32,000 nucleotides of DNA from Thermosulfurimonas dismutans. GTDB taxonomy: Bacteria; Desulfobacterota; Thermodesulfobacteria; Thermodesulfobacteriales; Thermodesulfobacteriaceae. The DNA lies in assembly GCF_001652585.1 (NCBI RefSeq), contig NZ_LWLG01000015.1, positions 30,001 through 62,000 of the forward strand, in the 5' to 3' direction. A model generated the notes under the pieces. That model worked only from the letters and a program-made list of their open reading frames with translations, did no database searches and was not told the DNA's origin. The translations under genes and the position numbers were made by a program. Positions 1 through 32,000 of this stretch are shown here, piece after piece; within the stretch, counting starts at the first letter, position 1; each line of letters starts with the position of its first letter.

Positions 1-503
1 ATCCCTGGATCAAGAAGGTGTATCTCATGAGGAATCTTCCTCACACCCTTGAAATTCGGGTGGAAGAGGAGAGGCCGGTGGCGGTGACGAACCTTTCAGG
101 AAAGCTTTATTTCTTAAATGAGAGAGGAGAGGCCTTTTCTCCGGCTTCAGAGAAGGATTTGCTTTCTTATCCTATCGTTTCTTTTAAAGATAAGAACCTT
201 CTCAAAGAGGAGACCGATTTTCTAAGACTTCTGGCCTGGGTCAGAGACAAGAACTTCTATCTTCCCTGTTACGAAAACATTTCGCAGGTTTATCTTGCGC
301 GGGATCGCATCCTTCTCATCACCAAGGCTGGTCTAAAAGTGCGTTTTGAACCCGAACCCTTTGAGGAGCTTAAAAAAGCCTATCGAAGGCTCGACAAGAT
401 TATGACCTATCTCTATCAAAATCGGCTCTATGCCCGGGCCGAAAGCGTACGTTTAGACTATCCCGGGGACAAGGCGCTTTTAGTTTATCGGAGGGAGAAA
501 TAG
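1..503 (+). CDS. ftsQ: Cell division protein FtsQ, C-terminal part (5'-truncated by window edge; frame continues from base 3)
   Basis: The frame is open from the window start (PWIKKVYLMRNLPHTLEIRVEEERPVAV..., FtsQ-like) to TAG at 501-503. It lies 2 nt upstream of ftsA-ftsZ in the conserved dcw order. Confidence 0.8.
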   Translation, partial: PWIKKVYLMRNLPHTLEIRVEEERPVAVTNLSGKLYFLNERGEAFSPASEKDLLSYPIVSFKDKNLLKEETDFLRLLAWVRDKNFYLPCYENISQVYLARDRILLITKAGLKVRFEPEPFEELKKAYRRLDKIMTYLYQNRLYARAESVRLDYPGDKALLVYRREK

Positions 504-505
504 AG

Positions 506-1720
506 ATGGCGGGTAGGAGTTTGCTGGCGGCTATAGATGTGGGGACCAGTAAGATCTGTTGTCTCATAGCAGAGAAAAAAGGGGAAGAACTGTCGGCCTT
601 GGGCTTGGGGATGGTTCCGGCTCAAGGACTGCGCAAAGGGGTGGTGATTAACATTGAGGAGGCTGCCCGGGCCATTGCAGAGGCTAAACGAGAGGCCGAG
701 GTCCAGGCTTACGAAGACGTTCAACAGGTGATCACCGGTATTGCGGGCTCTCATATCGAGAGCCTGACCAGCCACGGGGTGATCGCTTTGAAGGAGGGGG
801 AAGTCAAATCCGAAGATGTGGACAGGGTCCTTGAGGCCGCAAAGGCCATCAATCTATCTCAGGACCGGGTGATCTTGCACGTCCTTCCTCAGGAGTTCAG
901 TATCGACAACCAGACCGGGATCTTACAGCCCATAGGGATGAGCGGAGTGAGGCTTGAGGTTAAGGCCCATCTCATTACAGCCTCGGCTTCTGCGGTCCAA
1001 AACCAGGTCAAGTGTCTTTCCATGGCTGGAGTCGAGGTTCAGGCCGTGGTACTGCAGGCCCTGGCCTCTTCCGAAGCCGTGCTGTCACCGGAAGAGAAGG
1101 AACTAGGGGTGGCCCTCATAGACTTCGGGGGTGGAACTACGGATGTGGCCGTTTTCTTAGAGGGCTCCCTCCGTTATACGGCTTCGGTACCTGTGGGGGG
1201 GGACCTCCTTACCAGCGACCTTACCGTAGGGCTTAGGACTCCTCGTTCGGCGGCTGAGAAGCTCAAAGAGGAATACGGCGTCTGTTTGCCCGAGCTCGTG
1301 TCCCAAGACGAGATCCTGGAGGTGCCTTCCCTGGGACAGAAACCACCAAGAAAGCTTTCTCGCAGGTTGCTAGCGGAAATCCTCGAGCCCAGGGTCCAGG
1401 AACTCCTAGAGATTATAAACACCAATCTGGAGGTAAGCGGGCTCAAAAAGCGTCTGAGCTCCGGGGTAGTCATAACCGGAGGCTCGGCCTTACTCAAAGG
1501 TCTTCCAGAGTTTGCGGAACAGATTTTTGATCTTCCCGTGCGGATAGGTTATCCGGTAAAGCTCTCCGGACTTAGCGAAGAGGTTAATCATCCCCGTCTT
1601 TCCACCGCGGTAGGACTGCTGCTCTACGCCGCTCGGTACCTGGATCTAGCTGAAGATAAAACCTCATCAGAAGAAGGATTCCTTGAAAAATTTAAGAAAA
1701 TTTTAGGTATAGGGGGGTAG
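506..1720 (+). CDS. ftsA: Cell division protein FtsA (actin-like ATPase)
   Basis: 404 aa. Motifs AIDVGTSKI and DFGGGTTD (actin-fold phosphate loops). C-terminal amphipathic membrane-targeting helix FLEKFKKILG. GGAGGG SD upstream. Position between ftsQ and ftsZ. Confidence 0.95.
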   Translation: MAGRSLLAAIDVGTSKICCLIAEKKGEELSALGLGMVPAQGLRKGVVINIEEAARAIAEAKREAEVQAYEDVQQVITGIAGSHIESLTSHGVIALKEGEVKSEDVDRVLEAAKAINLSQDRVILHVLPQEFSIDNQTGILQPIGMSGVRLEVKAHLITASASAVQNQVKCLSMAGVEVQAVVLQALASSEAVLSPEEKELGVALIDFGGGTTDVAVFLEGSLRYTASVPVGGDLLTSDLTVGLRTPRSAAEKLKEEYGVCLPELVSQDEILEVPSLGQKPPRKLSRRLLAEILEPRVQELLEIINTNLEVSGLKKRLSSGVVITGGSALLKGLPEFAEQIFDLPVRIGYPVKLSGLSEEVNHPRLSTAVGLLLYAARYLDLAEDKTSSEEGFLEKFKKILGIGG

Positions 1721-1722
1721 CT

Positions 1723-2844
1723 ATGGCTTTTGAATTCGTAGAATCCAACTATCAAGCCAAGATCAAGGTAGTAGGTGTTGGCGGTGCGGGGGGAAACGCG
1801 GTTCGCAATATGATTCAGAAAGGGTTGAAAGGCGTGGAATTTATAGCTGCCAACACGGATTACCGGGTATTGGATCCCAATCCTGCACCGGAAAAGATCC
1901 AGCTGGGCAGAAATTTAACTAAGGGCCTAGGAGCCGGAGGAAATCCCGAAATCGGACGAGAGGCCGCTCTTGAGGCCGAGGATGAGATTAGAGAGGCCCT
2001 TTCGGGAGCGGATATGGTTTTCGTGACCGCGGGACTTGGAGGGGGAACCGGAACCGGAGCCGCGCCGGTGGTGGCTCGTATCAGTAAGGAATTAGGGGCC
2101 CTTACGGTGGCTGTAGTTACCAAGCCCTTTGCCTTTGAAGGGCGTCCCCGGATGATGGTGGCCCAGCAGGGATTGGAGGAACTGAAGAAGTACGTGGACA
2201 CTATTATAACCATTCCCAACGATCGTCTGCGGGCCCTTTCTTCTCCCAACGCCAAGCTATACGAGATGTTCCAGAAGGCTGACGATGTCCTTTATTACGC
2301 TGTAAGAGGCATCTCAGATTTGATCCTCCTTGACGGTTATATCAATCTTGATTTTGCGGACGTGCGGGCCGTCATGACCGACATGGGTGGGCTGGCCCTT
2401 ATGGGCACGGGGATCGCTAGTGGGGATCACCGGGCAGAGGCCGCGACCCAAAGTGCGATTTCGAGTCCGCTTCTTGAGGATGTTTCTATTTCTGGGGCCA
2501 GGGGAGTACTTCTCAATATTACCGCTCATCCCGATACCCTTACTATGGAGGAAGCCACACTTATATCCGAGATGGTCTCCAAAGAGGCCCACGAAGAGGC
2601 CAAGATCTTCTGGGGAGTGGTGTTTGATGAAGAAATAGGAGACGAGCTACGGGTTACAGTCATTGCCACCGGAATTGGGGCTCGCGCTGAGGAAGAAAAG
2701 AAGGAACAGAAGGTCTTACCTTTCGAGAAGCCTCGCGAAAAGAGGGAAGAGATGCCGAAGAAACGCCGTTCGCGAATTTTGGATTCACTGCCTACGGAGG
2801 AAGAACTAGAAATTCCTACTTTTCTAAGACGAAAAGCGGATTAA
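1723..2844 (+). CDS. ftsZ: Cell division GTPase FtsZ
   Basis: 373 aa. GVGGAGGNAV and tubulin signature GGGTGTGAAPVVA. E/K-rich linker and conserved C-terminal peptide EIPTFLRRK. Confidence 0.97.
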   Translation: MAFEFVESNYQAKIKVVGVGGAGGNAVRNMIQKGLKGVEFIAANTDYRVLDPNPAPEKIQLGRNLTKGLGAGGNPEIGREAALEAEDEIREALSGADMVFVTAGLGGGTGTGAAPVVARISKELGALTVAVVTKPFAFEGRPRMMVAQQGLEELKKYVDTIITIPNDRLRALSSPNAKLYEMFQKADDVLYYAVRGISDLILLDGYINLDFADVRAVMTDMGGLALMGTGIASGDHRAEAATQSAISSPLLEDVSISGARGVLLNITAHPDTLTMEEATLISEMVSKEAHEEAKIFWGVVFDEEIGDELRVTVIATGIGARAEEEKKEQKVLPFEKPREKREEMPKKRRSRILDSLPTEEELEIPTFLRRKAD

Positions 2845-3674
2845 AGGACAATCCGTTTAATTCGATGGGCGTGACATTGAATGTTTACGGCCACCGGGAG
2901 GCTGGCAATATGCGAAGGGTGGGTCTCGATGTGAACGGCAAGGGCCGTGGTTTGCCCGCCGAGGCCCAGAGGCCCGATTCCGAGTTGGTTAATTTTTAAA
3001 AGCAGTTCCTCCTCAAGGTCAGCAACTTCTTTTTCGGGATGAGGTTTAGCCAGGGGTCTCAAAAGGGCTTTCTTAGAGAGCAGGGCGGCGGTTTCGAAAT
3101 TACCGCCAATACCTACGCCTACCACTACCGGGGGGCAGGGATTGGCTCCCGCCCGGGAAACGGTCTCAATTACGAAGTTTTTTATACCTTCAAGACCTGC
3201 CGATGGTGGAAGCATGGCCAGCCGGCTCATGTTTTCGCTTCCACAGCCTTTAGGAAGAAGGAAGATTTCAAGTTCCTCTCCCGGGACGATCTCACAATGG
3301 ATCACCCCCGGAGTATTGGTGCCGGTATTTCGACGCGAAAGGACTTCACAGACCGAGGCCCGGAGATACCCCTCTTTGAAACCCAGGTAAAGTCCTTCCT
3401 CAATGGCCTCATAGAGATTTTTTACTTGGACATCTTCCCCTATTCTTACGAAGACTACTGGAATCCCAGTATCCTGACAGAGTGGAAGCCCCACTTTTCG
3501 GGCCGTTTTTACGTTTTCAAGAAGGATTTCAAGGGCCCTACGGGCCAGGGGAAGGTCTTCCTTGCTCAGGGCCTCTTTCAAAGCCCTCTCCACCTCTGGC
3601 GGCAGATCCCGACAGGCTTCAATTGCCCCTCGGGCGACGGCTTCTTTTATCTTTTGGCTTTCGATTTCTCGCAT
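2841..3674 (-). CDS. Fe-S type tartrate/fumarate hydro-lyase alpha subunit (class I fumarate hydratase, alpha/N-terminal domain protein)
   Basis: 277 aa. CQDTGIPVVF and LPKGCGSENMS motifs are characteristic of the class-I fumarase/tartrate dehydratase alpha subunit. Its stop codon overlaps the ftsZ stop codon (TTAA at 2841-2844). No beta-subunit gene is adjacent. Confidence 0.85.
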   Translation of the reverse strand: MREIESQKIKEAVARGAIEACRDLPPEVERALKEALSKEDLPLARRALEILLENVKTARKVGLPLCQDTGIPVVFVRIGEDVQVKNLYEAIEEGLYLGFKEGYLRASVCEVLSRRNTGTNTPGVIHCEIVPGEELEIFLLPKGCGSENMSRLAMLPPSAGLEGIKNFVIETVSRAGANPCPPVVVGVGIGGNFETAALLSKKALLRPLAKPHPEKEVADLEEELLLKINQLGIGPLGLGGQTTALAVHIETHPSHIASLPVAVNIQCHAHRIKRIVL

Positions 3675-3695
3675 GCTGTTTTTTAGGTTATATTA

Positions 3696-3724
3696 TTGAC
3701 CACGAGTTTGAAAGATACTATGTT
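3696..3724 (+). promoter_or_regulatory. Candidate sigma70-type promoter directly abutting the ftsH start codon
   Basis: TTGACC (3696-3701), 17 nt, TATGTT (3719-3724). The ftsH ATG is at 3733, only 8 nt after the -10 box, and no Shine-Dalgarno sequence lies in between. Confidence 0.35.
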
Positions 3725-3732
3725 TTCTGAAC

Positions 3733-5610
3733 ATGCAAAGGGATAAAAAACCAAAACCCCTCTTCAACAACAATAAAAACCGCTATATTCCCTGGGTCTT
3801 CTTAGGGTTGATCCTGCTCTTCTTTTTTATGTGGCCTTTTCTTGTTTCCTATCCCAAGGAAGAGCTGGCTTACAGCGAATTCAAGACCTTGGTAAGACGG
3901 GGGTTGGTAGACAACTTGGTAATCTCTCGGGACGTGATCGAAGGTGAGTTTAAGAAAGGGGCCGCGGAGGTCCTTTCTCAGTTGAGACACGCTCCGGTCA
4001 AATCCCAGAAGTATTTTCAAACCGGTAAGGTAGATGATCCCGAACTGGTGAAGCTTCTTGAGGAAAAGGGTATTCGTTTTCGGGCCAAGGCCGAGCCTGG
4101 TTGGTTCTCGCATCTCCTTTCCTGGGTTCTACCCCTGGGGTTACTCTTCTTTTTCTGGTTTTTGATCCTGAAACGGTTTGGCCCTCCAGAAGGTGGGGTC
4201 ATGGGGCTAGCCAAGAGCAAGGCTCGGGTATATGTCCAGGAGGACATCAAGGTCACCTTCAAGGATGTGGCCGGTGTGGACGAGGCCGTAGAAGAACTAA
4301 AGGAAGTTATTGAATTCCTTAAAAATCCTCAACGTTTTACGTCCCTGGGGGGAAAGATCCCCAAAGGGGTACTTCTGGTGGGACCTCCTGGCACAGGTAA
4401 AACACTTTTAGCTAGAGCGGTAGCCGGAGAAGCCGGGGTGCCCTTTATTTCCATTTCCGGTTCCTCCTTTGTAGAGATGTTTGTGGGGGTGGGGGCGGCC
4501 CGGGTGCGGGATCTTTTTGCCACTGCGGAACAAAAGGCCCCCTGCATCATCTTTATTGATGAAATTGATGCCTTGGGTAAGGTGCGCGGAGTCTCTCCAG
4601 TGGCAGGAGTTGACGAGCGGGAACAAACCCTGACCCAGCTCCTCACCGAAATGGACGGCTTTGATCCCAAGAAGGGTATCATCATCATTGCGGCCACCAA
4701 CCGTCCGGAGATTCTGGATCCAGCGCTTCTACGGCCCGGGCGCTTTGATCGGCATATTGTGGTGGATCGTCCGGATCTTAAGGGCCGGGAGGCCATCCTC
4801 CGAGTGCACACCCAGAATGTAAAACTGGCTCCAGATGTGGACCTAAAGGTGATCGCGGCTCGTACGCCCGGTATGGTGGGGGCGGATCTGGCCAATATTG
4901 TGAACGAGGCCTGTCTACTTGCGGCTCGCAAAGGTAAAAAACAGGTAGAAATGGAGGACTTTGAGGAGGCGGTGGATCGGGTCATCGCCGGTTTGGAGAA
5001 GAAGAATCGCTATCTTTCCAAGGAAGAAAAACGCCGGGTGGCCTATCACGAAACCGGACATGCCCTGGTGGCGGCTTCAGTGCCAGGTGCGGACAAGGTG
5101 CATCGTATCTCTATCATTCCGCGCGGGGTTTCAGCGCTAGGATACACCCTTCAGCTTCCCACCGAGGATCGGTATCTTCTTACCCGAAGCGAACTATTTG
5201 ACAGGCTTACAGTTCTTCTAGGAGGTCGAGCTGCGGAAGAACTGGTTTTCGGGGAGATTTCCACCGGGGCCCAGAACGATCTCGAGAAGGCCACCGAGAT
5301 CGCCCGGGCTATGGTCATGGACTATGGGATGAGCGAGAAGCTTGGGCCCCAGACTTTTCGCCGCCGCGAACACCTTTTCCTGGACGTTCCCTTCCGGGAA
5401 CGGGAGACTATGTCCGAAGAAACCGCCCGGGCTATAGATGAAGAGGTTGGAAAACTCCTGCGGGAGGCCTCTACCCGGGCACAGGAGATTTTAGCCCAGA
5501 ATCGCCATCGTCTGGAGGAGATAGCCGGTCTCCTTCTAGAGAAAGAGGTCCTTGAGGGTGAAGAACTGGAAAGACTCCTTTACGGAGATTCTAAAGCTCA
5601 CGAATCTTGA
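3733..5610 (+). CDS. ftsH: ATP-dependent zinc metalloprotease FtsH
   Basis: 625 aa. N-terminal TM helices, Walker A GPPGTGKT, Walker B IIFIDEID, second region of homology [20 protein letters not shown], zinc site HETGHA. Confidence 0.96.
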
Positions 5611-6478
5611 AGACCCCTTCCTCCTGGGCCTTATTGAAACGTCTAAGATTCCTGAGGGTTAGAAGACTTATCACCGAAGCTGTGGATAAGAGGGTCGGAT
5701 AAAGAAGACTTATCCGATCCAGAAGGGAGAGCACTAGGCTTACGCCAGTCCCCAAAAAAAGAAAGGCTGTAAGGATCGTTAGCCTTTTTTCGTTTCGTTT
5801 GCGATTTTTCAGGACCAGTCGGATGGTGAGCAACTCCCGCAGGACCTCGAAAGTCCGTTTAAGTCCGTAATGGGTACGTCCGAACCGCCGGGGACGATCT
5901 ATAATTTTTACCTCAGCTACTTCGGAATTTTTGACCCCGAAGACCGCCGGTATGAAACGATGAAAACCGTGAGGAATTTGGATACGCTTGACTATTTCTG
6001 CCCGATAGGCTTTGAGACTACAACCGTTGTCGTGCACCCTGATACCGGTGATGAGACCGATGAGACGGTTGGCCACAAAGGAAGGAATTTTACGAGTGAT
6101 AAGAGGCTCCTTGCGTTTCATGCGCCATCCGGAGACCACGGCGTAGCCTTCACGCAACTTGCGGAGAAGGTCCGGGATATAGGCCGGATCGTTCTGGCCA
6201 TCGCCGTCCATGCTTACCACGATCTCCCCTCGGGCGTTAAAAAAACCGGCGGTCAAAGCTGCGGCTTCGCCACGGTTACGGTCCATTTCAAGGACCCGCA
6301 CTCGGGAATCCCTGGCTTTGAGTTTCCTTAAAACCTCCCCAGTGCCATCGGTGCTGCCGTCATTCACATAGATTATTTCAAAGGGTTCTCCTAAAGGTTC
6401 AAGAGCCGCCAGGATTTCTTCATAAAGGGGTTCGATGTTCTTTTCTTCATTGTGTACTGGGATGACCACCGAGATCAC
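5591..6478 (-). CDS. Family-2 glycosyltransferase, polyprenyl-phosphate sugar synthase type (ArnC/GtrB/DPM1-like)
   Basis: 295 aa with a GTG start. VVIPVHNEE, YVNDGSTDGT and DGDGQNDP motifs (GT-A DXD type), plus C-terminal hydrophobic helices as in ArnC/GtrB. Last gene of the minus-strand operon. Its 3' end overlaps the ftsH 3' end by 20 nt. Confidence 0.85.
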   Translation of the reverse strand: MISVVIPVHNEEKNIEPLYEEILAALEPLGEPFEIIYVNDGSTDGTGEVLRKLKARDSRVRVLEMDRNRGEAAALTAGFFNARGEIVVSMDGDGQNDPAYIPDLLRKLREGYAVVSGWRMKRKEPLITRKIPSFVANRLIGLITGIRVHDNGCSLKAYRAEIVKRIQIPHGFHRFIPAVFGVKNSEVAEVKIIDRPRRFGRTHYGLKRTFEVLRELLTIRLVLKNRKRNEKRLTILTAFLFLGTGVSLVLSLLDRISLLYPTLLSTASVISLLTLRNLRRFNKAQEEGVFKIREL

Positions 6479-6480
6479 TA

Positions 6481-7590
6481 CTAGGCTCCGAAAAAGGCTC
6501 TGACCGCAGAGACCACCTCTTCAAATTCGGATTCCGTAAGCTCTGGAAAGATGGGGAGCGCCAGACTCTCTTTCGCCACCCTTTCGCTTCTCGGAAGGGA
6601 TAGTTCCGGAAAGCCGGCCTCCCGCCATGCCTTCTGGCGATGTAAGGGTTCGGGATAGTAGATGCCGGTCCCGATACCTCTTTCTTTGAGGAAAGTCATG
6701 AGCTCGTCCCGTTGCGAGGTCCTCACCACGAAACGGTGATAAACGCTGATTCTTTCCGAACCGTCCTCGGGAGGCAGTCTGAGATCCCCCACTCCCGAGA
6801 GGGCCTCGCGGTATCGAGCCGCCCATTGTCGGCGTCTTTCGTTTTGTTCTGAAAGACGACGGAGCCTGGCCCTCAGGACTACCGCTTGGAGTTCATCCAG
6901 CCGGCTGTTAAAACCGTAGAAGTGATGCTCGTTCTTTTTGACCTGTCCATGTACCCGGAGGTAACGTAGTTTGAAGGCCACTTCCTCGTCATCTGTAATT
7001 ACCAGGCCAGCGTCCCCCAGAGCATTTAGATTTTTGACTGGCCCGCAGCTAAAACAGCCTACCTTTCCGAATGTTCCGATCTTCTGCCCCCGGTATTCCG
7101 CCCCGTGGGCATGGGAGGCATCTTCAATGAGGACCAGGCCGTGGCGCTCGCAGATTTCAAGGATGGGTTCAAGAGTTATCGGATGACCATACATGTGCAC
7201 CACGATCAGGGCCTTGGTTCGGGGAGTAATGGCCGCTTTTACGGCTTCAGGATCCGGCCCCAGAGAATCCTCTTCCATTTCTACTACCACTGGTCGAGCT
7301 CCGGCCCAGAGGATGGCCTCTATATCAGCCACAAAGCCGTTGGCCTGCACGATGACCTCGTCTCCCTGACCTATGCCACAGGCTATCAGGGCAAGCCACA
7401 GGGCTTCCGTTCCAGAGCCTACCCCAAAGGCATATTTAGTTCTGAAAAATCTAGCCGCTTCTTCTTCAAAGGCCAAAAGGTTCTCGCCGTTAAGGAGCCG
7501 CATAGTTTCGGTTACTTTGCGCCAACCAGCTTCTACCTCTTCTCTTATTTCGGGCCAATCCCTTTTGAGATCAAGAAGGGGCACCGCCAT
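6481..7590 (-). CDS. DegT/DnrJ/EryC1/StrS-family sugar-nucleotide aminotransferase (ArnB/GnnB/WbpE-like)
   Basis: 369 aa. GSGTEALWLAL, DASHAHGA and a candidate PLP-lysine in FSCGPVKNL. GGAGGG SD upstream. 2-nt gaps to both neighbours. Confidence 0.9.
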   Translation of the reverse strand: MAVPLLDLKRDWPEIREEVEAGWRKVTETMRLLNGENLLAFEEEAARFFRTKYAFGVGSGTEALWLALIACGIGQGDEVIVQANGFVADIEAILWAGARPVVVEMEEDSLGPDPEAVKAAITPRTKALIVVHMYGHPITLEPILEICERHGLVLIEDASHAHGAEYRGQKIGTFGKVGCFSCGPVKNLNALGDAGLVITDDEEVAFKLRYLRVHGQVKKNEHHFYGFNSRLDELQAVVLRARLRRLSEQNERRRQWAARYREALSGVGDLRLPPEDGSERISVYHRFVVRTSQRDELMTFLKERGIGTGIYYPEPLHRQKAWREAGFPELSLPRSERVAKESLALPIFPELTESEFEEVVSAVRAFFGA

Positions 7591-7592
7591 CT

Positions 7593-8666
7593 CTAACCCT
7601 CCATCTTTCCTAGCCGGGATTTTTCAGGGGTAAAAGGAAATTTTACCTCGGTTCCGCTTTCCGCGGACTCGTAAAGAGCTTGGATGAGCTCTAGCGAGGG
7701 GATAGCGTCTTTGCCTATGCAGAGCCTGGGATCGGGGGGCTCTCCGGCGAAGTAATGCATGGCTGCTCGCAAATACTCTCGGTGGGCGAAACCTAAAGGA
7801 TCCGGCGGATTTTTTCGGCAGGCCTCAAGCTCTTCTTCATTTAAATTTTGGTTTTCCAAAGCCAGATGGGCCAGTTCGTTCATGGCAAAGCCGCCGAGTT
7901 TTACGGAGCCTTTTTCGCCTAGGATTACCAGTTCGGCTCCGAGGTCTTTAGGCCGGGCGCAGGTGGTGGCCTCGATGGTTCCTAAGGCCCCGTTTTTGAA
8001 GCGGATCACGCCCACTAAAATATCTTCCGCCTCGATTTCAACCAATCGAGTATCCTTCTTGGCGAAGACGCTTTCGACCTCACCCATGAGCCAGCGGAGC
8101 ATGTCCACATGGTGGCAGCCCTGCTGGGCGAGCGCCCCGCCATCAAGGGCCCAAGTGCCACGCCAGGCGGCACTGTCGTAATAGTCCTGTCTGCGACACC
8201 AATAAAACCGAGCCGAAGCCAGGACAATCTTACCCAAGAGATTCTTCTCCAAGATCTCTTTGACCTTCTTCACCGGGAGATTGAACCGATTCTGAAATAC
8301 CGTAACCAATTTGAGACCAAGCTCTTCGGCCGTCTGTACCATCTCCCAGGCTTCTTCGATGTTGAGGGTTATGGGTTTTTCAAGGAGTATGTTTTTACGA
8401 AATTCGCGCATTACCGGAAGAGAAATCTTTCCGTGCATTCCGGAAGGCACCGCAATGTCCACTACTTCTATTTCGGGATATTCCGAGAGCATCTTTCGCC
8501 AGTCTGTGTACCAGGCGGCTCCAATCTCCTCCGCAAAGGCCCGGGCTTTCTCGGGATCGGAATCCGCTACGGCCACTAATGCTACTTCCGGTAATTCTTT
8601 GAAGATGCGTAGATGTCTGGTAGCCGCTTTCCCGCAACCTATAAGAGCAAGTTTTACGGATTTCAT
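7593..8666 (-). CDS. Gfo/Idh/MocA-family NAD(P)-dependent (sugar-nucleotide) oxidoreductase
   Basis: 357 aa. N-terminal Rossmann KLALIGCGKAATRHL and family EKP motif (LLEKPITL). Strong SD (GGAGAGAGAGGGGA) upstream. Confidence 0.85.
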   Translation of the reverse strand: MKSVKLALIGCGKAATRHLRIFKELPEVALVAVADSDPEKARAFAEEIGAAWYTDWRKMLSEYPEIEVVDIAVPSGMHGKISLPVMREFRKNILLEKPITLNIEEAWEMVQTAEELGLKLVTVFQNRFNLPVKKVKEILEKNLLGKIVLASARFYWCRRQDYYDSAAWRGTWALDGGALAQQGCHHVDMLRWLMGEVESVFAKKDTRLVEIEAEDILVGVIRFKNGALGTIEATTCARPKDLGAELVILGEKGSVKLGGFAMNELAHLALENQNLNEEELEACRKNPPDPLGFAHREYLRAAMHYFAGEPPDPRLCIGKDAIPSLELIQALYESAESGTEVKFPFTPEKSRLGKMEG

Positions 8667-8679
8667 TCCCCTCTCTCTC

Positions 8680-10299
8680 CTAAGGATAAGGAATAAAAGG
8701 TTGTTTTAAGATGTATTTTCCCGAAAGTTTCCAAAGGAGGTAATTTTTATTAGAATCTTTGGAACGATATAATTTATCCACGGCATAAAGTTCTCCATTG
8801 GCGCCTAAGATTTTTATTTCAGATGCCGCCTTTTTATAAAACTTTTCCCGAAAAAATACAAGATCACAATTTTGAACGGCTTTGGATAGTTCCTGATAAA
8901 TCGGTAGTGGCCTCGGTGAGGCTATATAAAAGAAGAGGTTAGCCGAAATTTTACGATAACCACAAAGCTTGGCTTGCGGAAAGCTGGTTTGTAACTGAGC
9001 CAATCCCCTTCCGAAGATTTTTTCAGAAGGTGGGGTTAAAGCGGGAGTAGCTATGGAGATCCCAGCTATAGCTAAAATAAGATAACTAAAGATAAGCCCC
9101 CAGGGGGAAGTTCGTTTTTTGACACACCACCTTAAAGCTCCTAGTATGAAAATACCGGTTATTAAGGGTAAAAAACGACTTTTGAAGGGTAAAAAATCAA
9201 AATGATGGGGAAAAATAGCCAGTAAAACAAGAGAAATGCCGACAAAAAGGGTTGTAAATCCGTAAAAATAAGAGAGGCCCCTGGCCAGGGCATCCGGATT
9301 TTTTAGCTTATCTCTTAAATAGTAAGTTATAAGGAGCACTCCCAGGGGTACGGCCGGAAGGATGTAATAGGAGCGTCGGGCTCGAGCTAGATCGAAAAGC
9401 AGGAAAACGGCTGTAAGAGCTAGAAGCAGAAAACGCTGATTCTGGGAAACCTTGCGAAAGTTTTTAACCGTAAACCCTAGGGCCGCAAAGAAAAACAAGG
9501 TCCAAGGCAAGAATAATTCGGGAAGATAATAAAAATATACATAAAAAGGTTCACGGTTGTCGTAGGGATTGACCACCTGCGTAAGGTTTTCCCGTACAAT
9601 CAAATAGAAAGGTAGCTCACTTCCCATGGCCCGGGCGATACCTAGATAATGGAGAAAATAGAGGGTCAAGGCCAGAAAGGCCGCCCCAAAATTCTGTAAG
9701 TTAAGATGTCTGAAATTGCGGTTTAGCACTATATCTACCATGGCCACTAATACTGGCACAGTAAAACCCGGAAGTCCTTTCGAGAGGGCTGCCAAGAGGG
9801 CCGAAAACCAGAACCCCAGGTATCCCCAGAAGCTTTTCTTTTCTCGAAACCACATATAAAAGGCCAGCGCCGAGACGATGCCGGCCAGTTGGTAGATCTC
9901 GCTCTGGGCCACCCGGGCATAACCCACAAAGCCCCAGGTGGTGGCAAGGATCCCCGCAGCCGTTAAGGACCACCAAGGTTCGAAGAATCTACGGGCCAGG
10001 GCGTAAAAGGCTACGATGGTGAGAAGACCGCAGGTGGCCACCGGAAGTCTTACGGTCAACTCGTCGAGTCTCCCGAAGGCAAGGGCCGAGATCCTTATTA
10101 GCCAGTAGGGGATGAGGGGTTTGGTGACATGGGGTTCGCCGTTTATGGTGGGCACCCACCAGTCCCCACGAAGCATCATTTCCCGTACACCTTCCGCCCA
10201 GCGTCCCTCCACTCCCCATAGAGGCCGGTCGCCTAGGTTCAGGAAGAGAAAGGTCAAAAGTCCAAGCCCGAAAAGTACCATTAACTTCCGTTCTCTCAT
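8680..10299 (-). CDS. ArnT-like GT-C glycosyltransferase (GT83/GT39 type), full length with C-terminal periplasmic domain
   Basis: 539 aa and polytopic. The first periplasmic loop EGRWAEGVREMMLRGDWWVPTINGEPHVTKPLIPYW matches the ArnT/PMT catalytic-loop pattern (acidic-x-R-x-A-E ... KPP). A ~130-aa soluble C-terminal domain follows. ATGA overlap with the upstream paralog. Confidence 0.8.
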   Translation of the reverse strand: MRERKLMVLFGLGLLTFLFLNLGDRPLWGVEGRWAEGVREMMLRGDWWVPTINGEPHVTKPLIPYWLIRISALAFGRLDELTVRLPVATCGLLTIVAFYALARRFFEPWWSLTAAGILATTWGFVGYARVAQSEIYQLAGIVSALAFYMWFREKKSFWGYLGFWFSALLAALSKGLPGFTVPVLVAMVDIVLNRNFRHLNLQNFGAAFLALTLYFLHYLGIARAMGSELPFYLIVRENLTQVVNPYDNREPFYVYFYYLPELFLPWTLFFFAALGFTVKNFRKVSQNQRFLLLALTAVFLLFDLARARRSYYILPAVPLGVLLITYYLRDKLKNPDALARGLSYFYGFTTLFVGISLVLLAIFPHHFDFLPFKSRFLPLITGIFILGALRWCVKKRTSPWGLIFSYLILAIAGISIATPALTPPSEKIFGRGLAQLQTSFPQAKLCGYRKISANLFFYIASPRPLPIYQELSKAVQNCDLVFFREKFYKKAASEIKILGANGELYAVDKLYRSKDSNKNYLLWKLSGKYILKQPFIPYP

Positions 10300-11393
10300 G
10301 GCGAGTGAAATATAACATGAGCTTTCAAATATATGGAGCTACCAGCTTTGATGGCCAACAGGAGTCCTACCCAGAACAGCATAAATGCCTTTTTGGGTAA
10401 ACGGTTTCCGGTTTGGAGTTCAAGACCGGCGGCCAGAAGGCTCAAGGGGCCGAAGAGGGGCAAGATATAGAGCGGAAGGCGGGATTTAGCCAGCCAGAAG
10501 ACTGTAAATGGTACTAGAAACCACAAGGCCACGATGCGGACTTTTTCCGAGGTTTTTAGGAAAGATCCGAGGGACCGTCCATTCTTTAGCAGGGAAAGGA
10601 AGATCGGTACAGCACCTACGGTAAGGAGAGGTAGGTAGAGGTAAAACGGGGCGTACCAGGCACTATTCCGGTGGAAGTAGTTGTGAAAGAGCCTTCCCGT
10701 AACTTGTTCCTTCAGAAAGACCTCCCAGAAGTAAGGAAAATGGAATTGAACATATAGATACCAGGGAAGAGCTATTATTAAAAAGACCAGGGCTCCTAAA
10801 AAGAGTCCCTGCCAGTCTCTTCTTTTTACCCAGCCATACCACAGGAAAGGGAGCATTACCGGAAGTACCGCTGTTCCTTTGGTCATGAAAGCTAGAGCCC
10901 AAAAGACCCAGGCAAGATGGGGAACCCTAAAGAAGGCCCAAGCCCCTAAGGTCTCCCACATAACCAGAAGGGTATCGGGGGTGACGATATTGGCGGCTAC
11001 AAAGGGCGTAAGAGTGGTGGCATAGAGGCTCCCGGTTCGCAAGCCCACTCCTTCTCCAAAGAGCCTCTTTCCAATGGCTGCCAAGGCCGCGGCCGTTATG
11101 GCAAAGGCCAAGGCGTTAGGAACTCGCGCTCCCCAGCGGTTATCTCCAAAAACCCTGTAGCTCAGGGCTATAGTCCAATAAAATAGAGGAGGTTTAGTAA
11201 GATGGGGATGTCCCTTCCAGTATGGGATTAGAAAAGACTTGCTAGAGAGCATATTTCGAGCAATTTCAGTATAGCGATGTTCGTCTCGCCCCATATAAGG
11301 CCGAGTCCCCTGAAACCAAAGGCCCAAGACCAAGGCTAGAATAAAAATCTTAAAGACTGAATTTCTCAAGATTTTTAGCCTCCTAGCAACCAA
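10296..11393 (-). CDS. ArnT-like GT-C glycosyltransferase, short membrane-only form
   Basis: 365 aa. RDEHRYTEIARNMLSSKSFLIPYWKGHPHLTKPPLFYW matches the ArnT/PMT loop. The rest is TM helices with no C-terminal soluble domain. The start is uncertain: TTG at 11393, and the first ATG would delete the first TM helix. Confidence 0.72.
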   Translation of the reverse strand: MVARRLKILRNSVFKIFILALVLGLWFQGTRPYMGRDEHRYTEIARNMLSSKSFLIPYWKGHPHLTKPPLFYWTIALSYRVFGDNRWGARVPNALAFAITAAALAAIGKRLFGEGVGLRTGSLYATTLTPFVAANIVTPDTLLVMWETLGAWAFFRVPHLAWVFWALAFMTKGTAVLPVMLPFLWYGWVKRRDWQGLFLGALVFLIIALPWYLYVQFHFPYFWEVFLKEQVTGRLFHNYFHRNSAWYAPFYLYLPLLTVGAVPIFLSLLKNGRSLGSFLKTSEKVRIVALWFLVPFTVFWLAKSRLPLYILPLFGPLSLLAAGLELQTGNRLPKKAFMLFWVGLLLAIKAGSSIYLKAHVIFHSP

Positions 11394-11432
11394 ATTTCAC
11401 CTTGATTTTGTGGAATTCTTTTTGAGGCGGGG

Positions 11433-11449
11433 TTAAAACTGGATTAAAA
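11433..11449 (+). promoter_or_regulatory. Direct repeat TTAAAA-N5-TTAAAA (11-bp phasing) in the divergent regulatory region
   Basis: TTAAAA 11433-11438, CTGGA, TTAAAA 11444-11449. Lies in the 110-nt region between the GT-C operon and the response-regulator gene. Confidence 0.3.
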
Positions 11450-11463
11450 TTTCTCAATGGAGC

Positions 11464-11480
11464 TTTAATTAAACTTTAAG
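11464..11480 (+). promoter_or_regulatory. Direct repeat TTTAAT-N5-TTTAAG, candidate OmpR-family response-regulator box
   Basis: TTTAAT 11464-11469, TAAAC, TTTAAG 11475-11480. The 11-bp phasing is typical of tandem winged-helix half-sites. The hexamers fit the YTTAAK pattern I recall for the PmrA box. Confidence 0.35.
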
Positions 11481-11503
11481 GAAAACGTGCTTAAAAAAAC
11501 GTT

Positions 11504-12190
11504 ATGAGAAAGATTTTAGTGGTTGAGGATGATCGGGATCTGTTGGAATTTGTTTCTAGGGGATTACAGGAGGCCGGTTTTTCGGTAGAAGAAGCTCTTA
11601 ATGCCTTTGCCGCTTATGAAATCCTGTTTAACACCGAAGTGGACCTGGTTATTCTCGATTTAATGCTTCCAGATATGGACGGATTCGAATTCTTAAAAAA
11701 ATTGAGAAAACGCCGGCCACGGTTGCCCATTCTAATTCTGAGTGCTCGTAGTTCGGTGGACGATCGGGTGCGGGGACTTGAACTCGGAAGCGACGATTAT
11801 TTAACTAAGCCTTTTTCTTTTGCAGAATTGCTAGCCCGGGTGAAATCCCTTTTACGGAGGGCCTCTCAGTCCCCGGAGATGGAGGAAGTCCTTTCGGCCG
11901 GTCCTATAAGGCTCGACCTTCTGCGCCGTGAGGTCCGGGTGGGAGAAAAGCGAGTCGAACTTTCACCCAGAGAATTCGCGCTCCTTGAGTATTTGATGCG
12001 ACACAAAGGCAGGGTCCTCACCAGGATTCAGATATTGGAAAAGATCTGGGGCTATCATTTTTCACCAGAGTCGAACATCGTGGATGTCTATATTTGTCGT
12101 TTGCGGGAAAAGCTCGGCTTGAGAAGGGATTCCCGCCCTACCATTAGGACCATACGCCAGGTGGGCTATACCTTTACGGATGAAGATTAA
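11504..12190 (+). CDS. OmpR-family DNA-binding response regulator (closest by eye to CusR/CopR/PmrA-type)
   Basis: 228 aa. Receiver domain with the phospho-acceptor in DLVILDLMLPDMDG, and GLELGSDDYLTKPFSFAELLARV. C-terminal winged helix (LSPREFALLEYLMRHKGRVLTR...VGYTF). Confidence 0.93.
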   Translation: MRKILVVEDDRDLLEFVSRGLQEAGFSVEEALNAFAAYEILFNTEVDLVILDLMLPDMDGFEFLKKLRKRRPRLPILILSARSSVDDRVRGLELGSDDYLTKPFSFAELLARVKSLLRRASQSPEMEEVLSAGPIRLDLLRREVRVGEKRVELSPREFALLEYLMRHKGRVLTRIQILEKIWGYHFSPESNIVDVYICRLREKLGLRRDSRPTIRTIRQVGYTFTDED

Positions 12191-13595
12191 GTTGCCGACA
12201 AAGAGCCTGGCCTTTCGTCTAGCGGTCCTTTACGGTTCCCTCTTTCTGGTGGCCACGGGTCTGGTTTTTGCAGTGGTCCACCTAATTCTTGCTCACAAAT
12301 TGCTTCAAAATCTGGATCAGGATCTCAAGGAGGATGTCTCCGAAATCACGACTATCTATCTTCGCAAGGGCCTCCCGGCTTTAAAATCCTTGGCTTCGGC
12401 GGAGCTAGCAGAGGAAGGGCCAAATAATTTTTTCTTTCGGATACTGGACTCCGAAGGCAGGGAGGTCTTTTCTGTAGGCAATTCCGTCTTTAAGACTCTC
12501 CCATGGCCCGATAGAGCTTCCGAATCCCCGAAGTTCTTTGTCTTTGATCTTACTGATTCCCTCGGAAGGGTAAGGGCCGTAGTTTGGAGGCTTGGAGAAC
12601 ACCGTATGGAGATGGCGGTGCCCTTGCGTTTCAACCAGAGAATTTTAGCTCAGATCCACAGGGCCTTTTTGTGGGCAGGGGTGGTGGCCCTCCTGATAAG
12701 TTTTCCTATGGGTTTCCTCTTTGCCAAGAGATCCCTGAGACAGATCTTGGAGATAGAAAGAGTAGCCCGCGGCATTGTGGATGCCCGCGATTTTTCCCGA
12801 CGGGTTCCCCTTTCGGGTAGGGGAGATGAGCCCGACCGGCTGGCCGAGACTTTCAATTCCATGCTCGAGAAACTGGATCTCTACTTTCGGGAACTTCTTC
12901 AAATCTTCGACAATCTAGCCCATGATTTCAAGAACCTTCTTTCCCATCTCCGACTTTTGGCCGAAAGGGCTCTTGAAAAGAGAGACCCCGAAGAACGAGA
13001 AGAACTGATAGTCCGCATACTTTACGAAAGTGACCGTTTTCTTCATCTCCTGAATGTCCTTCTTGACCTCTCGGAGGCCGAAACGGGATTGCTCAAACTC
13101 AGAAGGGAGCGATTTCCTGTAAAAGATATCCTTGAAGAGGTAGATCAGGTGTTTCGGGAACTAGCTGTCAGCCAAGGCCTTAATTTCGAGATCCGCTATC
13201 CCGATGAAGATCTTTACCTTTTTGCCGACAGGGCCAGGTTCCTTCAAGCCCTTTTAAACCTGGTGGACAACGCCTTTAAATATACCCCTTCTGGGGGCCG
13301 TATTCGGGTAGAAGCCAAAAGAAAGGGCGAAGACCTCGTAATTAAGGTTCAGGACTCCGGGCGAGGAATTTCTCCCGAGGAACTATCTCGGATCTTTGAT
13401 AGGTTTTATCGCGGCCGAGGTCCGGAAAGAGGGCGTGGTCTCGGGCTTTCCCTGGCTCGGGCCTACGTGGAGGCCCACGGGGGGGAGATTAGCGTAGAAA
13501 GCGAACCCGGTCGGGGGTCCGTCTTTTACATAGTCCTGCCCCAGACGTTACCAGTCGAAACGACCCATCCTGCAAAAGAGATCGTAGAAGATTAA
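12180..13595 (+). CDS. Membrane sensor histidine kinase (two TM helices, ~120-aa periplasmic loop, HAMP, HisKA, HATPase_c)
   Basis: 471 aa and overlaps the RR gene by 11 nt. TM1 LAVLYGSLFLVATGLVFAVV and TM2 FLWAGVVALLISFPMGFLF. H-box LAHDFKNLLSHL, N-box LVDNAFKYT, G1 QDSGRGI, F FDRFYRG, G2 GLGLSLA. Confidence 0.9.
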   Translation: MKIKLPTKSLAFRLAVLYGSLFLVATGLVFAVVHLILAHKLLQNLDQDLKEDVSEITTIYLRKGLPALKSLASAELAEEGPNNFFFRILDSEGREVFSVGNSVFKTLPWPDRASESPKFFVFDLTDSLGRVRAVVWRLGEHRMEMAVPLRFNQRILAQIHRAFLWAGVVALLISFPMGFLFAKRSLRQILEIERVARGIVDARDFSRRVPLSGRGDEPDRLAETFNSMLEKLDLYFRELLQIFDNLAHDFKNLLSHLRLLAERALEKRDPEEREELIVRILYESDRFLHLLNVLLDLSEAETGLLKLRRERFPVKDILEEVDQVFRELAVSQGLNFEIRYPDEDLYLFADRARFLQALLNLVDNAFKYTPSGGRIRVEAKRKGEDLVIKVQDSGRGISPEELSRIFDRFYRGRGPERGRGLGLSLARAYVEAHGGEISVESEPGRGSVFYIVLPQTLPVETTHPAKEIVED

Positions 13596-13599
13596 GAAT

Positions 13600-13644
13600 T
13601 TTTAATCTGTTTTCAATCTTTCTCTAATTGTACCGTTTTAATCT
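13600..13644 (+). promoter_or_regulatory. Repeated TTTTAATCT motif set, including TTTAAT-N5-TTCAAT with 11-bp phasing
   Basis: TTTTAATCT at 13600-13608 and again exactly at 13636-13644. Variant TTTTCAATCT at 13610-13619. Half-sites TTTAAT 13601-13606 and TTCAAT 13612-13617 are separated by 5 nt. Confidence 0.35.
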
Positions 13645-13655
13645 TTCCCTATAGA
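13628..13655 (+). promoter_or_regulatory. Candidate promoter of the efflux operon
   Basis: TTGTAC (13628-13633), 16 nt, TATAGA (13650-13655). This is followed by SD AAGGAGG (13665-13671) and ATG at 13677. The match to consensus is weak. Confidence 0.3.
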
Positions 13656-13676
13656 CCTCTACCAAAGGAGGTTGTC

Positions 13677-14153
13677 ATGAAGGGAAAGAGTCAAAGCAAG
13701 TGGTTAAGATTCCTGATTACTTTGCTTATCGGCTTGGGGTTGTTAGTTATGGGAAAAGCTTCATGGGCGAGCCAGGATAAGGAACACGAAGCGGTAGGTG
13801 ATGAAACCATCCAGGCGGAAAACTGCCCCCTCCCGGTCTTACTAGAGAATGAACTCGAGGAAAAGACCGTTCTCAAGAACCTCTACTGTGAACTCAGGGA
13901 AAACACCCTGATCATCAAAGGAAAAGTTCACAACCTCTCCCATACCGTACTCTCCGGGGTGGAGGTGGAAGCGGCCCTGGTGGGTGCCGGAAATGCGGTC
14001 CTGGCCCGACAGGATGTCCTTACCGTGCCGGAGATCCTGAGGAGTAAACGGCACAAGTTCGGCTACTTTACCATCAAGCTGCCTTATTTCTCGAAGGCCA
14101 GGAAGATTATTCTCAAGATTACTGCCGAGAGACAAGAAGTTGAGGAAGATTAG
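13677..14153 (+). CDS. Small secreted protein of unknown function (signal peptide; beta-rich; two Cys)
   Basis: 158 aa. Strong SD. N-terminal signal peptide KWLRFLITLLIGLGLLVMGKASWA|SQ. The mature part has no Met, 2 Cys and 4 His. I recognised no family. Confidence 0.6.
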   Translation: MKGKSQSKWLRFLITLLIGLGLLVMGKASWASQDKEHEAVGDETIQAENCPLPVLLENELEEKTVLKNLYCELRENTLIIKGKVHNLSHTVLSGVEVEAALVGAGNAVLARQDVLTVPEILRSKRHKFGYFTIKLPYFSKARKIILKITAERQEVEED

Positions 14154-14158
14154 ACTTT

Positions 14159-14196
14159 GGCCTCGGAGAAGAACGGAAAGGTCTTATCTCGAGGCC
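14159..14196 (+). other. Intercistronic imperfect hairpin (no U-tract)
   Basis: GGCCTCG (14159-14165) pairs with CGAGGCC (14190-14196). Inner partial pairing AAGAAC/GTCTT around GGAAAG. Followed by TACCAACCCC, so it is not a canonical intrinsic terminator. Confidence 0.4.
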
Positions 14197-14222
14197 TACC
14201 AACCCCGCTCTGACAGCCAATT

Positions 14223-15626
14223 ATGAAAAAATATCGGAAGTTTTGCATCTTATTTCTCTTTATGCTTTCGGGCTGTGCGGTCTATCATCCTTTGCCTCTT
14301 GACCGGAAGGCGGAAGAGGCGGTCCTTAAAGGCCCGGATACCGAAGCTCTGGAAATAGAGGCCTCTCGGATAAAACATCCCCTTCTCAAGCCCGTAGAGT
14401 TCGATCTAAAGGACGGGCTCTCTCCGGATGAGGCCGCCATTTTGGCCGTGGTGGCCAATCCCGAGCTCCGGGCGGTAAGGGACGAAAAGAAGATAGCCTC
14501 TGCCCAGTTACTTCAGGCCGGGCTCCTTCCCAACCCTCAGCTTGCGCTAAGCTATGAGGTCCCCACGGCAGGGGTGACTTCCGGAACGGTAAATGCCTAC
14601 AGTCTTCAGCTTGACTGGGAGATAACCGCCTTACTTACCAGGGGGGCCAGGGTTTCTTCGGCCAGGGCGGAAAGGGCCGCGGTTGATCTCAACGTAGCCT
14701 GGAAGGAATGGCAGGTAGCCGAGGCCGCTAAACTTCACGCCTTGCGTCTACTCTGGGCCGAAAGGAAGGTAGCCCTTTTACGAGAGGCCGAAAGGGAGCT
14801 AAAAAAGAACCTCGCCTTGGTCGAAAGGGCCGTCTCCCTTGGAGAAAAGACGGCTCTCGATCTGGCCGCTGCCAGGGCTACCTACCAGAAGATAAGGCTT
14901 GACCTTGAAACCGCGAGAGAGGAAAGGGCCCGGGAAAGGCTTACACTAAACCGCGTTCTCGGTTTTCCTCCGAACACTTACTTGAAGATTCAAAAGGATG
15001 TCCGGCTCCTCTCCTGGCCCCCACCCATCAAAAGAGAGAAACTTCTTTCCGGACTTGCGGAAAGGAGACTCGATCTCCTGGCCTTAAAGATGAGCTATCA
15101 GGCCCAGGACGAACGTCTTCGGGCCGCGGTGCTTTCCCAGTTTCCCAAAATAGGAATCGGTCTTATTCGGGCCAAGGATACCGGAGACGTGATCACCACC
15201 GGATTGGCGGTCTCCATAGAGCTTCCCTTCTTTGACCGGGGCCAGGCCCACATTGCCCTGGAGGAAGCCACCCGCAAGAAGCTCTACGACGAATACCTGG
15301 CGAGACTCTTTTCCGCCCGAGCCGAGGTGGCAGAAATCCTTGAAAAAATGGCCTTTGTGCGCCGAAAGATCGTTGCTTCCGAGGAGGCCGTAGCAGCCCT
15401 CGAAAGATTGCTTGTCACTTATAAGGAGGCCCTCCATCAGGGAAATGCCGATCTTCTTGGTTACTACCGGCTGCAAAACGAACTTTTGCTCAAACGTCTC
15501 GAACTTCTTAGGCTCAGGCAGACACAAAGCGACCTCGGGGTGGCCCTGGAGATCGCCTCCGGGGTTTACCTTCCGATGAGGTGCAAGACGTTGGGAATTG
15601 TTAATCCCAAAGGAGATATGAAGTAA
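14223..15626 (+). CDS. Outer-membrane efflux factor, TolC/NodT/CzcC-type lipoprotein
   Basis: 467 aa. Lipobox LFMLSG|C. OMF-type repeats (NPELRA, LLPNPQL, long coiled-coil helices). Its stop is immediately followed by the MFP start (TAAATG). Confidence 0.85.
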   Translation: MKKYRKFCILFLFMLSGCAVYHPLPLDRKAEEAVLKGPDTEALEIEASRIKHPLLKPVEFDLKDGLSPDEAAILAVVANPELRAVRDEKKIASAQLLQAGLLPNPQLALSYEVPTAGVTSGTVNAYSLQLDWEITALLTRGARVSSARAERAAVDLNVAWKEWQVAEAAKLHALRLLWAERKVALLREAERELKKNLALVERAVSLGEKTALDLAAARATYQKIRLDLETAREERARERLTLNRVLGFPPNTYLKIQKDVRLLSWPPPIKREKLLSGLAERRLDLLALKMSYQAQDERLRAAVLSQFPKIGIGLIRAKDTGDVITTGLAVSIELPFFDRGQAHIALEEATRKKLYDEYLARLFSARAEVAEILEKMAFVRRKIVASEEAVAALERLLVTYKEALHQGNADLLGYYRLQNELLLKRLELLRLRQTQSDLGVALEIASGVYLPMRCKTLGIVNPKGDMK

Positions 15627-16730
15627 ATGAAAGATAGATTCGGGATAAACAAAAAAAGGTTGGCTATCCTAATCCTGGCCCATCTTATAGGGGCCATCTT
15701 CTGGCATTTAACTGGTTACTCCTTTCCGAGTTCTAAAAACGATAACCGCTATCCCCAAACATTTCTTAAAAAGACGGTCGCCGTAAAGGTTGCTCGAATA
15801 AGAAAGGGAGAGATCTCCGAGACTGAGGTAGCTTACGGAACGGTCATCCCTGCTCCAGGAGCGGTGGAGATTATCTCGATCCCTTTTGAAAGCCAGGTAA
15901 GGCGTATTTTTGTGAGTGAGGGCGAAGAGATTAGCCCCGGAACTCCCTTGCTTGAGCTCGCTCCAAGTCCAGATAGCCTTTTGAAGCTTGAGGTGGCCCA
16001 AACGGCTTACAAGATGGCTAAAAAGAAACTCACCCAGGTCAAAAAGAAAAAGGCTCTTAAATTGGCCACTAATCAGGAATTGCTTCAGGCGGAACAGGCC
16101 TTTCAGGAGGCTAGACTTAGGCTCGAAAGTCTCAAGAAGAAGGGACTCGGAAAGACCAAGACCCTCAAGGCCTCGCAAGACGGGATCGTCGGCAAGGTTT
16201 ATGTCCAAGAAGGAGCCATCGTCCCGGCAGGAGGCCCTTTGCTAGAGATCGTAACCGGAGGGGCCCTTGAAGTCAGACTAGGAGCCGAACCAGAGGATAT
16301 TTCTCGCCTGAAACCCGGAGAAAAAGTAAGACTTTTCCCGGTTAACAGACCGGCTAAGTCTGCCATAGAAGGCATTATCCGGGCCGTCTCCCGCTCGGTG
16401 AATCCTTCAACTCGGCTGGTGAACGTCTTTGTAGTCCCTGTCTCTCACAAAGACCTACTTCTTAATGAGTATGTCCGGGGCGAGATAATCGTTGCTGCTA
16501 AAGAAGCTCTCCTTGTTCCTCGTTCTGCGGTTCTTCCGGAAGGAGATCATTATGTCCTTTTTACCATCAAGGATGGTCGAGCCCGGAAACACACGGTCAA
16601 GATAGGTCTGGAAACCGAATCTCAGGTGGAGGTTATCGGCCAGGATCTCCATCCTGGAGATTTGGTGGTCATCCTTGGGAACTATGAACTTGAAGACGGA
16701 ATAGCCGTTCGGACGGAGAAAATAGAGTGA
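15627..16730 (+). CDS. RND efflux periplasmic adaptor (MFP/HlyD family), copy 1
   Basis: 367 aa. N-terminal anchor helix, lipoyl-like halves (GEEISPGTPLLEL ... GAIVPAGGPLLEI) flanking a K/E-rich coiled-coil hairpin, then beta-barrel/MP domains. GTGA overlap with the RND gene. Confidence 0.85.
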   Translation: MKDRFGINKKRLAILILAHLIGAIFWHLTGYSFPSSKNDNRYPQTFLKKTVAVKVARIRKGEISETEVAYGTVIPAPGAVEIISIPFESQVRRIFVSEGEEISPGTPLLELAPSPDSLLKLEVAQTAYKMAKKKLTQVKKKKALKLATNQELLQAEQAFQEARLRLESLKKKGLGKTKTLKASQDGIVGKVYVQEGAIVPAGGPLLEIVTGGALEVRLGAEPEDISRLKPGEKVRLFPVNRPAKSAIEGIIRAVSRSVNPSTRLVNVFVVPVSHKDLLLNEYVRGEIIVAAKEALLVPRSAVLPEGDHYVLFTIKDGRARKHTVKIGLETESQVEVIGQDLHPGDLVVILGNYELEDGIAVRTEKIE

Positions 16731-19700
16731 ATGTGGTTGAGTGGATGCAAAGCCACCGCCGTTCGATTCTCTTTTTGATTGCTATATTGGCTCTAGGAGG
16801 ACTGGCTGCCAGTTTTAGACTCCCGGTGGCCCTCTTCCCCCACGTGGATTTTCCCCGCGTGGAGGTGAAACTAGAGGCCGGTGACCGACCCGCGGAACGC
16901 ATGGCCATTGAGGTGACCCGCCCGGTGGAGGAGGCCATCAGGTCTGTTCCTGGAGTACGAAGCATCCGTTCAACTACCAGCCGAGGCAGCGCCGATATCT
17001 CCATCAACTTCGATTGGGGAGAAGACATGGTGGCGGCCATGCTTCAGGTAGAATCGGCCATAAACCAGGTCCTTCCCCGCCTCCCCCGGGGAACTTCTTT
17101 CACCGTAAGGCGCATGGACCCCACCGTCTTTCCAGTTTTGGCCTATAGTCTCACCTCTGACACCCATTCTCTGGTTGAACTGAGAGATCTAGCCCTTTAC
17201 CAGTTACGGCCTCTGCTTTCCACCGTTAAAGGGGTGGCCAAGGTTGGAGTCCAAGGAGGGGCGGAGGAAGAATACGAGGTCATGATCGATCCGGCCAAGC
17301 TGGATGCCTTGGGGCTTTCGATAGACGATGTTGCCAGGGCCCTTTCAGCGGCCAATGTCATCAAGGCCGTAGGACGTTTGGAAGACCACTATAAACTCTA
17401 TCTAGTCATCTCGGACACCCGCTTTCAGAGCCTGAAAGAAATCAAAGAGACCATCATCCGGGCCGGCAAGAATGGACTTGTTCGTCTGGACGATATTGCT
17501 ACTGTGCGCCGAGGTACCGCTCCTCAATGGATCAGGGTCACAGCCGACGGCCACGATGCCGTACTCCTCCTAATTTATCAACAACCTCGGGGTAATACCG
17601 TTGAGATAGCTAAGGAGGTCAAGAAAAAGCTGGCTGAATTTCGCAAACATCTTCCCCTAGGAATCAAAATTGCCAAGTGGTATGACCAGAGCGAGCTCAT
17701 CCTCTCGGCGGCCGGGAGCGTAAGGGATGCGGTGCTTATAGGCCTCCTTTTTGCCGCCCTGGTCCTTTGGCTGTTTTTGCGGAACCTCAAGATGACTTTT
17801 ATTGCCGCCGTCTTGGTTCCGAGTGTCCTCGCAGCTACCATCATCCTCCTCTACGTCCTCCACATGAGCTTCAACATCATGACCCTGGGAGGCCTGGCCG
17901 CGGCCGTGGGTCTCATCATCGACGACATGATCGTCATGGAGGAACATATCGTAAGAAGGCTTGGAGAACTGGCCAATCAGCAGCTTGGGATCGCCACGGC
18001 TGTTCGGGAGCTTTCTAGGCCGCTTGCCGGCTCCTCGGCCTCGACGACCATCATTTTTGCTCCCCTGGCCTTTCTCTCCGGGGTAACCGGGGCCTTTTTT
18101 AAGGCCCTCTCTCTTACCATGGCCGCAAGCCTTCTGATCTCCTTTTTTGTGGCCTGGTTGGGGGTTCCTATCCTGGCAAATCATCTGCTTACCCAGAAAG
18201 ACGCCGAAAAGGAAAGGCCCGGGAGATGGGCTTCCCGGTTCTATGAAAGATATGAGAGTTTCATGAAGAGCATTATGGCCCGATCCTGGCTCATTATTCC
18301 AGTACTTTTGATTTTGGTGGGTATCGGCTGGATAGCTTATCATCGGTTAGGCTCTGGCTTCATGCCTAAAATGGATGAGGGAGGGTTTGTCCTTGATTAT
18401 CGAGCTCCTTCTGGGACCTCTCTTACCGAAACGGATCGTCTCCTGCGTCAAGTCGAGATGATATTGCAAGAGACGCCAGACGTAGAGACCTATTCCCGGA
18501 GGACCGGACTATCTCTGGGGGGCCATATTACTGAGGCCAACGAGGGCGATTTCTTCGTCCGGTTGAAGCCCCCACCCCGGAGGGATATCGAGGCTGTGAT
18601 GGAGGACATAAGAGGCCGTATAGAGCGCAGGGTCCCAGGGCTTGAGATCGAGATGGCCCAGTTGATGGAAGATCTCATAGGAGATCTTACGGCTGTCCCG
18701 CAGCCCATAGAGATAAAGCTCTTTTCCGATAACGGTACTCTCTTGCGGAAACTGGCTCCCAAAGTAGCCGAAGAAATAAGAAAGATCCCCGGCGTGGTGG
18801 ATGTAAGAGATGGGATCGTTCTGGCCGGCGACGCCCTGGTCATCCATGTTGACCGGGATCGGGCGGCCCTTGAAGGAGTGGATCCCGAATGGGTAACCAG
18901 AATGCTCTCTTATTACCTTGGTGGCGCGGTCACCACCCAGATTCAGAAGACTCCCAAAATGGTGGGAGTTCGAGTCTGGATCCCAAGCCATCTCAGAGAT
19001 ACCGCTTCCAAGGTCGAGGCCCTCCGCCTGCGGGCTCCCGATGGACATCTATTCCCTTTGAGGCGTATCGCCAGGGTGGAGGTGCTCACCGGTCAACCCC
19101 AGATAATGCACGAAGACCTAAAGAGGATGGTGGCCGTTACCGGACGTATCAGCGGTCGGGATATGGGATCGGTCATCCGGGATGTAAAGAGGGTGCTTAA
19201 TCGTCCGGGACTCATTCCCAAAGGGGTCTATTATGAGCTCGGTGGTCTTTACCGTCAGCAACAAATTGCCTTTGCCGGGCTTTTGGCCGTTTTCGTGTCC
19301 GCGGTGCTTCTGGTCTTTTTGCTTCTCCTATTTCTCTATGAAAGTTTCCGGATGGCTATCGCCGTAATGGCAACCATCCTTTTGTCTCTGGCGGGAGTCT
19401 TTGTAGGTCTCTGGATTACCCATACCGAGATCAATATCTCCTCCATGATGGGGCTTACCATGATCGTGGGCATTGTTACCGAAACAGCCATTTTCTATCT
19501 CTCCGAATATCGTCTGCTTCCGCGCCATGTACCGTATAAAACGGCCTTGATCCTTGCCGGGAGAAATCGCCTGCGGGCGGTGGCCATGACCACGGTGGCT
19601 GCCATTTTGGCCCTTATGCCCCTGGCTCTCGGAATTGGTCAGGGAGCAGCTATGCTGAAGCCCCTGGCCATCGCCATAATTTCTGGTCTCTGTCTTCAAT

Positions 19701-19768
19701 TGCCGCTGGTCCTCGTGGTTTTGCCGGCCTTATTGGCGCTTATTAAAAGAGAATATCAAACAGGTTAA
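16727..19768 (+). CDS. RND efflux transporter permease (AcrB/CusA/CzcA superfamily), copy 1
   Basis: 1013 aa with a GTG start. 12-TM/2-large-loop architecture. TM4 motif GLIIDDMIVMEEH and TM10 region GIVTETAIFYLSEY. N-terminus VEWMQSHRRSILFLIAIL is typical of the family. Confidence 0.93.
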   Translation: MNVVEWMQSHRRSILFLIAILALGGLAASFRLPVALFPHVDFPRVEVKLEAGDRPAERMAIEVTRPVEEAIRSVPGVRSIRSTTSRGSADISINFDWGEDMVAAMLQVESAINQVLPRLPRGTSFTVRRMDPTVFPVLAYSLTSDTHSLVELRDLALYQLRPLLSTVKGVAKVGVQGGAEEEYEVMIDPAKLDALGLSIDDVARALSAANVIKAVGRLEDHYKLYLVISDTRFQSLKEIKETIIRAGKNGLVRLDDIATVRRGTAPQWIRVTADGHDAVLLLIYQQPRGNTVEIAKEVKKKLAEFRKHLPLGIKIAKWYDQSELILSAAGSVRDAVLIGLLFAALVLWLFLRNLKMTFIAAVLVPSVLAATIILLYVLHMSFNIMTLGGLAAAVGLIIDDMIVMEEHIVRRLGELANQQLGIATAVRELSRPLAGSSASTTIIFAPLAFLSGVTGAFFKALSLTMAASLLISFFVAWLGVPILANHLLTQKDAEKERPGRWASRFYERYESFMKSIMARSWLIIPVLLILVGIGWIAYHRLGSGFMPKMDEGGFVLDYRAPSGTSLTETDRLLRQVEMILQETPDVETYSRRTGLSLGGHITEANEGDFFVRLKPPPRRDIEAVMEDIRGRIERRVPGLEIEMAQLMEDLIGDLTAVPQPIEIKLFSDNGTLLRKLAPKVAEEIRKIPGVVDVRDGIVLAGDALVIHVDRDRAALEGVDPEWVTRMLSYYLGGAVTTQIQKTPKMVGVRVWIPSHLRDTASKVEALRLRAPDGHLFPLRRIARVEVLTGQPQIMHEDLKRMVAVTGRISGRDMGSVIRDVKRVLNRPGLIPKGVYYELGGLYRQQQIAFAGLLAVFVSAVLLVFLLLLFLYESFRMAIAVMATILLSLAGVFVGLWITHTEINISSMMGLTMIVGIVTETAIFYLSEYRLLPRHVPYKTALILAGRNRLRAVAMTTVAAILALMPLALGIGQGAAMLKPLAIAIISGLCLQLPLVLVVLPALLALIKREYQTG

Positions 19769-19773
19769 GAAAA

Positions 19774-20820
19774 ATGAGGACTATCTTTTCGGTCGCTTGC
19801 GTATTTTTTCTGATTATATCTTTGATCCAATTCGTAGAAGCGGCCAAGGTCGAACCGTCTCTCATCAAAGTTTCTACCCCGGTGAGAAGAGACTTTCGTC
19901 GGACTGTCCCTTTTGTGGGGAAGGTGTTTTCCAAAAAGAGCGTAAGGATAACGGCGCTCACGCCGGGTCGGATCGTCTCGATAGGCGTTCCCGATGAGAG
20001 CCGGGTGAGGGCCGGAGAAGTCCTCTTCGTCCTGGGCGGCCCGGAGGTGAAAAGGAGGCTTGCCACCCTAAGGTCACAAGTGGCCGTTCTTGAAAAGGAA
20101 ATCTCTTTGGCCGAGGAGGCTGTGAGGTTAAAGAGGGAAGGAGTTAAGGCCAAGATCATCCCTTACGGAGAGCTCCTTAACGCCGAAAAGCATCTTCTGC
20201 AACTCAAAAATGAACTTGTGGCCCGGAAAAACGAACTATACCTTTTTGAAACCCGGCTGCGGATCAGGGCCTCGATTTCGGGAATCTTTACCCGGCGAAG
20301 GGTCTCTATCGGTCAGAGGGTGGAAAAGGGAGCGGTTCTGGCTGAAGTCTTGGACCCGAAGGCTCTCTGGGTTAAGGCCATCGTCTTCCCCCCGGAAGGC
20401 GTCAGCCTCTCCGGCAAACCGGCCCTGATCCAGCTTCCGGGCCGCACCCTTTCCGCCAGGGTGGCGAGGGTGGCCCCCGAACGGACCCCGGCGGGAGGGA
20501 TAACGGTCTTTCTCGAAGGGAGGGATATTTCAAGGTCCCTGGCCCCGGGTGAGCCCGTGAGGGGAGTGGTGATCCTCGAGGAACATCGAAAGGCCCTGGC
20601 CGTCCCCGAAGAGGCCCTCGTCTATGACGAAGCCGAAAGGGCTTACGTCTTCGTCAAAAGCGAAAAGGGGTTTGAGAAGCGGATGGTCAAGACCGGGCTT
20701 TCCGGGGATGGTTTCGTAGAGGTCGTCTCTGGTCTCAGAGAAGGGGAAAAGGTGGTGATTAAGGGGGCCTACGAACTCTTTTATCGAGATTTTAGTCGGA
20801 TTTACAGAGTTCCCGATTAG
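19774..20820 (+). CDS. RND efflux periplasmic adaptor (MFP/HlyD family), copy 2
   Basis: 348 aa. Signal/anchor MRTIFSVACVFFLIISLIQFVEA. Lipoyl halves (RVRAGEVLFVLG ... RVEKGAVLAEV) around a coiled-coil. C-terminal VSGLREGEKVVIKGAYEL. Confidence 0.85.
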   Translation: MRTIFSVACVFFLIISLIQFVEAAKVEPSLIKVSTPVRRDFRRTVPFVGKVFSKKSVRITALTPGRIVSIGVPDESRVRAGEVLFVLGGPEVKRRLATLRSQVAVLEKEISLAEEAVRLKREGVKAKIIPYGELLNAEKHLLQLKNELVARKNELYLFETRLRIRASISGIFTRRRVSIGQRVEKGAVLAEVLDPKALWVKAIVFPPEGVSLSGKPALIQLPGRTLSARVARVAPERTPAGGITVFLEGRDISRSLAPGEPVRGVVILEEHRKALAVPEEALVYDEAERAYVFVKSEKGFEKRMVKTGLSGDGFVEVVSGLREGEKVVIKGAYELFYRDFSRIYRVPD

Positions 20821-20824
20821 GAAG

Positions 20825-21829
20825 GTGCGTGAGGTGCCTCTTACAGAAGCTAGGAGAATATCCCTGCGATTCTTTGTTCTTCTGGGTGCGTTGGGAGCCA
20901 TTCTCGGGCTTGAGTTCTATGAACATGTTTGCGCCCTTCCAGCTACAGATTGGAATACTCGCAATCTTTCTAGAATAAGGATTAAGGATCCGCATGATTT
21001 TTCATTCGCCGTATTTGGAGATAGCCAGTTCAGCATCTATGCCTTTGAAAGCCTCTTAAGGGACATTGACCAAGATCCTGAAATCTCCTTTGTCATTGCC
21101 TTGGGAGATATGGTCCATTCAGGAAGCAAGACATCGTATTCCCTTTTTTTGGATCTTATCCAAAAGAACCTTCACAAACCCCTAGTTACGGTCATCGGCA
21201 ATCACGAACTAAAAGGAGGCGGTTATCCGCTTTATACTCGGATCTTCGGCCGGCCTTATTACTCCTTTCGTATCGGAAGGACCTGTTTCTTGATCCTGGA
21301 TGATGCCGCAAGAAAGCTTAACCTCAAAGAAAGATCCTGGCTTGAAGGAGAACTCAGGAAGAGCCGGGACCTTTGCGACCACCGTTTGGTTTTTCTCCAC
21401 ATTCCCCTTTATGATCCCCGGCCTCACGAATACCACTGTCTACCCGAAAAAGAGGCCAAATTTCTTTCGAGGGTTTTTAGGGGCTACGGGGTCTCTCACG
21501 TATTTGCCGGACACATCCATGGTTATTTTCATGGAAACTGGAATGGCATTCCTTACACCATCACCGGCGGGGCAGGAGCTAGACTTTACGGCGGGGATCC
21601 GAGACATTTCTTCTACCATTATCTCAAAGTAAAGGTCATAAACGGTGTTCTTGACGTGGAAGTGAAACCCATTTTCGTTCCGGGCCCCAAATGGTTCGAT
21701 CATACCCTTTACTTTGTCTACACCTATCTCTTTGACCCTCATTGGTTAGAAGCGGCCCTGTGGATGATCGTTTTGGGGCTAATCTTTCCCCTGATCTGGA
21801 AAAAATTTCGAAAAGGACCCGGCAAATGA
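20825..21829 (+). CDS. Membrane-anchored calcineurin-like metallophosphoesterase (one TM helix at each end)
   Basis: 334 aa. Motifs FGDSQ, GDMVHSG, GNHE, FLHIPLY and GHIHGY. N-terminal helix FFVLLGALGAILGL and C-terminal helix AALWMIVLGLIFPLIW followed by KKFRKGPGK. The start is ambiguous (GTG 20825 or GTG 20834). ATGA overlap with the downstream RND gene. Confidence 0.85.
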   Translation: MREVPLTEARRISLRFFVLLGALGAILGLEFYEHVCALPATDWNTRNLSRIRIKDPHDFSFAVFGDSQFSIYAFESLLRDIDQDPEISFVIALGDMVHSGSKTSYSLFLDLIQKNLHKPLVTVIGNHELKGGGYPLYTRIFGRPYYSFRIGRTCFLILDDAARKLNLKERSWLEGELRKSRDLCDHRLVFLHIPLYDPRPHEYHCLPEKEAKFLSRVFRGYGVSHVFAGHIHGYFHGNWNGIPYTITGGAGARLYGGDPRHFFYHYLKVKVINGVLDVEVKPIFVPGPKWFDHTLYFVYTYLFDPHWLEAALWMIVLGLIFPLIWKKFRKGPGK

Positions 21830-24800
21830 GGGGATTTCTGCGCTGGCTTATTGACAGACCGCCCCTCATGCTTCTTTTGGTTGCATCCATCGTTTTTGCC
21901 GGGGTGTACGCCCTTTGGCACCTGCCGGTAGATCTTTTCCCCAATCTTGATCTTCCGGTGGTAAACATTGTTACTCATTATCCCGGGGCTGCTCCCGAGG
22001 ATATGGAACTTCTCGTTACCCGCCCTATTGAAGACGAAATGCGAGGCCTACCAGGGGTCAAACGGGTGGCCTCGGTCTCGGTTCAGGGCATCTCCAAGGT
22101 CACGGTGGAGTTTGGCCCTGGTATTTCGGTCAGAGAGGCCCGAGAACTCGTTCAGGCGAGGCTCGCCCGGACCGCTGGTCTCTTGCCGCGCGGGGCCGTC
22201 CCCAGGCTCGAAAACATCGGTACCACCCTTCAGGAGGTGCTCGGATATGTGGTCTACGGCTCGAAGGACCTCGTGGAACTGCGAAATCTCATCCGGTTTA
22301 CCCTCACCAATCGGCTCATGGGTATTCCCGGGGTCTCCTCGGTGGAGGTCTTTGGGGGTGATAGGCGGGCCTTTATTATCCGGGTAAGGCCAGAGGCCCT
22401 TGCCCGTCTCGGACTCGGCATTTCGGATCTCGAGCTAGCTCTAAGACGCCACAATGCCTCTGAGGTAGCCGGTTTCCTTACTAGAGGTGGACGGGAGTAT
22501 GTGATCCGTGGAGATGCCCGTCTGCAAACTATTGAAGACTTGAAAAACCTCTATCTAAAGAGCGCCGATGGGGAGGCGGTTCCTCTTTCGGCGGTGGCCG
22601 AAGTCTTTGAAGGAGTGGCTCCCAAGCATTACGAGGTCAGGGGAGACGGTCAACCGGCAGTGGCCTTTTACGTGCGTAAGCAACCCGGTGCTAGTTCTAT
22701 TGAGGTCGCCCGGGCCGTGGAAAACGCGGTGGAGGAATTCAAGGCCCTCCTTCCTCCGGGAACAAAGATCAAAAAATTCTACGATCAGTCAGAGATCATA
22801 AAAGAGGCCCGGGAAACCATTTCCAGTGATCTTTTGCTCGGGGCGGCCCTGGCAGTGACCGTCCTCTATCTTTTCATAGGGACGATGAGGCCTACCCTCA
22901 TAGTGGCCGCCACCATCCCACTCACCCTGCTGGTCACCCTAGTCCTAATGAAGATCCTGGGGCTTTCGCTCAATGTCATCACTTTTTCGGCGCTCACGCT
23001 TGCCGTGGGGATGATCGTGGACGACGCCATTGTGGTCACGGAGAACGTCTCCCGGCACCTGGAGATGGGGAAAGCATCCCCAGAGGCGGCCTTGGCAGGC
23101 ACGGTAGAAATCACCCCGCCCGACGCCGCCGGGACCTTCACCACTGTGGCGGCCTTTCTCCCCCTGGCCCTGGTGACCGGTATCGCCGGCCTTTTCCTGC
23201 GGCCCTTCGGTTTGGTGGTGAGTCTGGCCCTCCTAGTCTCCCTCATCCTTTCCCTCTCGTTGGTCCCGGTGCTTCTCGGGAATATGCCCCCGGTGCGGGA
23301 ACCCCTCCGGCCCCCGGCCGGGAGGCTTCTCACGGGTCTGAGGGGTCTCCTATCTCGGGTCCTCTCCTATAGCCTTGATCATCCCCGTAAAGTGATCGTT
23401 CTGAGTATGGGGGGCCTTACCTTGGCCGGTCTTTCGGTCTTTCTTGGCTCGGCAAAGCTCCTCCCTCCGGTGGACGAGGGGGCCATCCTGGTAGAATACA
23501 TCATGCCCCCAGGCACCTCTCTCAGGGAGAGCAATCGAATTGGAGAAGAGCTTGTCCGCCTAGCCATGACCGATCCCGATGTGGCCTGTGTGTATCGTCG
23601 CACCGGCTCCCCAGAGGTGGGTTACCAGATCGAGGGTGTCAACCGGGGAGAAATTATGATCAAGCTCAAGCCCAAGGGGGAACGTTACCGGGGAGTAGAG
23701 GAGATCATGGCCGATCTCAAGAGGGCTTATGCTCGCTTTCCCGGGGTGGTCTTTCTTTATCACCAGCCCACCCAGGAGAAGATGGACGAGAGTCTTTCCG
23801 GGCTTCCGGCCCTCTTCGGGGTGACTGTCTACGGTGAAGACCTTGACACCCTGGCGTACCTGGCCGGAAAGGTAGAAGAGATCATGGACGAGGATCCGGC
23901 CATTACCAATGTGGTCAATCCCCTGAAGACAAGAAGGCCTCAAATCGTAGTAAGGCTGAGGTATCCCGACCTTGCCCGTTTCGGGGTGAGCCTGGAGGAG
24001 GTGTTTTCCACCCTGAGGGCCACCTTTGGGGGCCTTGAGGCCACACGCATCGTGAGACAGCGGGAGGAGATCGATGTCCTTCTCGAATTTGATTGGCCCG
24101 AGGCTTTCGGCCTAAAAAGACTTGCCCTTCTACCTATCCGGACAGCGAAAGGGGAACTGGTACCCCTCAGGAAGGTGGCTGATATCCGGGTGGAATACCT
24201 CCCCGGAGAGATCACCAGGCTCAACGGTGAACGGGAGGTCACCCTGCTGGCCGAAGTGGAGGGGAACCTATTCAAGGTGGCCTCAAGCCTCAAGAGGCGT
24301 CTTGCGGCCCTTTCGCTTCCCCGGGGCTACCGGGTGGAGGTGACCGGACAGTACAAGGTTCTCAAAAGGAGCCTGTGGGAGATGATGTTTATCCTTTCCG
24401 GGGCTATCATTTTTGTCTATCTTATATTGTTTGCGGAGTTTAAGTCCTGGAAACGCCCTTTGGTGATATTGACTACGGCCCCTTTTTCCTTGGTAGGGGC
24501 TATCCTGGCCCTCTGGATAACCCGTCAGGGCCTGAACATCTCGGTGGCCATGGGCGTGCTCACCCTTATAGGAATCTGTGTCAACAATGCCATCGTCCTT
24601 CTCGACTTTGCCGAACAAAAAATAAGGGAAGGGATGGACAGAAAGGAGGCCCTGATTGAAGCGGCTCAGACCAGGCTCAGGCCAATCCTCCTTACCAGCC
24701 TGACAACTATCTTTGCCCTTATTCCTACGGCCCTGGGCCTCGGAGCGGGAGCTGAGTACTTTCGAGGATTTGCTATAGCTGTTATAGGAGGCCTCGTGAC

Positions 24801-24861
24801 GGCTACTCTGGTTTCGTTTATTCTGGTGCCCTGCATAGAAGTTTTTGGGAGTACAAGTTAG
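21826..24861 (+). CDS. RND efflux transporter permease (AcrB superfamily), copy 2
   Basis: 1011 aa from ATG 21826 (MRGFLRWLIDRPPLMLLL, a typical RND N-terminus). TM4 GMIVDDAIVVTEN and TM10 GICVNNAIVLLDFAEQ. The longer ORF from 21742 overlaps the phosphoesterase and is not needed. Confidence 0.93.
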   Translation: MRGFLRWLIDRPPLMLLLVASIVFAGVYALWHLPVDLFPNLDLPVVNIVTHYPGAAPEDMELLVTRPIEDEMRGLPGVKRVASVSVQGISKVTVEFGPGISVREARELVQARLARTAGLLPRGAVPRLENIGTTLQEVLGYVVYGSKDLVELRNLIRFTLTNRLMGIPGVSSVEVFGGDRRAFIIRVRPEALARLGLGISDLELALRRHNASEVAGFLTRGGREYVIRGDARLQTIEDLKNLYLKSADGEAVPLSAVAEVFEGVAPKHYEVRGDGQPAVAFYVRKQPGASSIEVARAVENAVEEFKALLPPGTKIKKFYDQSEIIKEARETISSDLLLGAALAVTVLYLFIGTMRPTLIVAATIPLTLLVTLVLMKILGLSLNVITFSALTLAVGMIVDDAIVVTENVSRHLEMGKASPEAALAGTVEITPPDAAGTFTTVAAFLPLALVTGIAGLFLRPFGLVVSLALLVSLILSLSLVPVLLGNMPPVREPLRPPAGRLLTGLRGLLSRVLSYSLDHPRKVIVLSMGGLTLAGLSVFLGSAKLLPPVDEGAILVEYIMPPGTSLRESNRIGEELVRLAMTDPDVACVYRRTGSPEVGYQIEGVNRGEIMIKLKPKGERYRGVEEIMADLKRAYARFPGVVFLYHQPTQEKMDESLSGLPALFGVTVYGEDLDTLAYLAGKVEEIMDEDPAITNVVNPLKTRRPQIVVRLRYPDLARFGVSLEEVFSTLRATFGGLEATRIVRQREEIDVLLEFDWPEAFGLKRLALLPIRTAKGELVPLRKVADIRVEYLPGEITRLNGEREVTLLAEVEGNLFKVASSLKRRLAALSLPRGYRVEVTGQYKVLKRSLWEMMFILSGAIIFVYLILFAEFKSWKRPLVILTTAPFSLVGAILALWITRQGLNISVAMGVLTLIGICVNNAIVLLDFAEQKIREGMDRKEALIEAAQTRLRPILLTSLTTIFALIPTALGLGAGAEYFRGFAIAVIGGLVTATLVSFILVPCIEVFGSTS

Positions 24862-24864
24862 CTT

Positions 24865-26250
24865 ATGGTAACCCAAATGAAGGCGGCTTTTAGAGCTTTT
24901 TGGGCTCCCTGTTTAATGGTTCTAGTGCTGTATGTGGTTCCCCTTTCTTTTCCTTTGACTTCCATCCAGGAAGCCCGTCGGGCAGAGATCGTTCAAGAGG
25001 CCGTAATACTCGGAAACTGGCTTATTCCTAGCCTCAATGGTGAGCCTTATGTGGTGAAACCCCCGTTTCATATTTGGATAACAGGCGTCTTCGCTTGGCT
25101 TTTTGGTGTTAAGGAAGCTGTGCTAAGGATATCCTCTTTTCTTTCGGCGCTTGGCATAGGAATTGTTCTCTATCGCCTGACCCTAAAGGTTTGTAGCCGC
25201 ATGGAAATAGCCCTTCTTTCCGTGCTAATCCTGATTTCTGCTCCCAAGTTCTTTTTCTTCTCTCACCGGGTGGAAATCGATATGTTGCTGGCCTTTCTTT
25301 ATTTTTTAAGCTTCTATTTCTTCTGGAGCTACCTCTCCGAGGAGAAAAGCCGATTCCTTTACCTGGGATATTTTGTGGCTGGACTGGCGGCCCTAACCAA
25401 GGGCCCTTTCATTTTTTTTCTCTTTCCGCCGCTGGCGATTTACGGCCTCCTCTACAAAGATCGCCGGATCTGGCGGGTACTTTTCAATCCCCTGGGTTGG
25501 TTTCTTCTTCTGGCTCCGGTCTGCGGCTGGTATTTTTACGCCTACAAAAAGCTTTCGGCCGCGGCTTTTTACGAATTCATCTATACCGACATCTTTGGAA
25601 GGATTTCCACCGGCAAAAGGGATCCCTTTTGGCATTACCCAGGGGCTCTTCTTCTGGCCTTCATGCCTTGGACCTTGGCTTTGCTTTACCGTCCGGGGAA
25701 GTTTTTGCGGGAGGCGTTGCGTGGCCAGCAGTCCCTTATCTTCCTATCTTTTTTGGTGCCGATTACCCTTCTCAGCTTTACGGCCGCCAAATACAGCAAG
25801 TATCTCCTTCCTTTTTACCCCTTCTTTGCCTTGTTCCTTGCCCGCCTGATATTCAGCCAGCTTGAAAACCGAGCCTTTCCAATACGAAAATTTATGGTCG
25901 GGACTTCTTTTATAGTTCTAATGATGGTGGCCGGTACTCTGGTTATGGAATACCATTCAAACCGGCTCCGCTTCGACTCTCTATCGGCGGCGAGGCCCTA
26001 TCTATCCCTGCCTTATCCCTATTACAGTTACCGAAAGGAACCCAACTATCTTCTGGTCTTTTATCACGGGGGCCCTATTCCGGTGGTAAGAGAAGAAGAT
26101 CTCAAGGGTCTCAAGCCCCCCTTTGTGCTCTTAGTGGAAACCATCCCCGGGGCCGAGGTCTCTTTGCCTAGGTCAGACCTTGGAAAACTCGCCGAGATTT
26201 CTCCATTCTACAGAAAAAAACGTCGCCTTTTGATCTTTGTTTTTTCCTGA
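24865..26250 (+). CDS. ArnT-like GT-C glycosyltransferase (third paralog)
   Basis: 461 aa and polytopic. Loop SIQEARRAEIVQEAVILGNWLIPSLNGEPYVVKPPFHIW matches the ArnT/PMT catalytic-loop pattern. Starts 3 nt after the RND2 stop. Confidence 0.8.
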   Translation: MVTQMKAAFRAFWAPCLMVLVLYVVPLSFPLTSIQEARRAEIVQEAVILGNWLIPSLNGEPYVVKPPFHIWITGVFAWLFGVKEAVLRISSFLSALGIGIVLYRLTLKVCSRMEIALLSVLILISAPKFFFFSHRVEIDMLLAFLYFLSFYFFWSYLSEEKSRFLYLGYFVAGLAALTKGPFIFFLFPPLAIYGLLYKDRRIWRVLFNPLGWFLLLAPVCGWYFYAYKKLSAAAFYEFIYTDIFGRISTGKRDPFWHYPGALLLAFMPWTLALLYRPGKFLREALRGQQSLIFLSFLVPITLLSFTAAKYSKYLLPFYPFFALFLARLIFSQLENRAFPIRKFMVGTSFIVLMMVAGTLVMEYHSNRLRFDSLSAARPYLSLPYPYYSYRKEPNYLLVFYHGGPIPVVREEDLKGLKPPFVLLVETIPGAEVSLPRSDLGKLAEISPFYRKKRRLLIFVFS

Positions 26251-26253
26251 AGT

Positions 26254-27228
26254 TTACCGGTTCTGGCGGATACGAGCGGGGTAGGGAGGTATTTTCTCGC
26301 GGTAAAGGAGGTCTTTTAAGACCGCGAGTTTTTCAGAAATTCCTAGTGCCTTCTGCACCCGTCCGAAATAGTAAAGACCGAAGGGGAAGTTTTGGAGATA
26401 CCAGAAGAGCCAGAGGTTGAACCTTTTCTCCCGCCATTCTTCGGGCAGGAGCTTCAGGTGTTCAGCCATGAGTAAGACCGGCTCAAAGGGATTGGGTGCC
26501 TCGGGTATGGGGTCTCCCTTGAGAAAGGCCCTCGCATCCCGAAAGATCCAGGGGCGAAGGAGGGCCGTACGGCCAATCATAACGCCGTCACAGCCGGTGG
26601 TCTCAAGCATCCTGAGGACGTCTTCCGGAGAAAATATGTCCCCGTTTCCGATGACTGTGGCTCCGGTTTCACGCTTCAAGGCTGCGATTTCTTCCCACCG
26701 AGGCGGCCGCCGGAAACCATCCTCCGGAGCCCGGGGGTGTAAGATCAGGATCTCAACCCCTTCGGCAAGCAACCCTTCCGCAAAGGCGATGAGCCGCCTG
26801 AGATCGTGCCCCGGGGTGGAACGAAGTTTGGCGAAAAGGGGTTTGCGGGTCATCTTACGCCCCCCGGCCGCTATTTTGCGGGCGAGCTCCGGCTCCGAAA
26901 GAAGGGCCGCACCCCAGCCGTAGCGTTTGGCCCGTCCCCGGGCGCAGCCGAAATTTAGGTCGTAGCCATAGAAGTCAAAGCGAGCCTCAAGCCGTTCCAG
27001 GGCTTGGACTATGACCTCGGGCTCCCTTCCGGCAAGCTGAGCGATAAGGGGCCGGTCGGCCTCGGTGTAGAAGAGGTAGGGATCCCTTTCCGGAGGCTGG
27101 TGCACGATGGCCCTGGCGCTCACCATCTCGGTGTAGAAGAAGTCCGGCGGCCCGTAGTGGGCCACGAGCCGCCTGAAGGCCACATGCGTGAGCCCATCCA
27201 TGGGAGCTAGGAAGAGGGTAGCCCGCAT
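26254..27228 (-). CDS. tRNA-dihydrouridine synthase family protein (divergent)
   Basis: ~324 aa from ATG 27228 (MRATLFLAPMDGLTHVAFR). Dus-like blocks LAPMDG, NFGC, GNGDI and MIGRTALLRPWIF. The start ATG shares one base with the rarA stop (TAATG). A GTG at 27252 is an alternative start. Confidence 0.72.
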   Translation of the reverse strand: MRATLFLAPMDGLTHVAFRRLVAHYGPPDFFYTEMVSARAIVHQPPERDPYLFYTEADRPLIAQLAGREPEVIVQALERLEARFDFYGYDLNFGCARGRAKRYGWGAALLSEPELARKIAAGGRKMTRKPLFAKLRSTPGHDLRRLIAFAEGLLAEGVEILILHPRAPEDGFRRPPRWEEIAALKRETGATVIGNGDIFSPEDVLRMLETTGCDGVMIGRTALLRPWIFRDARAFLKGDPIPEAPNPFEPVLLMAEHLKLLPEEWREKRFNLWLFWYLQNFPFGLYYFGRVQKALGISEKLAVLKDLLYREKIPPYPARIRQNR

Positions 27229-28562
27229 TAACCTTTCTTCCCTCGCCACCACTTAAGAAGTCTTTCCCGGATGGTCTTCTCGAAGCCCCGGTTCGTAGGG
27301 CGGTAGTAGCGACGGTCTCGGAGTTCGTCCGGGAGATACTGCTGCTCCACGAACCCCTCTGGAAAATCGTGGGCGTATTTGTAGCCCCGGCCGTAGCCTA
27401 GGGCCCGCATGAGGGCCGTTACCGGATTGCGCAGGTGCATAGGCACAGGCAGAGCCCCGTGGCGACGGGCGTCGGTCCTGGCGGCCGAAAGGCCGCGGTA
27501 GACGGCGTTGCTCTTGGGTGCACAGGCTACATAGACCGCGGCCTGAGCCAGCGCCAGCTCTCCCTCCGGACTTCCCAGAAACTCGTAGGCCTCCTTGGCA
27601 GAGACCGCTACCACTAGCGCCATGGGGTCGGCGTTTCCCACGTCCTCGGAGGCCGCCACCACGATCCTGCGGGCGATGTAAAGGGGGTCCTCCCCGGCCT
27701 CAAGCATACGGGCGAGCCAGTACAAAGCCGCGTCCGGGTCGCTTCCCCGAAGGCTCTTGTGAAAGGCTGATATCAAGTTGTAGTGCTCCTCCCCGCTCTT
27801 GTCGTAGCGGAGGGGCTTTTCGAGGAAGACCCTCTCGAGGTCGAGAACTCCGATCCGACGAGAACCGTCCTCTCTGGGCAGCGTGCTCTCCACCAGGGTC
27901 TCAAGCATATTTAAGGCCACCCGGGCGTCACCTTCGGCGGCCTGGGCGAGGAGATCAAGGGCCTTCGGTTCAACTTCGATATTCTCCCTACCGTAACCCC
28001 TTTCGGGATCACTTAAGGCCCTTTCAAGGAGTTTGCGGATGTCTTCGGAACTCAGGGGTTTGAGGACCAGGATCTTACAGCGGGAAAGGAGGGGGGCGAT
28101 GACCTCGAAGGAGGGGTTTTCGGTGGTGGCTCCGATGAGAGTCACCAGACCGGATTCCACATACGGCAAAAGAAAGTCCTGCTGAGCCTTGTTGAAGCGA
28201 TGGATCTCATCAATAAAAAGTACGGTCTTATGGCCTAAAGTAGCCATCCGACGGGCTTCTTCTATTACTTTTCTAAGGTCTTTTACTCCGGAGTCCACAG
28301 CCGAGAGGGTAATCAATCTGGCCCCTATCTCCTTGGCCAGAAGCCTTGCGAGCGTGGTCTTACCGCAGCCTGGTGGCCCCCAGAGGATGAGGGAAGGGAG
28401 TTTTTTTTGAGAGACAATACGGCTTAGAAGTCGGTCCTTGCCTAGGAGGTGACTTTGCCCCAGAAATTCAGAAAAGCTCCGGGGCCGAAGCCGTTCGGCC
28501 AGCGGTGGCCTAGGAGCAAAGAGGCTACTTTCGCTTCCGTGTTCTTTTTTCCGCTGAGCCAC
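27228..28562 (-). CDS. rarA: Replication-associated recombination protein A (AAA+ ATPase RarA/MgsA)
   Basis: 444 aa with a GTG start. N-terminus PLAERLRPRSFSEFLGQSHLLG, Walker A GPPGCGKTT, Walker B LFIDEIHRFNKAQQD, C-terminal MgsA domain (YDKSGEEHYNLISAFHKSLRGSDPDAALYWLARM). Confidence 0.94.
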   Translation of the reverse strand: MAQRKKEHGSESSLFAPRPPLAERLRPRSFSEFLGQSHLLGKDRLLSRIVSQKKLPSLILWGPPGCGKTTLARLLAKEIGARLITLSAVDSGVKDLRKVIEEARRMATLGHKTVLFIDEIHRFNKAQQDFLLPYVESGLVTLIGATTENPSFEVIAPLLSRCKILVLKPLSSEDIRKLLERALSDPERGYGRENIEVEPKALDLLAQAAEGDARVALNMLETLVESTLPREDGSRRIGVLDLERVFLEKPLRYDKSGEEHYNLISAFHKSLRGSDPDAALYWLARMLEAGEDPLYIARRIVVAASEDVGNADPMALVVAVSAKEAYEFLGSPEGELALAQAAVYVACAPKSNAVYRGLSAARTDARRHGALPVPMHLRNPVTALMRALGYGRGYKYAHDFPEGFVEQQYLPDELRDRRYYRPTNRGFEKTIRERLLKWWRGKKG

Positions 28563-28642
28563 TTACCGTAAACATCCTGGTGAAACAGAATGTACAGAGA
28601 CTGGTAACAATATTCCACGAAATTAGCATGAAAAGAAGGGCA

Positions 28643-30178
28643 CTACCTTTCATGGGCCTTCTCCTTTCTTCTGGCAAGATGGACCAGCACCCCAAAACCC
28701 AGGAAGATGGCCACCAGAAGGAACCTCGTAACCCAAATAGTAGGCGAAGCCTCCTTAAGATACCCCGGAAGCTCCTTGAAAATCCACCAACCGGTGATGA
28801 TGGATAGGAAAAACGGCGTCACATATCGCATAATAAAAAAGAAGATCCGTGGGAGTTTTATAAAGCCGCCCCGATTAATTTCCCGCCAAGCGGTCGAGGG
28901 ATTGAAGGCCCAAAAAAAGATTACCACCTCGCACAAGGCAAAGACCACTACGAAGAATGTTCCGGCCCAGAAGTCCATTTCATCCAAGGCCTTGGGAAGC
29001 AGGATGGCGAAGTGGGCCAAGACGAAAAGGGTAAGCATGGTGAGGGTTACGGCCTTTTTTCGGGAAAAACCGAATTCATCCTCGAGGAAGGCTATCACCG
29101 GTTGGGTGATGGCCACCGAGGAGGTAATGCCAGCAAAGAAGAGGAGGATGAACCAGAAAAAGCCCAAGAGGGAGCCCGCCGGAAGATTGGCGAAGATGGC
29201 CGGAAGACTTACGAAAGCGAGGTTGAAGGCCCCACTAGCGGCGATGAGTTGGGCGGCCGCTACTCCGAAAAAGGCCGCCGCCGCCGGAATAGCGATGGAG
29301 CCTCCGAGGACGATCTCCGCAAATTCGTTAAGCGAGGAAGCCGTAAGGGCCGAAAGGGTAAGATCGTCATTACGTTTGAGATAGGAGGCGTAGGTGATGA
29401 TAGCTCCGAAGCCGAGACTCAGGGTGAAAAAGACCTGACCTGCGGCTGCGAGCCAGACTTTAGGGTTGCCAAGCTCCTGCCACTTAGGTTCCCAGAGGAA
29501 GTTAAGCCCCTGAACGGCGCTACCGAGAGGGGTTTCAAGCGTTATGACCCGCATCATGAGGATGATAGCGAGAGCAAAAAGCACCGGCATGGCCACCTTA
29601 GCAAATTTCTCTATCCCACCCGAAATACCCCTGATCAAGATGGTGTAGTTTAGGAACATGGTGACGAGAAAAAAGAGGTAGGCCGCAAGCGAGGGGCGGT
29701 AGAATCCTTCGGCCCCCATGCCGGTATATTGGAGGAGGAACTCTTTGAAAGGTTTGAGATAGGCCTCAGAGGAAGCAGCCACCTCGGCTGAAATCTTGGG
29801 AAGCTTCCCGGTAAGGGCGAAAAAGGCGTAGCCTAAGGTCCAACTTTCGATGTAGACATAGTAGCACGAGACTACAAAAGGCACGAATAGCCCCAGGATA
29901 CCTACATAACGGGCGATGGGGTTTTTCCAAAGAAGTCCGAAGATGGCCGGGGTGGTCCCGTGTCCCCGGACGCCGCCGTAGCGGCCAATGCCCCATTCCA
30001 CCCACATGAGGGGAATGGCGATAAGAAGTAACGAAATCATGTAAGGGATCATAAAGATACCGCCACCGTTCTGGGCCGCCTGAGTGGGGAAACGCAGGAA
30101 GTTCCCCAAACCCACAGCATTTCCGGCCATGGCTAAAATCAAGCCGATCCGCGAGCCCCAGCGTTCCCTTTGTGCCAT
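28643..30178 (-). CDS. Neurotransmitter:sodium symporter (NSS/SNF) family amino-acid transporter, LeuT-like
   Basis: 511 aa. RIGLILAMAGNAVGLGNFLRFP, YYVYIESWTLG, FFTLSLGFGAIITYASY and FFAGITSS blocks. Collinear over the whole length with the Aquifex aeolicus LeuT sequence as I remember it. Confidence 0.93.
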   Translation of the reverse strand: MAQRERWGSRIGLILAMAGNAVGLGNFLRFPTQAAQNGGGIFMIPYMISLLLIAIPLMWVEWGIGRYGGVRGHGTTPAIFGLLWKNPIARYVGILGLFVPFVVSCYYVYIESWTLGYAFFALTGKLPKISAEVAASSEAYLKPFKEFLLQYTGMGAEGFYRPSLAAYLFFLVTMFLNYTILIRGISGGIEKFAKVAMPVLFALAIILMMRVITLETPLGSAVQGLNFLWEPKWQELGNPKVWLAAAGQVFFTLSLGFGAIITYASYLKRNDDLTLSALTASSLNEFAEIVLGGSIAIPAAAAFFGVAAAQLIAASGAFNLAFVSLPAIFANLPAGSLLGFFWFILLFFAGITSSVAITQPVIAFLEDEFGFSRKKAVTLTMLTLFVLAHFAILLPKALDEMDFWAGTFFVVVFALCEVVIFFWAFNPSTAWREINRGGFIKLPRIFFFIMRYVTPFFLSIITGWWIFKELPGYLKEASPTIWVTRFLLVAIFLGFGVLVHLARRKEKAHER

Positions 30179-30213
30179 TTTTAACTCCTCATCCGATTTT
30201 TGGGATAAACTTT

Positions 30214-30242
30214 TTTATAAAAGAGAGGTATAATAATTTCAA
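30214..30242 (-). promoter_or_regulatory. Candidate sigma70-type promoter of the NSS transporter gene
   Basis: On the minus strand: TTGAAA (30242-30237), 17 nt, TATAAA (30219-30214). It lies 35 nt upstream of the ATG at 30178, with a GAGGAG SD in the leader. Confidence 0.5.
30229..30234 (+). promoter_or_regulatory. Candidate -10 box for the CBS-protein gene, nested inside the divergent NSS promoter
   Basis: A perfect TATAAT at 30229-30234, 30 nt upstream of GTG 30265 and ahead of SD GGGGAGG (30252-30258). No good -35 at 17-nt spacing. Confidence 0.3.
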
Positions 30243-30264
30243 CTCTGAATAGGGGAGGTTTTGA

Positions 30265-30666
30265 GTGGATTTTACTAAAATTACTGTTTCAGAAATTATG
30301 AGCCGAGGGGTAATTACGGTCGGTATGGAAGCTAGTTTTGAAGAAATATTGAGACAATTGACCGAAAATAAAGTGCATGCAGTAGTGGTAACGGCGCCGG
30401 GAGGCGAATTCATGGGTGTGATTAGCCATTCCGATATTATCGAGGCTCTGGCCAAAAAAGGGGCTGAGATTTTCAACCTAGTGGCGGAAGATTTGATGTG
30501 CCCCAAACCTTATACCATCGAGGGTACGGCCACTCTCAAAGAAGCTGCGGCCAAAATGGTAAACTATGGTGTTCACCGACTCTTGGTTCTCTCTTCACAC
30601 GGTGGTAAATTAGTGCCTGTTGGGGTTCTTTCGGCTATAGACCTCGTTCGGGCTGAGAGCCAATAG
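30265..30666 (+). CDS. Stand-alone CBS-pair domain protein
   Basis: 133 aa with a GTG start 6 nt after GGGGAGG. Two CBS repeats (ITVSEIMSRGVITV...HAVVVT; VAEDLMCPKPYTI...HRLLVL). Confidence 0.8.
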   Translation: MDFTKITVSEIMSRGVITVGMEASFEEILRQLTENKVHAVVVTAPGGEFMGVISHSDIIEALAKKGAEIFNLVAEDLMCPKPYTIEGTATLKEAAAKMVNYGVHRLLVLSSHGGKLVPVGVLSAIDLVRAESQ

Positions 30667-30671
30667 CCCGC

Positions 30672-30700
30672 TTGACAAGGCCGAAAACCCTAGGTATATA
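30672..30700 (+). promoter_or_regulatory. Candidate sigma70-type promoter of the str operon (rpsL-rpsG-fusA)
   Basis: Consensus TTGACA (30672-30677), 17 nt, TATATA (30695-30700). The -10 box ends 69 nt upstream of the rpsL ATG. Confidence 0.6.
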
Positions 30701-30715
30701 AAAGGTCGCCTTTTG

Positions 30716-30744
30716 CGGGACGGATGTCCCGAGGGGGATTTTTT
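30716..30744 (+). other. Hairpin plus T-run in the rpsL 5' leader
   Basis: CGGGAC-GGAT-GTCCCG (30716-30731), then AGGGGGA and T6 (30739-30744). The T-run is 7 nt from the stem, so it is not a canonical terminator. Confidence 0.3.
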
Positions 30745-30768
30745 GAGATTTTGAGAAGGGGAAAGGTT

Positions 30769-31140
30769 ATGCCCACTTTTAATCAATTGGTAAGGTTTGG
30801 GCGTAAAAAGAGGAAAAGCAAATCCAAGTCGCCGGCGTTGGAAGGTTGTCCACAGAAGCGTGGGGTGTGTGTAAGGGTGTATACTACCACGCCCAAAAAG
30901 CCCAATTCTGCTCTTCGGAAGGTGGCTCGTGTTCGGCTTACTAATGGTATTGAGGTGACGGCCTACATTCCGGGGATTGGGCACAATCTTCAAGAGCACT
31001 CGGTGGTGTTAGTGAGGGGTGGGCGTGTTAAGGATCTTCCTGGAGTGCGTTATAAGATAATCCGTGGGGCTCTTGATGCTGCCGGTGTTCAGGATCGTAG
31101 AAAGTCTCGCTCCAAGTACGGAGCTCCTAGACCGAAATAA
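30769..31140 (+). CDS. rpsL: 30S ribosomal protein S12
   Basis: 123 aa from ATG 30769 ([14 protein letters not shown]...). Universally conserved [16 protein letters not shown] and [12 protein letters not shown] blocks. SD GAAGGGGAAAGG upstream. Confidence 0.97.
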
Positions 31141-31150
31141 GGGGAGTTGA

Positions 31151-31627
<477 letters not shown>

Positions 31628-31715
31628 TTGTCTTTTGGTTGGAGGTGTCTCTTAAGTCCTTCGGTTGTAGGGGACTGCTATTTTGATTTTTTAATAAGGA
31701 GGTTGAGGGTAGGTT

Positions 31716-32000
31716 ATGGATAGTGAGGCTCTAAAAAGACTAAAATATACGCGTAACATTGGTTTTGTGGCTCATATCGACGCGGGGAAGACTACTACCA
31801 CCGAGCGTGTTCTTTATTACACTGGTCGTACTCACAAGATTGGTGAGGTGCATGAAGGCACCGCCACCATGGACTTCATGGTTCAAGAGCAGGAACGCGG
31901 TATTACCATTACTTCGGCAGCTACCACTTGTTTCTGGAAGGATCATCGTATCAACATCATCGATACTCCTGGGCACGTGGATTTTACTATTGAGGTCGAG
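31716..32000 (+). CDS. fusA: Elongation factor G, N-terminal part (3'-truncated by window edge)
   Basis: Not in the ORF track because it has no stop in the window. ATG 31716 gives [37 protein letters not shown]...[35 protein letters not shown], with the G1 AHIDAGKT and G3 DTPGH motifs. In frame to base 32000. Confidence 0.95.

Follow-up and report, generated by a model that had tools for sequence, protein, structure and literature searches.

A sensor-pump cassette between genes of an envelope-glycosylation locus: a putative composite envelope defence in Thermosulfurimonas-type bacteria

Does one two-component system in Thermosulfurimonas dismutans join glycosylation of the cell envelope to efflux? 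The question is raised by positions 5591-26250 of the 32,000-nucleotide stretch analyzed here (the window), where the ORF coordinates resolve two divergent, tightly packed units. The minus unit runs from 11393 to 5591 with five genes and junctions of -4, 13, 2, and 2 nt. The plus unit runs from 11504 to 26250 with ten genes and junctions of -11, 81, 69, 0, -4, 5, 4, -4, and 3 nt, the start of its second permease gene being set at the ATG at 21826, following T. marina. All junction lengths of the initial annotation were reproduced from these coordinates, but the 16 back-to-back genes it counted are 15. Two ArnT-like GT-C glycosyltransferases, a sugar 3-dehydrogenase, a C3-type aminotransferase, and an ArnC-like GT2 make up the minus unit. 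The order of the plus unit is response regulator (RR), histidine kinase (HK), hyp158, outer-membrane factor (OMF), MFP1, RND1, MFP2, metallophosphoesterase (MPE), RND2, and GT-C. Pfam and NCBIfam agree with the annotation in placing the RR/HK pair at the divergence point and in recognizing an OMF-first double-RND operon with two MFP and RND pairs, while none of the proteins encoded at the locus passes the NCBIfam equivalog threshold for Arn, Pmr, Cus, or Mdt/Bae.

The GT2 (5591..6478, minus strand; Pfam Glycos_transf_2, 9e-35) is an ArnC/GtrB-like polyprenyl-phosphate glycosyltransferase with C-terminal TM segment(s) by hydropathy, and its top NCBIfam model is ArnC PRK10714 with 137 bits (cut-off 529). 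The DegT-family PLP sugar aminotransferase (6481..7590, minus; Pfam DegT, 9e-109) is nearest to C3 aminotransferases, as its best PDB matches (7b0d, DesV 2oga, QdtB 3frk, and WbpE) all score above ArnB (209 bits), and the ArnB NCBIfam model gave 225 bits against a cut-off of 631. The adjoining GFO/IDH/MocA nucleotide-sugar 3-dehydrogenase (7593..8666, minus; Pfam) is WlbA/WbpB/GnnA-like, with best PDB matches to 3q2i and 3q2k (2e-63), which we take to be WlbA, and 127 bits to the NCBIfam UDP-GlcNAc 3-dehydrogenase (cut-off 450). Both remaining genes encode ArnT-like enzymes. GTC539 (8680..10299, minus; 539 aa; Pfam PMT_2/PMT) has a soluble C-terminal domain, at least seven TM segments, and 84 bits to the ArnT NCBIfam model (cut-off 567), while GTC365 (10296..11393, minus; 365 aa; Pfam PMT_2, 2e-16) consists of the membrane domain only; its sole PDB match is ArnT 5ezm (1.5e-15), with the catalytic D-E, K, D, R, and Y positions aligned. 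A third ArnT-like GT-C, GTC461 (24865..26250, plus; 461 aa; Pfam PMT_2; sole PDB match ArnT 5ezm), closes the plus unit. ArnA, ArnD, and ArnE/F are all absent from the minus unit, and no ArnE/F-like flippase is present within the window. The unit is thus Arn-like in logic only: the ArnT-like and ArnC-like transferases bear out the earlier description, while the missing ArnA, ArnD, and ArnE/F and the GFO/IDH/MocA dehydrogenase depart from it. Judged by its relatives, the sugar chemistry is assigned to C3 (WlbA/DesV/QdtB/WbpE-like) and not to Ara4N.

The best solved relatives of the dehydrogenase and aminotransferase belong to the WbpB/WbpE (WlbA/WlbC) and GnnA/GnnB pairs. GnnA and GnnB are a 3-oxidation/3-transamination pair supplying UDP-GlcNAc3N, and deep-branching thermophiles such as Aquifex carry GlcN3N lipid A. 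With the same enzyme families and C3 chemistry, and with such lipid A in comparable thermophiles, the two proteins could supply UDP-GlcNAc3N for 2,3-diamino-glucose lipid A as a structural, non-inducible trait, the GT2 and GT-Cs moving some other sugar. This is improbable, as junctions of 2-13 nt tie the two genes translationally to those of the GT2 and GT-Cs, the minus unit holds no lpx gene, and Dissulfurirhabdus has the DegT protein without the dehydrogenase. WbpA, WbpD, and WbpI are likewise missing here, and the pair is coupled to polyprenyl-phosphate-dependent transfer instead.

The OmpR/PhoB-family response regulator (11504..12190, plus; Pfam Response_reg and Trans_reg_C) scored 194-211 bits against the PhoB, heavy-metal RR, CusR, and PmrA models of NCBIfam, all below cut-off; PhoB came first with 211 bits (cut-off 296), and the heavy-metal RR model gave 210. 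The sensor histidine kinase (12180..13595, plus) carries HAMP, HisKA, and HATPase_c domains (Pfam) and, by hydropathy, two TM segments enclosing a periplasmic loop of ~116 aa, close to the ~120 aa given before. This loop is the portion of the kinase most diverged from T. marina. The heavy-metal HK model TIGR01386 gave 194 bits (cut-off 293). Of the CusR/PmrA-like pair proposed initially, the OmpR-family RR and its HK stand, while the CusR and PmrA models remain under their cut-offs.

Downstream, hyp158 (13677..14153, plus) is a dispensable, near-orphan signal-peptide protein without a Pfam or NCBIfam match; only six representatives at E<=1e-3 were found among 1.84 billion. It is missing in Thermosulfurimonas sp. 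F29 and a T. dismutans-labelled MAG and deleted in conspecific contigs (L086/L087). The OMF (14223..15626, plus; Pfam OEP) has a lipoprotein-type signal. The adaptor of pump 1, MFP1 (15627..16730, plus; Pfam HlyD_3/HlyD_D23; TIGR01730 at 125 bits, above the cut-off of 94.9), is also missing in F29 and the MAG. Its permease RND1 (16727..19768, plus; Pfam ACR_tran, 1e-221) is HAE-like with IIDDMIV in TM4, has multidrug pumps and MdtB as best PDB matches, and has a 71% identical copy within a stand-alone OMF-MFP-RND operon (L006). The core pump consists of the adaptor MFP2 (19774..20820, plus; Pfam and TIGR01730), kept in four of four cassette-bearing genomes, and the HAE-like permease RND2 (21826..24861, plus; Pfam ACR_tran, 9e-243; TM4 IVDDAIVVTEN), which matches MdtB 9lyq best in the PDB, then ZneA, with CusA also among the matches. 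The DD pair of both permeases is the HAE-type motif and not the HME signature.

A CusRS-cusCFBA- or CzcRS-type system for heavy-metal (Cu/Ag/Zn) resistance, in which hyp158 takes the chaperone role of CusF in the periplasm, would fit the OMF-first order, the heavy-metal models among the top RR and HK matches (210 and 194 bits), ZneA and CusA among the RND2 matches, and the metal-rich hydrothermal-vent habitat of the source organism. It is nonetheless doubtful at best, given that every heavy-metal model stays under its cut-off, that both permeases carry the HAE-type pair in TM4 with MdtB and multidrug pumps as nearest PDB relatives, and that hyp158 is a near-orphan without family match, deleted in a conspecific strain. 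CusRS-cusCFBA resembles the locus in its OmpR-type sensor pair, which is divergent or adjacent, in a tripartite RND operon that begins with the OMF gene, and in a small periplasmic protein, whereas the permeases here have an HAE-type DD proton relay, all Cus models fall below cut-off, and hyp158 is unrelated to any family known to Pfam or NCBIfam. With an HAE-type motif and neither HME signature nor CusF, the Cus-type pump of the initial annotation is therefore retained in gene order only. A further related arrangement is mdtABCD-baeSR of E. coli, in which two RND permeases likewise share an operon with a two-component system; among solved structures, MdtB is the nearest to RND2. MdtB and MdtC, however, form a heteromer with one adaptor. 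The operon in the window pairs every RND with a separate MFP and provides a single OMF for both, opens with the regulator genes, and extends to a phosphoesterase and a GT-C; its proteins miss the MdtB/C and BaeS equivalog cut-offs.

Between MFP2 and RND2 lies a gene that the initial annotation did not name, encoding a membrane-anchored calcineurin-like metallophosphoesterase (20825..21829, plus; Pfam Metallophos, 1e-16). Its AF2 model (pLDDT 90) shows terminal helices, TM helices lie at the N- and C-terminus, and Foldseek matched purple acid phosphatase, GpdQ, and Rv0805. Hydropathy and positive-inside charge predict an N-in, TM, periplasmic catalytic domain, TM, C-in topology. The gene is present in T. 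marina and F29 and absent in the T. dismutans MAG. Elsewhere, 15 of 68 MPE loci have an RR or HK no more than 5 kb away and 8 of 68 an RND, while about 50 of the 68 have no such neighbours and housekeeping genes around. The family nevertheless adjoins true arn operons, PAP2 phosphatases, two-component systems, and RND pumps: LptFG-ArnB-ArnC-ArnA-ArnD-GT-C-GT-C-MPE-lipid A acyltransferase (L022), RR-HK-...-sulfatase family-PAP2-MPE (L008), OMF-MFP-RND-MPE-PAP2-HK-RR (L077), and RR-HK-PAP2-OMF-MFP-RND divergent from MPE (L006). By guilt by association, these neighbourhoods would tie the MPE to lipid A or envelope-lipid enzymes. In L015, an arn-like operon with an HK directly upstream also ends in the MPE.

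A metallophosphoesterase beside a glycosyltransferase is known from phosphate starvation, where the PlcP gene adjoins a glycosyltransferase under PhoBR control and the resulting glycolipids protect against polymyxin (PMC8528852). A PlcP-Agt-type remodelling under PhoBR-like control, in which the MPE strips phospholipid head groups and the glycosyltransferases make glycolipids, would also agree with PhoB as the top RR model. It is highly improbable, as the RR falls short of the PhoB cut-off, the HK, with its large periplasmic loop, has a heavy-metal sensor as best (sub-threshold) model, the predicted place of the MPE catalytic domain is the periplasm, the glycosyltransferases are polyprenyl-phosphate-dependent GT-Cs with periplasmic active sites instead of cytoplasmic Agt-type enzymes, and no Pho box was seen.

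A GT-C operon divergent from RR-HK-OMF-MFP-(MPE)-RND-GT-C was found in four Thermosulfurimonas-type genomes, including T. marina, F29, and the T. dismutans-labelled MAG. The linked frame expected from the initial annotation is thus retained within the genus, and its recurrence argues against a chance juxtaposition. In F29 and the MAG, HK and OMF overlap by 4 nt, which places sensor and pump in one operon there. Beyond the genus, Dissulfurirhabdus also has its RR/HK pair in divergent orientation to a PMT_2/EamA/DegT/GT2/PMT_2 operon. No pump follows its HK directly, and the contig breaks off within the gene after it. In a Thermodesulfatator MAG, the HK is present and no pump lies downstream. 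In three related loci (L090/91, L092, and L093), the GT-C genes stand directly back to back without sensor or pump, the GTC461 orthologue being divergent from a GTC365- or GTC539-like gene. The GT-C said to be fused into the efflux operon, GTC461, does start 3 nt past RND2, but the better reading is that of a glycosylation-locus gene that the cassette has displaced.

The pump block also has a history of its own. Sliding identity and blastn against T. marina delimit a block at 13490..24861 (plus) of ~11 kb with 90-98% nucleotide identity from ~13490 to at least 23665, its right edge lying between 23665 and the GTC461 gene. Identity was 97.4% over 9456 nt within the block compared to 65-77% to its left, and 95-99% per protein within it compared to 58-76% outside, the T. 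marina GTC461 orthologue being only 46% identical. Pump DNA this similar between far more diverged flanks points to recent lateral exchange. Together with the cassette-less loci and the absence of the second pump, MPE, and hyp158 in some members, this replaces the integrated unit proposed initially with a modular one.

Both units share a 110-bp intergenic region (11394..11503). It contains a rightward sigma70-like promoter, TTGAGG-N17-TAAAAT, at 11422-11450 (promoter scan) and two TTAAR-N6-TTAAR repeats at 11433-11448 (plus) and 11464-11479 (minus). The pattern occurs nowhere else in the 32 kb, and T. marina and F29 gave the same picture. Local shuffles gave P values of 0.004-0.009 for the repeats, and TTAAAAT is invariant across six aligned intergenic regions. 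The promoter form TTG...-N16/17-TAAAAT recurs in the cassette-less L092 and L093, so that the conserved element is also present where no sensor adjoins. As the repeats overlap the spacer and -10, they may simply be promoter, and pattern scans, shuffles, and alignment of the region yielded no operator separable from it. Arranged in tandem with 5-bp spacers, the xTTAAx repeats are similar to the PmrA box, CTTAAG-N5-xTTAAT (PMC3973317), but do not overlap the -35 region. Enterobacterial PmrAB (pmrCAB, arnBCADTEF) shares with this locus an OmpR-family RR/HK beside or co-operonic with a lipid A-modifying enzyme and the logic of ArnC-like GT2 and ArnT-like GT-C, whereas here the RR/HK fall under the PmrA cut-off, the Ara4N pathway is absent, and RND pumps are embedded.

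AdeRS-adeABC, CusRS-cusCFBA, and BaeSR-mdtABCD are cases in which a sensor pair controls a pump operon. The pair could similarly control its own operon only (pump, MPE, and terminal GT-C), the divergent unit being a constitutive LPS/O-antigen operon that served as a chance insertion site. The cassette-less GT-C loci, the promoter element kept with or without a sensor, and the independent movement of the pump block all speak for this, as does the minus unit of T. marina and F29, which extends into Wzy_C and GT4 genes and looks like general LPS or O-antigen synthesis. The sensor-glycosylation link of Dissulfurirhabdus and the HK directly 5' of the arn-like operon in L015 speak against it, and we regard it as possible yet rather unlikely. 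Moreover, the terminal GT-C and MPE would be co-transcribed with the sensor in either case, which would put some glycosylation or phosphoesterase activity under its control.

We favor, at a probability of roughly 0.55, a composite envelope defence of Thermosulfurimonas-type bacteria, formed by a sensor-pump cassette between genes of an envelope-glycosylation locus. The older layer would be a lipid-carrier-dependent glycosylation locus, in which the 3-dehydrogenase and C3 aminotransferase together yield a nucleotide-activated 3-amino sugar, UDP-GlcNAc3N in the simplest case, and the ArnC-like GT2 puts this sugar on undecaprenyl phosphate. The three ArnT-like GT-Cs (365, 539, and 461 aa) would then pass it on, on the periplasmic side, to an acceptor in the envelope. 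Lipid A or LPS core is the most likely acceptor; PMT_2 enzymes can also use proteins. The cassette (RR, HK, OMF, MFP, and HAE-type RND) lies between divergent GT-C genes just 3' of the rightward promoter, in some genomes with the periplasm-facing metallophosphoesterase and a second MFP-RND pair. A single promoter would transcribe sensor, pump(s), phosphoesterase, and the last GT-C, and the other glycosylation genes would be read oppositely from the same intergenic region. Given this position, the RR is likely to regulate the operon it belongs to and might also act on the divergent unit. Export of toxic membrane-active compounds would be coupled with charge-altering glycosylation of the outer leaflet, possibly with dephosphorylation, as by analogy with ParRS and PmrAB of proteobacteria. 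The single sensory input proposed initially is backed by the linked frame in four genomes and by Dissulfurirhabdus, and weakened by the modularity and the lack of a separable operator; co-regulation of the two units is plausible from gene arrangement.

Precedents for the locus exist in ParRS, pmrCAB, and mdtABCD-baeSR. In P. aeruginosa, ParRS, one OmpR-type two-component system, turns on both the RND pump mexXY and the ArnT-dependent lipid A glycosylation of arnBCADTEF (PMC3848899), the two functions that are paired at this locus. The locus thus physically joins two defences that already share one regulator elsewhere, which makes it a variant of a known theme and no new kind of system. The initial annotation did not recognize its combined architecture as described; one-system control of arn and RND genes had been, while the contiguity is distinct: ParRS targets are scattered in P. 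aeruginosa, whereas here sensor, pump, and glycosylation genes are contiguous with co-regulation only plausible, a GT-C lies within the pump operon, and the sugar pathway would use C3 amination without ArnA, ArnD, or ArnE/F.

Two divergent, tightly packed units were delineated between 5591 and 26250 by the ORF table and family scans. The minus unit (11393 to 5591) encodes two GT-C proteins of 365 and 539 aa (GTC365, 10296-11393, and GTC539, 8680-10299), a GFO/IDH/MocA oxidoreductase (357 aa), a DegT aminotransferase (369 aa), and a GT2 protein (295 aa). The plus unit (11504 to 26250) encodes an OmpR-family response regulator (RR), its sensor kinase (HK), a 158-aa signal-peptide protein (hyp158, 13677-14153), an OMF, MFP1, RND1, MFP2, a metallophosphoesterase (MPE, 20825-21829), RND2 starting with the ATG at 21826, and a third GT-C of 461 aa (GTC461, 24865-26250). 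The junctions listed by the initial annotation (-4, 13, 2, and 2 nt in the minus unit; -11, 81, 69, 0, -4, 5, 4, -4, and 3 nt in the plus unit) were reproduced exactly by the ORF table. Its two divergent units also stood, while its count of 16 genes was reduced to 15 and the MPE, which it had left unnamed, was added to the inventory. All proteins of the locus stayed below the NCBIfam equivalog cut-offs of the Arn, Pmr, Cus, Mdt, and Bae models.

A synteny search across related genomes, as the initial annotation had suggested, found the frame to be conserved within the genus. Thermosulfurimonas marina carries the complete frame, i.e., a GT-C operon divergent from the sensor-pump-GT-C unit. In Thermosulfurimonas sp. 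F29, the minus unit lies opposite RR-HK-OMF-MFP-MPE-RND-GT-C without hyp158, MFP1, and RND1, and the HK and OMF genes overlap by 4 nt. A MAG labelled T. dismutans has two GT-C genes divergent from RR-HK-OMF-MFP-RND-GT-C, without the MPE. Further away, Dissulfurirhabdus thermomarina (HK 37% identical) combines PMT_2-GT2-DegT-EamA-PMT_2 with a divergent RR-HK pair followed by a rhomboid gene, where the contig ends, and no pump lies directly downstream; a Thermodesulfatator MAG has unrelated genes downstream of the HK. Judged by these gene orders, the core frame is RR-HK-OMF-MFP-RND-GT-C opposite a GT-C operon, with the second pump, hyp158, and the MPE as accessory parts. The minus unit also varies in its distal part. 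The window's ftsH gene (3733-5610, plus strand) abuts the end of the GT2 gene (5591-6478, minus strand) in a convergent 20-nt overlap at 5591-5610, while Wzy_C and GT4 genes extend the minus unit instead in T. marina and F29. An ORF of 127 aa resembling aspartyl proteases lies between DegT and GT2 in F29.

Between this pair of GT-C genes, the sensor-pump cassette was either wholly present or wholly lacking. In three cassette-less loci from related MAGs and metagenomes, L092 (1-312), L093 (1642-1784), and L090/91 (L090 1-300), an orthologue of GTC461 (42-47% identical) and a GTC365- or GTC539-like gene are immediate, divergent neighbours, and neither a sensor nor a pump separates them. L092 and L093 carry the promoter element of the window (GCTTAAAATATTTTAG), and the right-hand neighbours of F29 are also present in L090/91. 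A metagenome profile search with the GTC365 alignment returned a single 2.4-kb locus. This presence or absence of the cassette between the same GT-Cs argues that GTC461 belongs to the glycosylation locus and that it would be co-transcribed with the pump because of the position of the cassette. In place of the earlier description of a GT-C fused into the efflux operon, GTC461 is preferably seen as a glycosylation-locus gene that the cassette displaced.

The pump genes have a different history from their surroundings. Amino acid identity to T. marina was 58-76% for the minus unit and RR/HK, the latter flanking the pump block at 64-76%, compared to 83% for hyp158 and 95-99% for OMF, MFP1, RND1, MFP2, MPE, and RND2. 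By blastn, 97.4% identity extended across 9456 nt (14210-23665), against 65-77% leftward. GTC461 shared just 46% of its residues with the T. marina orthologue. In total, the block covers ~11 kb (13490-24861; L001 11300-21410) at 90-98% nucleotide identity to T. marina. The left identity step lies at ~13490, in the final ~100 nt of the HK gene, and the right edge was bracketed between 23665 and ~24865, as T. marina sequence was available up to RND2 residue 613. An assembly chimera would be another way to obtain a 97% block between diverged flanks and is unlikely, since the match stands at 97%, short of 100%, and since both flanks belong to one syntenic frame. The identity step between diverged, syntenic flanks instead indicates, on sequence comparison, a recent homologous exchange of the 11-kb efflux module between lineages of vent species. 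Its direction left no sign in GC or GC3 content.

Both RND proteins carry a DD pair in TM4 (IIDDMIV in RND1, IVDDAIVVTEN in RND2), which we take to mark pumps of the HAE type and not of the HME type. In the PDB they came closest to MdtB and multidrug pumps, whereas ZneA and CusA ranked lower. Each RND has its own MFP and a single OMF is common to both. The Cus models were not reached, with CusR at 203 bits against 420, the Cu/Ag kinase model at 107 against 423, and TIGR00914 (HME-RND) at 446-548 against 701; the MdtB/C models (345-444 against 1584-1774) and BaeS (138 against 500) also remained below their cut-offs. No Pfam or NCBIfam family matched hyp158, for which only 6 distant cluster representatives among 1.84 billion were found at E<=1e-3. 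Given the HAE-type DD pairs, the MdtB and multidrug relatives, the separate MFPs, and the family-less hyp158, the Cus analogy of the initial annotation is confined to the OMF-first gene order and does not extend to a CusF-type protein or to the Cus models.

In two conspecific metagenome contigs (L086/L087), which stop just within the OMF gene, a 462-nt deletion (window 13742-14203) removes hyp158. The gene has a perfect Shine-Dalgarno sequence (AAAGGAGGTTGTCATG). As the 60 nt upstream match T. marina at ~95% identity, an internal promoter, if there is one, would move with the exchanged block. The 69-nt spacer between hyp158 and OMF (14154-14222) contains a 7-bp inverted repeat, GGCCTCG...CGAGGCC, without a T-run; T. 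marina has a 4-nt gene overlap instead of this spacer.

The enzymes of the minus unit point to C3 chemistry. The best PDB relatives of the oxidoreductase were 3q2i and 3q2k (2e-63), the WlbA UDP-GlcNAcA 3-dehydrogenases. The aminotransferase was nearest to 7b0d, DesV, QdtB, and WbpE, all of them C3 aminotransferases and all scoring above ArnB, the equivalog model of which gave 225 bits where 631 are required. At the family level, this pair also resembles GnnA/GnnB, which oxidize UDP-GlcNAc at position 3 and transaminate it to feed LpxA. For the GT2 protein, ArnC was the top NCBIfam match with 137 bits against 529, a resemblance at the family level only, and the GT2 domain with its C-terminal TM segment is consistent with the undecaprenyl-phosphate glycosyltransferase class. 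All three GT-Cs exceeded the PMT_2 cut-off in Pfam, and ArnT (5ezm) was the only PDB match for GTC365 and GTC461, the two that were searched. GTC365 residues D37-E38, K67, D140, R242, and Y309 align with ArnT positions, for which we assume the roles of the first-loop acidic pair, the K, the second D, the R, and the Y of ArnT; in GTC461, the D-E pair is replaced by Q-E. The ArnT equivalog scored 84-112 bits against 567 on the GT-Cs, which by predicted fold and conserved positions are of the ArnT type (GT83/PMT_2).

No Formyl_trans or Epimerase protein, as expected of ArnA, was found by family scans within 5591-26250, and neither the scans nor the ORF table showed a Polysacc_deac (ArnD) or EamA/SMR-type (ArnE/F) gene in the minus unit, where junctions of 2-13 nt leave no space for one. 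As a control, real ArnA and ArnD were picked up with the same tools in another locus (L022). With these families present and ArnA, ArnD, and ArnE/F absent, the minus unit is Arn-like in its logic. A nucleotide amino sugar would be passed to a polyprenyl-phosphate carrier and transferred by a periplasmic GT-C, the sugar being, as the simplest option, a 3-amino sugar such as GlcNAc3N in place of Ara4N. The Arn-like glycolipid operon of the initial annotation was therefore retained as a pathway and revised in its chemistry.

The MPE is a 334-aa calcineurin-like protein with terminal TM helices. In its confident AF2 model (pLDDT 90), a single long helix at the N-terminus and further helices at the C-terminus surround the core. 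Judged by the distribution of charges, both termini would face inward and the domain between them the periplasm. By Foldseek, the core resembles purple acid phosphatase, GpdQ, and Rv0805; these generic matches were all that Foldseek and the PDB sequence search returned, and they gave no substrate clue. The family is widespread, as a profile search of species-representative genomes recovered 220 loci, none of them from Thermosulfurimonas genomes and with a top match of 50% identity, so they describe the wider family only. Most members lie amid housekeeping genes and a minority beside envelope or regulatory genes, with an RR or HK within 5 kb in 15 of 68 loci, compared to 8 loci for an RND and 5 for a GT-C. 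Among loci from other phyla, L022 (67-11897) reads LptF/G-ArnB-ArnC-ArnA-ArnD-GT-C-GT-C-MPE-lipid A acyltransferase, so that the MPE closes a complete arnBCADT-like operon, and L008 (382-9098) reads RR-HK-methyltransferase-sulfatase family-PAP2-MPE-sulfatase family, both sulfatase-family proteins being EptA/LtaS-like. L077 (3662-14237), with OMF-MFP-RND-MPE-PAP2-HK-sigma54 RR, and L006 (1382-16573), with RR-HK-PAP2-OMF-MFP-RND divergent from the MPE, also come from other phyla. L004 reads OMF-MFP-MPE-RND, and the MPE lies inside RR-HK operons in L016, L026, and L055. Embedding in RND operons is thus repeated, as MFP-MPE-RND in the window and L004 and as RND-MPE-PAP2 in L077.

These neighbourhoods point to, and do not prove, a role of the MPE in envelope-lipid phosphate chemistry. 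That it founds a new family of phosphoesterases that act on lipid A/LPS (or on undecaprenyl-pyrophosphate), functionally coupled to ArnT-like GT-Cs and RND pumps, is a rather unlikely reading, to which we would give roughly one chance in seven. If it were true, dephosphorylation would precede the addition of a cationic 3-amino sugar, and the embedding in RND operons would reflect a functional coupling of outer-leaflet remodelling and pump beyond co-regulation. Given the lack of an ArnE/F flippase in the locus, this coupling might consist in the pump handling a lipid-linked intermediate or a released head group.

The HK has two TM segments flanking a loop of ~116 aa, in agreement with the ~120-aa periplasmic loop described initially. 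Its nearest named homologues were those of T. marina (64%), a Thermodesulfatator MAG (63%), and F29 (62%), and a 99% identical HK occurred on Logan contigs from two sequencing runs, which places the window in a vent thermophile similar to Thermosulfurimonas. The PmrA model gave 193.5 bits on the RR, below the cut-off of 330. TTAAR-N6-TTAAR repeats lie at 11433-11448 and 11464-11479, and within the window the pattern is confined to the RR-proximal intergenic region; the same restriction was found in T. marina and F29, i.e., in three genomes in total. Local shuffling gave probabilities of 0.004-0.009 for each repeat. The pattern is similar to the PmrA box CTTAAG-N5-xTTAAT (PMC3973317). In an alignment of six intergenic regions, the invariant core TTAAAAT proved to be the -10 element of TTGAGG-N17-TAAAAT, a conserved promoter of sigma70-like type, and the xTTAAx-N5-xTTAAx repeats sit over the spacer and -10 and not over the -35. 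A PmrA-box-like operator was downgraded, as this promoter also occurs in loci that lack the cassette and drives the GT-C gene there. Putative operator and promoter cannot be separated by sequence in this region. Between 11484 and 11503, no recognisable Shine-Dalgarno sequence precedes the RR start codon (AAAAAAACGTTATG).

In 13596-13676, the second region proposed for RR binding, the pattern scan found no exact TTAAR repeat; T. marina does not share the one copy with a single mismatch (13602-13617, minus strand). No terminator turned up in a search of the stretch between the HK and pump genes. Gene overlaps in two genomes give good support to the predicted transcription of sensor, pump, MPE, and GT-C as one unit, and we only infer that the RR may also control the minus unit.

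The regulatory logic of the locus has, by analogy, clear precedents. In pmrCAB, a lipid A-modifying enzyme shares an operon with its sensor, and in mdtABCD-baeSR two RNDs and a sensor pair share one operon. MdtB and MdtC use the single MdtA adaptor, whereas the window has two separate MFP genes. One two-component system, ParRS, governs both arn and an RND pump (PMC3848899). In PlcP-Agt, a metallophosphoesterase and glycosyltransferases are under PhoBR and the resulting glycolipids protect against polymyxin (PMC8528852). The PlcP-Agt glycosyltransferases are cytoplasmic, whereas those of the window are GT-Cs and its MPE domain is predicted to be periplasmic. Literature searches combining metallophosphoesterase, ArnT, and RND, or Thermosulfurimonas and efflux, returned no account of this locus, and so far as these searches show, neither the physical merger nor a pathway variant with a C3-amino sugar nor the MPE family has been described.

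Co-control by one sensor is plausible. The integrated regulon proposed initially gained indirect support, although the locus is a composite of modules reshuffled by lateral exchange and no fixed 15-gene system. If the wiring is right, deep-branching vent thermophiles would share a defence logic with clinical proteobacteria, in which one sensor joins the efflux of a membrane-active agent to a lowered envelope charge. This logic would be hard-wired in one locus from different parts, with a C3-amino sugar replacing Ara4N and a new phosphoesterase family replacing or accompanying PAP2 enzymes. The natural variants, which differ in the presence of the sensor-pump cassette, in the number of pumps (one or two), and in the presence of the phosphoesterase, make the roles of the parts testable by comparison, and cultures exist of T. 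marina, T. dismutans, and strain F29.

Follow-up and report, generated by a model that had tools for sequence, protein, structure and literature searches.

A doubly anchored metallophosphoesterase, predicted to face the periplasm, within a two-pump RND operon of Thermosulfurimonas dismutans: a possible role in carrier-lipid recycling

The described systems nearest to the metallophosphoesterase (MPE) studied here are UpsH and PlcP. UpsH (YpbG) of Bacillus subtilis is a membrane-anchored MPE of an envelope-stress regulon, which acts on a polyprenyl-diphosphate-linked lipid and thereby frees UndP under envelope stress, returning it to the pool; it possesses a single transmembrane (TM) helix and a catalytic domain shown by experiment to be cytoplasmic, it is assigned to COG1408, and its authors predicted that the stress regulons of further bacteria would contain analogous MPEs (Roney & Rudner 2025, PMC11898649). 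PlcP is an MPE whose gene adjoins that of a GT4 glycosyltransferase (Agt); the glycolipids made in this way confer protection against polymyxin (PMC8528852, PMC4796936). This pair is found under a two-component system in Sinorhizobium, SAR11 and Pseudomonas aeruginosa (PA3219/PA3218).

The UndPP phosphatases of the PAP2 and BacA types, together with DedA/DUF368 flippases, offer a further comparison in that a periplasm-facing active site is carried by an inner-membrane protein, and DedA-PAP2 fusions have been published as evidence for C55-P recycling (PMC9876793, PMC9881974). In Bce-type modules a transporter is paired with an UndPP phosphatase. For LpxE/LpxF (with EptA, RgtD or ArnT) and for PmrG, a PmrAB-like system governs genes of a periplasmic phosphatase and of transferases that modify the surface, a combination predicted here as well. 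LpxE/F have the PAP2 fold and PmrG is a histidine phosphatase, neither of which resembles the MPE fold. Finally, co-transcribed enzyme genes are known inside tripartite RND operons, for instance llpE in Burkholderia ceoAB-opcM and smeU1/U2 in Stenotrophomonas smeVWX; the llpE product is lipase-like and those of smeU1/U2 are short-chain dehydrogenases, none of which is known to be tethered to the membrane.

The window, i.e. the complete 32,000-nucleotide stretch of Thermosulfurimonas dismutans DNA that was analysed, likewise contains a gene for a non-transport enzyme inside a tripartite RND operon, the enzyme in this case being a double-anchored MPE whose linkage to RND genes recurs across phyla (Table 1). 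Coordinates, lengths and junctions of MFP2, MPE, RND2 and GT-C were all re-derived from the open reading frames and match those of an earlier note on this DNA, the junctions being 4 nt (MFP2-MPE), -4 nt (MPE-RND2, ATGA) and 3 nt (RND2-GT-C). Each gene assignment is supported by Pfam above the gathering score, with the adaptors matching HlyD_3/HlyD_D23. The full OMF-MFP-RND set that had been described ahead of the second adaptor was also recovered, as OMF-MFP1-RND1, and itself lies downstream of an OmpR-type two-component system. Considering that the junctions upstream of MFP2 are just as tight (OMF-MFP1, 0 nt; MFP1-RND1, 4-nt overlap; RND1-MFP2, 5 nt), the four-gene coupled module of the earlier note holds with respect to its tight coupling and not with respect to its limits: the unit is a single seven-gene operon, OMF-MFP1-RND1-MFP2-MPE-RND2-GT-C, spanning positions 14223-26250. 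The MPE gene starts with a GTG located 4 nt past the MFP2 stop, while a second possible GTG start at 20834 has the better Shine-Dalgarno spacing. The 158-aa ORF preceding the operon has no family match in Pfam or NCBIfam, and is missing from the F29 locus, where the kinase and OMF genes abut and where both the response regulator and the divergent cluster are placed as in the window.

Table 1. Features of the T. dismutans locus, with window positions
Feature	Position	Strand	Basis
Response regulator, OmpR-family	11504..12190	+	NCBIfam generic best matches, all sub-cutoff: PhoB 211, heavy-metal RR 210, PmrA 193 bits
Sensor histidine kinase (two TM helices, periplasmic domain, HAMP)	12180..13595	+	NCBIfam profiles; alignment to MPE-adjoining kinases
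158-aa ORF with N-terminal hydrophobic segment; unit membership uncertain	13677..14153	+	
Outer-membrane factor (OMF), lipoprotein with LSGC lipobox	14223..15626	+	Pfam OEP 84 bits
MFP1, periplasmic adaptor of pump 1	15627..16730	+	TIGR01730 125 bits, above cutoff
RND1 permease	16727..19768	+	Pfam ACR_tran 739 bits
MFP2, adaptor of pump 2, 348 aa	19774..20820	+	TIGR01730 108 bits
MPE, two TM helices, predicted periplasm-facing catalytic domain, 334 aa	20825..21829	+	Pfam Metallophos 62 bits; motifs; AF2 model
RND2 permease, 1011 aa	21826..24861	+	Pfam ACR_tran 809 bits
GT-C glycosyltransferase, ArnT-like, 461 aa	24865..26250	+	Pfam PMT_2 58 bits
Divergent cluster: ArnC-like GT2, ArnB/PseC-like aminotransferase, UDP-GlcNAc-3-dehydrogenase-like oxidoreductase, two further ArnT-like GT-C	5591..11393	-	

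The calcineurin-like motif set of the MPE is complete (GDSQ, GDMVHSG, GNHE, FLHIPLY and GHIHGY; five of five) and the same motifs are conserved family-wide; judged by these motifs, the window MPE is catalytically intact. TM prediction places hydrophobic helices at residues 12-30 and 307-325, in agreement with an AlphaFold2 model (pLDDT 90.7) that displays helices at 6-35 and 305-329, a short interfacial helix at 289-302 and short membrane tethers at both ends. The earlier note had deduced a periplasmic catalytic domain, a prediction which is strengthened by positive-inside statistics obtained for 33 family members, where the K+R count amounts to 3.5-3.6 in the tails versus 1.1-1.6 on the domain side, with the bias present in 31 members and reversed in none. 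Natural fusions point in the same direction: in P0129 a full-length MPE domain occupies the periplasmic sensor-domain slot of a hybrid histidine kinase (MPE, one TM, then PAS-HisKA-HATPase-REC), MPE-TM-GT4 fusions occur in P0250/P0263 and at plasmid locus L091, and in these proteins the kinase core or GT4 comes straight after TM2, while MPE fused to DedA (L074, P0138) retains intact motifs. The prediction is therefore that each end of the MPE carries one TM helix, and that these two helices hold the enzyme to the inner membrane on its outer side. It resembles UpsH in being a membrane-anchored MPE in an envelope-stress setting, its own role in lipid metabolism being a proposal, and differs from it by the two TM helices and predicted periplasmic domain; similarity to the COG1408 protein YaeI is at motif level only (E=0.016, hhalign probability 0.5%).

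The P0129 architecture is also what would be expected if the MPE sensed or destroyed a phospho-ligand at the periplasmic face and thus tuned the adjacent histidine kinase, acting as a co-sensor and not as a metabolic enzyme. Pairs of response regulator and kinase genes abut the MPE gene in 11-17 of 82 loci, and full-length alignments (residues 8-455) of the window kinase with kinases encoded beside MPE genes, in Arn, GT-C, sulfatase and RND settings, give 30-35% identity. However, the kinase-fused MPE has lost the catalytic residues which the window MPE keeps in full, and the window kinase already has a periplasmic domain of its own (~125 aa), so that such a signalling role has very little chance of being correct.

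The MPE family comprises ~590 clusters at 50% identity. A census of gene neighbours, deduplicated at 90%, compared 82 two-TM with 57 one-TM members: an envelope, two-component or RND gene is located at most four genes away in 53 of the former (65%) versus four of the latter (7%). At most two genes from the two-TM MPE genes, the counts are GT-C 15, DedA 13, response regulator/kinase 11, GT4 10, RND 8 (10 when L090 and L092 are added), PAP2 6 and LtaS-like 6. Among solved structures, Rv0805, GpdQ and purple acid phosphatases come closest to the window MPE, its weak NCBIfam matches are to SpdA and CpdA, and JGI labels homologs as CpdA, as would suit a phosphate-scavenging periplasmic phosphodiesterase of generic type (CpdA/Rv0805/GpdQ-like), with nucleotide or organophosphate substrates and an operon position devoid of functional meaning. 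We assign scarcely any probability to this reading: these resemblances do not go beyond the superfamily (15-20% identity, scores far under cutoffs), and neither double tethering by short linkers nor the envelope-lipid neighbourhood of the two-TM members is expected for soluble substrates.

Regarding the RND genes, the earlier suggestion that the transporter moves lipids was not borne out, as both pumps are MdtB/AcrB-like with OMF and MFP partners (the closest solved relative of RND2 being MdtB, 392 bits) and the HpnN profile, for which the cutoff is 752 bits, reaches 36. A genome search confined the exact MFP-MPE-RND-GT-C order to Thermosulfurimonas; the linkage as such was upheld in part, in that RND and MPE (with or without GT-C) sets with orthologous pumps are encountered in other phyla, in shuffled order, but only at ~10 of 82 loci. 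The RND1 orthogroup recurs beside MPE genes in L013 (71%), L003 (72%, partial), L083 (47%), L090 (48%) and L076 (47%), and that of RND2 in F29 (75%), L002 (59%), L047/L031/L090 (41-42%) and L056 (46%); MFP1 shares 55% identity with the L013 adaptor whose pump adjoins an MPE gene, and MFP2 orthologs lie immediately upstream of the MPE gene in F29 (75%) and L002 (44%). Such linkage might reflect a physical machine, in which both TM helices of the MPE dock on RND2 (or MFP2) and the pump brings or removes an amphiphilic MPE substrate, e.g. a lipid-linked intermediate or a lipid pyrophosphate-bound antibiotic. The MPE gene is indeed flanked by MFP2 and RND2, with a 4-nt junction on either side, an RND gene overlaps the MPE gene by 4 nt in L056 too, L090 holds both pump types, and on the MPE tree the members adjoined by the two orthogroups fall in at least four separate branches, under several phylum labels and in shuffled order. 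Nevertheless, an RND neighbour is found for just ~12% of two-TM members and the pumps are ordinary OMF-dependent exporters, which makes a physical machine very unlikely.

The GT-C link is real, GT-C being the commonest MPE neighbour. The only PDB relative of the window GT-C is ArnT (5EZM, E=2.9e-14), with the ArnT equivalog profile scoring 85 against a cutoff of 567, and orthologs are present in F29 (47%) and L031 (28%). In total the window encodes three ArnT-like GT-Cs and an aminosugar pathway, the divergent cluster probably representing a polyprenyl-P-aminosugar arm of the same island. These genes could serve acceptor preparation, whereby the MPE, acting at the periplasmic face on lipid A or the LPS core, takes off a phosphate, diphosphate or phosphoethanolamine group, so as to lower surface charge or free a hydroxyl for glycosylation by the ArnT-like GT-C, as a functional analogue of LpxE/LpxF with RgtD or EptA, and of PmrG. 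In its favour, full arn operons exist in which the MPE gene overlaps or abuts a true arnT (L005, where ArnT scores 514 bits; similarly L020, L022 and L029), the window two-component system resembles PmrA and heavy-metal types by its sub-cutoff matches, and MPE-sulfatase-family pairs reminiscent of lpxE-eptA are known among the loci. Yet ArnT proper places Ara4N on phosphate, and removal of phosphate would therefore be counter-productive. To our knowledge, lipid-directed MPEs cleave diesters or pyrophosphates and not monoesters. Moreover, the sulfatase neighbour is LtaS/OpgB-like and not EptA-like, the fusion partners are flippase, GT4 and kinase and include no LPS enzymes, degenerate fused forms exist in the genome of L174 (GCA_000215935.3), and family members occur in MAGs labelled Thermotogae, archaea and CPR, all groups without lipid A; one CPR MAG, of Microgenomates, carries PAP2-MPE-DedA-GT4. 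Lipid A, one of two substrates that had been proposed, is consequently weakened by these MAGs and by the carrier-lipid fusion and neighbour partners, nothing in the analysis singles it out as the substrate, and acceptor preparation is possible but unlikely; the link to polyprenyl-phosphate chemistry, by contrast, holds.

A PlcP-like activity would instead convert outer-leaflet PG or PE, by loss of the head group, to diacylglycerol, from which partner glycosyltransferases would make uncharged or cationic glycolipids, reducing anionic charge or phosphorus demand. At least 10 family members are in GT4-MPE pairs, MPE-GT4 fusions exist, and a DedA-GT4-MPE triad, its genes often overlapping, is found in 10-12 loci, the GT4 best matches being GlcNAc-PG synthase and alpha-monoglucosyl-DAG synthase (~120 bits, below cutoff). 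Against this, the window has no GT4 gene, the MPE domains of the GT4 fusions are catalytically degenerate, the GT-C, arn and YbjG-like PAP2 partners are foreign to PlcP biology and left unaccounted for, and the likeness to PlcP is one of superfamily and gene context. Such lipid remodelling is decidedly unlikely.

The reading that we tentatively prefer, while giving it somewhat less than an even chance, is that the window carries a stress-regulated island for envelope defence, with a linked two-component system, in which the MPE acts on a polyprenyl-phosphate-linked lipid and the pumps constitute the efflux arm. Within an operon that combines two MdtB/AcrB-like tripartite pumps, an ArnT-like GT-C and an MPE with intact motifs, the MPE would cleave a pyrophosphate or phosphodiester at the periplasmic face, candidate substrates being C55-PP or a flipped yet unused C55-P(P)-sugar; C55-P would thereby be restored to the pool drawn on by GT2/GT-C surface modification, and the RND pumps would belong to the same stress regulon as efflux components, not as lipid conveyors, following a logic similar to that of Bce-type modules. 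In support of carrier-lipid recycling, the recurrent family partners are, by sequence, a related sensor kinase, GT-C/Arn genes (including complete arnBCADT-MPE operons), UptA-like DedA flippases (at times fused), YbjG-like PAP2 and lipid-type GT4, and UpsH offers a precedent for an MPE that liberates UndP. The DedA and PAP2 assignments sit below curated cutoffs, UptA being the best match of DedA fusion halves and neighbours at 34-120 bits and the YbjG-like PAP2 scoring 168 bits against 229. As with PAP2/BacA phosphatases, MPE genes are thus found beside, or fused to, UptA-like DedA, the fold being a dimetal alpha/beta sandwich instead; the co-occurrence of MPE and PAP2 disfavours simple redundancy as UndPP phosphatases, and the MPE is therefore probably no simple PAP2/BacA substitute. 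Several points count against carrier-lipid recycling. The GT-C reaction yields C55-P and not C55-PP, and the need for a phosphatase is therefore not obvious; the window contains no DedA or PAP2 genes; the copies in Thermotogae-labelled MAGs lie among housekeeping genes; arn and LtaS-like neighbours suit an LPS-directed enzyme equally well; and co-regulation alone fails to explain why two particular RND orthogroups keep so close a linkage from phylum to phylum, with overlaps of 4 nt.

Considering that this widespread, previously uncharacterised MPE family is accompanied by a sensor system as well as by genes for carrier-lipid recycling and surface decoration, the MPE probably represents a novel participant in the turnover of envelope lipids, and not part of a lipid-pumping machine.

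The ORF map agrees exactly with the coordinates, lengths and junctions that the earlier note had given for the second adaptor (MFP2), the metallophosphoesterase (MPE), the second RND permease (RND2) and the GT-C glycosyltransferase, these genes being joined by intervals of 4, -4 and 3 nt, and all domain calls of the operon were upheld by Pfam and NCBIfam. Since OMF-MFP1-RND1 are packed as tightly as the downstream genes, the transcription unit is most simply a seven-gene operon running from OMF to GT-C, and co-transcription of the MPE with two tripartite pumps and a GT-C is strongly predicted. A scan for promoters and terminators returned counts at chance level. The ORF located between the kinase and the OMF matched no family and is missing from the corresponding locus of Thermosulfurimonas sp. 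F29. Both flanks carry housekeeping genes, and neither a mobility gene nor a GC break delimiting an island was found in them.

Features of the MPE locus and its surroundings, with coordinates in the window
Feature	Coordinates	Strand	Remarks
Upstream flank	506-5610		ftsA, ftsZ, fumarate hydratase subunit, ftsH
Divergent cluster	5591-11393	-	ArnC-like GT2, ArnB/PseC-like aminotransferase, UDP-GlcNAc-3-dehydrogenase-like oxidoreductase, two ArnT-like GT-Cs
Upstream GT-C	8680-10299		
OmpR-type response regulator	11504-12190		ahead of operon
Sensor kinase	12180-13595		ahead of operon
158-aa ORF	13677-14153		N-terminal hydrophobic segment
OMF	14223-15626		
MFP1	15627-16730		
RND1	16727-19768		5 nt before MFP2
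MFP2	19774-20820		348 aa
MPE	20825-21829		334 aa, GTG start
RND2	21826-24861		1011 aa; ATG overlaps MPE stop as ATGA
GT-C	24865-26250		461 aa
Downstream flank	26254-30178		dusB-like, rarA-like, sodium-dependent transporter

The MPE is a genuine PF00149 superfamily member, with a Pfam match of 62.1 bits over residues 60-234 (gathering cutoff 21.5). When the superfamily patterns GD, GDxV, GNH[E/D], H and GHxH were tested, all five metal-binding and catalytic motifs were recovered (GDSQ, GDMVHSG, GNHE, FLHIPLY and GHIHGY), with residues D66, D95, N126, H127, H192, H230 and H232 being invariant or nearly so among 35 homologs. The counterpart in Thermosulfurimonas marina, the closest genome, is 97% identical, and the enzyme is strongly predicted to be intact. 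For an AF2 model built on 35 homologs (pLDDT 90.7), Rv0805, purple acid phosphatases and GpdQ came out as matches with E about 1e-12, while the family profile retrieves these same proteins and SMPDL3A from the PDB; the likeness at superfamily level to Rv0805, GpdQ and purple acid phosphatases is what would suggest a generic nucleotide or organophosphate diesterase, on that ground alone, and we regard this as very improbable. An LpxH-like function was rejected, as the family profile finds no LpxH in the PDB at E<=0.01. LpxE and LpxF have the PAP2 fold and motifs, whereas in the MPE PF00149 alone was found. Orthology to UpsH, an UndPP-polymer hydrolase placed in COG1408, was likewise rejected, considering that comparison with E. 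coli YaeI, which we take to be representative of COG1408, gave a BLASTP E-value of 0.016 due to the motifs alone and an hhalign probability of 0.5%.

In the model, a helix at residues 6-35 is followed by an MPE core of the standard kind. An aromatic interfacial helix of 14 residues (289-302) then leads to the C-terminal TM helix (305-329), and because core and membrane segments are joined by linkers of just a few residues, the active site is predicted to lie at the membrane surface. Across 33 two-TM family members, the mean number of K+R is 3.6 and 3.5 in the N- and C-terminal tails versus 1.6 and 1.1 in the domain-side flanks, the tails being more basic in 31 of the 33 and less basic in none. 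Natural fusions are of three kinds. In the 1144-aa protein P0129 (TM1-MPE-TM2-PAS-PAS-HisKA-HATPase-REC) the MPE fills the slot of the periplasmic sensor domain of a histidine kinase. TM1-MPE-TM2-GT4 proteins (P0250, P0263 and one Pseudosulfitobacter plasmid protein) contain a GT4 part which, using nucleotide sugars, must face the cytoplasm, and DedA-TM1-MPE-TM2 proteins were found at locus L074 and as P0138. The model, the positive-inside statistics and the fusions together strongly predict a periplasmic catalytic domain, doubly tethered on the periplasmic face of the membrane, in the orientation proposed in the earlier note, the fusions being independent support. UpsH/YpbG, in contrast to these two TM helices and predicted periplasmic domain, has a single TM helix and a cytoplasmic catalytic domain (PMC11898649).

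Among these fusions, the catalytic residues are kept only in those with DedA. The MPE domain of the kinase and GT4 fusions is degenerate (e.g. FGGNEN, GEKE, SHIEG) and would therefore act there as a binding domain rather than an enzyme. The kinase fusion suggests a co-sensor role for the MPE, which we hold to be quite improbable. The gene for P0129 (L173, 10001-13435), a hybrid kinase with a full-length, catalytically degenerate MPE copy, adjoins cheW and an MCP gene. Separately, a two-gene cassette consisting of an LPG_synthase_TM protein followed by a degenerate MPE-TM helix-GT4 fusion (L091, 3925-7214; L174, 6889-10303) was found on many Pseudosulfitobacter plasmids and in GCA_000215935.3, and probably encodes a glycolipid synthase whose pseudo-enzyme domain faces outward.

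About 170 loci with MPE relatives were gathered by exact-protein look-ups, a GTDB genome scan and a metagenome scan, and their neighbours were annotated with profiles for which the window and Pfam-labelled loci supplied the seeds. In the genome scan a single-protein query gave no matches and an alignment-based query recovered relatives. A profile search returned 591 clusters (50% identity) at E<=1e-30, and the family is thus a sizeable one. It reaches MAGs labelled Thermotogae, CPR and archaea, these labels being as deposited and some bins possibly wrong. Since single-linkage clustering at 50% identity merged the family into one cluster, independence was judged by a neighbour-joining tree and organism labels. 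No published account of a periplasm-facing MPE with links to ArnT, DedA or RND genes turned up in literature searches.

Two forms are distinguished, one of about 330-385 aa with two TM helices, to which the window MPE belongs, and a short one-TM form of about 290 aa which occurs mostly in Desulfobaccales among proC, nadC and pdxA and was taken as an internal negative control without being counted as evidence. At L034, L044, L045 and about 25 similar loci of Desulfobaccales-type MAGs, this short form lies in a conserved proC/nadC/pdxA neighbourhood without envelope genes. Following dereplication at 90%, at least one envelope, TCS or RND gene was present within four genes of 53 of 82 two-TM MPEs versus 4 of 57 one-TM MPEs. 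Within two genes of the 82 two-TM members, the neighbours were GT-C (15), DedA (13), response regulators (11), histidine kinases (11), GT4 (10), PAP2 (6), LtaS-like proteins of the sulfatase family (6) and RND (8, or 10 counting L090 and L092). Kinases adjoining MPEs in Arn, GT-C, sulfatase and RND contexts align over their full length with the window kinase at 30-35% identity. The family-wide constants of MPE loci are a sensor system and GT-C or carrier-lipid genes. Additional phosphatases occur at some loci: a second, divergent MPE paralog accompanies the focal MPE in L090 (8908-9966, Calditrichaceae) and in L008 (13201-14238, minus strand, 'Deltaproteobacteria'), and small DSP/PTP-like genes, a third phosphatase family there, are present in the TCS/MPE loci L009 (4466-4984) and L033 (3113-3697).

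The GT-C encoded at the end of the operon is an ArnT fold family homolog, matching PMT_2 with 58 bits (Pfam) and having ArnT (5EZM; E=2.9e-14, residues 18-366) as its sole PDB relative, and scores 84.6 bits on the NCBIfam ArnT equivalog (cutoff 567). Its residues 35-41 read QEARRAE in both the window and F29, versus DExRYAE in ArnT-like proteins, with the Glu, Arg and Glu of this loop motif and the KPP motif being invariant. The upstream GT-C likewise lacks the Asp of DExRYAE. The cluster, which is divergent from the response regulator, is conserved in F29; arnA and arnD were not found in the window locus, which holds just the ArnB-like, ArnC-like and 3-dehydrogenase-like genes, and the cluster looks like an Arn-analogous polyprenyl-phosphate-aminosugar pathway without ArnA and ArnD. 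It is strongly predicted that the MPE has as neighbours a TCS and a glycosylation pathway that depends on a carrier lipid.

Elsewhere, several loci are complete arnBCADT operons in which the MPE overlaps arnT; the ArnT of L005, with 514 bits against the cutoff of 567, is counted as a true ArnT. Every MPE-associated DedA, fused ones included, has the UndP transporter UptA as its best or second-best NCBIfam match at 34-120 bits, below the cutoff of 250, and the PAP2 which opens the RND operon of L003 most resembles the UndPP phosphatase YbjG (168 bits versus 229). GT4 partners resemble the lipid glycosyltransferases GlcNAc-PG synthase and alpha-monoglucosyl-DAG synthase (about 120 bits). A PlcP-like phospholipase role would accord with these GT4 contexts and with the polymyxin link reported for PlcP/Agt (PMC8528852), but is a poor fit to the window and in our judgement distinctly unlikely: plcP is encoded beside a GT4 gene (agt), whereas the window has no GT4, though 10 other family members have one. 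In a plasmid tblastn search no bona fide PlcP was found, and MPE-GT4 fusions surfaced instead.

RND1 and RND2 are full-length ACR_tran permeases with MFP and OMF encoded in the same operon, as in tripartite RND efflux systems. MdtB is the nearest solved relative of RND2, and the pumps score 676 and 577 bits on the NCBIfam multidrug RND subfamily (cutoff 1250). Lipid transport of the HpnN/MmpL type, to which the earlier note had pointed, was rejected, given negligible similarity (HpnN 35.7 bits versus 752), an MMPL match confined to the C-terminal part and the presence of an OMF and two MFPs. Heavy-metal (HME) pumps were also rejected, as TM4 reads VDDAIV or IDDMIV, which is AcrB-like, and MdtB is the best solved relative, the TM4 motif of CzcA-type pumps being DFG-DGA-VEN; the adaptors and RND2 nevertheless score fairly well on Czc/Cus models.

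Conservation of the order MFP-MPE-RND-GT-C, as anticipated in the earlier note, was borne out in part. Among the approximately 170 loci, the order RR-HK-OMF-MFP-MPE-RND-GT-C is common only to the window and to F29, which lacks MFP1-RND1. The pump adjoining an MPE in a 'Deltaproteobacteria' MAG (L013) shares 71% identity with RND1 and 55% with MFP1, and MFP1-RND1 seems, by sequence, to have been gained or lost as one unit. Sets of RND and MPE genes recur elsewhere in shuffled form. One 'Acidobacteria' MAG has OMF-MFP-MPE-RND, a Thermodesulfobacteriota and an Aquificota MAG share GT-C-OMF-MFP-RND-MPE, and a Calditrichota MAG carries OMF-MFP-RND-MPE-PAP2-HK-RR; in groundwater 'Deltaproteobacteria' MAGs the MPE is divergent from a PAP2-OMF-MFP-RND set. 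The linked pumps are not random RNDs and form two orthogroups corresponding to RND1 and RND2, both pump types occurring together with two MPE paralogs in the Calditrichaceae locus L090. RND-linked MPEs are spread over four or more distinct parts of the MPE tree, and the linkage is real and recurrent, yet a feature of a minority.

The reading which we tentatively favour is carrier-lipid turnover, in which the MPE would cleave the phosphate linkage of a polyprenyl-phosphate-linked membrane lipid, namely C55-PP or a flipped but unused C55-P(P)-sugar, and the pumps would serve as the efflux arm of a regulon against envelope-active amphiphiles, in parallel to Bce modules, which pair a transporter with an UndPP phosphatase. 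A polyprenyl-phosphate substrate is favoured because the active site survives in fusions with UptA-like DedA alone, because YbjG-like PAP2, DedA and GT2/GT-C pathways produce or consume C55-P, because the family occurs in MAGs labelled as groups without lipid A, and because the lipid-directed MPEs known to us (LpxH, PlcP, UpsH, PGAP5 and sphingomyelinase-like enzymes) cleave pyrophosphates or diesters. A further reason is the precedent of UpsH, an envelope-stress-induced MPE which frees UndP from the cytoplasmic face (PMC11898649), and for C55-P recycling the analogous fusions of DedA with PAP2 and of DUF368 with PAP2 or BacA count as accepted evidence (PMC9876793, PMC9881974). The earlier note had envisaged dephosphorylation of lipid A, or of a polyprenyl-(pyro)phosphate, prior to glycosylation. 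The partners support a polyprenyl-phosphate link; the lipid A/LPS version stays viable through the arn and LtaS-like neighbours but is weakened by the taxonomic spread of the family and by the nature of its fusion partners, and appears rather unlikely.

Physical coupling of the MPE to a pump would best account for the tight, recurrent RND linkage, but this coupling is the least supported element of the picture and is judged improbable. The same low probability is given to a machine in which the MPE docks on RND2/MFP2, the pump takes a carrier-lipid-linked species from the outer leaflet, such as an antibiotic that is clamped to C55-PP or a C55-P(P)-glycan that has become a dead end, and the MPE cuts the phosphate link, the lipid being recovered and the rest expelled through the OMF. 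If true, such a machine would be the RND-based equivalent, in Gram-negative bacteria, of the BceAB modules for target protection, and no RND pump before it would have had a catalytic subunit that is obligatory.

The recycling and rationing of C55-P limits every surface polymer and is the target of bacitracin, lipopeptides and lantibiotics. To our knowledge, BacA and PAP2 are the only periplasmic-face enzymes of this recycling, and UpsH, acting on the cytoplasmic face in Bacillus, is the only MPE involved in it. Judging from sequence comparison, the MPE would broaden a known group, that of MPEs which are anchored in the membrane and, as part of envelope-stress regulons, act on phosphates linked to lipids. 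The comparative signal for the family is strong: its genes keep company with those for a cognate sensor kinase, ArnT-type transferases, UptA-like flippases and RND pumps, and its domain was also co-opted as the sensor of a kinase. If the conserved periplasm-facing role holds, the family would be a candidate third class of outer-face carrier-lipid (or envelope-lipid) phosphoesterase, and may offer a handle on the coupling of efflux and surface modification in non-model diderms (Thermodesulfobacteriota, Aquificota and Calditrichota).
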